Assembly: GCA_905178155.1 (NCBI GenBank)
Contig: CAJINV010000011.1
Coordinates: forward strand, 2,652,485-2,716,484
Reading direction: 5' to 3'
Origin: Amoebophrya sp. A120
Taxonomy: Eukaryota > Protista > Dinoflagellata
Length of the DNA stretch: 64,000 nucleotides
In this document: positions 1 through 64,000 of the stretch, piece by piece
Layout of the letters: each line of letters begins with the position of its first letter
Numbering within the stretch: position 1 is the stretch's first letter
Program-made: the position numbers and the translations under genes
Notes under the pieces: generated by a model
Told to the model about the DNA's origin: nothing
The model's database searches: none
What the model saw: only the letters and a program-made list of their open reading frames with translations

Positions 1-176
1 AGGCCAGCGTTTCTAAGTTTGAAGATTCATATTGTTCGTTCTTGGAAGATCCAAATCATGGTATTTAGCGGCGTGTTGAGTGGACGAGTCACGAGCTCGA
101 ACTCGAACTTCTGCTGCTCAGGGACAACAAGCTTCTTCTGAAATAAACAACTCTGACCCATCTCCCGCAGCTAGAA

Positions 177-2807
177 CTAGAAGCCGCTTTTCTGTTTCAT
201 CTTTGCCTTCCCATTTGCGTCGCTGACGTTGGCCCCGAACCGCATGTTGGCCCAGGGAGTATCGTTCCTTACATTTTTGTAGTGGTATGGATTTTCCTCC
301 ACTTTCCGTCCGTGCACGAGGCGCGCGCGCGTGTCTTCTACGCTCGAGTTGGCCGTGAAGCTGTCGTCTGCTTTTATCAGCACGCAGCACACAAACCCGC
401 GGTTGTTTGTGTAGTCCAACGCGGCGCCGACCGAAACGACGTGGGTCTTCTCACTTTCCGTTTCGCCCCACGCCTCGCAGGCCCGCCAGTGCGGGATGGC
501 TTCCAGGGCAATTTGGCGCATCGCCACGTCGGTGCCCGTCGTGTTTGCCGCGCGACCGGGACCCGCAAGGGAAGAGGATGAACTCGAAGAGCCGCCCTGA
601 GAAAAAAGAGGACATTGAGATGATTTGGTTTTGAATGAGATCGCCCAAAGAAATGAAATCTACGTTCGCACAAGTTGAGGCTCGACGATTTTTGACATAT
701 CTTCCAGCTGCTACATGATACTCGTACATCGATGACATCGCAAGAAGAGCACCGGCTTTGTATGTAAGCATGAATTATATAATCATACCTGCGTCGACTG
801 CAACCCGAATGCGTGCGGTATCTCGCCCTCCCAGTGAAAGTGCGATATTTTGACGCTTGGCGGGAGTAACATGTGGTCTGCGAGCGACTGAAAAAAGTCT
901 TTTCTCTCCGCCAATAGCCTTTCGTTTTCCTTCGCCTCCTCCTCCGCACCGACCGGCTTGGTGTTGCGTTTTATGATCCTGTATCCACAGTAAATCTTCC
1001 GTACACGACGTACAAATCTTGTTCTGCATGACAAAAGTTGCCTTCAATCTTAGTCAGCATTACAAGTTTGACACTCGAAGGTAGCGAAATTTGTCATGCA
1101 TTTTGTACAGGTACGGGAAATCTGTATTGCATATCCTGCTGTCCTCGAACACCTGTTCCCGGTGCTTCATTCGGCAGCGCTGCGTCCAAAGGCGCGCTGC
1201 GTCCGCCGCGATGCTGTGGTGGGCGGAATTGAAGCTGGAGCCATGTTGATCCACAGCGAACGAATCTGATTTTGGTCCTGCACTTTCACTCCCATGATCC
1301 ATCTTTCTGCTAATCGTCAAAACGAGCGCTTCCACTACCGCGTCCTTGACCGCCGCCTCGAGATTTCTTTCCTTCAACGAGAGCGCTTCGACATTTGATG
1401 TCATTGCCCCGCTCACGTTGGGAGGTACAAACCAGGACTCTACGAGGGCGCCAGCGGTTCCGGACTGCTCGGATAACTGTTCCTTCTTTTGTGCAGCGAC
1501 TTGCTGCTGATAATTCCCCGCCCGGTTAAAATTTGCACTGTCGGTTAAAACCTTACCCGGGTTCGCGTACACGAACAGCAGATCCCGACAGGTGACCTCC
1601 AAGTCGTCCGGTATAAGCACTTTCGGATCCACTTGCAGCCATCTCCTGGTGCCCTTGGCTTTGGAGATTTCCAGGCAGTATTGGATGCAGGACCTGCCGA
1701 TCAAGGCTTGCAACTTCTGCTCCGGGCTGAAAACGTACAACCCCTGCTCCTGGGCTATTTTCCCCCGCAGCGCGTTGACCTTGTCGAGTATGCTGTTCGT
1801 CGCGGCGCTGCCGCCGGTGCTGGGGGAGGTGGGGACAACGTTGTTGGAGTCTGGCGCGTGAAAACCGCAAAGTTCCAGCATCTTTTCCCCACTGGGGAAT
1901 TGGAGCAGCTCGCGCTTCAACTTGTCGTTCTTCATCGGGATGGACGTGAGACTGCGTGTAGTATAGTTTTTTCGTTTGATAAAAACTTCAGAAAGTGTGT
2001 GCAGCTCAGTACCGCTGCCGATCCATGTCCATGAACAAGAACATTGAAAATAAATCCTGAAAGCGACATACGAGAAATAAGTTTCGGCACGAAAAAGCTA
2101 TGAAAAAAGTACCCTTTCAGCAGGCAGTTGTCGATGAGCACGGAGAGGCAGTGCAGACTCTGCAAACTCGTATCCTCCGTTATGAGTTGCAGCCCGATTT
2201 TTTTCAAAGCTTGACAATGCGCGGACACAAACGTGGCCAGATCGTCCATCACGTCGCTACTGGAGACAGAACCACCGAAACCCGTCTTCACCATGTCCGA
2301 TTTTGCGGCGAACCTGAGATGAGGGTAGCGGTCAGCATCAGCACGGTTTTCGTTTTTGGCATAGCCCATACAAGTGAAATGGGAATACCACAAGACCGCT
2401 GCTGTTCGTACACTACAGCTCCAGTTTTTATTTGCACTTGCAGCTTTTATTCAACCGTAGAAAAAATACGCTTGATTTCTTTTTTTCCGCAGGTCCTCGC
2501 TGTTCACCTTGGATTGCGGCAGGAGGTATTCCCGCAGCCCGGCGACCACCGGTTGGATCCAGCAATAGCCCATATACATGGCTAAAACCAGCAATAACGC
2601 CTGAAACACCGGCGACATTTCGACGCCTGGCATTGGGCCACTAGCTCGGCCGCTGTTGATGTCCATTCCCGGAGGGACCTGATCTGGTCCCAAATTTGTT
2701 CCTGCGTCGGCAGAAGCTGAAGCACCCTGTGGCGGCACGGGGCCAGCACCGGGAGAAGCGCCACCACCCATCATTGTGGGATCCGGACCAACGCCTGGGG
2801 TGCTCAT
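177..2807 (-). CDS. Multi-exon hypothetical protein with an N-terminal TM segment and a possible PUB-like domain
   Basis: ORFs 2451-2807, 1932-2393, 1060-1935, 783-1034 and 177-527 join through GT-AG introns (e.g. 597-788, frame checked) and the introner at 982-1133. IPMKNDKLKRELLQFPSGEKMLELCGF resembles the PUB motif, by eye. Confidence 0.6.
982..1133. mobile_element. Introner family A (non-canonical intron), reverse orientation relative to the other two copies
   Basis: TSD tcctg at 977-981 and 1134-1138; ends tatccacag...gtattgcata. Its reverse complement aligns with 53679-53831. Removal gives FEDSRIIKRN. Confidence 0.9.
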
Positions 2808-3430
2808 AGATGATTCTGATTGTAGTCTTTTGTATAATGTTGACTAAGCGTCACTTGCCAGAATGTGAAAAATGTGGACAACTAGAAAGGACGGGAATCT
2901 GTTGTAGCTGTACTAGGTGCTCATACCTGTTGGACTGTTAGAGCACAGAAAAAGCGAAAGGGGATGCGTAGTCGTAGTAGGACTAGGAGAGAAGTAAATA
3001 TAAGGTTTTTCATTCACTAGAATGTAGCTTTATCGAAAACGTAGTCGTAGTCGGAGAGGGGAGCCGCGGATGTAACCACCTCTAGAGGGGACATGGGGGG
3101 ATCTGAAAATGGGGATAACGAAGTCAGTGGTTAACTTGCTGAACAACGTGTGAGCAACATCACGACACCGAACCTCGGTCAGTGATAACTAGGCAGAACA
3201 CGACGCGCCACCTGTCTGGCATCAAATACAAATTCAAAATCGCCATGACTCTCAAGTAGTAATAGTGCGCGCTTTAGATTTTATCTTCATCGTCGCTCGT
3301 TCTCACTCGACGTCCAATGACAACTGATAGTACAAACATGTTGTACTTACAACATGTGTGAATAAGTGCATCTATTTTGGCTGGCAGTACGTAGTATGGA
3401 TGCACCTTCTCGAGTACTAGGGGAGCGTGG

Positions 3431-6400
3431 TCACCCACGACCGCCCCACAGTACCGTGACGTCTACGCCCTTGAAAGTTTCGGACACGGACTCGCCCCGG
3501 ATGATGGTCCCGATGGTTTCTTGGAACGCGAGCAGCGCCCCGAGAAAGAACCCAATCATGAAGACCAGGCAAAAGTTCGGGAAGCCGCTATTCCTTCGCA
3601 GCTTCACGGTGACGTCCGTCTGTCCGAGCACGCTGAACAGCAACAGTTCTCGCTGCTGGTCGCGCCGGGAAGTGAGTTCGACTTCCAGTCTGGAGGAGAG
3701 CACCGAAGAGGCGTCGTCGTCCTCGTGGTAGTACGAAGTGAAATCTTCTGATGTTTGCTTCGACGTTGTAAGGGACGTGTCCGAGAGAATCTCAGACGTC
3801 TGTGAGCCACCGCCGCCTGCGGAGGAGAGAAACTCTGAGTCGTGGTCCTCCGCATAGGCCGCGCCGTCGTCGCGGAACAACTCATTATCCTTGTCCTCTC
3901 TTCCAGATGATCCCGTCCGTAGTTTTCTGTGTTTTCGCTTTCTGGGAGAGGTGGCGGTATCAGAAAGTGATCCGCCCGAGGGGCTTCTGAACTTCACCCG
4001 CGGTCGCGCGCGGGTCGACGGACTTGGACTGCTGCCAGCGCTTAGCGACGCATCAGATTGCGATGGGGTTTGCTCGTCCTGCTGTTGTCTTTCTGGCATT
4101 TGTCGATCAGACGCGTCGATCCTGGCGGTACTCCCGGAATCCACTTGGAATTCCTCTGGGGAAAATTTCACGATAGCCTCATCTAGAAGTACTACAGGCT
4201 CGCCAAGGTCGTTTGTACTAGTGTCATTTGGAGGTGGTATTGCGCGTGCGGCGGACGGTCGTGCATAAGTACCATCAAGAACAACCGCACCACCAGGAAC
4301 CTCGCCACCTCGTGCCGTTCCCCCACTGGCACTGCTTCGACCATCCCCTGTGATCTTCCCGACCCGACTCGGAGTCGTGCCGCTGTGCTCTCTACTTTCC
4401 GGGTGGTCTTTTTGTAACGTCGTCACGCTCGACGTCGCAGCCTGGTCCGGCTCGTCGATAAGCCCGAGCTTCTGCAGCATCCGGACCGCGGACCGATGCA
4501 AAATCGTGTTGCGCCCGAACAAGGTAAACAGCACCTTGGTCGGCAGGTAGAACACCATGCCGATCGCCATGTTGCGCAGCGTCCACGCGGTCGTCGTGTA
4601 GTCCTCGAAAAATTTTGCGCTCTCCTGCAGCCAAAGCTTCGCCCGGTGGATCTTGTACTCTTCCGCGGGCTCGTCGAATTCTGCCAAGACGGCGTAGAGC
4701 TCCGCCTTCCGTTGCTCCACCATGCGGAGCTGCAGGCCCTGGAGAAAAAAACACGCAATGTTCTTCATCGCGAGCGGGGGCCAGAGAGGGGTGGGCGATT
4801 GCAGTGTGATCAGAAACAGGTACATCCGCAGCAAGCCAAACGGCAGGTCGACGAGAAAAAGCGAAATTTTCGCGGACCGCTCCCGCGCACACGTCACGTC
4901 TAGCTGCGTTCGCAGCAGGAAAGAGGTGTGCGCAATGCTGCCGGTGACCGCAGTGGTCGCGAGCGGGTGCTCGTGGGCGGACCGGGTCGAGGCGATCAGC
5001 CCCTCGCCCGCCTTGCTGAAGGTGCTGAAGCCGTGGCTGCGGTCACTGACGCTTTGGCGGTCGAGGTCAGCGTCCGTGGCCGTTGCTCGTCTTGTGGTTT
5101 CTTGTTGGAAATTTTCCGCCATCTGCTCGTATAGTTTTTTCACTTTGCTCTTCTTTTTCTTCTTATTTCTCCGGGACGTCGTAGTTGCGGGGGCTTGGTT
5201 ATCATTTTCGACGTTGTCATCTGTGGTCACCCTCACCTCATCCATGTTTACTATCGCAGAACTGGATGAACTGCCTCCACGATAGCTCGTCAACTGCTTG
5301 CCACTACCTTCTTCCCGCACAAGGCCGGCCATTTCTTGTCGCTCAAACAGCTCATCCAGCAGCGCCCGCTTTGGTCCCTCAACCTTCGAAGGAGTCCGCG
5401 GCGCCGCATTGTAGTTTCCTCTACTCGTGGAGGTTGTGGTGGTGGAGCGAGCTCCTGCTGCGCTAGATGTTGCTGTTGCTGTTCCCCTGGGGAGCGGGAG
5501 GTCAGATTCATCTGCTAGTACCGGATTTACATCTACATCTTCTGGAAGCTCTTGTTCCACAGTAACCACGACGTCCTGCGGGTCAACAACCACAGGATCC
5601 CGCTCCTCGACGTGCTCTTCATCCGCCCCACCTACAGTTCGGCTACTCGACCTACTTCCCATACTCGTCCGCAGCGTCGTCGCCCGCGAGATTTCCGTGA
5701 ATCGCGGATCGTCGACGGCAGAAGTTCCCGCAGTGCCGCTCGACGCCGAGAGTCGAGCGGAAGTCCGGCGGGGGTCTACAGGAACACTAGTAGTACCGGC
5801 GCCAGCTGCTGTGTTGCTGGAACGAATTCCTCTCGTCCCGCCCTGCTGCTCCGGCGTCACCTCGCCACTACCTACGTTGTCGTCTGCTGTGAACAATGTG
5901 GTCGTGTCGGGAGATGTTGTTGAAAACAACTCCATGTGCTGGTCCGGCTCCCTAAAGGAACTACTTCTCCGCAATTCTTCTTCCTCCTGCTCTGCGGCGA
6001 GGCGCTTTTCCGCGGCTCTCTGCAGCGCCTCCTTCCCGAGCACTGCTTCGTGCACCGCCTGCACCGTCTCCACGGGGAGCACACTCCATTGAAACTTCCA
6101 CTCCGCCCCCGGGAAGGACTGCGCGTGGGCGAGGAGAGAGAGAAAAATGAACAGCGGGGAGAGTCTTCGGAAGACGTTTAACGCCTCCCATATCGTGACA
6201 AAAAAGTGTTTCACTGTAAGGGTTTTGCCAGTTTTGCATCACAAGTTCGTATACGCATGACCGAGAAAACTTGTCATGCGAGGTTCCTAAGAGAAAACAA
6301 AGGTAAAAACCCGAAGTCTTGCACGTGTAGCAAGACAAATGCGTCTTTGTTCTATTCTATGCATCACAAGTTTACAGTGAAACAGTTTCTTCTTGCGATA

Positions 6401-7806
6401 TCCCAGTTCTCTAGGACAATGTCCACGTCGAGGAAGTCTTGCAAGCGATATGAAGTGCAAAAGAATCGTACGAAAGTCGTACAGTATTTGCAGTGGTCAA
6501 CACGTATGCCGCGTCCAACGCAACTTTGACTTTCTAGTTCTACCTGAGCATAGCATGACAAATTTTCTTCGCATTTTTGTTCTCAAGAAAATTTGTGATG
6601 CAAATTAAACTACGTACGATACGTTTGCAGAATGCGTAAGCGACTGTACTTCACCATGTTCACCACGTCAACGATGTCCAGCGCCACGTGCCACACCATA
6701 TCTTGGTGCATGATAATATCCGGCGTGGGCATCCCGTGAAAGTGCCCGAACAACGCTTTCTGGGCCCGGAACATCAACGCGATGTACACCACGGACACGA
6801 GGTACAGGCTGACGGAGAGGCTCGCGGGGGTGCGCAACCAGGCGTAGGCGTCCGCGGTGGTGCCAGCGATCGCATCCACGTGGGGGAGGACCTTCAGGTA
6901 CAAGACCACGAATTTCCCGGCCATGAGCCAGGAGTAGCTGATCCAGATGACCGCGCCCATCTTGGTATCCTGAGTAAAAACGTACCCACACCAGAGTCAG
7001 GATGGGGATTTTGCAACACAAACCTAAGAGCTTTGTGAGTCACGCATGACAAGTTGCGCGATGCAGTGTAGTGCAGGTTAGCACGTGCAGCCGCATCACA
7101 GATTCATCTGCTCATCCTGTAGTTCACAGCATCACAAATTCCAAAACACGACTGGAAATGGTTCTCATGGGGATGCGCGTTACAAGTCTTCCTGTCTTTG
7201 CAAATCTGCATTACAACTCTGGCGTGGGTACGTTTTTACTCAGGATACTTGGCCGCCTTCTCCGCGGAGTAGTTGTGGAGCATGTAGAGCTATCCTGTGC
7301 AAAAGTATCGTACTCGTACTAATTGCAAATATGCATGACAAATCTTCTTCCTAAGGTAAAACAGCATTACAAGTTCTACTTCTCTTCTTGCCAAAATTTG
7401 TAATGCAATCTATACTAGTACGATACTTTTGCAATGCATAAGAGCAGCTGGCAACCTTCGACGAGAAAGAGCGCAATCACCCCGTCCTCCGTGATGTAGT
7501 AGTATCCTGTGCAAAAGCATCATACTCGGTCGTTTAAATGCAAGTCTTGCATTACAAATCTTGTTCCCAAGGCAAATCTGCATTACAAATTTTATATCTC
7601 ATGCTGAGGAAAGTTGTAATGCATTTATACGAGTACGATACTTTTGCACTGCATAAGTAGTAGAAAAAGACGAAATTCAGCACCCACGATTGAAACCCGA
7701 TCGCGATCACGGAGACCAAATAGCTCAGGTTCATGAAATTCAGCAGTCGGTCACACACGGTTTGGTGCACCTTGCGCTTGTAATTGAACGCGCGGTTGCC
7801 CGACAT
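3431..7806 (-). CDS. Multi-pass membrane protein, TMEM121/CECR6 (or TMEM26)-like, with long low-complexity insertions; 6 exons, about 1121 aa
   Basis: Removing five introners (each plus one TSD) gives a continuous frame: exons 7656-7806, 7441-7497, 7248-7285, 6639-6960, 6401-6443 and 3431-6185. Motifs ALDIVDVV and FLVDLPFGLLRMYLF...MKN. Confidence 0.7.
6191..6400. mobile_element. Introner, single copy in window
   Basis: TSD tccca; TIR tatcg...tgtttcactgtaa / ttacagtgaaaca...cgata. Frame restored (LENWEALN). Confidence 0.9.
6449..6638. mobile_element. Introner family D (diverged)
   Basis: TSD agcga; ends tatgaagtgcaaaagaatcgtacg...cgtacgatacgtttgcagaatgcgta. Frame restored (KYSRLQDF). Confidence 0.85.
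6966..7247. mobile_element. Introner family B
   Basis: TSD cttgg; near-perfect TIR of about 32 bp, tatcctgagtaaaaacgtacccac(a/g)ccagagt. Full-length similarity to 31837-32115. Confidence 0.95.
7291..7440. mobile_element. Introner family D
   Basis: TSD agagc; TIR tatcctgtgcaaaagtatcgtact / agtacgatacttttgcaatgcata. Confidence 0.95.
7503..7655. mobile_element. Introner family D
   Basis: TSD agtag. Its reverse complement closely matches 47585-47729. Confidence 0.95.
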
Positions 7807-8768
7807 GGTTTCGGCCGGGCTGTCTGCGAGACTGGAGGAGGTGCTATTCGTATTCTTCCTGTAGATGCACGTCCACCACTACCCCTATACTGACGCGCGA
7901 TGCCTTCCTCGGTAAGACACTCTCTGCGCAACAAATAGACTCTTCATCCCGCGGCAGGACGGTCTAGTCGTGATTGTTGTTGCTCCTCGTGGCACAACAT
8001 CAACGGTTGGCCGAGATGCCGTCGTTTTCGACGTGGGAGCGGCACCGTCGGTTCCCGGTCCTGAGCTCGTCGTCGTCGTGCTTTCTACTACACGACAACA
8101 TGGGTGTTAGTTCAGAAAGACAGGCGCAGGCTCAGCCGCCCCTGGCGCGATCACCATCTGCGTGGACGCGGAAAGTAGTTTGGAGAAGCACCCATATCGC
8201 TTTTCTGAACCACCACAGGAAGGGCAGGCGGTGTCCGCGAGTGAAATGTCATTTTTCGAAAACCACATCCCGGAAAAGAAAATGAAGAAAGCAGTAATAA
8301 ATATAGATTTGTTCGTCCCAAATACATGAAATGACACCAAATGTGTATCATGTCGATGTACGTTGTTGTGCGCTCTAGTGGTTTTAAAAGCGTCCTTTCG
8401 TTGTATGTGCGCGAACTACATTGAGAAACATAAATTCACGAAAAAAAAAGTTTTATCGCTCGTGGCCCGCCACCCTACGCATCATCAAGATTATCTAGTT
8501 CCAGTTATCCGAGAGTGACGAAAGCCACTGACTTCCACGTCTACGCTCTCAGGACGAACAGTGGCACGCGAGAGTTGATCAGAAACAGCAACCCGGCATC
8601 CTGTGCAATGCGCAGCTCTAGTCTGCAGCTTTGTGGGTGTTTCCGCTCATCGTATCTTTCAGTTACAGTCCGCGATGGATCGCTGTTGGTCAATGAGTGT
8701 GACGTTTACGAGCCTCGTTTGAACAACATCAATGAAGTTTTCATCACACATTTTTGGCATTCCGTCTT

Positions 8769-9696
8769 CTACGAAGCGCCCGCAACCGTATAAGCGGGCG
8801 GCGGTCGCCGGACAAATTGTTCCAAAGACGGGTCGAATTGCTGGTGGATTTTCGTCCACGCCACCGCGTCCTCGTCCGGCACATCCTCTGACAGGCACAG
8901 AAACCCGAGAAACTGCGCCGCGATGGTCAAATCTGCCGACTTGCCGAAGATTTCCTTGAACAAATCCTCGTTGAAAACAGTTTCCGGCTTGTTTGTTGTA
9001 GAAGAACCTCCTGCAGCTACCCTCTTCAGCTTGAACAGGACCTGCTCCGTTTCCACGTCGGCATCAACCATGGTTTCTTCCGCGGGAGAGATTTTCAATT
9101 CCGCAAAATGGTTGGGGACTTGCTGGAGGGCAGCAGAGTTCGACGCCCCACCAGTGTTTGTTGTCTTGAAAACGGGGGTCTTGTCTTGCTGCTGCCTGGA
9201 CTCCGTGTAGTGGACTAAATACTTCCGCTTCAGGACGAAACGCAAATCCGCTTTGTACTCCAGGTCGGTCGTAAATTTGGAGGAAAGAATGCGCAAATCC
9301 GATACCTGTTAGCGGCGTTAATTGTTCTGTGACTTTTTGGACAAGATTCTGGCTGACATAAAAAGGTTGTATTGCAGTTGCACACGACAGATGACATGAA
9401 CATCACGGTCATGCTGTTTTTACCATCTCCGAAAAGACCGGCGATTTGATCCTTTCTGTCCACTGGATCATACGGTCCCGCAATGTCGTGGTCCTCTGGC
9501 CGCGCACGGGTGACAAACTTTCCTCGGGCTCGGAGTCCTCCGAGAGGTTTTCGAGGTCCTCGACCTCCATCGAGCAAGTAGCTTGGTCGAACAACATGAG
9601 TCGCTTTTTGTCGCTTTGGTGAGGCAGGTTTATTTCCTTCTGCTGCTTCCAAGCGATACCAACCGCTGTAGGTTCTAGAAAAGAGTCCACGACCAC
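8769..9696 (-). CDS. Hypothetical protein, 3' exons; 5' end not resolved
   Basis: ORFs 9409-9696 and 8769-9296 can be linked by a GT-AG intron at about 9306-9423. No recognisable domain. Confidence 0.45.
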
Positions 9697-11027
9697 GTGG
9701 AAGAAGAGAATTGATGATCAACAGCACGTAGTGCAATTGAAATACATATACTTGTATGTAGCGTCGCCGTCTCAAGTAGTGCCTCTCTCATTCTTCATCA
9801 TCGTAAATATTGGCACGTCGGGACAATTAAGTAGAAATGGCAACTTTTCGCAGTTTCGTTTCGAAGCACTCTTGTGTCACGCGACTTTCTTTCCACATGG
9901 CAGACATATCTACCTTCTTGGTGCTAGACATAAGAATTGAGAAGCGACACCCTGTCATCTCTCCCGCTCAATTCGTGCACATCGCATAACCCGCGCCGTC
10001 CCTTACAGTGGTCAAGAAGTGTATCCGCTTTTACCTCTCAACAGGCGACACACCTCACTCAACCCCAGCAACATCCTTCAGAGATACAGCTTCCCTCGCA
10101 TGTAAAAATGGAGGTCACCAAACTTCGTCTGCAACTTAAAGAAAGTTTCCACTCGGTGGGGGTCGTCACTTGTCCACCTCGAAATCCAAGAGCTTCAAAG
10201 ATTGCGCGCACCACCCGACAGCATTTTTTCCTTGCGGCCGACGCCAGTGCTACACTTCTGACGACGCATGTCTTGTCAGGCGTGGCGTGACGAAAAATCA
10301 GCTGGTCCGACTTCCCATCGGAATTCGCATATACCCTGCGTGGAGAGATATGGTACATGCAGACGACCGTATGTATGGTAGATTGTGCAGTCAGCGCTGA
10401 TGGACCAAGTAGTGCAGACGACGGAACAGAAAGATGAATACGCGAAACAGAGAAGCTCTCGCCCTGAATCGGGCGTCGGCCCAGTCGCGCTGCTTACTGC
10501 GCTTTGTCGTATATTTTTGTATATTTTTTTGGTTTTCAATGTGAGGCATATTTGGTCTCATATTTTTAAGGTTTCAATGGCAACAATCTACGTCCTTTGT
10601 GCATCAGGAGAAGCAGTGGCATTCGTTTGAAGCACATCTGCAGCTCCACGCAAAGTCAGTGGAATTATGCTACCATTTCCGCAACCGACGCTCCGCCGAA
10701 GGAGCGGCAGCTGCACACAGAAGTCGAAATGTGTACCTGCTACACCTATTGGTGGATGAAGAGGCAAAACGATATCTGTGTCTGAAGAAGAAATAGTAGT
10801 AAAAAGTACTGTACTGCTTCACTCTACAAAGTCCAAGATAATGTCTACTTATACTGTTCTACTGATACTACAAACGCACATGTGGCCTTGTAAATAGCTT
10901 AGAAGATCAGAACGAGAAGCTTACTTCGAAGGCAGTGTAGTGGCAGACACATCATGACGCAAGGTCACGAAAGTCACAGTCACTAGTGAACCAGTACAAC
11001 AATTTCAATTACTGACTAGCTCTAGAC

Positions 11028-12515
<1,488 letters not shown>

Positions 12516-13670
12516 TTTGGTGGAGTCGAGTTAGTGGCCCGAGAAAGAGAAAATACAAAAAACTGGAGTTGTAAAAGACTTCGATCGAACGAATGTCTCC
12601 TACTTTTTTTTGGGGAATTGTTTTCGCATCACTTAGTGCAACGCGAGACACCGGATCGGGCTAACAAAAAGCAATCCATCAATGGAGACGGGGTCACGGT
12701 GAGACAGTCATCGCTAGAGTCATTATAAATATTGGCAAAAAACTTGATAGACGTGCTACACCAAGACCAAAGCTATCTCAAGCTGCGAGCCATCGCACAG
12801 CTCATGTCACAGTGGCCATCACATCGATCTTATCACCAAACCAGGACCAGCTGCCTTCGAGCAAACTCATCATCATCATCAAACTGCACTGGGGGCAGCG
12901 TGCAATGGGTTAAGCTAAAATTTAAGTTTGAATGGCAAAGAGTCCTCTCTATATGTAGAGGATCCGACTAATTTTTCATTTCATCGTCGTCGTGGTCGCT
13001 CTTGCTCCTACACTCATCGCTTCGTAAATAATTGAGTATGAGCTTGTTCGAGGTTGTGTTTCAAATTCAACTGCAAGACTTTTCGAGCAACCTTGCCGCC
13101 GTCCTCACTTCAAGATTGCTGCAGAATTACTTCACACTGAGCACCTCTCACACAGCTCCTTTACCCCAGCCACAACTTCTTTTCCGTTCACGCAGTAACG
13201 AGAAGCATGGAGATACTAAATTTCTCAAGAGGAAGTAGAACACTAAGTTGCTTGGAGACTCTACTACATCGTGTGAAGGCGTATGCTGATTCTGATACAT
13301 ACAGTGTTATTTCAGAAGATTCAGTTTCAGACTCAAAGTAATCATTTGAAAACCAAAAGCGCGATGATACTTATTGCTGTTTCACTGCATAACCCAGAGG
13401 GCACTAAGGCATAAAATTCGCAGAGGACCTGGAGCAAGGAATGCACAACTACAATCTTGAAATTACGTAGCTGCAGAAAGGTACACGGGGGAGAGACAGA
13501 GCAACTCTACCAAAATGAGGATGACGTACGAAGTGGTTAAACGTGACCGCAAAATAGGAAAAGCACATAGAAAAGCCTTGGCTCTGCATGAACAGGGCGG
13601 TAGACCTCCGACCTGGACTCTTGCTACTGATGGTCTACTGTTCGGAAGGTGATCGATACAACATTCTGTT

Positions 13671-16600
13671 TCAGCACCTCCTCGGATGGTTCTGGTGCAT
13701 GTTGGAGTATGAAAATGCGGAGCCTTGGTACTTGAGCCCGCTCAACAACGCCTGCCTCACGCACTCCACGTCCGCGCGCTCGCCATCCTTCACTTGTTTC
13801 GCGATGTTCGTCCCCTTCCTCTCTTCACAGGCTTGCAGCTGGAAGTTGTCCTCGAACTTCATGTCACGAAGCAAGTCGCGGAGTTCCTGGGAGCCCGGCG
13901 GGTGGGTCTTGGCCTTGTTGTTCATCATGGACAACAGCGAATTGTTGTCGGTGTGGACCGCAATCCCGACGGGCTGCTTCTTCCTGAACGCGTGGGTTTC
14001 TTTCTGCAGCAAGATCGCAAGGCCGAAGGCAAGCGCCGCAAACGAAGCCGTAGCGTCGGACAGCTTGATCAGGGGCTTCGCATCTAGGAGACCTAGTTTA
14101 TAGTGGCATGGTGAATGAACTAGAAGGAAAGACATAGCTTTGTCGGGATTCATAAAAAGCAGGCAATGCAAGCACAAGCTAGGGTAAATTGTAGATAGAA
14201 AAACATACGTACCTTCAAACGTCATTTGGAAGCACAAATCCACACCTCCTTCTTTCGAAAGAACGGCCCGCAAGTCGCACGTGTTCGTCTGCGTATTCAG
14301 GTTGCAGGCTGCCACATGCATCCGGTACTGAATTGGTACGGCGGCGTCAAATTGTTCGAATGACGATTGATTCTTGTTCAAATCCCGACTTGAAGCGCCA
14401 TACCATCCGTTGTGATTGGCTGCAGAAGCCGAACTTGAGCTCCATTCTGCCCGCTCGTCATTTGGGTAACCGTACATTCCGTGCTTACCCTTGCCTGTCT
14501 TTCCTTTGCCCTTCGCCTCGAAATCGTCCTCGTAGTCGCGCTCGCGCGAGCGACGACGGCCTTTGCAGCTCCCGTAATTATGTTGGCGGTAATTGTCTCT
14601 GGAACTACAGGACCTGTGGTCTCGTCTCCCCCTGCCTTTCCCTTTACCGTAGTGATCACCATCTTTCCCAACGCGACCACGTCTCGGGGTCCGCGACCTC
14701 TTCGGCTTTCGCTTGCCACCACCGTTGCTCCCCACGATTGTACGACCGCGGGCTGTTGGTGGTCTACTGTTCATCGCGGGTCGAAGGATCGGGGGCCGTT
14801 TGTCGACGTCTCGGTCGTCCCTCCTGCTTCGTTTGCGACTCCTGCTACGTCTGCGTGACGAGGACCTGGAACGTCGCTTGCGACCGTAGCCGGCCACGCC
14901 AATCATCTCCTTCTCCTCCACCTCGCGGCGGGATTTTAAGATGGGCAGAGGTGGTCCTCGGGCGGTGCTACTACTGGAACTAGAACTGGAAGTAGCTGCA
15001 GGCTCAGGTAGTTGCCTCACATTCACTTTTGGCTGCCCGAGCTCGACGCTGTTGGCCCCGGTACATGTTGCGCTTTGTTTCGTTTTTCTTCGCTTTTGCT
15101 CTAGCATGTCCTTGAAGCGGGCCATGTCGCGGGCTGTCGGACGGTTAGCTCGCTCTGTCAACTTCTGGATCACTGTGTCGGTGGGCAAGCTGTGTTTTTG
15201 TGAATTCAATGCAGCTTCATGTTTCTTCATCGCATGCAAAATCCTAAAATCAAACCTGAAATACCCCAACGCCAACTCGCCATCACAAATAAACCAAAAC
15301 CATTGGTTTATTTTTGAAAAATTATACCAGAGTTCCACTAGCTTCTTCGTCTGCGAGACTCGTATCGACGCCAAATCCAGCCACTCCTTCTCCTGCAAAT
15401 CCGTCGGGCCCTTCAGCAACTTCATAGCGAAATCTTCCGGCTTCCGCGTCAAGGTCACTTCGTACAAACCGTACGGCATCTTCCGGCGACCCTCGTACTT
15501 CAAGTCCTGCTTGTTCCATTTGTCCGCGTACATCATTCGCAGGGAATCTCCGTGCGAGGAGCCTTTGTCGAATACGGTTGTCCAATCCACGATCTGCTCG
15601 TCCACGGGAACAGTGGCCGCTGGTCCTCCCGCCGGTCGCTTCAAAGTAGAGCTGCTACTCGCCGAAGTAGCGCTTGAAGAGGATGAGGCAGCATGTACTT
15701 GTTCGGATATGGGATTCGAACCGGGCTTGTTGAGAGGCGTCATTTTGATCTCCCCTGCAGCATTCACCGCGAGTTGCCACAACTTCCTCGCACGCTCCTT
15801 GTCGATTACGCAATCCGGCCAGACGATGTGCAAGCTGATCTTCTGCTGGCAATACGGATGCTGGGCGAAGCCGGTAGCGGAGGTTATCAGACACCGGGTG
15901 GAGCTCTTCAGCTTCGGCCGGCCGCTTTCATCCATCACTGGGCACCCATCTGCGTCGATTTCCTGCCAGTACGGCGTCACTGCGGCAGCTAAAATTTGCA
16001 CGCAGCGGTGGACCCAGTGCTGTTCCTCCTCCTTACTCAGCTCGGGTGGCTGAAGATTTCCGGTTCCGTGAAAGTCCGCGGGCGGTGGGATGAGAATGTC
16101 GACATCCTGGAACCAGTTGAAGTTCGGAAAACTGGCTTTTTCCGTGATCGACGGAGTTTGGAAGCCTTGCGCTTGTAATTGCGCCATGGTTTCGTGCAAT
16201 TCCCCCTTCTGCGCCTGGTCGTCCACGAAGAGCTGGGGCGGAAAGGCCCGGTCGCCCTTCGTCCCACTGATGATTGAATGCGTCATCAACGCCCGGTCGG
16301 GATCCGCAAGCCGGTTTCTATCGCCGAGGCGGGAAATGTTCTCCCAGAGGCGGCGTTTCTCGTCGATGTGGTTCAACTCGTTGTCGGGAAGGGATAGATT
16401 TACCGCGTTAAATTTCCCTGAATAGTGTCGGTCTGGTCTCACTTCGAAAAACACTGCCGCCTGCCTTGGCATGTTTGGGTGCTCCCGCTGGAGGCGTTCG
16501 AGTTCTGGTGGGGGAACGAAGAACTCACGCTCCGTGTTCCACTCGCGAAGGAAAGCGAAGCCCCGACCTGAGATTCAGTCACGCCTGCGTTAATACTTCA

Positions 16601-18292
16601 CACGCCGGCTGGGCAACAACCATGATCTTGCTTGTGCGAGGACACATACGACTGAGACTCAAGGTAGCTCAAAATATCATAAAAAAAACTACCATCCGGC
16701 TTCGAGTAGAATCTTCCCGTTAGACGCGCCGTTTCGCTGGGATGGTGTCCGCGCCCTGGCCAGTAGTCGCGCTCAGCATTCCCATTTTGCAGAGAGCTCT
16801 GCGCCTCTTGCAGCCTCTCGCGCGAACAGGATCGGTTTTTTGCGCGAACGGTTGTGCTGTCAGCCCCCCCAGACAAGGATTTGGTCGCTTCTGGACTGGT
16901 CCCGCCGCTGGCAGTCGTGCTTTTGCTTTCATTCGCTTTGGTTTTGATGTCCCCGACCCCAAAAGAAAGAGTTGCAGACTCCCCTTCCTCCGCGGAAACC
17001 GCCGCCGGGTGCTCGTCCGGCATCATCGTGGCAAATGCGCTGTTGTCAGGATGACGATGAGAGGCGGAGGCAGACTCGATACTTAGACCACGGTTATCGC
17101 CTTCTTGCCGCAGCACCTCAGGCGCCACTGGTGTGATTGCGGAAAGGGAAGCCGAATCTTCTTCCCGAACACCCACGACGCTCTGCTCGCTCAATGACCT
17201 GTCGTGACGAGCACGAGCCCCGGTGGAGTCCTCTTCGCGGTCTTCATCTATGGACAGCTTCTGCTGGTGGTGCTGAAGATCGTCAGCGAGCCATTCGCTC
17301 CGGATAGAGTTTGGTAATTTGGGTGTAAGCTTCTTGTTTTTCTCGATTTCGCGAATTACGATGAAATTATGGGAAAGACCGTCAGATGAGTCGGCATTTC
17401 GCTCGTATTCAAAAAGCTGTCCATCGTCTGTCTGCCAAAACCGTTGTCCGCATTTCGTGTAACCAGCCTGCCCCTGTCGTGATTGTCATTTTCATTCTGA
17501 TGCTCCATGCAAGAACCGCATATGTAGCTTAAAAAAGCACCATCAACTCATGGTCATGCTCATGGAACAAAGGGCATTATATAAGCATGTTTCACTTAGA
17601 CTTACCAGTGGAAGCCAGTTTTGCAACGGCGGCATTTTTCCGTGTATACGATAGCCCTCGTCATCGTATCCTGCATGCGGAAAGTCAGAAACGACGTCGG
17701 TAACCAAACGCGGTCCATTTTTGCTTCGCAGAATGTTTTCTGGGTCCGGAACGAAGGGATTACTGGCTGCGGCGCCGGTGCTGATGCGAGTGCGACGTGG
17801 TTCGACGACGGCGGAAGAACTACTCGAGCTGGAGAAAATTGTAGAAAGTAAACCAGCAGTTGCAGTTGTTGCTATGAAAAGCGTTACATCCCGATTCACT
17901 GCAGCGTCGCTTTTCACGATGCGGTCGTCCTCGATCCCAACGCCGGCACCATTAGCGCTATCATCACGGTCAACACTGTCCTCTTCGTTGGAGAGCAAAT
18001 CCCTACTCCGTTCGCCGCTTGGTCTTCTTCTAGAAGTGCTATCTAGCTCTACGTCAATGCTTCTGATACTCTCTATAGTATCGTCGCTAGCAGCACCATC
18101 GCTCTTTTTGTCATCTTCTGGCGTGCAGTCATTGTCTTGCCCACTCGCACTGGCAACACCCTCCTCGCCTCGCACCTCATTTTTTCGTGCGCTTGGTAGT
18201 TGTGCTGTAGCAGAGCTAGTAGCCAGCACGGGAGCTGCCAAGGGCGCTGGCAGATTGAAATCGGTGTCAACTGCAGTGATGGCTGCGGTCAT
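13671..18292 (-). CDS. Multi-exon protein with an NCLDV-type archaeo-eukaryotic primase (AEP) domain, an Arg/Ser-rich linker and a degenerate RNase H-like C-terminal domain
   Basis: AEP motifs WFQDVD, KISLHIVWP, WTTVFD and SLRMMYADK in ORF 13671-16472. Upstream ORFs 16598-17194 and 17543-18394 probably join through GT-AG introns. Start codon uncertain. Confidence 0.65.
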
Positions 18293-19720
18293 TGTCCTCG
18301 CTTTCACTGGGCTCGCGGCTCTCCAGGTAGAGGTTGGGTGATAAAGGCTGACGAAATTATCCGGCCACGACTTGATAAAAGTAAAGAGCAACAAATCATT
18401 AAACTGCTCGCATTTCTAAACTTCGCTCCACGTAGAATTCTTCTTTCTTCATCACTCGGGAGTGGAGGGTTTCCTCACAGCCCAAACTAAATTCATCGTG
18501 ATACTGCTCAACATTTTCGTAGTGGCGTTTATGTCTATGGCTAGGTTGTCTTGTGCTTCGGTTCTCCTGAAGAGTCAGTGTAGCGTAGAACCTAGGAAAA
18601 CTAAGATAAACATATGTGCTTTTAGTATAGTGATGAAGATGAAAAAGCTACAGCGAGAGCGGGAGCTCAGTTTGGATCGCCGATTTAGGATCTATTTGCC
18701 TTTCAGCTTCAGCTACTAAAAAGGTCCATGCGTCCGTGTCATAAAACTAAAAGCTCCTGACGCGGTCTAGTAACTGCGTGTGCAAATAGGTACTACATAC
18801 GTTTTGATCTCTATAGTCAGTGTGGCTGCGCGGCAAGCGCGTGCGCGCGGAAGATTGATGTCCTTGATCATAATAGGAACTGGAAAGTGCCTGCGCGTGT
18901 CAGTGAACATCGTCCTGCCTTCGTTGTCCAAGCAGGTCGCGGTTGGTGTCACGCGCGGATATGTCCTGAGGCTGAGCTACGCTGTTCTTGCGAATGCATC
19001 ATAAGCGATTCCAACAAAGACTGCACAATTGAACCAAAGAACTGTTACTTCATCAACACGTGATGATCGACGTCATTTTTATGCAACTACAAATTGTATT
19101 CCCAGAAGTACGTAGAGAAGCATTTTAGATGGCCTGCTTGGTTTCCCGGAGGAAGAGAGCGGCAGCAGTGTGGAAAATGAAGCCCGCGACGAGAGAGACG
19201 CCCAAATTTCTGGCGATCAAGTCGAAACGCAAATGACCAGCAAGAAAAATAACGGACTCAGGGCACCTTGCTTTGGAAAATTATCGGGAACAAGCAGCGA
19301 AAAAGGACGAATATAACGGTTTTCCGCCCTGGAAGTATTCTTGAACGGGGGCAAAGTAAAAATAGTGAAACTACTCATCGTTGCCGTAATCATGGGTGAC
19401 ACCGAAAAACTTTCATGAAGATTTTTCCCATGAACAATGCCAAGGCTCCCATGTGACTGCGTTTTTCCATAGCCGGGAGACCCGATCATCTGCACGCTGT
19501 CGTGGTGGTGATCTCGCATGAAGTTACCCACACTACTGGTTCAACGGCGCAGCTGGTCTCTGGTCCGCGGCATACAGAATCAAACAGCAGCCGAACGCTC
19601 AACGGAATCTATTTCTTCCCCCTCGTCGTCCTCGGCCTCGAAAGTACGAAGGAAGAAAATCGCTTCGCGGGCACCGTCGGTGTTGACCGCACCGTTTGGC
19701 ATTGGCATCACCACTCGTCC

Positions 19721-21826
19721 CTACGGCCACGGGTAATCCAACACGGTCTGGTACACAAAAAGCGAAATACCCGCGCCCGGTACACACCGCGCCAGCCGTG
19801 GCACAAAGCCGCGGTAGAGCGCGAACACCCCTTCTCGCCGGAGGATGTGAAACATGACACCAAGTGCTGACGGGCTCCACTGATTCCTCCTCAATGTTGA
19901 TGTTCTTGCGCCGGTTTTTGCTTGAGCTGCACTTAATATGTCGCCTCCAACTACAGAGGTTGCGCTCAGCGGTAGACTGCTTTTTGGGACTGCAATTGCT
20001 GGCGCAGAAGATGTAGTTCCCATTGTCCTCGGACAAACGACGTTTGTCTCCACGGAATTCCCCACCGACGCTTGTATTCTGGTTTTCACCAAATCAAACG
20101 GGGCACTGAAGATCGCACCGACAACACCGGCGAAGCACCCACTCAGGAAATGCACGGGCAGAATGTTGCAGCTTGAGGCGCACCAGTTGTGACTGTTCAG
20201 TTTTGTTGTGGAGAACGATAAAGACGCTCCCGCAGATGAAAAATCCTCGCCTGATGAAGTACAATTCCTACTTGTTGCGCCGCCGGACGACAACAGCGGG
20301 GGTTGCAGAAAACACCGTTGAAACATGGAGTCCGGGTCGCTCAGTTGGTCTTTCGCCCAACTCACACTGCTGAAAAACACCCCGTTAAAGAGAAACCCCC
20401 GTTGCATCGTGCAGCTCATCCCCCGAATAAGGGCGACCGGGCCCTCTTTGCGGTAGACCTGCGCCATCGCGTCGAGCAGGCCGCGGTTGTACTCGTGGCG
20501 GTATTCTGGGAGCTGCATCCGCACCTTAATCAGCTCGGAGGTCACCACGATCGGCGCCTCACTGGCACCAGTCAAAGCGCCCGCGGCAAAAGCCGCTTGG
20601 TAGCGATCGGACCGGGGGGGTGGAGGGGTTATTCTCATGTTTCTGGTAGCGATGCTCATCTTCCGTGTGGCGCCGACAGAAGAAGTTGAAGGTGATGCGC
20701 AGCCTGCGAAATTCGCTATCCCTGCTTCTTTACTGCTGCTTATTCTTTGTAAAAACTTCGCTTCCAAGTGCCCTTGCACCATGAATTTCCAGCCGCGTTT
20801 TGGAACTTCCGTGAGGAGTGGGAACGACAGGCCGCGGTAAATGCTCAGCTTCTCTTGGCGCAAACTCGTCGCGAGCAGGCGCAGAAAGCTGGAAGCTCTG
20901 GGTGGGGGGAGGTCGCTTGCCGCTGATGTAGTTGCACCTCCGAAGGAATGAAATGAGTACCGTGACAAGTTGCTCCCACTACCGTTCCTTCCTTCCCACA
21001 CAGCCTGGTATGCTCCCCCAGGTGCCAAACGCTGCGACGAGGACGATGATGACGATGAAGAACTTGACGTGGTAGAGTATCCAGTTGACAGCAACAGAGC
21101 ATGCGGTTCGCAGGAACCAGCTGGCGCGGCCACCGCGGGACAAAAGCACGGGTGCTTATTCGTGTGATGAATGGTTCCCGAGAATCCGACGGGGCCTCTA
21201 GGGTGCCGGAACGTGGTGATACTGGAGCTTGCTTGTATGTTGGGTACTGTGGTCCTGCTTCTGCTCGTCGTCGTCTGCAACGCAGGCTGAGACAGCCGAT
21301 GAGCATCCGCGGGGACACTTGTTCTAAGCGTTACGCCCTCTCCTGTTCCGTGGTGCGACAAATTAGTCCCCCGTGAAGATGGATACGACCCTCCTATTCC
21401 AGTGCGCGTCGAGCAGGCCGCTGCGCCACCAGTTTGCACCGGCCGCGAAGATGAGGAAGAACTGGAACTAGAAGTAGACGCTGTTGACGGCCCGGCACCA
21501 ATCAAGCGCGGCAACAGCTGCAGCTGCCACGGCTTGCCGTAGTGGATTTTTGCGGGAGCGGGCGGAGAAAGAGTCATTGAAGTCGCTCGACTGGCGTAGC
21601 AAGTTGAAGTTCCCGGTTCGTACTGCATCCTGGTTTTGATCACATCAATCGGGTAAAGGAGCACCATATCCACCAGACCAGCAGTGCTGCCCGCAACCAT
21701 TCGCCGGGTCGCCGTTGGCTGCGGTGGTCCTTGCGAGTCTTTTGGTGTCGGAGCTGAGTAAGTGCAGGAACTCGTCCCAGCGTCTTTAATACTTGCGTCT
21801 TTCTTCATGTTTGAACGAAGTGGCAT
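19721..21826 (-). CDS. Mitochondrial carrier (SLC25), 2-oxodicarboxylate carrier-like, with long Ser/Thr-rich insertions
   Basis: Three carrier signatures: PIDVIKTRMQ, TSELIKVRMQ, PFDLVKTRIQ. TEVPKRGWKF resembles ODC/SLC25A21. Confidence 0.88.
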   Translation of the reverse strand: MPLRSNMKKDASIKDAGTSSCTYSAPTPKDSQGPPQPTATRRMVAGSTAGLVDMVLLYPIDVIKTRMQYEPGTSTCYASRATSMTLSPPAPAKIHYGKPWQLQLLPRLIGAGPSTASTSSSSSSSSSRPVQTGGAAACSTRTGIGGSYPSSRGTNLSHHGTGEGVTLRTSVPADAHRLSQPALQTTTSRSRTTVPNIQASSSITTFRHPRGPVGFSGTIHHTNKHPCFCPAVAAPAGSCEPHALLLSTGYSTTSSSSSSSSSSSQRLAPGGAYQAVWEGRNGSGSNLSRYSFHSFGGATTSAASDLPPPRASSFLRLLATSLRQEKLSIYRGLSFPLLTEVPKRGWKFMVQGHLEAKFLQRISSSKEAGIANFAGCASPSTSSVGATRKMSIATRNMRITPPPPRSDRYQAAFAAGALTGASEAPIVVTSELIKVRMQLPEYRHEYNRGLLDAMAQVYRKEGPVALIRGMSCTMQRGFLFNGVFFSSVSWAKDQLSDPDSMFQRCFLQPPLLSSGGATSRNCTSSGEDFSSAGASLSFSTTKLNSHNWCASSCNILPVHFLSGCFAGVVGAIFSAPFDLVKTRIQASVGNSVETNVVCPRTMGTTSSAPAIAVPKSSLPLSATSVVGGDILSAAQAKTGARTSTLRRNQWSPSALGVMFHILRREGVFALYRGFVPRLARCVPGAGISLFVYQTVLDYPWP

Positions 21827-22527
21827 TACGTGGGATATTCTTCAGTTGGTAGCCGCAAGAAAAAAAAAACGGTGGTGGCGTACTACGCGTCCACGATCTT
21901 CAAAAAGCTTCTTTCTCGGGGTGGCTGAAGTGCAGAAAGCCGGTGGACACATGGTTCGCTGCATCTTCTGGTGAACCCGCGGAAACACGACTTGCAGCTT
22001 TACATTGTACTAGTGGAAGCAAGAGGGCAAAAAACTCTTTCCTTGTTGATGTTGCTGATAAGGATATAAGAAGAGTGAACAATCTATCTCGTTTCGTCTC
22101 ACACTTCTCAAGGTCAAGACTGATGAAAATTATGTCCGATCTAACTGCATACGTACACTACTAGCGCTTTCTGGTGGTAGAGAAAGCCATCGGAGACGGC
22201 ACCTAGAACAATTCTCGGAAGCAACACAAGAGCAAAAACGCGGCGAAGTAGATGTGCTCAAAGGTATAATCCGCTATCACAGCACGACGAGGTGGAACAC
22301 TTTGATTTTAATATTAAGTGTGTGCGTACTACGCAAGCTCTTTGCCAAGTCGGCGACGCTGAAAAGGACAATGCTGAAATAATACTTTGCCATGTTGATG
22401 CGCACAGATGGAGTAAGTACCATTCAACGATGTGTCAAAAAGCCAAAATCGGAGGGTGATCGGTCCATTGAGGGAGGTGGAGCACCAGGCACCAGTACCA
22501 GAGAAAGCACTCTATAGCCATTTCTTC

Positions 22528-23589
22528 TCAGAATTGCGGCGACCGGAACTCGATTTCCAGCTCGTGCGCGTCTTTTAGTTCCAGATGGTGAAAGGAACAC
22601 GCGTCCCCTATCCGTTCCTTCAGTTCCTCGATGATTTGCATCTGCAGGTCCGCGTAGCGTCGGTGCGTAAGTTCGATGAACGTGTATTTTTTCAGGACGT
22701 CTTTGGCGTCGAGGTCGAACTCTTTTTCCAAAAACCCGCGGCCAAAATCTCGCCCGAACGTTTGCCATATCTCTGGCGCCCAGTGCAGCTTGATTTTCAG
22801 CGCGCATCGCATGTGGATCTGAGGTATGATGTTGGAAGCACGTAGGTGGGCTATCTCGAGCAACATCAAACCTTGGTGCACAAAAAAACGCTTGTTGCAG
22901 CAGAAGAAATCTATCGTTACCTCGATATCCTTCCCATCTACCGTCTTGTAGGTGCGTATAAAGCGCTTCAGAACAGGACTTAGCCGCATGGACACGTAAC
23001 TGTCGCGGAGGGGGTTTGTTATCAGCAGCATCCCGCCATCAAAAACGTGGGGCTGGGCCTGATAAAAAATTTTGTTTGTTCATCTTGATCCATCTATAAT
23101 GTTCTAGTTCAGTTCGAAAAATCAAACACCGGCGGGACCAAGTTCACGAGCAGATAGAGAAACTATAATTGGAAGGATTGTATGTACAAGTACCTTCCCG
23201 TCATTGATGAGGAGTCCGACACAGCCTGGCGATATTCTCCTGACAGAGAACCAGCAGGCCGCGGCCACACTGACCGTGGAAGCGAACATGAGAAAGTTGA
23301 CGCGGTTTCGTTTTATCGCGTAGATTATGCATTGCAAAAGTATCGCACTCGTAGTAATCGCATTTATGCATTATTTCCTTCTCAAGCTAAATCCGCATTA
23401 GAAATTCCATTTCTCATGCTGAGGAAATTTGTAATGCAGTTTATACTAGTTCAGTTCTAGTACGATGTTCTTTTTGCATTACATATAGATGGGGCGTTGG
23501 AAGGTCCGGGCGAGCAGGTACCTGCTGATCTTCGTACCGAGGACAAGTTTCTGTCCTCGGGAAAGCGTGGCGGGAACCGGGGCTGACAT
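22528..23589 (-). CDS. Divergent prohibitin-like (SPFH/band 7) protein
   Basis: N-terminal TM segment, then KTVDGKDIE and PEIWQTFGRDFGRGFL...ELKERI, matching the prohibitin pattern. One introner and two probable GT-AG introns. Confidence 0.65.
23326..23485. mobile_element. Introner family D
   Basis: TSD tagat; starts tatgcattgcaaaagtatcgcactcgta. Removal gives QRPIYAIKR. Confidence 0.9.
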
Positions 23590-24381
23590 CGTGATCGCGC
23601 CGGAGGGTAGAAAGAAAACCAGAACGAGAACTCGTACTCGCTGTGATGGTATAGTTTTCCCGAAAGTACGTAAACTACGGAGGTCTGAATCCCATCTGCG
23701 TGTTCAGCAAGTCGTCTGGTAGAAAAGCACAGCAGCCGTAAAAAAGTTTACCGCACCCGCCAGACCGCTTCCATCGTTTTTGAGTACACGATCATCTACA
23801 TCTGCGTAGCAGACGCGTTGCAACGATCATCTGCGTACAGAGCAACTCTTGTGCATTATCCAGCGTTGTGGATCATCTGCGATACGTAAAGCGGACCGAT
23901 GTAAGAACCGAATCTTTTTAACAAACATGCTGCGGTCCTCTTCCTCTTTTCCGCATCCGCACCACAAACACGCACCTTGCCCAAGAACCATCAAACCCAA
24001 CAATTGTCGAGCGGTGGTAGCGACCAGTAGCACCAGCGAGCGACTTTTGTTTCCCGTTTTTTTTCCGTCCTGCGTTCAGCGTGTAAACAAAATTAGTCGC
24101 GTTGGTTGGCGTCGGCAATAAAATCGAAGTATTCAGAAATTGGATGGCTTCAGCTCAAACTGCTCATTCGATGGCTGCACGAGGGACAGCTCATGTTGAA
24201 TTCATTGCATCGGATGTTGTGTTGAGTAGAATCATGTAAACAATAAAGCGCAAAATATAACTTACATAAATCAGCTTCTTCGAAGGTTTTTCTTTAGTGT
24301 AAGAAGTAGAAGGGTTTCAATGTGCATCAAATTCAAAGTTCATTTCTTCCTTTGGTCTCATCCTGTTGCACCCACGTAGTT

Positions 24382-27300
24382 TCATCCCGCAGATGAATTC
24401 GTGAAAATCGGAAACCCCTCGACCGTGCTCGCCGCGATAGTGTCGATGTGCGGTAGATTCCGTGGCTCGCAGGCTTCCCGGCGCAACCGTTTCGCTTCGT
24501 CAGCGGCCAAATCTCGGTCGAACCGCAGCCAATCTAGCGCCTCTTGCTGTCGGTTCAGTACCCGCTCCTGCTGCCGCATGCGCTTCAGGAGGACTGGATT
24601 GCTGACCAGGCCGGTGGAACACAACAGCGCGACTTCGTACTCCTGGATCGCGAGGAATATTTTCCGCCTTAAGCGTTCTTCCGTTCGCTCGATCCGGCGT
24701 CCGTCTTCGACAAGTTCCTGGATGCGGAAATCCAAGCCGGCCTTCAACACCGGCAGGAGTTCCTCAAACTCGTCATTTTCGTAGTACAGGGGTTTAACGG
24801 TTCCCTGCTTGTTCCTCACCCTTTGTTGCGCCGAGGCGAGCAAGTAGGAAAATCGTTCCTGGTCCTGGAGGAGCAGTTGTTGACACGCGCTGATTTCCTG
24901 CAGCTGCAAGTCGTACAGGGCCGCGAGCTCCTTCGCCTCCGCTTCGAACACCTTGCTGCGCTCCATCGGACCTAGTTCCTCCAACTCGCGGACGAATTGC
25001 TCTGTTTTTAGAAGCGTTTGATAATTGATGTTCTTGTTCTTCATCATGACTGTAATCATGTTCATGGAAGTAGCGTCGTAATAATCAAAAGAACAGACAA
25101 AAGAAGAAACTGACAAGCAGTCTCGCAATGAACGATATTACCTGCTTTGATGATATTCTTGGTCGTCAGCCCGTCGCGCAAGATCTTTCCATCTTGTAAT
25201 TTTACCCAGACGTGCCTTGCGTCCTCGAGCGTCTTTATCCGTGCGATTCTATGCTCTAACCCGTCAATATCCTTCAGCTTGACCTTCTCGCCCTCGAGAA
25301 ATTTCGCCTTGGGATCGCGAATTTTGTCCAAGTGTTGGTCGGGGACCCGCCAGACCATCGCGTTGTTTTGCTCCCGCAGAGCGGCTGTGAGGGATTCGGG
25401 TGGTAGGGTTACAAAGAAAACCCCCGGCTCCCGCGGGTCTTCGCGCATAACGCGAACTTTCTTGCTTTCCAGGGCAGGTTCTGTCGCTTCGTAGCCGATC
25501 ACGCGAGCGAAACTGCCGGCGTTGAGGAGGGAATTGACCAGGTTGGTTGTGAGGCAGTGGACCTGAGGAGAGAAGAAAGCAAAACAAGAATGGTTCTTTG
25601 ACGTTGACTTGAGAAGCAAGGCTTCGAGTGAAGAGCCAAGAAGTAATTTCACTTCTAAAGAGCGACTGAGGAAACCCAAGCACATCCAAACTCCTATACT
25701 ATTAGTAGAGATACATCTTTTAAGCATTTGAAGTAAACTAAAACAAAAAACTAAATGGTAAATACTACATCGTTAGTAGCAAATATTAAATTTTCTCGTT
25801 TTCCTTGCACTTGATTTTCTGCCTGTGGAATGGAACTTAGCGTGCTACGCAAAAAACAATGAAGAGGAAGGAAGGAGGCAAAGACAATTAGATATCAAAT
25901 TTCGAAATCATATCAAATTTCGAAATCATACTATCATTTTCAACAGTACCTCCTGCACAGCCGGTTCCTCCAGATCCGACGACGGGTCGTAGCGTTCGAT
26001 TTGGTTCAGGTGTATCACCTTGATCGCCGTGACCAGGTCCCGCGTCACTTGCACCTGGAAATACGCGCCTGGGTAACCCGCCAAGACCACGCCCCGCAGA
26101 AAATCGTCGTTCGCGGGTGGTCTCCTTTGCTTCTTCCCCGGGGAAGAAGCCTGCTCCTTTCCGGTCATATTTTTGGTTCCAGAAGAGACCCAGACCGTCG
26201 AGCCTACCCGCGGGTAGTACTTCAAATCGCCCGGGAAGCACTTGAAGGATTTCCCGAATTGCCGCGGCTGCTTGTTTTTCGACTCCGTTCCCTCGATCTG
26301 ATCTACGCGCGTCGCACCAGCGCCGAACGCGAGCTGCGATTCGCTTATTGCGCCTGCGGGGTCAACATCTTCTCCTTCCTCGTCCATCAAGTCCTGTGCG
26401 TCGACTTCGATGCAGGTAAGAATATCTCTCCCCGCTTCGTCGACTTCCTGTTCCAACACCTGCACCACTCTGGTCGGTCCGGCCTGGCTCGTGCTTGCGC
26501 CACCGTTGACGAAGTCGAAGGTCGTTATTCCAGTGTTGTCCCCCGAAGCAAGATTCGCCATGTGCGCAAAGTCCCCAACATCGATCCACTTACTGAGCAA
26601 AATCGGGAACGCCTCGACGACGACATCGTCCTCCTCCGCTGTGACGGCCGCTAGCCTCACCCGCCACGGCTGGTACGGTCCGTGTCCGACACTCTCAACG
26701 CGCCCGATCTTCCCACTGTGCGTGAACAAAACGTCCGCTTGGGAAGTTTCCAGCATGTTCAGCTCCTCGCGACAGCGGGCAGTTAGCAGCCGATACGCGT
26801 TGAGCCGGACCAAAGAACCGGTGGCGCCGACGTGCTTGTGCTTGTCATCTTGGGGTAGGAGTTCAACTGTGCAGGGTTGCTCGTTCATTTTGATCCCGAC
26901 AAGTGTGACGTTGCAGCCGTTGAGATCCGCTGGATCGGGGTCAAGCCGCTGGACTTGGACCATGTCGTTCGGGAGAAAACCATCTGAAATTTCAGATTCG
27001 AACAAGAACGTCGTGAGTTTTTATTCTTTTTCAAATCGGAGTAGTTCCGGTACTTTGCATCAACAACGACAACTACTACAAACATCGTGGGACAACTACC
27101 TACAATTAGCCTTAGCAAGATTCTTTCAGAACAAGAAAAAAACGTATCAAGAAAAAAGAAATCTTCCAGCATACGGAAGCTCCCCTCGACCAGCAACTCG
27201 TTCTTGTCCAACTTGAACCCGTCCTTCCCATCGTGCTTCATGTGATAGTACAAATCTTCCAGTTGGTTCATTTGTCCCAACTCATCCTCCCGGATGGCCC

Positions 27301-30300
27301 GGGGTTTCTGCCGTTTCGCGACGGTGGAAAGCCAGTCGAGCGGGAAGCGGTGATTCGACGCTTTCTTCTCGACCAGGTTCTTGACCAGCACCCTGACGGA
27401 CTCCCGCTCCGTTAGCTTCTCTTCTTCGTCCGGGTAAAACGTCGCGAGAAGATTCATCAGGTCCCCCCGGCCGGGGAGCGTCTTCACCCGGACCGGAGAC
27501 ACCGGCCCTGGCGTGATCGGCGGGGGTCGATTGGATCCGGGGGACGGAGGTTGGCCTTGCAGAAACGCGGCCGCGAGGGAAGCATCCATCAGTGGAGCAG
27601 CAGGAGAGAAAGCTTGCTGCGGTTGTTCGCCGAATGCGGGCATCGTGGCGCCCATCCGCGACGCCATCGCTGGTGACATCGAAGCGCCGTAGGCACCAGG
27701 CGCCATGGACGCGGCCATTCCGCCACCCATCGGCGCCATGGACGCCATTCCCATCGGCCCCATAGTCCCCATATTCATCGCTCCTGGCGCCGTCGATGCC
27801 ATTCCTGCTCCGGCCCCCGCCATTGACGCAGCAGCTGCCATCGATTGCATCCCCGCACCAACAGCGGGTTGCTCCGTCCGCTCGATGCCCCAGGCGGAGG
27901 GCAATTTTCGCCAAACTACGAACTCCTGCTGCCTCGCGATCGGCGAAAAGCCGCCCGTTCGGCGGAAGAAGAAGTGCACGCCGGAGTTCCCGCTGTAGGC
28001 CGCGTACTTTTCCAGCCGCTCGGGGTGTTTCACGATGCTGTCCGACCCGGCGACCAGCACCTGATCGCCCTTCTGCAGCCCCATTCGGTGGCCCCAGGAG
28101 CCGGGGGGCGGGTCCTTAGACAACACGTTCGTCGATCCGTCGGAGTGGAGTCCAGAACTAGTATCGCCCGTTTCCGACGGTTTGTAAAACAACTGCAGGT
28201 ACTCGTGGACGTACTTCGCTCGGTAGAAGATGAAGGAGCAGGGTTTATCAAATGTAAAAGTGTCTGGGTCTGGAAGAATGCAAGACTTGTCACGCATATT
28301 TCTCATGACCCATGACGCCTGTAATGCATGACCTAGCATCGCAGATTTTTAGAGGGCTTCCTGATGCACCTTCCGCATGAGAAATGCCCTGTCCGTGTAG
28401 CACAAATTGTACCTCTCTTGCTGGTCATGCAATACAAATTTTTTTAGAGTCCAAAAACAGCATGACAAGCATGCATTCTTCCAGACCCAGACATTTTTAC
28501 ATTTGATAGGGTTCTTTTTTCTTCAATTTCCCCGCGGACGCCAGCAGCACCGCCCCCTCGATACTGGTCCCCTGCATGGTGGCGACGGACGTAACCCTGG
28601 TTCCCGCAAGCAAAACGATCTGGTCGCCGACAACAATGCCCGCTTTCGTCGCTCTGGAAGGGGTCTCGCCGTCGGCAGCTTTGGGGATGACGGTTTTCAC
28701 CACCACTTTTGGGAACGCGGACCAGTCCAGGATGAGCCCGAACAGCTGCTCAAACTTCTCCCTCGATCGTTTCTCCGACTTCATGATCTCGTTGTCCAAG
28801 CTGCTCTGAATCCAGCCTATGAAACCGTACTCCCGCAGATTCTTCGTCGACACCGTTTCCGCAAAGGTCGCGTACATGTAGGGCGCGTTTGGATCTGAAG
28901 GGGTAGCAGCTGCTGCGATAGATCCTGAAGCTGCGGAACCTGCTGCAACTGATCCTAGAGCAGCGCTGGCCAACATTGCGGGCGACTTCGAGGAATCTTG
29001 TGCAGGCGCAGCAGCCATGGACTTTGTCGCGGCCGGCGCCGCACCCCCGGCGTTCGCCGGGTGCGTCGTCGCTTTTCCCTGTATCCCCCATGCGGACGGG
29101 AGTTTGCGCTGCAGGTTGGGTTCGTGAGTGCCGTTTGCCTTATGAAATCCACCGGATCTGCGCAAGAAAAAATCGACGGACTTCTCCCCATTTGCGTAAT
29201 TTGCCAGCCGCTCCGGATGTCTCACAATGGAATCCGACCCGGCGACCAGAATCTGGTCGCCGATTTCCAACCCGACCAGAGCCGCCCACGTACCCGGGTC
29301 CGGCGAAGCAGAGACCGTGTTCTTCTCCCTATCGGATTTGATCCCGACGCCCATACTGCCGTGCGTGCTTTTCGAAAACCGCAACTGGATGTATTCCCCA
29401 ACATACTTCTTCCGGTAGAAAATGAAGCTGCACTGCTCCCCCTTCTTAATCTTCGACGCAGAGAGTTCCAGCACCGCTCCCTCCGCGCTCGACGCTTTCA
29501 CTTGCGCGACGTTCGTCACCCTGCCCCCGGCCGCGATTACCAGCTGGTCCCCCTCCACGATTCCGGATTTCGCCGCCCGGCTCGGCGTCTCGCCGTCGGC
29601 GGCCTTGGGGTGCACCTGCGTGACAAAAACCTTCGGAAATTGCGACCAGTCGAAGGTGAGCCCAAACAGCTTCTCCAGTTTCTCCTTGCTGCGTCTTTCC
29701 GATTTCATGATACCTTCGTCCAACGCGGAACTCTGGATCCACCCGATGAAACCGTATTCGCGCAGCGATTTTGTACTCACCGTCTCGGCGAAAGTTCCGT
29801 ACATGAACGGCAGTGCCTCCGCGCTCGAGGGCGGCGGAGAGGTGGAGCCGCCCCCAGCGGTCGATCTGTTCGCGCCAGCTCCTGGGCTGGCTGCGCTGGC
29901 AGCTGCACTGCCAAGAACGGCGGATGCAGCAGTCGTGCTGGCCATTGCAACGCCCCAGGCGGACGGCAGTTTCCGACCCAGGTCCGGCTGGTGGCTGGTC
30001 GTTGCCGAGTCAAAGCCGCCCGAGCGGCGGATGAAGAAGTCGCAGGAACTGTTCCCACTACAATACCCCGCGAGCCTCTCCGGGTGCCGGACAATGCTGT
30101 CGTTCCCCGCGATCAAGACCATGTCCCCAGCTTTCAGGCCCACTTTCGCCGCCCACGAACCCGGCGGTGGATCGGCCGACAGAGCGTTTTTCTCCCCGTC
30201 CGACTCGATCCCGACCGGCAGACCGGAGGAGCCGGAGTAGTGTAATTGGACGTATTCCCCCACGTATTTCTTTCGGTAGAAGATGAAACTGCACTTCTCC

Positions 30301-30959
30301 TTCTTCCCCACCTTCGCATTCGCTTGCTCCAACAGCGCGCCGTCCGGACTCGAGCCTTTCCACGTGGCGAGAGACGTGATTCTGCTCCCGGCCGCGATGA
30401 TCAGCTGGTCCCCCTCAACGATACCCGCTTTCGCGGCGCGAGACGGTCCGGACCCGTCCGGGGTTTTCGGGTTGGTGTGAGACACCACGACTTTGGGGAA
30501 CTGACTGTAGTCGAACTTCATGCCAAACAGCTGTTCGACCTTCTCCCTTGACCTGATCGAGGTCGACTGCAATATCGACTCGTCGAGAGAGGACTGGATC
30601 CAGCCGATCAACCCGAACTCCCGCAGCTTCGAGTCCGAAACCGTCTCGGCAAATTGCCCGAACAGAAACGGCTGCGGCTGCTGCTCGCTCGGCATGAAAA
30701 GAAACGGCGGCTGGTGGTCGTGTTGCTGTTCACCCTCGGTTGCATGTGGGAGAACTGACCGCGAAAGCAAATTTGCCGATGTTGCGCCGTGCACCAGCGC
30801 GCGGTCGGTTTCTGCATCGGCAGAACTTGTTCGCTCCGGCGGACGAAACGAAGACGACGAAGAACCACCAATCTGTTCCCGCGGAAAGTTGTAGCCCGCG
30901 AACAGGTCGGGGCCCCAACATTCGGGGCTGGTGCCCCCGCCGTCTGGGGGGGACGACAT
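24382..30959 (-). CDS. Large multi-exon protein with three internal repeats of tandem PDZ-like domains and a C-terminal coiled coil
   Basis: Repeated SRAAKAGIVEGDQL and SWAAKVGLKAGD motifs. ORFs 28497-31115, 26885-28339, 25926-27005, 25062-25727 and 24382-25128 can be joined through one introner and GT-AG introns. The single-gene model is inferred. Confidence 0.65.
27890..30680 (-). repeat. Three intragenic repeats of about 230-240 aa
   Basis: FAETVS..LRE(F/Y)G.IGWIQSS...CSFIFYR...SIV(R/K)HPERL...RKLPSAWG occurs three times. Boundaries are approximate. Confidence 0.9.
28246..28508. mobile_element. Introner, single copy in window
   Basis: TSD gggtt; 37-bp TIR tatcaaatgtaaaa(g/a)tgtctgggtctggaagaatgca with one mismatch. 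Confidence 0.96.
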
Positions 30960-31526
30960 GATTGGATGAAAAGCGAAAGTTCTCGCTGCGTCTTTATTTT
31001 CTTTTACGAACGCTGCTGGCAGCCAGTGGCAGTGCAGGTGCACACGACACATACAGTACTGAGAACAAGACAGCCTTCTACAACCCTCTGAATTCTCTCC
31101 TGTCGTTGCTCCCACGCCACTTCCTCATGCGGTAACCAGGCTCTCACAGGATTATCTATTTTCGAAGGGAACCACGGCGCAGACGCAGACGCAGGCTGCG
31201 TTTCTTCTTGTGTGCTGAGCGTAATGAGACACAATCACACAACATCTGCTGTCCGCAGAGTAAAGTTCTTGTCGTGAAGCTTTTTCAATTTCGTGATTTG
31301 GTGGAAAACGAGGATCTCTTCAGGACAAAAGTGCCCAACAAGGAGTGTTATGGTTTCTCGACGAGGCTGTTAACCTTGACGAGGATTTGAAATAAGGAAA
31401 ATTCATCGGGGTATTTTCTTACTTGGAAAAACTTCTACTTTGCAACAACGAACTAGGAATAGCACGTGTACTCCGCAACACTCTACTTCATCTTCCCGTC
31501 CTTGACAACGACACTCACGACATCTT

Positions 31527-34500
31527 CTACTTTTTCTTCCCTTCCTTTGCCTGCCCGGATTTCGTGTAGAAGTGCATCAGCGTTTGCTCGCACGTCAATG
31601 CCGGTTCGTCGTCATCGTCAACATCCTTTTTCCTCTCCTTATCGAAAACCCTCGGGTCCAGAACGGTCGTCAGGCTCGGGCGGAAGAAGAACGGACTGGA
31701 ATACCGTTCCGCCGTGGACAAGTTCACGACCCGGTGGATGGTCGCTTTTATCTTGTGCCGGGTCCACTGCGCCAACATGGAACCAAAGTTCACCACAAAC
31801 GCGTGCTTGATTGGCGGCACGTGAATCCAGGCGTGTTATCCTACGCAAAAACGTGCCCACACCATAGTCAAGATGGGGAATCTGCAACACAAGTCTCCAA
31901 GTTTTGGGAGTTCTGCATGATAAGTTTCCATCTGCAGTGTAGTGCTGGTTAGCAAGGAAAGCCGCATGAGAAAGCCATTCACTTATCCTGTTTACAGCAT
32001 TACAAATTCCAAAACACGACTGGAAATGCCTCTCAAGGGGATGCGCATTACAAATGTTCCTGTCATTGTGCATTTGCATGACAACTCTGGGGTGGGAACG
32101 TTTTTACAAATGATACGTGTCGCTTCGCGTTCAGCACCTGCAGGCCGCCGACCATGTCCTGCTATCAAAAGGAAAAATCCCCCCTCCCCATATCGAAATG
32201 GAAATCTGTGACGCGGGATTTGGGTACACAAATCGGCTTTGCCTTGCAGTGAAAGACTGCAACCAGATGCAAAGCCGCAGCAGGGGCGCTTTGGTGTAGG
32301 CGCGTGGCAAGACAGGCGCATCCTCCGTAGGCCGCCCAGCATTACAAATTGCCTTCAGAACGCGGCGGAGTTTTTGGATTCGCCTTCTTGCAACACAGAG
32401 ACGATTTGGCGTCTCAAATCAGCATCACAAATTTTAAGAAGTGTCCCTTTTCGATATGGGGAGGGGGGATTCTTCCTTACGATACCTGCGCGAGCATGGT
32501 CAGAAACCCGTAGTCCACGTGCGCGCCGATGGAGACTTCGTTGTGGTAATCCTGAAGTGGCGGGTAGTGCAGAATCCGGTGGTGACAAACGGCGTTGTCG
32601 CAACTCCGCCGGAGAACTTGGTCGTCGTAGTGTGCGTCATCTTCAACTTCTTGTTCAACCTCATGATCCCCTTCTGCGAGAACTTTCTGGGAATCCTCAA
32701 ATCTCGGAGGCGGTGTGGAGCGACTTTTTGAAGATGATGTTGACCCATCCGCCCTATTGCTGTTGTTCTGCAGCCCGCCCGTACTGCGGGTATGCCTGTC
32801 GGCGTGGATTACCGACGTTTTCACCTTCAAGTCACACGCGGTTCCGAGAAGTTCCATTAACTTCAGAGAGAGATCTAGCACCTGCTCTTGGTACCGCCGC
32901 ATGACAGGAGTGAAGCCCGGCACCTCCTTGTCCGGCATGTCCGACTCCTCCAGCCAGCGGCCGCTGCTCGCCGCTTTCAGATTCGCGGCGCTGCGGGACC
33001 CGGCCGTGTTGCCATTCATGTCGAATATGCATTGCAGAAGTATCATATTAGTATGAATTGCATCACAAATTTTCTCAAAAGGAAAAATGGAATTTGTAAT
33101 GCTGATTCACCTACTAGAAAGGCATATTTGTCATGCTTAACAGACTGCGCAGCTCAAGCCCGGGGGGGGTCCGGGGTCGAATATTTTGTCATGCATATTT
33201 GCAATTAGTACGACCGAGTACGATACTTTTGCAATGCATATCGAAGCCTTCCTTGCAATCCTGCCTCGCGACGGGGGGAAGGACCTGCTCCTGCGGGTTC
33301 ACGTCCTTCACTGGGTTCGCGTTGGGTTTATCTTGACTGGCGGTAGTCGTGTCCTCGTCATTTGTTCCAGTGGTACCGGCGTAAACGACCCTATCACTAG
33401 TCGCGCCCACAACTTCCTTTGACGTCTCGGTCGGTATCCTCAGCGCCCCCTCGCCCTCGTCGTACACTTCGTCCAGGTTTTCCATCCCCTTGCCGAAGTA
33501 CCCCGTCATCGCCTCGCTTTGGTTCATCAGGTATTTTTCCTTCGTTTTCTGGGACAAATCGAAAAACACTTGCGCGTTCTTGAACACGGCGTCCATCAGC
33601 TCCGGTTCGACGGAGTGGTTCACGAGGTAGAAAAACCCGATTTCCTTTGCCGCTTTCCCCAACAAGGGTAAGAGCTTCTCTCTCGGTAAGCTGTAGTCGA
33701 TGATCGGCACGGCCTCGAAGTCGAAGGGGTTGACGATCGCCGCTTTTAAATCTTCCGGCAAGTCGTTCGGTAGCACGGGCTGGATGTTCTTCAAATGCGA
33801 CGCTTTAATGGTCCCGCCCTCGATCGCGATGGTGGACTTGTGGATTCGATCCACTAGCACGCGCTTATCTTTCACAGCATCCGGGTTAATCTCAACCAGC
33901 AGATCCGGCTTCCGTCTCAGCCCCTCGATTTTGTCGACGGAGGGAGCGAAGTAGATTCTGTCTGCTTGTTGTTGGTGTTGTCCAGGCTTCATCTGCCCAG
34001 GCGCACGCGGCGGCGCGGCGTATCCGGAGCGGGAGAGAACGTTCGACGCGTTGTGGTCGGAATCCGGGGACTGCGTGCCGCTAAATTGGTCTGCTTTGGG
34101 GGAGCCGATTCGACCTCGCGAGTCGGGGTGAAAGGCAAGGTTGTGCGGCGTTGACATCGCTTTCTGTAGGGGCTGAAGGATGAAGGAGTCTTTCTTCATG
34201 TTATCTTGTACACTACTTGTTTGGGCTGTCGTGCGTGTGCTTTCTTCTCCTGTTGCACGGGAAGGCCCTCCTGCTGCTGGGAAGACTTGCTGATGATTGT
34301 TGCCTGCCCTATGAATATTCGCAGGCTCCTCCCGTGAAGTCGTAGGCGACAACGCTGCAAAGGAGGGATCTCCGGCGCTACTGGATGGCGCGGGCGATCG
34401 CGCGCCACCGGCTTTGAGCATACCGGCGAGTTGCTCCCGGTTCGCCCCGGCAAGTGCATTCGCGTTGGCCTGGTCAAACGCGGTCAAGTTGTTCCCAACC

Positions 34501-35489
34501 GACGTTCCTGCTGCACTCGTCCCCGGGCCTTTTAGCCCCTCTTTGAAGATGTCGACGATGTTTTCAAAATACGTTGCGTGCACCAACGGTTCGTCGATTA
34601 CTTCCTTCATATCCTCAAACTCCTCCTCGTCACTCTCGGCCAGCCAGGTACTATCGCCGTCCCCAATGGAGGATACCGGCCCGGGTTCCGACCGCGGACG
34701 ACTGAAAGTCAGGAAATAGCCTGAAGCGGATTGATTCCTCCTCTCTTGGAGAGACGGGTTAAGAAAGACCTTGTGCCCCCGGGTGAAACCGGGGCGGTTG
34801 TCGACGATTTTGGTGACGACGTCGAGGGTAAAGGTGAGGAGAGAAACCGTGGTTGCGGAATCTTCCTCGGTAGTCTTGTTTTCAGGCGGTGGAAGACGCT
34901 GCTTCATCTCAACATAATTATTCGGTCGTTCATTCGATGCTGAGGACGCGGATGCAGATGTGCTGTTTGTTGATCCGCCATTCTTCCCTTCCTTGTTTTC
35001 GCCATTTTGTTCAACACCCATCTCGTCATCTTCACCCGGAAAGCACAGTTTTTCCACGATCCAAAATTCGCCCTGCGCGAAGACTTTGAATTTTCCGGAT
35101 TTCTGGTCGATGTACTCGTGAACGTCCAACAAAAAATCGCCCTGGTCGCTATCCAGGTACACCAGCATCTCGTCCGTGGGCCAGGTCGGGCGGATCCCAT
35201 GGGAGGCGACCTTCACGCGGTAGAGGTGCAATCGACACTCCGGGTTCTCGAAGGAAAATTCAAGCGTTGGTTTTATCGGCTCCTTGCAGAAGCTCGCGGC
35301 GGCACCCAGAACGTACAACGGACGGCCCTGCTCGGGAAGGGAGAGCTTCGAGCTCGGGTCCACGTGGTCCCTCTTATCGAGGGCGGCCAACGCGGACTTG
35401 TTCATTTTGATGATATGCAGTGGGAGTGGGAAGAAAGACTTTACAATTACATTGGGATCCAAGTTAGGAATCTTCCAAGCGGAGGTCAA
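31527..35489 (-). CDS. 2OG-Fe(II) oxygenase (IPNS/DIOX type) fused to an N-terminal region with a Tpt1/KptA-like ADP-ribosyltransferase lobe
   Basis: VPIIDYS...GFFYLVNHSV, HYPP, GAHVDYGFLTML, GGLQVL, ATIHRVV and RYSSPFF are continuous after removing three introners. Start uncertain. Confidence 0.85.
31837..32115. mobile_element. Introner family B
   Basis: TSD cgtgt; homologous to 6966-7247. Confidence 0.93.
32163..32484. mobile_element. Introner, single copy in window; compatible with GT-AG splicing
   Basis: TSD cctgc; TIR core aatcccccctccccatatcgaaa. Removal gives MLAQDMVGGLQV. Confidence 0.95.
33026..33240. mobile_element. Introner family D (long variant)
   Basis: TSD tcgaa; TIR tatgcattgca(g/a)aagtatc. 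Removal gives KEGFDMNG. Confidence 0.95.
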
Positions 35490-36012
35490 CGTTTTTTACC
35501 GATCATGCTAGTACACATGCGTCAAACGCCTGGTAATACTTTATACTGCTGGCACAACGAAAATAATCATACATTTGATGTCGTAGGGGACTTCTCTACT
35601 CATAGGGTGTAGTTAGATTGGGGTCAGCACGGGGAGCGGAAAAAGTTTTGCAGGAACTGCAGCTGAAAAAAAAAAAACGCTCTTCACGACGACCACTCTG
35701 GGGACATTTCCGGCACCGGCTCCAACTATGAAGATCCGTGAAATTTTTTCAATCGCATGTGCGAACAAAAAAATCAATACAGACGTCAAACCGAATTGCT
35801 ACTTCCGCTCTCTCTGCTTAATATTTCGAGCATTCTTTTTAAGTATCTCCGGGAACAAAAGGACTTCTTGCATTTCTTGTAAAAGTCTTGTAATCTTCAT
35901 TTGTTCAAGAGCGACATCAAGAGGCAGCCGTTCGCTGCATCGTCCTGGCCTCTGATCATGTTATAGTCTTTTGATGTTGACGAGCAGAGAAAGTTCTCGA
36001 CGTAGTTGCAGG

Positions 36013-38892
36013 TTAAGGCGCGTGGTTCATTGTAGTACGTCCAATGTAATTTGCAGCATCGCTACTGCTGCCCCAGTGGCTTTGAATCGCTTGTGCCAAA
36101 TAGGTTGGCGGCTTCGCTTTCACAACAACATCCTTGCCGGCAAAGGTTCGCATGGTAACCTGCCACAGATACATTTGCATCTTCGCTTGCGTGTTGTCAT
36201 CTTTCGCACCTCCTGAGGCTTTCTTTGCTTCTCCGAAAGGCCCCTTCTCCCGGAGCTTCTGCACTTTTTTCATTCTTGATGCTCGTCTTCGAAAGCTTTC
36301 CTCGGCTTTTTTCTCCTCTTCCAGGTAATGCGTCGCCTCCTTCTCCTTTTGCAACGATCTCGAGTAGTCGACGATGTCCTCGAAGTCTTCGGGCTGGACG
36401 GAGACAATGGAGGCAGCCGGTAGTGCTGACTTAGTTTGTGTGGCTTCGGCCGAGGGCGAGGTCGAACCGTCGGAAGTAGGTGACCGCCTAGCGTCGAAGA
36501 CAGAAGTCCGTGGTGATGATTCCTTCTCAGAAGTGCTTGCGCTTTTTTCCTGACGCAACTTCATCACCTTCTTTCTTGCATTTAGCTGCGTTGCAGTGGC
36601 GCGCTGCGAAGATGCTGTAGGCAACACCCCGATACCGTCAACCAGTTTCTCATTTTGAGCCGCCACGACACGAGAAAGATTATCGGCAGCTCTGTTAGCT
36701 TTCTCCAGGACTGACAAAGTAGATGAACTGCTTGTAGTTCTTGCCCTTGCGCCTGACGCGTTACTAGCTCTCGCCGCTGTCGCGTCCACTGAGGTCGTGC
36801 CACCTTCACAATTCGAACCGAAAACGCGCCGTCCCTCCAGTATACCTTCGATTTTGTCCTCCCACCTTCTCCCTTCTGCAGCTAGATCCTTGCAGCGCAG
36901 CGCCCTCTCGTAAACCAAATCGTCCACGACGGGCATGCCAAGGCCAAAGGCCAACGCCGCCCGCATCAGGTGCTCTTCGGGCGTCTGGGGAATCACTTCG
37001 ATCAGAGAGTAGGTGGTTTTATTTTTTTGCTCGTTCTTCTTCTTCGTATGATGCTCGAGGTCAGCATCTATTCCACTGAATACATCCTCGCTTTCTCTTT
37101 CCAGCTGCCTGGGGCGATTGTCAACCGTGGCTCTCCGAAGCTCCCTGTAGTGCAGAACGGCAGTTTGGACGCTGTCTTGCCCCACATCTGGCGGCGCTGG
37201 TAAAAGGATCTTCAACACCGGGTCTAAGCGCATGGGTAATCTCAGAACGGAAAACGCCCCGGACTTTCTTCTGGCCGACGAGGTCTGCTTGTCCGCAAAG
37301 AAGAACGGGGCAATCGTGCTGCTAGACGTCGATGAGGCTCCTCCTGAACCGCCGTGCTGCTGCCTGTCCTTTGTTTCAGTACAACTATCTCTATCGGAGA
37401 CGACTGTCCTCACCACAGCGAGATACTTGTGTTGCGCAAACGTCCTTGCCTTGCTGGCCTCCTTCGCGTGCACACTAGCGGTCTCGCTTCGGGAAACTAT
37501 CATGCATCCCGCCATGTCCGTGGGAAGACGGTGAACTGGAAACAGCTCGTCCTCGATCATGGGTATAGGTTCCTTCTGTTTCGCTGCTGCATCTTCGGTG
37601 TTATCATTTGCTTGGTCCTCCGAGGAACTACAATCCTCGCTCTCTTCTGTAGCCTCATCTGTCATTTCCATTTCTTCGCCTGTCTCGTAGTTGACGGCTT
37701 TCGTAGCTGCTTTTGCGGTACTAATCGCCTCCCCATTTTCCCGCCCCAGCTTTCGCATGGCCCACTGCAGCTGCTTTTGTTTTTTCGCGACGTTTTTCTT
37801 TCTTTTCACTTTCCCCTCAGCGGCGAGTTTTTGCACTTCAAGTTCTCGTTTGTGCAAATACCAGATCAGGAGCGTACGCAGGCTGAATTCCGACCCGTGC
37901 AGAGTCGCGCCCCAGGGAAGCCCGGCGGGCTTGTCGAAAACAAGGTAGTCTGTGTCCAGAAACAGCACGCGGGAGCAGAGCGCTCGCAGCTTTTCCTCCG
38001 GTGCCGTTGCTGGCGCAAGGGGGACAAGGTCTGGATCGGTCGTGGTAAACGAGGAGGTGGACGGAGGAGGCGCTGCGTCGACCACTTTCGTTTTGTTTCT
38101 TTCACGACGACACACTTGCCCCTGTAATTCATCGACGCCTCTTTCTTCGTCATCATTTCCAGGCGTGAAGGTTGAAGTTTCCGCTCCCCCGTTATCCTCT
38201 TTACTTTCCTCGTCCAACGCTTCTCCAACCACCCGCTCCGGTAGCAAATGTCGGAACTTCCTATGCACGCACGCCCTCGCAAACACAACTGTTTCCCCCT
38301 CTTTGAGGATTCTCTCCCCACGGGGCTTTTCCCGCTTTACCTTCAGATCACCGTGTCGATGTCCCTTTCGTTTTGGCGGTATCACTCGTACCTCGCCATT
38401 CTCATCCGGCTGGGCCCAGACAGGCACGGGGTTGCTTGTGTCTGCCGGTAATTTATTTTCGGCATCATCAGTACAACCGGGTCGACGAGTAGCCAGGACG
38501 TCGTCAGCGGTCTCAGAAGTGCCAGGACATCGTCCGCGGTCATGCTCGGGGAGAAGTTCGTCGATGCTGCACACCGATGGTCCAGAAGCCACGCTGTACT
38601 GATTAGCAGAAGCTGAAAGAGCATCTTCCCCCAGCATCCCGCCTGAGCCGAAGCTCGCATTTGGTGCAATCTTTATGATCTCCTTCGCCGGCGTTGGTGT
38701 TGGAAACTGCAACGGCGTGTTTTCCGGCACCACCCAAATCCGTTTTTGCAGGTAGAACTTCTGGATTTGCCGCCAATCCTTGGACACATACCTGCGCATC
38801 CATTGCGTCAGCTTCAGCCCGGCTAGGTCGTTTTCCACACGGCATGTGACGTATGTGGCAGTCGCGTTCTGAATCTTGGACAAGGTAGCCAT
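36013..38892 (-). CDS. RluA/RluC-family pseudouridine synthase-like protein, probably catalytically inactive
   Basis: S4-like N-terminus, VLFLDTDYLVFDKPAGLP, PVHRLPTDMAGCMIV, HLMRAALAFGLGMPVVDDLVY. Intronless 959-aa ORF. Confidence 0.85.
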   Translation of the reverse strand: MATLSKIQNATATYVTCRVENDLAGLKLTQWMRRYVSKDWRQIQKFYLQKRIWVVPENTPLQFPTPTPAKEIIKIAPNASFGSGGMLGEDALSASANQYSVASGPSVCSIDELLPEHDRGRCPGTSETADDVLATRRPGCTDDAENKLPADTSNPVPVWAQPDENGEVRVIPPKRKGHRHGDLKVKREKPRGERILKEGETVVFARACVHRKFRHLLPERVVGEALDEESKEDNGGAETSTFTPGNDDEERGVDELQGQVCRRERNKTKVVDAAPPPSTSSFTTTDPDLVPLAPATAPEEKLRALCSRVLFLDTDYLVFDKPAGLPWGATLHGSEFSLRTLLIWYLHKRELEVQKLAAEGKVKRKKNVAKKQKQLQWAMRKLGRENGEAISTAKAATKAVNYETGEEMEMTDEATEESEDCSSSEDQANDNTEDAAAKQKEPIPMIEDELFPVHRLPTDMAGCMIVSRSETASVHAKEASKARTFAQHKYLAVVRTVVSDRDSCTETKDRQQHGGSGGASSTSSSTIAPFFFADKQTSSARRKSGAFSVLRLPMRLDPVLKILLPAPPDVGQDSVQTAVLHYRELRRATVDNRPRQLERESEDVFSGIDADLEHHTKKKNEQKNKTTYSLIEVIPQTPEEHLMRAALAFGLGMPVVDDLVYERALRCKDLAAEGRRWEDKIEGILEGRRVFGSNCEGGTTSVDATAARASNASGARARTTSSSSTLSVLEKANRAADNLSRVVAAQNEKLVDGIGVLPTASSQRATATQLNARKKVMKLRQEKSASTSEKESSPRTSVFDARRSPTSDGSTSPSAEATQTKSALPAASIVSVQPEDFEDIVDYSRSLQKEKEATHYLEEEKKAEESFRRRASRMKKVQKLREKGPFGEAKKASGGAKDDNTQAKMQMYLWQVTMRTFAGKDVVVKAKPPTYLAQAIQSHWGSSSDAANYIGRTTMNHAP

Positions 38893-40799
38893 ATTTTTTC
38901 ATTTCTGGAGAGGGTGGAATGTACCGGGTTAGCGGCCTCAACATGATCAGTGTGACCAACGACCTCCTTGGAAAACTGGCCGTCGTGTACGAAATTTCGT
39001 TTTCGTACTTACATTTTTACCAAAGTTTTTCACAAAGACGGATCATCAGCACCACAACAAGGATCATCGCTCACACTCTCGAGCAGGTAGAAGAGATCGA
39101 AGTAGATCGAGGTGCGTTTTTCACTTTCTATATAGCACCTGATACGCTGCATGACCCTGAAGCAGAACCTGATCCCCAATAAGAAAGACCGATGATGATC
39201 TGATCGGACAAGAAGCTAGCAAACGATCATCTCTACACCCGCCGGTGCTCATAATTGAGATTCACGAAGATAGCTGTGATCATCCGGCTACGACAAAAAA
39301 GAAAACAATGACCACAAAAATCATGCCCCCCTCCTCCTGCTGTGCACTACGTGCACCACCAGTGAACAGCGCTGACGCCCGCCCTGCAGTTGGGCACTCT
39401 CATCTGGTAGATCGCACTGGCGAGAGCCGCATGCCACGACAAGTCGATGAAATTGAAACCACTGCGCCTCCTCAATTCAAAATTAGTTTTTGTACAAGCA
39501 TGTTGAAGATTTTTTCATCGCTGTGATGCATTTGTACTCATCTCATATTTGAAGCCATGTTTTGCACACAGCTTCTTAGCTAACTCTCTGGATCATTTGG
39601 AAGCTCTTCTTGCTCAAGGTGATTAGTAGATTTACTTGTAGTGAAACTCATTCTACATTTGGATTTGCTCATCATGCTGTACCTACTCAGTGACTACGTC
39701 ATGCTATGTCAGACTCAGTGACCACGTCAGCGGCCTTTTCTTTCGGATATAATCATAAACATTGAAAATTGTAATTGAAATTTCAACAGAGTGACGATGA
39801 GTTAGTAGAGAAATTTTGTCCTTATCGTTAGAAGAATTTGTTGGTTTATTTCTTTTGATTCCTGAACCGTTAGAATGAATTCTCAAGAACCAGCGTCGAC
39901 CAATTCAGCATGGTCTGGAGGTGAAGAAGTACTTTTTCGTCCTAGTTGACGTCGAGCAGTTGAAGGGAAGAACTCATCTTAACCCTGCTTACCTATCAAT
40001 ACCAAGTGTAGGGTGGGTGCATGATGAAATCTGCCTCCTCGGGACGGATGTATCCAAACATGGTAGGTTCTTCCATCAACGAATCCCGCTCATCCGCGGT
40101 CAGGGCAAACGAAAACCACCTCTCCACGCGCCCGCGTCCTATAGTTTTTGATTTTGTTTTGTATCTATACGATGTCCATGTAGAACACGTTTGCAGATGC
40201 ATCGTCGATGCAATCTTTGCGACTTAAATTTTTTTTGGAATTACTCAGTTTGTTGCCACAAGGTCGAAGATTAAATACGGTTCTGGTGAGGTTCGCAGTG
40301 TGACGCCGGCTGGAGATAGACACCTATCGGCTTCAGAACGTCGTTGCAGGACTGAAACCACATGCGCATCTCCGCGTCCCACTTTTTCGCGCAGTCTCTC
40401 AGCTTGTCCTTATTTGACGGAAGCCGCATCCACGGAATCATATGCTTTCTGGAAATTTCGAATTTTCACCATCGCTCTACTTCGCAATTCAGGTTAGTTT
40501 GATGATTTTCATGTGAGACGGAGTCAAGTGGGAACTTGAACTACTACGCCACACGAGGACGTACAGCGACAAACTAATTTTTCACAAAAAACAAATACAA
40601 AGGTGATGCTACAGAAAAGCAAGTATGACAAAAATACTGTTGCAGTTTCGTTAGATTGAGTGTCATTTCTCTCCAGGTTTCTGCTTTCAAGCCCTTCTGC
40701 CGCAGTGGTTTCGGAACGTGCATTATGTCAAGCTCGCGAAGACCTAGATTACAAATTGAGGATAGTTAGACTTAGCATCTCATCATGAAGCGTTTTCTT

Positions 40800-42004
40800 T
40801 TACATGCATTTGGCGCAGAAGCGACAGGAGCATTCAACTATAACTACTGACACATCAGCTGCATTGTTAGTACCTGCATGTACCCCAAACAGCATGTTTC
40901 CCCTAGCAACGTGGATCAGGTTCAGGCGCACGACCCTCCCCTGGTTATCCGGCACGTTCCTCGGCGGCGTGTGCATCAGCCCACCACTAGGTCCGCAACA
41001 ACCATCCGCGTCCGGATCTGGTCGCCTCCTATCACTCTGCTGCTGCTTCACGCTTTCTACCTTAGAAGTGATGGTGTTCGCGTTTTTTTTTTCGACATAC
41101 ATCACAACCTGTTTGTCGACACGACTGTGATGCATCATCTCCATGCACTACAACAATCAACTATCCAAATCTTGCTTCATCTATGCCAGAACAAGATGTT
41201 CGCAATAATACCTGCACGACACTGACCCGGCTCTGGAACGAGACATTTTTGGGGAATTTGTTTGGTGACCTGTTCATGGGCGAGGAGAGATTGCTTTTCT
41301 GTGCCCGTACCGGCGTCTTACCGCCCGAATCCACCTCCCCTGCTCCCAACAACGTGACCTGGCTTTCTATCCTCTGCGGATAGCTCTGCACCGCACAGAC
41401 CTCCTCTATAGGCCGAAAACTCCGATCGCTCGGATTGTTACTGTCGTCACTATCTGCTTGATGCTGCTGTTGTGGAGTATCCAGCTGGTTCAGCTTGCTC
41501 GCAGGGGCACCGCTCATCTCACTTGGGCTCGTTGTCATCGCGCCAGGTTGTTGTGGTGTGATATTAGCGCCGGGGTCCTTGTTCTCTTGTTGCGCGGGTG
41601 AACTCGATCGGGCCCCACCGCGAGTAACAGATGAACTGGTGGCGATGAAGTCGTGGTTTGGATTTCACATTCTTGTTCATATTCCAACTACCAGTTGGAT
41701 TTGCATTTGCATTGGATGCACAAGATCTCGAGACAAGGCAACAACAAACGGCTTCGTGCTGTAGCACCAGCAGTGATGTCTTACCACGCACAAAACTGTG
41801 ACTAACAGTGAAAAGCAAAAAGTACTTCTGCTCCTGGCCAATTCCCGGCTCGGTCCTGCCTCCAGCGGATGCTGGCCCAGCATGTTGATCCACTCCTTGT
41901 TCGTGCGTCGGCACAGCTGTTAGGTGCGAAGGTGTTGTTCCTGTATTGCTTGCTTCCAGGCCGGAATTATCGTCGGGAGAGGGTACGAGTGAAGTCATAT
42001 TCAT
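40800..42004 (-). CDS. Possible multi-exon hypothetical protein
   Basis: Three protein-like minus-strand ORFs (41564-42004, 41161-41538, 40800-41144). The exon chain was not verified and may continue to about 39996. Confidence 0.3.
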
Positions 42005-42339
42005 GACACGGTAGCAGGAATTGCGATCGCAAACCTGCGATTCGCAACGGCGGTGGAGGGCACGTCCACCAGTTGTACCAGGCTCCTCGCTCTAGGAGCG
42101 CCGGGTCATCAACACTCAGGGTTTTTTACAGTCGTTGGACCTTCTAGCTTGCTTCTCTAACAAAAAAAATTTCCTCTTTTTCGTCTGATATCCGGAACAA
42201 CCCCCCTCCAGGGGGTCTTTCATTCTCGAACAACCGAGCAGCCTCGTCCCGAGTGTTGAAACCAATACTCTTCTCGCTCGTAGAAAATCAGAACAACGGG
42301 AACGAAGACTCCTACTAGGACCAATGAAGCCCGAACATA

Positions 42340-44030
42340 GAACAGAAGCTGCCGGGCCTTGGCGCGCGCCCCCTTTATTTTCTTTATAAATTTGATTTTA
42401 AATGAGGCCCCAGCTATCAGCCTTCTGTGAAGAATGGCATGATTGACAAAACAATCAAAAGCGCGCGGGCCGGCAGGCGGCTCTCTCACTCGGCGCCCCC
42501 CCCCCCCCCCAGTGAGAAGAGGGGGGGCGCTTCCATACACTCGCCCTACCGTCCGCGCGCAGCCGATTGGCAAACAATGGGCCAAGTCGGGGGAACTCAG
42601 CAACACCGCGCAAAGTCTCGCGATAATGGCGACACACACATGCCCCACGCCCAGGCTTATCGCCCGGAAGTGCGAGCGTCTGCCTGAGGGAAAAACGTCG
42701 GCGGGCGCCACACCCTCGCGCATAGATACCACACACACAGAGGCAAGGCCTTGCCTATCTCTCCAGAGCCTTCCTCTTCTCCCTGAAATGTGGCCGCGTA
42801 TTCCGGAAGCCCGTCTCCAGGGCCTTTAGCTCTTCACATCGTTCGCCCCTCCCCTCGCGACAGACGAAAGCCAGCCAGCCAGGCGGGCCGGCACGCAGGG
42901 CCCGCGCCACGGCCATAACAAACCGCCCCGCCCGCCTTCTGGCCCCGGGCGGGGCTGCCCAAAGAAACGAAGAGCGCCCGGCGCCTGTGTGTGTCAAGCC
43001 CCTGCGGGCGGAGGCGCGCGGCGGGCAGGGCCGAGGGGCTTCCCGACAAACGCCGCGCGTGCGACCCGCCCCGGGCGGCTTCACGCAAACTCCGCGAAGC
43101 GGGGCCTGCGCACGGGCCGGCGGGCTCGCTGCGCGGACCGGCCCCCCAAATGCCCCGCGGCTTCGGTGTGGGGCGCCTGCGGGCGTTGGAAACAATAAAG
43201 AAACCGGGGCCGGGAGGCGCCGAAGCAGCTGCCCCGGCCGTCGGTCGCCGCGCGGTGGGTAATAACGAAGCCGGCGGAGGCTAGTCTGTCCGGGCCAGCG
43301 CTGGCGGAGGGCGGTCCCCCCCTGATCCACGGCAGCGCCTTGGGAAAGTGCATGCCTACAATGCGGAGCAGGCTTCTTCATCTCCACCCCCTGCGCGCTC
43401 GTAACTGCGGAGGCGATGGCGCCCTTGCTTCCGATAAGCTCTGGCAGAATCTCGCGCCATGACACAAGCGCCGGCCCCTGTTGTGGCTCGACCACGATGT
43501 GGGTGAAGACATAGGCCCTGGCTTCTTGCCTTGGTTTGTTTTTCGCACGCGCGCAAACATCGCAGGAAGGACGCGCGGGGGCCCGCCCCTCATCAGGGTC
43601 GACATAAGTAACCCCAAGAAGCCAACAGGCAGCCGTGAAGGCAACCCGCAGCACTCTCGCCCCCCCCTTGTCGGTACTGCTGGCGCAGTTGAACTGTAGG
43701 TCCCGGCGAAGGGCCGGCGCCCTTGCGGGCCGACCGGCGCGAGACCCGTCCGCGCCTCGCGCCTCCTTTGCATGCAGAAGCACAGCCCGGCCCGGGCCGC
43801 CGTTTTCATAGGCGGAGGGGGGGGCGGCCGGAAAACCCGAGGCCGGCGGGTCGCCCAAGGCTGGCCGCTTCGCTCTGCAAAAAGGTGGGCAAGCCCTCGC
43901 GGGGCGCAGGCTCTTGCCGCCGGCGCTGCGAGCGAGAGGCCGGCGGGCCCACCATGGCCGCGGCGCGCGTCCCCTATGACTCTGCCCGCCCTCGTCGTAT
44001 GGGTAAGCGCAGCGGCCCTCACACTCTGCG
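42340..44030. other. GC-rich degenerate island, possibly a decayed repeat or transposon
   Basis: Abrupt shift to C/G runs and cgcg/gccg words. Overlapping Arg/Pro/Ala/Gly-rich ORFs on both strands with no recognisable domain. Confidence 0.45.
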
Positions 44031-44478
44031 CAACACTAACATCAAGGATCGCGATCAGTCAAGAGCTATATACGTTCACTGCTGCCTCTGCCACGAGGTC
44101 GAGCAGAAGCGGAACGAACACAAACGCGCGAGCGCCACACAAATCAATACGGCCGGAGAAAACCGCAGCGAGCAGCTGAATACCACTGCGCTCCATCATT
44201 TCAGTTTCCGTGCTGGCTGTGTTCTTGAACTTCCTCGGGGTCTAAATCTTCGCTGCGCACTCATTTTCATTTGCGTGTCCATGTGTGACAATTAAAGTGC
44301 TCGACTCAAACATCTGTTGGCCGCGCCTCAGCGTGCATCAACTGTGAGAACATCCACAGAGTGATGTCAACGAAGCGGATCGTCCGTTTGAGAAAAATCA
44401 TCCTTGTCGAGAGGGCTACTACATCCTCGCTCACCAGCGGCAGGAGAGCGACTCCGGATCCGGGCAATCCCCTGCACG

Positions 44479-47400
44479 TTAGCTTCCCTGAATCGGGTAC
44501 GCCTTGAATTCTTTTGTCATCTGCATTCGATACCCCTCCTTGAACGCCGAGTCGCCCTTGATCCGAAAGTCTGCACCGTAGGAGTCCCCCATGAGCTTGA
44601 GCGATTCGCTAAAATGCTCCAGATCGTTTTTCACCGTTTTCTGGCCCATGCCGCCCATGTCGATCAGGGTAAAGTGACCGGCCGAAGGGTCGCAGAAAAC
44701 GTTGGAAGGCTGGACGTCGCCTGAGATTTCATTTTGTATGTGTGTTGAAAAGCAATGAAATGTTTGTACAGAGGCATGAAGGAGGAGGAGCTGGAGAAAC
44801 ATCGCAAACAGAGAGATCTTCACCACGTAATTATGCAACCCCATTCACACAACATGCGATACCATGCTGCTTTCCGGGGTACCGGGTGTGGAAGGCTTTG
44901 AGGAACTTTCCGAACTGCCGCAACATGTCCACGACCCGGAGGAGCTCCTTGCGCGTCATCATGTCCGCAAAAATTTCGGAAAGCCGCGTGCCACGAGCCT
45001 TGCGCATCAGAATCACGTCCAGCAACTGGTTTTACTTTTGGTATGAACTCGAGCGATGAATCTCATTCCTTTTTGCTCGTCACATACGACTTTTATGATG
45101 CGCATGAAGATGATCATCTTCACGCTCACTATATACGCCAGGAAATGCTGCACATCATGATGATGAAGCAAACGACTCTATCAAACTATTTGTACCTCTG
45201 GCTCATTGGTCTCAGGGGAGCGATGCTCAACCCTTATGATGAGGCCGGGACAGGTGATCGCCTGGTCATTCTTGAGCCCGGAAACCTCGTTCTTTAGCCT
45301 CATGCAGTTCTCCGCTTCGGAAAGTAAGCCCGGATGCTGACTCCCGGCGGCCACGACCTTGATGATTTTGGACTCGATCCCTTTCCCCTCCGCCAGATAA
45401 ATGCCCTTGTTCAGACCGCCTGTAATAAACAATAAATTGGGGGTCTTCATGATGTAGAATTTTTCAGCATAAGAAAGTACGTAGTGCACGCGTCGATTTC
45501 ACACAGCACCTCCAACAAATTTGATGCAGCAGCACTCAGCCTCGAGAAGCTACCGCATCGAACACGATCATATCAAAAAAAAACCAACTCCTACCTTGAA
45601 ACCCCGGTAGCCTGGATATGTGGGCCTGGTCCGGTAATTCCAGCCAGCGTTTGGCGGTGCTCATCAGACTCTGGCTCGACGGGTTGAATTCCTTATCCAG
45701 GCGGTAGCTTGTCAAGGAGACGGGCGGTTGGTACCCCGGTCCGCCGGGCCCGTAATACGCATCCGCGGCCTGCCTTCCTAAAGATTCGCTCGTGAAGCGC
45801 CGGGTGGTAATCGTTGTTGTGGTCGTTTTATTTCCCGGTTGTCCGCCGGAAGTGCTGTTCACGACAGCGCTGACCGGACTTGCGTTCGCGGCCGTCACCA
45901 ATTTCGCTGGAGAGCTGGAGCGGTTTGGAAGTGCCGTGGTCGTGACGCCTGCGATTCGGATGGCAGGGGGAGATGCAAGGGGTTGGGCCTGGAGGATATT
46001 ACCATTCGCTGCCGTGCTGGATGACGCAGCAACCGTGGTTCCGGCGATCGTCGTGTAGGTGGTCGCTGCTGTAGTTCCACCCTCCCCTGCGGCGGAGGAC
46101 GAGGCGGAGGAGGAGAGAAGACCAAGACCGGAGCCGCTCATTCCGATGCTGCTGTTCAAAACAATAGCCGCCGCGGAGGATTTTCGCACAGGAATGCTGC
46201 CAGGGTCCAGCGTAGCAGTACTTGGCTGATGTTGTGCAGCTCCCTCACAAGAACTACTGGAGGAAGTGGAAGAGGCCGAAAACCCGACGCCCCTCGCATC
46301 CGCAGAAACACTGCTTGAGCTCTCCTTCGGAGGTTGTTGTTGTGCCACCGCTTGAGATCCTGTTCCTGTGCCCCCTACTCGCTGTATCGTCCCCGCAGTC
46401 GGATGATGTTGCACTAGGCTGTACGACTGTACCACAGTTTGAGCTGCGCCGGTGGACGACGCCGGAGCTGCTGCTGCTGCTGGCCTAGAAGTCGTACCAG
46501 TCCCTTGATGGGCGGAAGAAGCCGCCACGCCAGCACCTGACCTCACGGTCGTTGTCTCCGTAGTGCTGCTCTCCACGATCCTCATGGTCGATCCGCGCCG
46601 CCGGGAGGACGCGGTTTGTTCCCTCGTTTCCTTGTCAGTTGCAGCTCCACCTGAAGTCGTGGCTGGCACTGTGGTTGTAGTAGTGGTCGTCGTGGTAGTT
46701 TTATTCTGCATCACTTTCGCTGCAGCTGAACTACCGCTAGTACTTCCACTCGCTTGTTGCTGCGGCACGACGCGCGCCTCTGGGTTGTAGGGATGCACAG
46801 CTGTCGCATTGCTCGGAATAGCAGTGGCCGTTGTAGGTGTTCCTCCAGAGCTGCTTTTCGCAGGTACAACAACTCCAGCAGCAGTTGTACTTGTGACCGA
46901 CCCTATCAGCCCGGTCCCGTTCGCTGCACCTGCCTCGTACACTGCCCGCACGCGGGGGTCGGCTGACCGCACCTCCCAGCTGACGGACGAGGGTCGACGC
47001 GAAGACGCGGCGGACGCACCGTACGTCTGCAACGGTGGCGCGGCAATCTGTGTTGAAATCTGAACAGAGCTGCGCTGGTGCCGGGTCGTGGTGGAGGATA
47101 CAACCGTTGTGGGCGGCGGGCGACGCGGGTGCTGGTGTACGGTGCTAGTACTGCTGTCGGTCGGCGTACTACCGCCTTGCAGGACCTTCGGTTCACCTGC
47201 GTTCGGGTCGATTGGGGAGTGTCGGGAACCGTACATGCGTTTCGGTTCCAAGTTCGTGGTCGGGGAAGGACCAACATCTGTGGAGATCATTGATCGTCTA
47301 ATATTTACAAAAAGTGCACGGATTTAGAAGTTCCGCCACCCGATCTTCAGAAGCCCGATCATTCATCAAACCATCATCTTCATCATTGCCACAAAAATAT

Positions 47401-49107
47401 CAAAAGTTCAGCTAACATCACATCAAAGAACATCAGCACTACGTAAACGTAGATGATCATATGCAAAAACAAACTGTACTTATGTCCGGGTGCACGGGGC
47501 TGGTCAGTGTTCTTGTCGTCACGGTGCTTGCGAGCGAGCTGCCCATGGGACTGGAGGCGGAGATCGTGTTCGTCGTCCCGACAATATGCATTGCAAAAAT
47601 TACGCACTCGTATAAATGCATTACAAATTCCCTCAGCATGAGAGATAAAATTTGTGATGCGGATTTACCTTAAGAACAAGGTTTGTAATGCATGACTGCA
47701 ATACGAGTACGATACTTTTGCACAGGATAGACAAGACCTCCTCCGGCGCTGTTCATCTGGTCCGGCGACAGAGTCGGTTTTTGCCCGGTTCCGTCCTGTA
47801 TGAATTGCAAATGTATCGCATTCGTATAAATGCATTACACATTTCCTCAGCATGAATGTGATGCGGATTTAGCTTCAGAAAAAAAATTGTAATGCATGAT
47901 TGCCATTACTACGAGCACGATACTTTTGCAGAGCATATCCTGTGCCATCACGTACTTCAAATGTGCGTCCGGCTTCACATCCAGCTCTATTCTCCCCGCT
48001 CTCTTGCCGATTCCCTTCACCTTCGCCTCCATCCACTGTTTGTGCGTGTTGCTCCAATACCACACCTTGTGCCCGACTTGGAAGTCTACCTGTTTGTTCC
48101 TCGGTGCAGCAGCAGCTCCTACAACCCCGTTCGCGGCGACGAGATTCGTGCTGTTTGTTGTATTTGCAGTCTGAATCACCGGCTGCGAAATGGAACTACT
48201 TATAATTGTTCCACCAAAAGGTGCTGTGGACGAACTGGACACTACAGTCGTGCCCACCTTTACCCCGGCTGCAGCGGCCAACGTGCTCGTGATCAGCGGT
48301 GCTCCTCTTGCGCTGGTTGGCGACGGGCTGCTGTGCTTCGCCGTAGTCGGGTTGGAAGAGGAGGCTTCGCTCGGAGCAGGCCCGCCGACGGATTCCGGGG
48401 AGAGCGGCTGCGAACTTTGCCCGTTCACAGTAGCGGGAGACTCATGAGGGGCGGCAGTGACGGTGGAACCTGATGGGTTGCAGACTCTATATAGTTTGGC
48501 TGGCTTTTGCCAAAGCGACCGTCGGAAAAGGCGACTACATGAAAGTAACGTGCATGCAAAAATCATCTTCAAGAAACATCAGAGTGATTATATGCACTAA
48601 AACTACCAGAGTTGCGAATTCCGCCACTGCTGGCAGACGCTACTACCCTTGTCTTGACAGAAGACGCTGCGCTAGTGGTCGAGGGTGGGAGGTGGAATGT
48701 CACCAAGTCCGGTTTGGCTTTTGGCTTGATATCGAGATCGTAGGAGACCTCATAATTTTATAGTCTACGTTCTGGTATGAAAAAGAAAATTTGAATTTTC
48801 AACGTGGAAATAAAGCACCCTAAACAGAGTTTTTTTTTCGTTGGTGGTTATCGTCACGAAGAGCACATGATCCTGCAAATGCAAGCAACAATACCACATT
48901 GCCCTGATCGTCGTAGTTGGTATTTTCCAGCTTTGCCTGCATGGACTTATTGTGCGTTTTACTGAAGTAAAGCACGGTCGGGAAGTGATTATTATTCTTC
49001 CCGCCCGCGGCTGCTCCAGCACTACTACCACCTCCCAGCTGCCCAAGCGACGCAGACTGCGACGCAGCCAACTGTCGAGCGGTTACGTTACCGCTTTGCA
49101 CCATCAT
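44479..49107 (-). CDS. Multi-exon protein: Tudor/SH3-like N-terminal domain, long S/T/A-rich region, C-terminal atypical (Bud32/RIO/APH-like) kinase domain
   Basis: GGLNKGIY, IIKVV, HGDVQPSNV (across a GT-AG intron), LIDMGG and AFKEGY; FQVGHKVWYWSNTHKQWMEAKV. Two introners. 5' end uncertain. Confidence 0.65.
47585..47729. mobile_element. Introner family D
   Basis: TSD gacaa; opposite orientation to 7503-7655. Confidence 0.95.
47799..47937. mobile_element. Introner family D
   Basis: TSD tcctg; internal deletion relative to the neighbouring copy. Confidence 0.92.
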
Positions 49108-50353
49108 CCAAATTCTGTTGTGATCGGTCGACTTCTTAACGGCTCGGTTTGTAGAGATTTTTATATCTGTTGCAGGTGCAAGTCGTCGAAAAGGAAAGAA
49201 CTTTATCGTGAACTTTTCGCTACTGAGCAGGTTGTCGTTCTCGTGTGAAGCCGCTTCGTTCCTCGCCTGCGTTGTCGCCGTCGTCGTTTTCGCTTTGCCA
49301 CAACTAGCGCTGCAATGAGACGTCGCCTAACTGTTGCTTTTCAGCACAGCCGGACGTGGTGCGACCTAATTCCAACGCCGTATCCTTTGTGATAGTGATC
49401 ACCCGACCAATCACTGACAGAGGAGTTATCGCAGAGGCCGAGCTCAGCATTGGCGGAAGAAATGCGAACCATAAAAAAAGGCACTCGACCTTCCGGAACG
49501 CAACAAAAGATTGGGCCTGAAGATGTGTCTTAATACGACTCTACTCTCTGGGGATTCATTTTATCTCGGTTGCTAAGTGCCCTTATCATGCAACTTAGCC
49601 TCCTCTTGTGTCGTACTTGCTAGGCTACTTGTTTCAGAAGTGCCTATAGAAATTCTACTTCAACTTTTGTCAACGTCATGTTTTGATGCTCGTACTTTGT
49701 CTTTGGTGCGACGTTTACCTCTTCACACGAGAAAAAAAGCAAATGCGGCGCTGCCACAACTCAGCACCTCGTTGTCTGTCTGCACAAGCAGCGTTTATGT
49801 ATTGGTACGGCATAATTTCCAACACACCTCTCAATGGAAAACAGCGATCGAAAGATGCCGAATGGCGCAATGGGCTGGGCGTAATTTTCATTCTTTTCTC
49901 CTCTTTTCTTTTCTCAATCAATCTCGTCACGGTGGTAGTGCATTTCATTTGGTTGCAATTATTGTAGGGCGACACGACGGAGTAATGCAGAATAACTTGC
50001 AGCAACAGGTCAAATTTGAATTTTCTCGTGTCCTGAAACTAAAAGGGGAAGACAGGGTGAGGCTGCGCAAACCTAGAAAGTAGACGGTGAGAGATTCTCA
50101 CTCGTTAGTACCTACACCACGCACAACATTTTTACATAGGAAACAGACTATCATAGTCCCTGCGGGTTTATTTGCAGACGAGGAGGACCAGATTGAAGAC
50201 ACATCAAAACAGGTCGAAGGAATCAGCAGTCGTGGGTAACAAGAACTAACAGGAAATCAGACGTTCGCTTGAGGTAGCACGGGCTGGAGGTGATTTTTGG
50301 AGAAGAATTTGATGTTCTATCGGCACAGAAGATCAACGTCCGTCCTCCGTTTT

Positions 50354-52530
50354 CTACGCAACCGGAATCATCGCGGGCACCTCATCCTCGATCCCCAGCG
50401 ACAACTCCTGCTCGTACTGTAAGATCGCCAAGTCCAGCTTCTCGTGCCAGGTCTGCCACTGGAGTCTCGATGTTTCCCGCTCGTCGTGCAACTTTTCCAG
50501 AGCTTTCTCCACCTCGTTGACTTCGACGTTCTCCCTGACTTGCGCATTCTCCTTGTCTAATTCCTGCTGCGCTTCCTGGATCCGGTCCTCCAAAACCCGC
50601 ATTTCCGCGGCGACCTGCTCCCGCTCCCGTTGCTTCTGAAACGCGACCTCCTCGATCTTCGCGGACAAGGTGACGATTTTGTCCCGCGCTTCGCGTTCCT
50701 CCCGTTCGGATGTTTGGTATTCCTGGCGATTTTCCTCGAGCTCCTGCTGAAGGGAGTCGGATTCCAGCTCCTGCTTGTGCGACTTCTCAACCGTCTGCTG
50801 GTGCTCCCGGACCCGGTCGAGAAACAGGTTGCAACGGGCGGTACCAGTTTCCGCCTGATAAAACGATTGCGTTTTTACTTTCGAGCCTGTTTCATCTGCA
50901 TTTTATCATGCAAACTTGAAGCAAAATGAAATCGCGTCACAGTACGCTGACGCTACATCCGCATCAACCACGACTACTATGCATTCACACCAGCAGGCGA
51001 CGACACAAAAAATACACTTACACACCAATGGCACCATAGTACGGACTCACCTTCGCTGTTTCCTCCCCCAGCTTGTCGCAACTTTGCTGCAGGATCTTGA
51101 TCCGCTCCGTTTTGCGCTGACTGGCTTCCCGGAGCTTCTTCACGTCGGAAACCAGTTGAGCCGGGTCCATATCCGAAATCACCCCCTTTTTCATCGCCGT
51201 AATCGCGTCCTCCAGCATCCGAATTTCCCCCGCGGCGTTCTCCATCCGCTCGTTAGTAGAAGAGGTGTCGCGCTTGGCTGTGTTCGTGTGAAGCAGGTTT
51301 CGCTTTGAATCATCGCTACGTCAACTACGTGCATGGCGGTACATTTACCAATCTCTGCATTTTCCTCCAGTTCTCAACTACCTGAAGCATCAACTCTTAT
51401 GCTACATGCAAGAAGCTCTCCCTCGAGAAAGTGCTCACGAACGAACGAACTACGAGAAGACAAAAAGTATACCATCATCCATGGCCGCTTCGATCTGGAA
51501 GATGTTCAGCCGTTCCATCTCCTGCTTGATGGTCCGTTCCTCGCTCAAATACCGCTCCACGGCGGCCTTCTCCTGCGCCAGCTCCGCTTCCTGCTGGTCC
51601 ACGTTCTCTATCCTCTGCAAAACTATCGCACTCGTATAAATGCGAGTCTAGCATTACAGATCTGCTTTCTTACCTGAAGCTGCATGGCAAATTTCGTTTT
51701 TCTTCCAGGAAAAATTTGTCATGCCATTTGTACGAGCACGATGTTTTTGCAATGCATATTCTCCTTCAAACTGCGCATCGCCTCGGATGTTGTAGCAATC
51801 CGCAGGTCCAGCTCCTCCACTACACGTTGTTGCTCATGCTCGTTCTGGGACTCATCCTCCCGAAACCGGCAGAAATTGATCAGCGCGGACAGGTTCCGCC
51901 GCAGACGCTTGCCCTCGGGCTGATAAGTTTTTTCAGGGGGATATTTTCGCACTCTGTAGTAAGCTCCTGTCGACTCAACCTAGAACTACACAACTGGCTG
52001 TCTAAGCTGCATCAAATTCATGATCTATCACGCATGAAGACAACAAGATCTGTATATACCTTGACGATATCATTCAACGAAAAGTCCCCAATGCCGGCGA
52101 TGTTTGCCAGATGCTGGATAGTCCGAAAAACGCACAAGAACCGCGTCGCATCCTCGTACAAAGTCGGGAAATTCGTTACGTTCCCACCGCCAACGCCACT
52201 CCCTGTACTGTTGTCGTTCGTGAGCAATTCGTGCCATGGCATGCGCCGAATATCGGAGGTGGAGGTTAAGAATTCCCAGAATGCGATGTAAATGTCGAGG
52301 ATGCCGGCTGGGGTTTGGTGGAAATTCGGCGCGGAGGAACTACTTGCTCCGGCGGTAGTACCGACAGTGACCCCATTGATTTGGTTCTCGTAATACTGCT
52401 CCGTGACAGACACCGTGACGTAGTTCTGCGGCTTTTGCAACACATCGACGGTTACGTCGGGGAATTTGTCGCTGTTCTTCAACACCTGAACAATCTCGTC
52501 ACAGGTCAACAGGGGGAAGATGTACCCCAT
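50354..52530 (-). CDS. NUF2: Kinetochore protein Nuf2
   Basis: FPLLTCDEIV, GIGDFSLNDIVK-PEGKRLRRNLSALINFCRFREDE, followed by a coiled coil. One introner and several GT-AG introns. Confidence 0.88.
51609..51758. mobile_element. Introner family D
   Basis: TSD ttctc; ends tatcctctgcaaaactatcgcactcgta...tacgagcacgatgtttttgcaatgcata. Confidence 0.93.
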
Positions 52531-53201
52531 GTTCGATCGTGCAGTAGCGGCCAACGGGGGGACAACGAAACTGCTCGGGTTGTTCCGGCGGTTTTAGATG
52601 ATCAGCACGAGATTGTTCAAGAACCCCACCAGTGCCGTCCTTTGTTGTACTTGTAGTTGCGTCCACGATCGACGTGATTTCAAACTGATGAATTTGTTTT
52701 CTTCAAAAAACGCGCACGCATGTAAGCTCGTACTTCTGAAATACCTGTTTGAAGCTTTTTTTTGTTGTTTTCGACCCGGTAGTACGCCATCTACTTACAA
52801 CTTCCACTGCTGTAGGCTCCAAAAATCGTAACGACAACGAGGCAGACCCGACGAAGAAGTTGCCGACGAACTACACGAGATACGAAAGGGACATAACAAT
52901 TTTCACTAACTCGCTCGTGGAAGATCGATATCGAGCTCAGTTTGGTGTCGATCGGCTCATTCTATCCTAAAATGGCTATGTAAATTGAACACCAGAACAT
53001 TCCTAAATCTCTAGCCTCGTGCCCCCATCGATGCGACCCTTTTCGTCTTTTTTCTTCCGTCTTTGACCGCACTGTTGTTGCATTTGCAATTCTCAGTTTC
53101 TCTGCGTCCCTGCTTCACAATCACGTTTTATCTTTCACGATACCATGTCTTTGATCCCGCTGTCAACACGCAGCGCATTGCCACAGCTACCCGAAACTGA
53201 A

Positions 53202-53351
53202 CTAAACCAAAAACACATAAAATAGTTTGCCTGAACTGAACTATCTAAAAAATCTGCCTGATTTTGTCAAAGTATTTATAACGGGTCGTGAAATTTGCCT
53301 TTTACCTTTATCTAACACTTGTCAAATGAGCTAAACCAAAAACACATAAAA
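53202..53351. repeat. 21-bp direct repeat pair ctaaaccaaaaacacataaaa
   Basis: Copies at 53202-53222 and 53331-53351, in the spacer between the coiled-coil gene and NUF2. Confidence 0.8.
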
Positions 53352-53569
53352 CAGGGATGGTAGCTTTCGATGTGGCTTTACATGCGATGAAAAAACGAGA
53401 ATTATTTTCTGTGTTGCTGATACACAACTGTGGTGAAACTTTGAATTCTCGTGCTATCGTGAAGTAAAATTGTACATTCATTCGGTTCTTCGTGAAGCTC
53501 CTCGCTCATAAGAATTGCAATAAACCCTCCTCTTCGCCAGACGGAAAGAACATCAAACTTGACAGCAAT

Positions 53570-56500
53570 TTAGGGTGCGGATCCCGTGACGCGAGACGTC
53601 ACATCCTCATACTGGTGGTCCTTGGCGTCCGCTCCCTTCTCGCGGGCTTCCATCTCCATCGTGTCCTTCCCGTCCAAGTATGCAATACAAATTTCCCTTA
53701 CATGTACAAAATGCATCACAAATTTCGCTAACTTTCAGTGTCCAACTTGTCATGCTGGCTAAGATTGGAGCCAAGTTTTGTCATACAGAGACAGCATCTG
53801 TACGTGTACGGGAATAGCTTTACTGTGGATACGAAGACCAAATCCTGGTTCGACAAGACGTGCTTCACTTCGTCCAACGTCGAAATCTCCTCCGCGATGG
53901 CCGCGAACCGCGCCTGGGACCCCAGCATCCAGTAGTCGCAGCCGGGCTGGAGCTTGTTGAAAGATGCTAATAATCCTGTAGTCCCGTCCGTGCCGTATAA
54001 TTTCTCCCGCTCGGAGGCGTAGTCGGTCTCTGCGGAGGTCTTCTTGGCTTCTTCCTCCGCCTCTTTGGTAACAGAGTCATTCCGCTCCTTTTCCTTCCCA
54101 CCGATGATGGACTCCGGGGTTTCAATCGTGGTGACCATCATGGACTCCTCCATCGGGGAGGCGTTACCGATGGTCTTCACCATCTCGTCCTGCTCGGCTT
54201 GTAAATCGGTGATCTGCGTCGTCCGGTCAGTCTTCTCGTTGTCCATTTGCGAGACAATCCCGTCCAGCATGGTGATCACCGGCGCAAGGGGGTTGGAGGT
54301 CTTCTTGGTCAAGTCGCCCTTGCTGCCCTCGTTGAACCGGCTGGTCTTCTCCGGCTTGTACTTGCGAAGCTCCAGAATGGCCTTGCGGACTTCACCCAGA
54401 GCGGTGGTCAAATCGTCCTTGATGGCTTCGAGGCTGTAGATACGGTAACAGACGATGACGAAGATCGAAAAGTACAAAGCTTCGATTGTACTACACATGA
54501 TCTGAACATTGCGTAGTCGAGCCATCAGGTCGCTCTCGTTACGATTTACGAATTTTACTAGGCTTAAAATGCAGAGTGGATTTTCAACAAAATTTCTAAA
54601 TTTGCAATTCGACTAAAACTGGTGACGTAAATGTAAACAAAAATATACTCCTTCTTGCTTTCCTCGAAAATTTCGGTTTTCTTTCTCTTTTCCTCCATCT
54701 TGTCGGCGATTTCCTCGGTCAGCTTTATGAGACTGCACAACTCCCCCGTCCCCTCATTTCAATGGGATAAGCAGCAACACAAGTGCTGGCATAAATGCAG
54801 CTTTTGCATGAAGAATTCGCGACCGATTCTAGCCCTGGGTCGGCTTGCGAAATCTGTCATGCAAGATGTGCCAAAGAGAAAAGGGCGGATTTGGTATTTT
54901 GCATGACAAATCATGAGGGGAAGGGGGAGTTGTGCACTGTCATAAGCTTTTTTTGCTTCTCATTCTCCATCTCAATGATCTCGGTGGAGGCTCGGATTTG
55001 CGCGTCTTGCCCGTCCATCTGTTCGGCAGCCTGTTTGATTGTTTGTGATGCGTAGCCGCTACGCTAAAAATTTAGCCTGTTCAATACAATTATGTTTTTG
55101 TCATGCAAAACCAACTAACACGAGCACTACCTGCAATGCACCAAACCACTACTAATACCGTCTTAGCGTCTTCGATCAGCTTCTTCGAGTCGACTCTGCA
55201 GTGCTCCACGGAGGTTTCGATGGACTTCTTTTCGTCCTTCAACTCAGACACCTGGTCGGAGATCGCGGCCATCAAGACTTGAATAGCCGTTTCGCGTTCC
55301 CGGGCGAGTTGCAGCTCCTTCATGGAGCGGACCTTCTCCGTTGTGATAGAGGCCTTCTGCAGGAAGAAAGCCGCCTCGTACTCCTTGTCGTCCTCGTTCT
55401 TCTGGAATAAATCCCGGTTGTCGTCACTGTGGAGTTATCAAATGCAAAACAGCATTGTGCTCGTACTAATTGCAGTACAGCATGACAAAACTCCCTACCT
55501 GCCTGTTTCTGCATGACAAGTGTCATTTCTCTTGGAAAAAGTTTGTATATATGCAATTACTACTAACACGATGCTTTTGCAATGCGTAGGAGGATTTCAA
55601 CCGCTTTGTCGATCGCGTCCTCCTGCGCCATGGAGTCAGCAGAGAAGGTTTCGTACTCGGTGTCCTGCTTCGTCTTGTTCTCGTCCATGACCTTGTCTTC
55701 CGCATTATGCAATACAAATTTTGCGCACATGTACAAACAGCATCACAAATTGGATCAACTTGGAAGAAGCATTTTGTCATGCTGAAGAGGTTTGAAGGAA
55801 AGTTTTGTCATGCGGAAGCCGCATTTGTACGTGTACGGAAAATTGCCTGTGGATACGCATCCGCGTCGGCGATTTCGCCCTCCAGTGTAGTCTTCAAGTC
55901 GGTCAATTCCTGCGTCCGTCTCGCCTTCGCGGCGGCCTCCCCCTCACCCGCTTGCTGCTGCTCCTGGAGACCGGAAAGGGCTTCCTTTAATTCTTTGATG
56001 AGCGCTTCTTGTGCCGCGACGTCCTTCTCGTGCTGCGTTGTTGTGTCGATCTCCTCCTTTTTGTACTCGTTTTTCAGGGTTTGGATCAACTCCACGATGG
56101 AACCAACTTGGCTGCTGTACGCTTCCGGAGCCTGCTTCTCGAATTTCAGCATGGCGATCTGCTGCGCGGGAAGCAGCTTGGCCTTGGCGAGGAGGGACTT
56201 CAGGGTCTTCTGCTGGACAAGAAGGGCTGATTTTATATTTATTTTTGATTGAGGTTTTATAAATTTTTCATAATTAAAGCGATCATCACCATACCGCCGT
56301 GGGTAATGTTTTGCACGATTGCATACGGCACCTTCAAAATTTTAAACCATCACACCGTCCCGGAAAATATTATCCACGATGCGTCTGCGGGCGTACAAAA
56401 AACGCAAGAACTAACGAGAAAATTATCCAACAGTACTCTGGCCTTGGATCTTCTTCTCCGCATCTGCTAAGGCGGCAATCCCCGCCTTCAAATCTGCCAT

Positions 56501-57217
56501 GTAGGTATCGTACTTTTCCTTCTCTGCATCCAAATCTGCCTCGGCCTTTTCGATTTCCTTGTTCTTCTCGTCAATTTTAGCCGCGAATACTTGCGCCTCG
56601 TCCGTCAAAGTCTTCCCGCCTTCAAGTAAAGCGAGCTCGCTATCGATATCGGCGATTTCTGTTTTGTGTGGCAATATGTTGTCGAATGTTAAACAGACGG
56701 AACAATGTTCGTTTGGGCCTCAAAAATACAACTTTGCGTGAAGGCTACGAAAGATTCGGGGCGTCATCCCTTTCTTTTTTGTTGCGCCTTCATGATGAAA
56801 AACACACCACACCCTCGCAATTCGCAGTTTTTTTAATCTACAATCCTGGGGTCCGCCAAGATATCCATAATACAAGATGCTCTTGCTAGTGCTATAATAC
56901 AAGATGTTATTGCTAGTGCTATCCTGCGGCTGCATAAAGTTCATGCACCGCTCCTGTTCAGAAAATATTTTTTGTTTTCTTCTGGAAAAAAAACAAATAC
57001 TTCCTGAGTTTTCTTCCCGAAGCTTCGCGTTTTCCTCCTTTGTCTTCTTCACCACGCAGTCGAGTTTCATGTACTCTTGCTCCTGCGTTTTTCTTTCCTT
57101 GATCAGATCGGCCTTGGTGTCCTGGAGAAGTTTCACCACCTTCATGATCCCGCTGCTGGCACCGCTCTCCAGCGCCACCGCGCCGGTGAGCGAGGAGAGA
57201 AGGGCTGCTTTCCTCAT
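53570..57217 (-). CDS. Signal-peptide-bearing coiled-coil protein of the type common in dinoflagellates
   Basis: MRKAALLSSLTGAVAL, IMKVVKLLQD, PVITMLDGI, LQPGCDY...R...EI. Four introners plus GT-AG introns; frame checked at several junctions. Confidence 0.75.
53679..53831. mobile_element. Introner family A
   Basis: TSD ccaag/cgaag (one mismatch); tatgcaatacaaa...ctgtggata. Confidence 0.9.
54726..54944. mobile_element. Introner, single copy in window
   Basis: TSD agctt; TIR of about 31 bp, tatga..tgcacaactccccc(g/t)tcccctca. Confidence 0.95.
55436..55588. mobile_element. Introner family D (diverged)
   Basis: TSD ggagt/ggagg (one mismatch). Removal gives AVEILHSDDN. Confidence 0.82.
55706..55855. 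mobile_element. Introner family A
   Basis: TSD cgcat; imperfect TIR of about 32 bp. Confidence 0.93.
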
Positions 57218-58447
57218 TTTCGCTCCCTCAAAGCCGTATTTGTGCTCGTACTGAAAGTTTTGGCAGATTTTTAAATTGTAGCAGTGCGAATAAACGCGAT
57301 CAAAAGTAGCAAACACGATGGGCAGCACGAGAAGAAAAAGTTGAAGATCTTCCGAAACCAAAACCTGAGGACGAGGAGCCGGCGATTAGAAAGAACTTTC
57401 CGCATTGCTGGATCTAAAGAACCATGTCAGCGAAAAAGACGAGTTTTGTTTTTTTTGAGAACAAAAGGCAACACACACACACTGGAAAACTGTTTCTCAT
57501 TTTCCTGTGACGGAAAAGAGTGCAAAGTCTGATTTTTCAAAAAATGGCGAATCTGATCGCAGAAATAAGCCTGTCATGCAAACCAGCGGGCAATGCAGCA
57601 CCGCTGGAACATGCGGTTACGATAGGAGAACTGCGGTTTTACAGATTTTATGGCGCTGGGTCGTGACACCATAATGAGCTTCTCATTTAAAACCAAACTG
57701 GAGTTTACCTACAGCATTGGCTTCGTTTCGCTTACAAGGTAGTGCTAGAAGATTTAGATTGTAATACTTTTATGTTACACGGGTTGGCGCAGTCCTTTCC
57801 GATTTCTAAAGACGAAGCTCAGAAAGCTGCTACTTCACGATACTTACGGCTACTTTTTGTTTTCTAGACGAGGAACAAATACTTCTGTAGATGGAGTTGG
57901 AGGGTGCCATAGTTTTCGAAAAATAACAAAAAGGAATCAGATTGCCGAACATACTGTAGAGAGAGAAAGAAACCTTATTAACCTTTTCTTTGAAAGCAAA
58001 AAAATCGTCCCCGATATGATCCCGAAATCAGGTGACGAACCTTGGGTGCAAAAAAAAATCTTCATCAGACGAGCGAGCGAAAAACGGGTAATGTACCAGG
58101 ATGTTAGCAGGGTAGTGGGAAGCGCGTTAGCCCGACGCGCTAATCGGTTGAACTAAGGGTAGGCAAAAATATCCACGTGATATTATCGAAACAAAAATGC
58201 TACTCGGACCACTCTAACATGAAATCCATTCGCATTTTGTTCCTGGTGCTACAGGGACTTAATTCTCCGATCTCTTTAGATGGGTTGATATTTCTAAAGA
58301 ACGCCACGGCCACTGGTATTAGACACGTCATATTCATGTAGATATAGATTTAAATTGTCAAAATGTGTTCTTGAAATACATAGTGTAACTACTGTAATGT
58401 AAAAAAATGTATGCTATTGTACAAAAAATGAAAATCTTCAAACCATT

Positions 58448-60758
58448 CTAAAATCGCCAACTTACAAAAGTGATGACCAGCGTCACATCGTCTCCATTGT
58501 CCGGGCGCCGATAGGACGTTTGCACCATGTTGCAAGCGAGATCCTCGAGCAGTTTTGTAGCTTCTGGGTGGTCGGGATCGAAGTTGTTATCGGACGCCTC
58601 GAGCATGTACCGCTGCATCTTTAGAATGCCCTCGGTTTTTGCAATGAGCGCCTGACAGATGTCGTCGCCGTTCAGGCCGTCCCAGAGCCCGTCCGTGCCT
58701 TGAATGATGATACCCTGGTAGTGCTTGTCCCTCGGATGCGAAAACGCGTTTGGGTAGCAGCGCTGCATATCAGCAGCTCGGGTCTCGGGAATGATGGAGA
58801 TTACACCGGGTGGGATTTGCAACTGTATAGGGGATTTACATTTAGATTTTGATGCTCTTTGATAAGCGCCAACTCGTCAGGCCAAAACAAATACAACAGA
58901 AAAAAACTACTTCGGTCTGGTACTGCCCTTTTTCGATCTCGCCAAACAAACCCAAAAACACTTCTAATTTAAATTCAGACTCAATCTCTACCTTGATATC
59001 CAAATCGCCAATCGTCCTCGATGGCTCCAGGCACCCGCAAATTCTTCCATTGATGACTTGGTTGAAGCCTATCGCTCGCATGCGATTCCGCTCGTAAATT
59101 TTTCCTGCTCTGAAATCTCGGGAAAGCCAGGAGAACTTGCCTAAACGCAGATTTGAAGCGTAAGACAATTCTCCGAGGGGGGCGAGTGCGAGATTAGCGG
59201 TGTGTGTTTGCTTCGCGTCATTGATTTTACTTGGCGATTTATTCCCAGACGCTGGCGGTCCGGGGGTCGTAGCCCCGCCCGAAGATGCCATGCTGACGCC
59301 GCTAAGTCTGCTCGTTCCCGTACTCGATGTCGCGGTGGTCGACGCGCTCGGCGTTGTTGCAGCGGCGTCTTGCTCTTTCTTCCCGCCACTGCCGAAGCCG
59401 AACAACTGCAAAAAGCCGCTCACCATCGGCCCGGCTATTCGTGTCCGCCCGACGGCTGGGCGATTCGCGCTGGAATCTGACACCCCGGAAATCCTGGTGT
59501 CACTGTGGGACCTCGGCCCGACGAAGTTCAAGTTGCTGCCGGTTCCCGAAGCGTTGTTGTACGTGTCCGATTGACTGCGCTCGAGCTTTTTATCCTCCTC
59601 CGAAAGAAATGGTGAACTGGAAGAAGGGACGAGATTGTTCTGCGCACGTCCTCCGGCGAGCTGTACTGGGCCCTCTTTTGTGGTTCCCCTCTCCAGCGAA
59701 CCAGCCTCGAGTCCGCCTGGCAGAGACAGGGAGCTATTATCCGCGGCGTCGTTATTGAGCATCTCTTTCGTGAACCCGCGAACAAGCACCCCAGGCTCCG
59801 GAACCGCCGCGAGATAGGCGTCGTGATCGATGTCAGGCATCGCTGCATCGCTTTGACCATGTTCTTCAGACGTCTCCTGCATCACCAGAGTATTCGCAGC
59901 TACTGGCGTTGAAGGTTGCAGTGGCGAAGCCGGATTCGCGCCTGCTTTGAAATCCCGGCAGTCACCCAGTGGTATGTAAACCGCACGGCAATCCCCCAAG
60001 TTCGAACAATAAACCGTCCCGCGATAGACCGCGACACTGTTCACGCAGCACCCGCTCGTGTCTTGCTTCCGCCGGTCGAACATCCGCTGCTCGAGTTTCT
60101 GAAACGCTTGGACATGCGCGTTGTGAATCGCGTCGGCACCGTGGCCGGTCGTGGGAGACGCCGGAAGCTGCTGCCGTTCTCTTTCGACGGCTAGAAGTTC
60201 CTCTCTCGAGACGGTCCCTGCACCTCCGTTGGGATTCGGCACGAACAACTGCTGCATCACCGTGCTTGGTAACTCGTCCGCGACGAGTTGGGCGCACTTC
60301 GCTCCGTCATGCCCGTCCATCACACCTACCATGAACATATCAGTGCCAGTGGATGGCGGATTTACGATGTGTTCTTCGCAGAAAAACCGGTCCTCGTTCG
60401 GGTGCGATTTCCCTTTATTCGGCACGGAATACGCGCGGCACAGAAATCTCCCCCGTGCGCCTGCCTCTCGGAGTTCCTGTTCCTGCGAGAGCCGGGAAGG
60501 GAAATTGGCGGACGCCTTCTTGCTGTTGACACTGTTCGTCGCATTGACATTGTTCGTCGTGGGGTTGATGCCGAGTCTGGCATTGTCGTACAACTTGTCG
60601 TGTTTTGCGGCGTCGATGCTGTTGTTCACATTCGTATTGTTCACATTGTCGCTGTGTGAGTGAACCACCGTCGCCAGCGTGCCTACCGTCACCTGCTGGC
60701 GCTCGTTCGCATCCGAAAACATTCCCTGGTACGGCCGCGCAGCGCCTGTTACCCTCAT
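58448..60758 (-). CDS. PP2C/PPM-type protein phosphatase with a large low-complexity insertion
   Basis: NEDRF, GVMDGHDG, SGCC, SNLGDCRAV, SRTIGD, GTDGLWD, DDVTLVI. GT-AG intron at about 58823-58991. The start may lie further upstream. Confidence 0.92.
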
Positions 60759-62146
60759 ATACTGAGAGAGGCTGCGGGGAACGGATGAACCGGATGCGGA
60801 GCGAAGGAAATTCGTTTTCTTTTTGTGATCGTGTTGAGAAACAAGCTCAATCACAAATGTAGGCAAATTACGAATTGGAAAATTCTGAAGAATATTGGAC
60901 ACTAGCACAAATGATTCTTTTGGATGTATACCGGCGAGATAGTGGTAACTACATTGAGGCGATACATCAGTATGATGCAAAATCAACGACGACAATTCAA
61001 AAAATTGGGTGGTCAAAGATCATGCTTGCAGTTCAAAATTTCAAAAAATCCAGTAAACTGGCTCAGAAAAAATCAGATCCAACGGGTTGTCAAAAAATCT
61101 TGTGCAATTATATCCTGCAGCTCTTCACAATGTTAATTTACACAAGCATTGTCCCTACATAAAGTCTAAAGCAACGATATTATGGTCACACACGCCCGAA
61201 AATATTTTTTTACAGAAATCGATTACAATCTACTAAATGGGAAGGACAAGTGACTAGGTAGCAGCATAATTGCAACGTAATCAACAACACATGAATCATT
61301 CCGGTATAACATCAATCACATTTCCTTGCAATTCAGACACAAGCAAAACTAGTGCTGCATGCTCGTAAAAACCTCCATTATGAAGATGTTCATATCGGTC
61401 TTCGGTGTAGGAGTAGGTATATCAAAACGGAAAATGAAAGAGGAAAAAAAAGGTTGCCCCCCACCTGCAAATTTGGCCGGAAGATTGTTCTTGAATTCGG
61501 CAAGGGGACCTGGTTTGGTATGTGGGTGAGACGTCAATTCACGATGAGGTGGAAAGATGATTTTTTTAGTAAATCTTAATCTACTGCTTTCACGAGTTCT
61601 ACTGCTGGGAAAGGATTCAATTATTCAACAACGAATTTAAGACGACCCGATCTACTGCTCAGTCTTTGCCATCAAAACCGAGACTGTCTTGTGCTATTCG
61701 AACACTGTCTTCGAGCGATTTTGCGTGGTTGTTGGCAACCTGACCTTCATACGCGAACGCGACCGACTTTAAATGGACTACTTTGTGTTCTCTTGCGTAT
61801 CTCAACGACCGAACTATATCAATTCGCATTTTTCTTTTCTTGCGTTGCAGCTGCACTTCCTCACGATTGCAAATACGAATGCTGTAGCAGCACGAGCAGC
61901 GAACACGACTACTGCTGTCAATAAAACTGGATGAACTCTTGGCCTGCTACTGCTTCTGCGCACAGCGGGTGTGATTGTGCATGCTAGGCGACACACACGT
62001 GTAGTTGTTCACAGACATCGTTACTAATGGAAATGCTTCATCGGGATGTAGCGCTAGCGATGCTCGTGGAGCATCAAGAGATACTAATGCTTGTTTCGTG
62101 TGTCGGGGGCTAAACCACACGGACGATGATTCTGATTGTAACAACA

Positions 62147-64000
62147 CTACGATCGAGCACCAGGCGGGTTTTTTTTCGACTTCGGCTGCATGTAACTTCT
62201 CGAGGGTCGCTGCTGAAACAGAACCGCGTCGTCTTGCTCGCTTTCGGGTAGTTGTGCTGGCGCGGCCGCAGTAGACATCAGCAATTCGTCATCATGCTGC
62301 ATGAACGAAAGTAACTCCGCCATGTTGGCGTTTTCCCGTTCTTCTTGCGCTCGTGCCTGTTCGAACTGTCTTTCGTTGAAATTCACAAGCACATTGACGT
62401 CCGTCGGGATTTCGCCGATGTCGGGCTTTTCTCCCGGAGCACCCGCAGCTGCGGAGGACAAAGAAATGGGGCCGCGTTCCTGGTTGGTTGTGGGTCTAGT
62501 TCTTGGCGAAGCTCCTGGTGATGGTGCTGCCCCTGCCCCTCCGGCAACTACAACATTATCGTAGTTGTTGATGGAGTTGAAATCGAAAATCGTGTTTGTC
62601 GGGCGTTTTCGTGGCACTTTGGACAACAGCTCGTAAAATTCGTCCAGTTTTTCCGCGCTGGACCATGTGTGGTCAGTTCTCCGGAGAATGCGCACCTTCC
62701 CGCTCTTCGGATTCTCTTTCGCCTCGATCAGCATGGCGGTGAAGTCAAAAATCTCCCTCGTCGGTCGCTTTCTAGGGCGAGTAGACATGGTTGCTCCGGC
62801 GCCACCTTGTTCGTTGTCATGGTGCGCCGCATATGAACTGCAAAAGTATCGTACTCATATAAATGCATTTCTCAGCATGAGAAATAAAATTTGTAAATGC
62901 TGACTTGCCTTTAATGCAAGACCTGCATTTATACGAGTACGATACTTTTGCACAGCATACCACACTAGCGTCGTGTGTCGTCGTCGTCTTCGACCCTGTC
63001 GGCGTCCGCGTAATGTGCAACGTTTCGGAAAAAACACTTCTCGGGCTGCTCTCACCTACACCTGTGCCGAAGGTAGAGGATCCGAAATTTTCACTCATCA
63101 GCTCCCCTTCTGGGGCAACTCCTGGCCGCTTTCGACTTTGCTTGTGCTGTCCCGCGGATGAAGATATAATCGCCAAATTCGGGCCCAGACCCTCCCGCTC
63201 AATCCGCTGTAAGATTGACAGCCTCTCCTGCTCCCGCATTTTGCGGAAATCGAGCAGCTTCGCTTTTCTCGGTTTACTCTGCTGCGCCAGTAACAGCCTG
63301 TGCGTCTCGGCGGCTCTCTTCCGGTTCTCCAAAATCGTCGCATCCGGATCGTCGCGAACGTAATTCGGCCATTCGCTTGCTGTCGGAGGGAACTTCAGCG
63401 GGTATTGGTATTTCGTCCTACTCAAACTCGTGTCCCAGAGACCGGGGACGATGGAAACCACTCCGTCACTGCTGTCGATGTCTTCAACGAGGGAAGAAAA
63501 TGTGTAGAAATCTGGACCTAGAGAAACCGCTTTCTGCAAAACTTTCGAAATCAGAGTTTGCAACTGCTCTTTGACAGTACTGTTCTTGCCAGCAGTTCCT
63601 TTGCTGGTATTTCCCTTCACCACGCCCCTGCTTGAGATGTTCTTAGCGGTGGCGCCGATTTCTAGTTCACTGGGTACGTCGGTGTCTGGGTGTTCCGTAC
63701 GCGGGGTGTTCGTCCGTGGCGTGTTCGTCCGTGGGGTATCCACGTAGGCTCGCGGCGTGTGATGCGGCAGCTCGGTGTTCTCACTGGAGGATGAATCGAG
63801 ATTGGTTGTCACGTCAAGGACACGGTGGTCCTGCTCAAGAATATCTGCGCTGTGCTCGCCCTCTGTTTGCGGTTCTCCACCGCCTCTTGGGGTCCAGTGC
63901 GGCGTGTCGGTTTCGTGGGGCTCCTCCGCATCCGCGCGCGGTGTCCAGTGCGGCGTTCCAGCTTGAGTAATTGTGTCCTCAGCTCCAGTTGCTGATGAAG
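62147..64000 (-). CDS. Hypothetical protein, 5'-partial, with TPR/TPHWTPR peptide repeats
   Basis: The frame is open from the window edge, and ORF 62817-63812 joins 62147-62788 in frame after introner removal. 3' end uncertain. Confidence 0.6.
62832..62959. mobile_element. Introner family D (short variant)
   Basis: TSD ccgca/ccaca (one mismatch); TIR tatg...tgcaaaagtatcgtactc. Confidence 0.92.

Follow-up and report, generated by a model that had tools for sequence, protein, structure and literature searches.

According to the portions of Farhat et al. (2021, PMC7789003) considered here, the genome of the dinoflagellate parasite Amoebophrya sp. A120 contains roughly 30,000 repeated non-canonical introns, or introners, whose inverted repeats (IR) start with TAT, 7 nt and AAA and which have short direct repeats and non-canonical junctions; neither a matching transposase nor U1 snRNA was detected. 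The portions of Gozashti et al. (2025, PMC12130899) considered here give A120 family lengths of ~107, 149, 209, 234, 260, 278 and 305-322 bp, and describe a family 38 with a 5-bp target site duplication (TSD), TA/TA termini and reported integrase-like homology. We analysed a window of 64,000 nt of A120 DNA together with loci from JACKZZ01, and elements of one kind stand in both assemblies. To judge from their sequences, they match the published A120-type introners in IR start, direct repeats and non-canonical removal, and the published lengths match the families found here. However, where those portions of Farhat et al. name only the IR start as common to the families, we found an internal box, GCAWNACAA, that is shared as well. 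Neither an internal motif nor helical phasing is described in the portions of the two papers considered, including 41 of 58 table rows.

The window contained 58 strict boxes (35 forward and 23 reverse), whereas 200 local dinucleotide shuffles averaged 5.7 and never exceeded 14. A window element was defined by TAT..ATA ends and a 5-bp TSD; 20 were recognised (Table 1), and these elements with terminal inverted repeats (TIR), ~3.7 kb in total, held 49 of the 58 strict boxes, with at least one in 19 of the 20. Of the direct spacings no longer than 150 bp, 27 in all, 12 were exactly 31 bp, while the 20 convergent spans included seven of 43 bp, one of 44 bp and seven of 74 bp, the last being 31+43. 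The earlier note had reported direct pairs 31-32 bp apart and convergent pairs spanning 43-44 bp, and every coordinate that it listed bears a box at the spacing given, four of the 20 direct-pair members being non-strict: 7177 (GCGTTACAA), 32307 (GCAAGACAG) and 32390 (GCAACACAG) are one mismatch off and 54806 (GCATGAAGA) two. The box phenomenon is confirmed, and it is larger than first described. A copy 94% identical to element 28246..28508 was found at locus L056. In-silico deletion of 11564..11684 with one TSD restored the frame of the alpha-tubulin gene; this alpha-tubulin is 91-93% identical to those of named dinoflagellates. Gene co-orientation was 186:10.

Table 1. Elements recognised in the window, with their TSDs, boxes (strand in brackets where recorded) and transcript or gene context.
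Position	Element	TSD	Boxes	Context
982..1133	family 0	TCCTG	1026, 1057 (+), 1099 (-)	skipped with one TSD, 157 nt
6191..6400	family 3	TCCCA	6236, 6330, 6361 (+), 6279 (-)	skipped, 215 nt
6449..6638	old family 0	AGCGA	first box broken; 6553 (+)/6601 (-) span 49	skipped, 195 nt
6966..7247	family 2	CTTGG	7013, 7044, 7129, 7208, 7177 (1 mismatch)	skipped, 287 nt
7291..7440	family 0	AGAGC	7333, 7364 (+), 7406 (-)	skipped, 155 nt
7503..7655	family 0	AGTAG	7549, 7580 (+), 7622 (-)	skipped, 158 nt
11564..11684	family 9	AGAGA	11644	within alpha-tubulin gene (minus strand)
23326..23485	family 0	TAGAT	23437 (-)	
28246..28508	family 1	GGGTT	28429, 28460	
31837..32115	family 2	CGTGT	31884, 31997, 32045, 32076	
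32163..32484	family 8	CCTGC	32339, 32422; 32307, 32390 (1 mismatch)	
33026..33240	family-0 ends, enlarged interior	TCGAA	33060 (+), 33102, 33136, 33194 (-)	
47585..47729	family 0 reversed	GACAA	47618 (+), 47660, 47691 (-)	
47799..47937	family 0 reversed	TCCTG	47895 (-)	
51609..51758	family 0	TTCTC	51724 (-)	
53679..53831	family 0 reversed	1 mismatch	terminal 53682, 53713 (+), 53755 (-)	
54726..54944	family 4	AGCTT	54774, 54901; 54806 (2 mismatches)	
55436..55588	family 0	1 mismatch	55480, 55511	
55706..55855	family 0 reversed	CGCAT	terminal 55709, 55740 (+), 55782, 55813 (-)	
62832..62959	short family 0	1 mismatch	zero strict boxes	

A motif-blind TIR+TSD finder yielded 549 elements, the scope being the window plus about 0.6 Mb of loci rather than the whole genome. 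The ends were TAT..ATA in 535 of the 549 (the finder allowed TAY..RTA only) and the 5-bp TSD was exact in 419 and had one mismatch in 130 (the finder required 5 bp); a 6-bp TSD fitted none of the 419. Most family consensuses have AAA at positions 10-12, which is absent from families 4, 5, 6 and 10. Empty counterparts with 90-95% identity were found for two sites, E480 (L084 versus L048) and E528 (L135 versus L020). Like MITEs, the elements are short, non-coding and present in many copies, with TIRs, TSDs and both filled and empty sites.

The box was present in 415 of 428 elements chosen independently of the motif and in all 14 families, with consensus boxes in both orientations in 13 of them. 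A direct pair at 31-33 bp occurs in 13 of the 14 families, which bears out the direct spacing. The convergent span of 43-44 bp, although real in the window, is a trait of five of the 14 families only and is a single rung of a ladder of 10, 21, 31-33, 40-44, 49-55 and 62-65 bp. The earlier note had also called the families unrelated, which was partly wrong. After the boxes were masked, seven families had interior sequence in common and three others had another module in common; these ten of the 14 make up two homology groups, and there are about six groups altogether.

The boxes of both strands lie in one helical phase in the family consensuses, with a best period of 10.4-10.5 bp. A scan of periods from 8 to 20 bp gave 10.5 as the best, and the same value resulted when spacings of 30-34 were left out and the other 31 consecutive direct spacings were taken. 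Among the long gaps, 21 of 24 were no more than 2.5 bp from whole turns (the cosine was 0.53 for a period of 10.5 but -0.04 for 11), and the probability of such a phase was ~0.001 under a null preserving the short units and did not exceed 0.01 with any of four box definitions. The first box was itself phased to the element end (28 ends, R 0.65, p 0.0002). The phase was stronger in consensuses (0.53) than in single copies (0.21), and it was absent from the 29 elements outside the families (cosine -0.25); the long gaps of the window itself peaked at 10.0-10.2. If one family per homology group was taken, the long-range phase reached p<0.05 in only 13 of 21 choices. Phased A-tract curvature was considered and rejected, since the AAATT runs that follow forward and reverse boxes would call for an offset close to 0, at which the fit is practically nil.

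Transcript evidence covers window positions 1-11000, in which all six elements were skipped with one TSD in the X3 contigs, which look spliced and whose run type is presumed. These contigs also skip four GT-AG introns, and the one skipping 982..1133 was without three GT-AG introns too. The raw RNA runs X9, X10 and X11 gave 3, 0 and 467 reads, those of X11 coming mostly from other element copies. None of the six junctions could be read as GT-AG, the ends of canonical U2 introns, and no enrichment was found in 288 TSDs for AG (0.53 versus 0.49 in the background) or GT (0.45 versus 0.45). All six folded elements formed strong stems (z -6.3 for the RNA of 7291..7440). A contig artefact, by which reverse transcription skipped across the TIR stem, is less likely, given the 2.5-fold enrichment of TSD mismatches at third codon positions (13.8% versus 5.6%) and the fact that the frames need the removal.

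We suggest, with a probability of about 0.55, that the elements are non-autonomous TIR transposons that leave the transcripts as non-canonical introns, and that the phased boxes are putative sites at which one duplex-DNA protein acts in transposition. We infer a protein and a DNA loop: one sequence-specific protein on the phased boxes would bend or bridge the element of 110-320 bp and bring its ends together for transposition. An integrase-like transposase would read the family-specific repeats at TIR positions 14-28, while the shared box would be recognised by another, more slowly evolving module, which may be a TnpA-like accessory protein or an architectural protein of the host. The TIR stem and the TAT/AAA ends, identical in both orientations, would be the main cues by which the element is removed from RNA. 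Pfam searches of 26 ORFs from the window, 31 from long elements and the 124 longest of the ORFs left among the 610 at the loci detected neither a transposase nor an integrase family. Rfam gave no match, and box-triple patterns and TIR patterns matched nothing in viral contigs or prokaryote genomes.

Duplex DNA is the likely form in which the shared box code is read, because exonic elements occur in both orientations (10:13 in family 2, 68:85 in family 0 and 43:38 in family 1) and because convergent boxes are without pairing covariation (the variable position matched in 0.563 of 151 copies, versus 0.582 when permuted). Against this, the orientations are skewed in family 3 (14:3) and family 9 (5:1). 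With the period of 10.4-10.5 bp and the conservation of the boxes, this supports the suggestion of the earlier note that a protein reads one face of the duplex.

Selection on the spacing differs between resident and multiplying copies. Private indels per 100 nt were 1.66 inside the 31-bp pairs and 1.62 in other gaps, and the spacing in resident copies is not guarded. These indels were mostly of 3-7 nt (916, versus 373 of 1 nt); those common to at least five copies were mostly of 1 nt (21, versus 7 of 3-7 nt). Phase-breaking insertions thus accumulate in resident copies and are rarely amplified, which argues for a role in transposition rather than in splicing and points to selection working on the lineages that multiply. 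Against this, whole-turn lengths (9-12 nt) were not enriched among the shared indels (p 0.63). Because the resident spacing is unguarded and the copy at 6449, with its broken first box and 49-bp span, is still removed, we consider that the spacing is probably not needed for removal. The rise in substitutions with TSD age was +1.0 points in boxes and +0.95 in spacers, and the best-kept part of resident copies was their ends (TAT 1.6%, AAA 2.2%). Four same-site pairs were set aside in judging selection after insertion, because the box pattern had served to pick their members.

It is possible, though doubtful, that a host or domesticated duplex-DNA protein sits on resident boxes and brings in the apparatus for removing the element from nascent RNA, and this protein may also serve transposition. 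The substitution rates suggest that box cores are protected once the element has inserted: private substitutions stood at 3.8% (2.2% for G and C) where the TSD clock gives 5.6% or more, the rate was 0.68 of that of the TIR repeats (CI 0.59-0.78), and the age excess was 2.5 points below theirs (CI 0.8-4.2). Because the cores decay more slowly than the insertion clock, a host role in removal deserves consideration. It also agrees with a box common to TIR types of differing sequence, with boxes retained near at least one end of long cargo-bearing exonic copies, with 153 strict boxes outside recognised elements versus 37 expected, and with junctions that require neither GT nor AG. In the same direction, U1 snRNA was undetected in A25 or A120 in the portions of PMC7789003 considered, and the lone box-less TAT..ATA element (L052:8103-8623, 521 bp, 5-bp TSD) sits within a GT-AG intron, where no removal is required. 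However, besides the unguarded spacing and the removal of the off-phase copy 6449, the TIR stem alone accounts for removal in both orientations, and the box/spacer ratio was the same in coding copies (0.52, n 312) and apparently non-coding ones (0.53, n 36), a weak test in which TAT behaved alike. A slightly more doubtful proposal is that the phased boxes, as duplex DNA, are bound by a host protein which, while transcription proceeds, loops or marks the element and delivers it to a U1-independent removal machine.

Mu and Tn7 have multi-site ends, and the boxes could likewise be extra sites of the transposase itself, with one transposase that reads TIRs loosely moving all families. We regard this as unlikely. 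In some family-0 copies the TIR does bear a perfect box, lying 3 nt in from the end and followed by the next one at 31 bp (53682/53713, 55709/55740); the phasing of boxes to the ends and the TAT..ATA termini with 5-bp TSD common to all families would fit as well. However, most TIR types have no box near the end and carry their own short repeats instead, and the box-less element has internal repeats of its own TIR motif. The existence of this element also counts against our own suggestion, as it implies that TAT..ATA ends can move without the box.

Simple descent is a far less probable account, in which the boxes are relics of a tandem-repeat ancestor, or follow chromatin wrapping, and have no reader today. 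Tandem copying of a 31-bp unit would yield multiples of 10.4, and the two homology groups that take in ten families are in keeping with it. Against this, boxes were better conserved than spacers in all 14 families, the excess that the earlier note had set as the test of descent, and the 31-33 pair occurs in each of six groups without detectable interior homology; moreover, the phase holds over gaps of 40-65 bp and the spacers between boxes are not repeats of one another. That the boxes act in splicing at the RNA level, as signals or as arms of a stem, is scarcely credible: although some predicted folds pair convergent boxes and one inner pair weakly co-varies (0.387 versus 0.303, p 0.0045), a direct pair that cannot pair co-varies equally (0.63 versus 0.52), so that relatedness explains the covariation, the main convergent pair shows none, family 2, whose consensus boxes are all on one strand, is present in either orientation, and the period is 10.5 rather than 11.

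The phased motif of all 14 families offers a specific DNA bait for the missing protein, in which a half-turn shift is a built-in control for the pull-down, and the prospective targets of such a bait may be the movement and removal machinery of the A120 introns. The motif also yields a score for each copy that is testable against intron retention. If the box serves transposition, a single architectural code is common to families with differing TIRs; a role in removal would instead make it a splicing signal that is recognised on DNA. Were the boxes marks for removal, it would be the DNA and not the RNA that carries intron identity, any TIR family that gained the box module could become a harmless intron, and the tolerance of tens of thousands of exonic insertions would be explained.

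Among described transposons, IS3EU/GingerRoot elements share the TA..TA termini and belong to an integrase-related DDE group, as published family 38 may suggest, but the portions of PMC10045372 considered give them a TSD usually of 6 bp, compared to 5 bp here, and mention no internal box array such as the one present here. CACTA/En-Spm elements likewise repeat a short motif in both orientations inside their TIRs, and this motif is bound by TnpA, not by the catalytic transposase, and is required in cis for transposition (PMC2613891). However, they combine a conserved TIR with a family-specific motif (PMC2613891), whereas differing TIRs here share a common motif; their CACTA termini and 3-bp TSD differ from TAT..ATA and 5 bp, and the boxes here span the whole element in phase. 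The non-conventional introns of euglenids and the non-canonical introns of Fritillaria are similarly MITE-like, with TIR stems and non-GT-AG borders, but a shared phased internal motif, present here, is unmentioned for them in the portions of PMC11282704 considered. The IESs of Paramecium are also transposon-derived exonic insertions that are removed precisely, leaving one boundary repeat, and their ~10-bp periodicity, read as DNA looping, lies in IES length (PMC3464196), whereas here it lies in motif spacing. IESs are cut from the DNA of the somatic nucleus (PMC3464196), whereas in A120 the genome keeps the element and the transcripts are without it.

Strict copies of the box GCAWNACAA occurred 58 times in the window against 5.7 expected, with a maximum of 14 in 200 local shuffles, and 49 of them lay inside 20 introner-like elements, packed into about 3.7 kb. 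These elements were found by family HMMs and by a motif-blind finder, which ignored the box and used TAY..RTA ends, pairing of the terminal inverted repeats (TIRs) and a 5-bp duplication. Every position listed in the earlier note holds a box at the spacing claimed, with four members off by 1-2 mismatches. Of the 27 direct spacings of up to 150 bp in the window, 12 were exactly 31. Its convergent span of 43-44 bp accounted for 8 of 20 convergent spans there, and in the family consensuses a span of 42-44 occurred five times (null 1.6, maximum 7).

Scanning metagenome contigs for three boxes enlarged the sample by 138 loci (L001-L138; 696 kb including overlaps, one assembly), whose elements match those of the window at up to 94%. 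The motif-blind finder gave 549 elements in total, at 4 false calls per 226 kb of shuffled DNA. The 121 elements matching the search pattern were excluded wherever single copies were counted for spacing, substitution or indel rate, and were kept in the family consensuses, the orientation counts, the convergent-pair covariation, the long-gap and terminus phase test and the counts of indel size and insertion pattern. A strict box was present in 415 of the 428 others. Fourteen families (0-13; 109-321 bp) take in 502 elements; all 14 have boxes, and in each the box columns were better conserved than the remaining interior columns. Once boxes and ends had been masked, families 2, 4, 5, 6, 8, 10 and 12 still had interior sequence in common and families 3, 7 and 13 another module, while 0, 1, 9 and 11 stand alone. 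There are thus about six homology groups, and one core moves with different TIRs; contrary to the earlier note, the families are not all unrelated.

Further repeats were observed in these elements. Families 2, 4, 5, 6, 10 and 12 share a second module, GTAGTGCTGTTT-like, with different TIRs, which could be a second protein site. At TIR positions 14-28, after the AAA run, all families carry family-specific short tandem repeats (most with a period of 6 bp, those of families 5, 6 and 10 with one of 15-16 bp), which are candidate transposase sites. Outside recognised elements, 486 kb of loci held 153 strict boxes against 37 expected, with seven pairs at 31-32 bp; some are further families and some strongly decayed copies.

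When each consensus was counted once, 23 direct pairs at 31-33 bp were present, in 13 of the 14 families, where the null gave a mean of 2.7 and at most 9. Divergent pairs separated by 7 nt occurred eight times, against 1.3 under the null. Over tested periods of 8 to 20 bp, direct spacings fitted best at 10.5, also without those of 30-34, and divergent spacings likewise; reverse boxes fit at an offset of 6-7, which brings the GC steps of all boxes into phase. Among gaps longer than 34 bp, 21 of 24 were no more than 2.5 bp away from whole turns (expected fraction 0.52), and the first box was phased to the terminus (p 0.0002, 28 ends). Under a null keeping short units and redrawing long gaps, p was about 0.001, and phase p was at most 0.01 with each of four box definitions. 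When each homology group was represented by a single family, the overall phase was found in 21 of 21 choices and its long-range part in 13 of 21. Phase was weak in single copies (0.21) and absent from 29 elements outside the families, and the long gaps of the window itself peak at 10.0-10.2.

Duplex DNA is most likely the form in which the code is read, as the earlier note had proposed, because exonic elements occur in both orientations, convergent boxes showed no covariation at their free position (0.563 vs 0.582, n=151) and the period is 10.5 rather than 11. Family 2, with consensus boxes all in one direction, was oriented 10:13 in exons; families 3 (14:3) and 9 (5:1) were skewed.

The elements start with TAT, end with ATA and have 5-bp duplications on both flanks. 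In contigs of run X3 (run type guessed), all six elements within positions 1-11000 were absent, with gaps of exactly the element length plus 5. Four GT-AG introns were also skipped, three on the contig of the 982 element, and this is the spliced pattern, though the run type is a guess. No GT-AG reading fits any of the six element junctions, and AG or GT was no commoner in 288 duplications than in flanking exon. The alpha-tubulin of the window (91-93% identity to named dinoflagellates) regained its frame once its element was removed in silico. TIR stems of six folded elements had z of -3.6 to -7.8.

We suggest, with a probability of about 0.55, that a common, putative duplex-DNA-binding module on the boxes helps these short elements to transpose by bending or bridging them, and that removal from RNA would be read off the TIR stem and the TAT/AAA ends. 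We infer the binding protein, the loop and this division of labour between module and ends. A Pfam search of 26 window ORFs, 31 ORFs of long elements and the 124 longest of the remaining locus ORFs found no transposase. That the boxes instead serve as a mark on DNA for element removal seems to us less probable. Such a mark would agree with box cores that look partly guarded after insertion, since private substitution was low in boxes (3.8%; G and C 2.2%), where the duplication clock runs at 5.6% (codon positions 1-2) and 13.8% (position 3); it was 5.6% in TIR repeats, 7.3% in spacers, and 2.2% (AAA) and 1.6% (TAT) at the ends. Box and spacer substitutions both climb with duplication age, and their ratio was alike in coding (0.52) and apparently non-coding copies (0.53; a small, uncertain class of 36). 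Just one element with good ends lacks a box; foldback-like, 521 bp long and of the TAT..ATA type with a 5-bp duplication (L052:8103-8623), it repeats its own TIR motif in its interior (seven exact TGTTATCGA matches). It lies just within a GT-AG intron, which fits a removal role (n=1), and shows from this one case that such ends are able to move without a box. However, the copy at 6449, with one broken box and a span of 49, is still removed, and private indels were as frequent within 31-bp pairs (1.66 per 100 nt) as elsewhere between boxes (1.62). Private indels were mostly insertions of 3 and 6 nt; those common to five or more copies were mostly 1 nt, without whole-turn enrichment. Phase is thus kept in multiplying lineages and lost in resident copies.

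Among private insertions in the loci and window, +3 (419) and +6 (146) dominate, and 226 of the 419 fit the pattern XY-n-XY, while random places gave 71. They could be a repair signature or another element's footprint, and would be frame-neutral in exons. Six long copies hold captured cargo between family TIRs; five were scored as exonic, and the flank of the sixth is too short for scoring. No Pfam match in them was convincing.

Coordinates of modules, cargo copies and other local observations
Feature	Location	Remark
GTAGTGCTGTTT-like module family	window 6966-7247	
GTAGTGCTGTTT-like module family	window 31837-32115	
GTAGTGCTGTTT-like module family	window 54726-54944	
Long cargo copy	L056:6184-6998	815 bp, near published family 38 (808-810 bp); zinc-knuckle-like fragment
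Long cargo copy	L016:4568-5189	
Long cargo copy	L013:3862-4492	
Long cargo copy	L039:1561-2313	
Long cargo copy	L003:2129-2941	
Long cargo copy	L066:40-1423	
Element-free site	L048:12776-12895	counterpart of filled site in L084 (95%); recent gain or precise loss
Element-free site	L020:10891-11007	counterpart of filled site in L135 (90%); recent gain or precise loss
Reads of raw RNA run X11	window 6966-7008, 7329-7440	hundreds, joining related element ends to different flanks; some copies kept in abundant transcripts of that sample
Family-0 TIR and first-box relic	window 55040-55160, minus strand	in apparent GT..AG intron; introner turned into, or inserted in, canonical intron
GC-rich (0.65) island	window 42400-44050	differs from surrounding DNA; 426-codon open frame, no match in Pfam search

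Multi-site ends are known from Mu and Tn7. In En/Spm, TnpA binds subterminal repeats required for transposition (PMC2613891), and a 10-bp period in Paramecium IES lengths was interpreted as looping (PMC3464196). For A120, Farhat et al. (PMC7789003) describe introners that have short direct repeats and inverted repeats of the form TAT + 7 nt + AAA, and report that neither U1 snRNA nor a transposase was detected. From this likeness, the host of the elements here is probably an A120-like Amoebophrya. Gozashti et al. (PMC12130899) list A120 families as TIR DNA of unknown superfamily, with lengths that match ours; their family 38 has a 5-bp TSD, TA/TA ends and integrase-like homology. IS3EU/GingerRoot elements share TA..TA ends, whereas their TSDs are usually 6 bp (PMC10045372) and those here 5 bp. 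The literature searched, also by box letters, and including PMC11282704, 10.64898/2026.08.24.746577, 10.1101/2020.10.14.339549, PMC11453091 and PMC4455052 as related work, held no description of motif or phase in the portions available, although a mention could sit in supplement figures (such as Farhat Fig. S19 and S25), in 17 further rows of the A120 table, in supplements on bioRxiv, or in theses and subscription journals. The elements themselves are already known, and it is their common, helically phased internal code that appears to be new.

Follow-up and report, generated by a model that had tools for sequence, protein, structure and literature searches.

Results

Elements and host genes in the window

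The window, by which we mean the whole 64,000-nucleotide stretch of the Amoebophrya sp. A120 genome analysed here, carries all its host genes on the minus strand; coding-like segments number 37 on the minus strand against 2 on the plus, and both plus-strand segments are shadowed by stronger minus segments, which bears out the gene orientation given by the initial annotation. The genes are interrupted by short elements, most of which run from TAT to ATA, with terminal inverted repeats (TIR) and target site duplications (TSD). Among 22 TAT..ATA stretches in the window with an exact 5-nt flanking repeat, 16 have a TIR matching at 11 or more of 20 positions, against a mean of 0.6 and a maximum of 2 in 50 shuffles. 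The elements, named hereafter by first coordinate, are:

982..1133, minus strand: family A element, in opposite orientation to 53679 and 55706; 5-nt TSD; intron of the gene at about 180-2807
6191..6400, minus strand: TAT..ATA element of another family; shares its host gene with 7291
6449..6638, minus strand: element with sense 5' end TAC; shares its host gene with 7291
6966..7247, minus strand: 282-nt element, family and orientation as 31837
7291..7440, minus strand: family D element, orientation 1; P0006 product and homologues
7503..7655, minus strand: family D element, orientation 1; homologues with gaps of 1-2 residues near the junction
11564..11684, minus strand: element within a tubulin gene; excision restores an alpha-tubulin-like frame
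23326..23485, minus strand: D-like element, orientation 1; host frame weak (margin 2.6, below cut-off)
28246..28508, minus strand: 263-nt element in a PDZ-repeat gene; excision gives 1323 aa against 875
31837..32115, minus strand: 279-nt element; joint removal with 33026 and 32163 extends the frame
32163..32484, minus strand: 322-nt element; joint removal with 33026 and 31837 extends the frame
33026..33240, minus strand: longer element; TIR of D type, orientation opposite to 7291
47585..47729, minus strand: family D element, orientation 2 (inverted); RNA-contig arithmetic
47799..47937, minus strand: family D element, orientation 2 (inverted); RNA-contig arithmetic
51609..51758, minus strand: family D element, orientation 1; RNA contigs skip 51604-51758 (155 nt)
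53679..53831, minus strand: family A element; TSD mismatch at sense position 4, with the upstream copy in mRNA
54726..54944, minus strand: 219-nt element; RNA skip of 224 nt
55436..55588, minus strand: D-like element in orientation 1, its sense 5' end reading TAC; RNA contigs skip 158 nt (ambiguity 4)
55706..55855, minus strand: family A element, oriented like 53679; RNA skip of 155 nt, 55701-55855
62832..62959, minus strand: family D element in orientation 2; TSD mismatch at position 3, with the upstream copy retained

Removing 33026, 31837 and 32163 together gives a frame of 1045 aa against 768. The tubulin gene interrupted by 11564..11684 we take, from its recognisable sequence, to be of the alpha subtype.

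Inverted copies in families A and D

The initial annotation held that the same element occurs as an intron in both orientations, and the inversions that it described are confirmed. In family A, 982-1133 faces the other way from 53679-53831 and 55706-55855, matching both as reverse complement; self-BLAST of the window aligns 981-1133 in minus orientation with 53832-53679 at 83.4% identity (E 2e-34) and with 55856-55706 at 73.4% (E 4e-21). Copy alignment places 7291, 7503 and 51609 of family D in one common orientation (mutual identity 72-79%), inverted relative to 47585 and 62832, and minus-orientation self-BLAST matches join 7290-7440 to 47730-47585 (78.8%), 7499-7655 to 62963-62832 (74.7%) and 51763-51604 to 47580-47734 (72.5%). 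Global identity in the same and the reverse orientation is 57 and 83% for 982 against 53679, 61 and 79% for 7291 against 47585, and 64 and 75% for 7503 against 62832; element copies compared with their own reverse complements give 52-71%. Families A and D form one superfamily (62-68% identity by self-BLAST). Element 62832 lies outside the range 982..55855 originally given for the finding, yet is part of it.

Exact removal from RNA

RNA contigs skip exactly the element plus 5 nt at all five listed element joints (51609, 53679, 54726, 55436 and 55706); at 53679, contigs X1 and X2 skip 53674-53831, 158 nt, with an ambiguity of 1. The 10 canonical skips listed all read CT..AC on the plus strand (GT-AG on the minus), and a T run precedes 57533 in the RNA contigs. 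The RNA-covered stretch holds eight elements, five removed by listed joints and two by arithmetic, the eighth being 62832, for which no transcript was found in the RNA contigs. Element 47585 is absent from the 15 joints listed, and RNA-contig size and bin depths fit its removal only: in X1 removal predicts 15.76 and 15.8 is seen, where retention would give 11.7. The corresponding values for 47799 are 13.71, 13.7 and 17.6. The raw-read runs X11 and X12 cover no element.

For the opposite orientation, removal is read from this arithmetic at 47585 and 47799 and from database proteins and homologues at 982 and 62832; P0001, P0005 and P0006 are predicted proteins and not independent transcripts. 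The spliced peptide of 982 is present in P0001 (residues 441-464), and three of three homologues align gap-free across the junction; the spliced product of 62832 with the upstream base is entirely contained in P0005. In the gene of 7291 the product of five excisions equals P0006 letter for letter, and retaining any of the five elements cuts the 1121-aa frame to 77-215 aa (77 aa for 7291 itself, whose junction is gap-free in 13 of 13 aligned homologues). Element plus TSD is not divisible by three in 14 of 19 elements. Joints, arithmetic, proteins and homologues agree that the element works as an intron in both orientations, as first proposed.

Where TSD copies differ, the duplicate that remains can be identified. 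The upstream copy is retained at all three informative junctions, two in RNA (53679 and 55436, the latter differing at position 1) and one in a database protein (62832). Removal is therefore directional, although the element DNA is symmetric.

Orientation in related metagenome loci

Orientation was tallied in at least 141 metagenome loci (the listed loci) plus the window; these loci are without RNA, are linked to the window by element-level similarity only and may not be of the same species. A locus search of the viral_contigs database gave 0 matches. In the listed loci and window, all 14 families with at least three members occur in both orientations; they take in 198 of 227 strand-called elements, and their minority orientations total 80 of 198 against 80.7 expected at 50:50. 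Family D alone stands at 41:46 (95% CI 0.36-0.58). Tabulated against host strand, as the initial annotation had suggested doing genome-wide, orientation in these loci and the window shows no bias. Strand calls in the listed loci are not random, since 262 of 273 within-locus pairs and 187 of 194 comparisons of element with locus-level calls are concordant. An apparent bias in family D among the best strand calls (12:27 at margin >15, but 43:53 at locus level) is not counted as such; in this family the call margin varies with orientation (p=0.008). Family 9 stands at 0:4 at locus level.

The TSD is exact in 287 of 363 elements of the listed loci. Of 33 mismatches, 23 hit codon position 3 (35 of 52 in another count), a share above the maximum of 0.48 expected of a fixed junction (p 0.0003-0.01), and this excess hints that the junction register may wobble. 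Codon preference could not distinguish the exonic TSD copy.

Splice signals

The initial annotation argued that removal cannot use a strand-specific branch point or pyrimidine tract. No strand-specific interior signal was indeed detected; the deduction that such signals go unused is unsupported, because the TIR places a copy of the last ~28 nt on each strand. On either strand, 197 of 227 elements have a U-run at -14..-11 (listed loci and window). In the listed loci, TRAY is found at a distance of 15-60 nt from the 3' end in 150 of 227 elements in sense and 151 in antisense, near our own estimate of 4-mer chance (~57%), and YTRAY in 33 and 36; k-mers of 4-6 nt show no significant difference between sense and antisense after correction, and pyrimidine content of the last 40 nt is 0.531 against 0.535. 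The organism's own 13 GT-AG introns have A-rich 3' ends (pyrimidine 0.485, A 0.44) and no pyrimidine tract, so the elements are not exceptional in lacking one; 12 of the 13 begin GTA.

Recruitment of GT/AG from the TSD was considered and rejected. A G[TCA]-AG pair is possible in 19 of 175 exact-TSD elements of the listed loci against 20.5 expected, without enrichment, and the TSD contains or adjoins an AG in 84 of 175, where 88 are expected. At 51609 and 55706, where RNA shows the junctions, there is no GT/GC-AG pair in any register.

Ends and stem

Element positions 11-13 are A in 197-214 of 227 elements (listed loci and window). In the listed loci, none of 163 copies shows a change in the sense 5' TA, while the 3' end has 6 (p=0.03), an asymmetry based on 6 events, with another count finding one 5' T1 change; position 3 has 6 changes at the sense 5' end and 2 at the 3' end. 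Stem positions 8-20 are paired in 174-219 of 227 elements of the listed loci, TIR positions 4-7 being mostly unpaired. Folding predicts 8 or more of the expected terminal pairs in 99% of elements in sense and 98% in antisense, without difference in terminal pairing (p=0.99), and folding energy is slightly lower in sense (125 of 227, p=0.015).

In the family D stem of the listed loci, sense-strand changes keep G·U pairing 70:32 against 209:214 in the interior (p=6e-4), an excess found after the fact that stands at p=0.07 without position 21, where changes keep G·U in both orientations (13:2 and 14:3). The excess is all A>G (57:21), C>T standing at 13:11. Outside family D there is none in the listed loci (55:61), and when all families are taken together, G·U mismatches at positions 1-20 are as frequent as A·C (143:148).

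Discussion

Proposed mechanism and alternatives

The TIR presents nearly the same ~28 bases at either end, whichever way a copy faces, and orientation is unbiased; the signals needed are therefore confined to the ~28-nt TIR and the duplication. The symmetric signals invoked by the initial annotation survive in this form, as symmetric ends, while the DNA-level mark that it also allowed is unneeded and disfavoured. We lean towards the view that TAT…ATA transposon copies with 5-base duplications, in both orientations, are removed together with one duplicate, probably by RNA splicing that reads the TIR. A DDE-type transposase would insert non-autonomous copies irrespective of gene direction, and the element plus 5 nt would be removed exactly, as RNA shows at five sites and presumably at the rest. 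Since the upstream duplicate is kept at the three informative sites, the 5' cut would fall either exactly at the first TA or one base ahead of it, and the 3' cut would follow the last ATA by 4-5 nt. A relaxed, reportedly U1-less spliceosome may take N|TA for the usual GTA donor, and the TIR stem (positions 8-28) with its U-run would set the 3' site by distance and not by AG. Such donor mimicry is suggested by the canonical introns, 12 of 13 of which begin GTA, and by the unchanged sense 5' TA. Most spliceosome proteins and U2/U4/U5/U6 are present and U1 was not found, according to Farhat 2021 (PMC7789003).

It is possible, though we think it unlikely, that a non-spliceosomal, hairpin-guided cut-and-ligate system measures from the TIR stem and leaves only GT-AG introns to the spliceosome; such a system has been proposed for euglenid nonconventional introns (PMC12501133, PMC11282704). 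The missing dinucleotide signal, the failure to find U1, strong predicted stems both ways and the family D wobble bias are consistent with it, as is the requirement of Euglena for a paired motif and spacers; however, the invariant sense 5' TA fits the canonical GTA donor, the G·U signature is missing outside family D, and MITE-derived non-canonical introns of Fritillaria are reportedly spliceosomal. We are similarly doubtful of a dedicated, orientation-blind, dinucleotide-free reaction that measures from the RNA stem, with a register free to slide within the 5-nt duplication and both duplicates under coding selection. If true, any insertion of the superfamily in any exon, either way, would become an instant silent intron, and the reaction may remove thousands of Amoebophrya transposon introns.

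There is a slim chance that each orientation has its own conventional branch site and acceptor, in the interior or TSD, like the introners of Polarella and Aureococcus. TRAY and AG are widely available in the listed loci, but TRAY is near chance, YTRAY occurs in only 33 and 36 of 227, AG does not exceed expectation, 51609 and 55706 lack a GT/GC-AG pair in any register, and no orientation bias is seen here whereas all Polarella classes are biased. An RNA polymerase II template jump, the nascent TSD re-annealing to the second copy past a DNA hairpin so that no intron RNA is made, would be orientation-blind, suits the many exact TSDs of the listed loci and predicts the retained upstream duplicate (3/3); it is equally improbable, given that mismatched TSDs, one near the repeat's 3' end, are still removed at depth 578, that RNA contigs carry element-containing sequence from other loci and that the sense-strand wobble bias points to RNA. 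The elements' TA-bounded ends resemble those of ciliate IESs, which are cut from DNA; excision of this kind at the expressed life stage is very unlikely and was rejected, for two DNA-type runs hold 0.97-0.98 of the 51000-57000 words against 0.52-0.54 for RNA-type runs and, by these word shares, appear to retain the elements, and the choice of duplicate tracks the direction of transcription; moreover, elements would presumably be lost from an organism that has no separate germ line. Direct repeats around a hairpin are also the classic layout for artefactual template switching by reverse transcriptase, but to explain the skips in this way is hardly credible, and we rejected it: a frame of 1121 aa shrinks to 77-215 aa when any of five elements is retained, homologues run colinearly through the junctions, and most elements with their TSD (14/19) are not a multiple of three.

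The orientation result bears on how Amoebophrya, with >60% non-canonical introns and no detectable U1 (PMC7789003), splices its transcripts. Unbiased orientation explains how these transposons could invade exons at no cost, and mismatched duplications, scored in RNA reads that already exist, offer a ready route to locating the hidden junction throughout the genome.

Comparison with known systems

Outside Amoebophrya, DNA-transposon introners acting as introns either way are known from Polarella glacialis (ILE classes 1, 2, 3, 6, 7, 8 and 10) and Aureococcus anophagefferens, but these use G[TCA] and AG sites that they bring along or recruit, and every class shows a preference for one orientation (Roy et al. 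preprint, 10.1101/2020.10.14.339549); here there are neither G[TCA]/AG sites nor orientation bias, and we did not find the unbiased, dinucleotide-free form in print. Euglenid nonconventional introns (Nomura 2025, PMC12501133; PMC11282704) share the MITE-like build, a TIR stem near the ends, TSD-like repeats, the lack of GT-AG and pyrimidine tract, and, on the proposed model, a spacer-defined cut, whereas their N3CDG…CH'GN5-6|R signature is missing here (G stands at position 6 in 11 of 227 elements, listed loci). The non-canonical introns of Fritillaria borealis likewise share a MITE origin, TIR and TSD; they are reportedly handled by a changed spliceosome that keeps U1, with dominant AG-AC/AG-AT ends (PMC11282704, PMC13326754), in contrast to the absence of dominant ends and the reported absence of U1 here. 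IS3EU/GingerRoot DNA transposons (PMC10045372) have TA..TA termini in common with our elements but usually a 6-bp TSD, against 5 bp here (RNA skips are element plus 5). The elements lack U2-type GT/GC-AG ends and are MITE-like in being short, with TIR, constant TSD and random orientation (listed loci and window).

The elements correspond to the published A120 introners of Farhat 2021 (PMC7789003); a window protein is 100% identical to P0001, which is labelled Amoebophrya sp. A120. These introners are described as having inverted repeats that start with TAT, seven variable bases and an A run, direct repeats of 3-5 nt and a hairpin, with no conserved splice dinucleotides and a border position called unknown. 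Window elements match in their TAT-start TIR, A run at ~11-13, 5-nt TSD, removal without GT-AG and repetition in families. Element orientation is not tabulated in the available text of that paper, which uses 'orientation' for gene blocks only. The elements themselves are already described; what is new is the 50:50 orientation count, the register read from mismatched TSDs and the asymmetry of decay between 5' and 3' ends.

Element copies and host genes

The inverted pairs described in the initial annotation are real and far above chance, in the following families (single numbers are start positions).

982-1133: family A, on the opposite strand to the next two copies
53679-53831: family A, inverted relative to 982-1133 (83% identity, E 2e-34)
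55706-55855: family A, inverted relative to 982-1133 (73%, E 4e-21)
7291, 7503 and 51609: family D, all in the same direction
47585, 47799 and 62832: family D, inverted relative to the preceding three (66-79% identity over aligned stretches in the window self-comparison)

Every copy has the form TAT…ATA and is bordered on both sides by a 5-nt direct repeat (TSD). Terminal inverted repeats (TIRs) of at least 11/20 occur in 16 of the 22 TAT…ATA stretches with a direct repeat, against 0.6 in shuffles; the window total is 20 elements once mismatched repeats and TAC ends are counted. Host genes lie on the minus strand throughout, as had been claimed: all 37 unshadowed coding-like segments are there, as are all Pfam matches, which were obtained for six of 15 window protein queries, the other nine being without a match. 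A protein labelled Amoebophrya sp. A120 matches the exon adjoining 982 at 100% identity, and the elements are of an already known class in an already known organism.

Removal from RNA and coding frames

Two contigs from one sample, X1 and X2, whose RNA status is an automatic guess and from both of which GT-AG introns are absent, omit the element plus 5 nt at 51609, 53679, 54726, 55436 and 55706 (15 of 21 joints listed); no skip of 47585 or 47799 is among these listed joints. The size and bin depths of X1, two canonical introns being assumed, fit only with both of the latter removed (predicted 13.71/9.92/15.76, seen 13.7/9.96/15.8), and three alternatives miss. Both family D directions are thus removed, one directly by an RNA skip and the other by arithmetic.

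Predicted database proteins, which may share one annotation source, agree. The peptide spliced at 982 is present in P0001, with homologues colinear across the junction in 3/3 cases, and P0005 includes the product spliced at 62832. Removal of 6191, 6449, 6966, 7291 and 7503 yields 1121 aa identical to P0006, while retention of any one of them gives a stop at 77-215 aa; the 7291 and 6966 junctions show no gap in 13/13 aligned homologues (35 found). This membrane-protein gene (3431-7806) holds its five elements within 1.5 kb, two of them separated by exons of roughly 40 nt, and has a weak CECR6/TMEM121 match under the Pfam cut-off. Separately, an element at 11564-11684 lies within a tubulin gene, presumably of the alpha subtype, and its excision leaves an intact alpha-tubulin-like protein.

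Element orientation relative to the host strand

A 21-base TIR pattern found at least 141 metagenome loci (404 kb); the unique elements number at least 363, 17 of them window copies (shuffles, 0-3), and manual addition of two RNA-shown window copies gave 365. Strand was confidently called from codons for 227 of the 365, with agreement in 262 of 273 within-locus pairs. The tally of orientation against host strand proposed in the initial annotation, run on these loci and the window from DNA-based strand calls, found 14/14 families in both orientations (198 of 227 elements), with zero inconsistent edges in the family grouping. Family A divides 3:6 and family D 41:46 (38:43 excluding window copies), and the pooled minority count over the 14 families in the loci listed and the window is 80, where 80.7 is expected under 50:50. 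By locus-level strands family D stands at 43:53 and 13/14 families are two-way; the best-called family D copies split 12:27, which tells against even orientation. Orientation independence is well supported, and we regard it as highly probable.

Candidate signals and the register of the cut

The initial annotation held that removal cannot rely on a strand-specific branch point or pyrimidine tract. This stands for the interior, where no difference in signal between the strands was found; it goes too far in that a symmetric copy within each TIR is possible. Sense 5' and reverse-complemented 3' ends show no difference at positions 4-45 (smallest corrected p 0.49), pyrimidines make up 0.531 vs 0.535 of the last 40 nt on the two strands, and 33 vs 36 of 227 elements have YTRAY at a distance of 15-60 nt from the end. 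Of 175 exact-TSD elements, 19 admit G[TCA]-AG in at least one register (20.5 expected). At least three U are present at -14..-11 in 197 of 227 elements, on either strand. Since an element carries the same TIR sequence, U-run included, at its 3' end in either direction, a branch site and a short U-run of symmetric kind may serve as signals. The 13 canonical introns examined (e.g. 54434-54648, 56227-56436) begin GTA in 12 cases, end in YAG or GAG, and are A-rich ahead of AG with no pyrimidine tract. One of them, 55031-55158, bears the elements' subterminal motif and is possibly a decayed element.

Where the duplicates differ, at position 4 of 53679, position 1 of 55436 and position 3 of 62832, the upstream base is retained in mRNA (the first two) or in P0005, which sets the 5' cut at TA or one base ahead of it and the 3' cut 4-5 nt beyond ATA. 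Detection that put no constraint on the ends yielded 313 elements, of which 171 were called; in the 163 of these whose TSD copies differ at no more than one position, T1/A2 is altered at 0/163 sense 5' ends vs 6/163 3' ends (p=0.03), and position 3 at 6 vs 2; a separate earlier scan had one 5' T1 change. The asymmetry fits N|TA read in the manner of GTA. Of 33 lone TSD mismatches (metagenome loci and window), 23 occupy the third codon position and 21 are synonymous, above the at most 0.48 and 0.46 expected were one copy free intron and near expectation for both copies coding; the register may slide within the repeat.

We lean towards a relaxed spliceosome that would read the symmetric TIR. Hairpin-guided removal without a spliceosome is less probable. 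Stems are predicted for both element directions, with TIR positions 8-28 paired and 4-7 mostly unpaired; across the full element set, G·U and A·C mismatches balance at positions 1-20 (143:148), position 21 being the sole outlier among 30 (40:11, corrected p 0.002), in both family D directions. At 21 nt from the 3' end of family D elements, the sense strand shows A>G 4-6 times as often as the mirror change, whichever the orientation, and wobble-keeping changes stand at 70:32 in the stem vs 209:214 in the interior (p=6e-4). This excess is entirely A>G and is absent from the other families (55:61); as a post-hoc, partial sign it would reflect selection on RNA pairing or an A-specific process.

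Other features of the window

61510-61511, minus strand: spliced-leader-like end in raw reads, joined at AG; its last five bases are those of the dinoflagellate spliced leader end, and another part we take to be adapter
57533: poly(A) site in raw reads, flanking a PP2C gene together with 61511
59342 A>C and 59348 T>C: in about 10% of reads of run X11, one mate direction only, probably artefact
27786-30687: 3-4 diverged coding repeats of about 0.9-1.2 kb with PDZ domains
42755-44035: low-complexity frame, GC 70%, without match in the Pfam search

Comparison with known systems

The portions available of Farhat et al. 2021 (PMC7789003) describe Amoebophrya introner elements with inverted repeats from TAT, an A run and 3-5 nt repeats, report U1 as not found, and leave the exact element border undefined. 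A statement on the orientation of Amoebophrya elements was not found in the parts of the literature covered; Huff 2016, Roy 2023 (journal) and the Gozashti datasets may bear on it. The comparison also took in Euglena, Fritillaria, a dinoflagellate review and IS3EU. In the sections available, Gozashti 2022 admitted opposite-orientation pairs in its introner-matching method and Gozashti 2025 places integrase-like TIR introners in A120. According to the part seen of the Roy et al. preprint (10.1101/2020.10.14.339549), Polarella introners act in either orientation, Aureococcus being cited likewise; they differ from the elements here in having G[TCA]/AG sites and an orientation bias in all classes.
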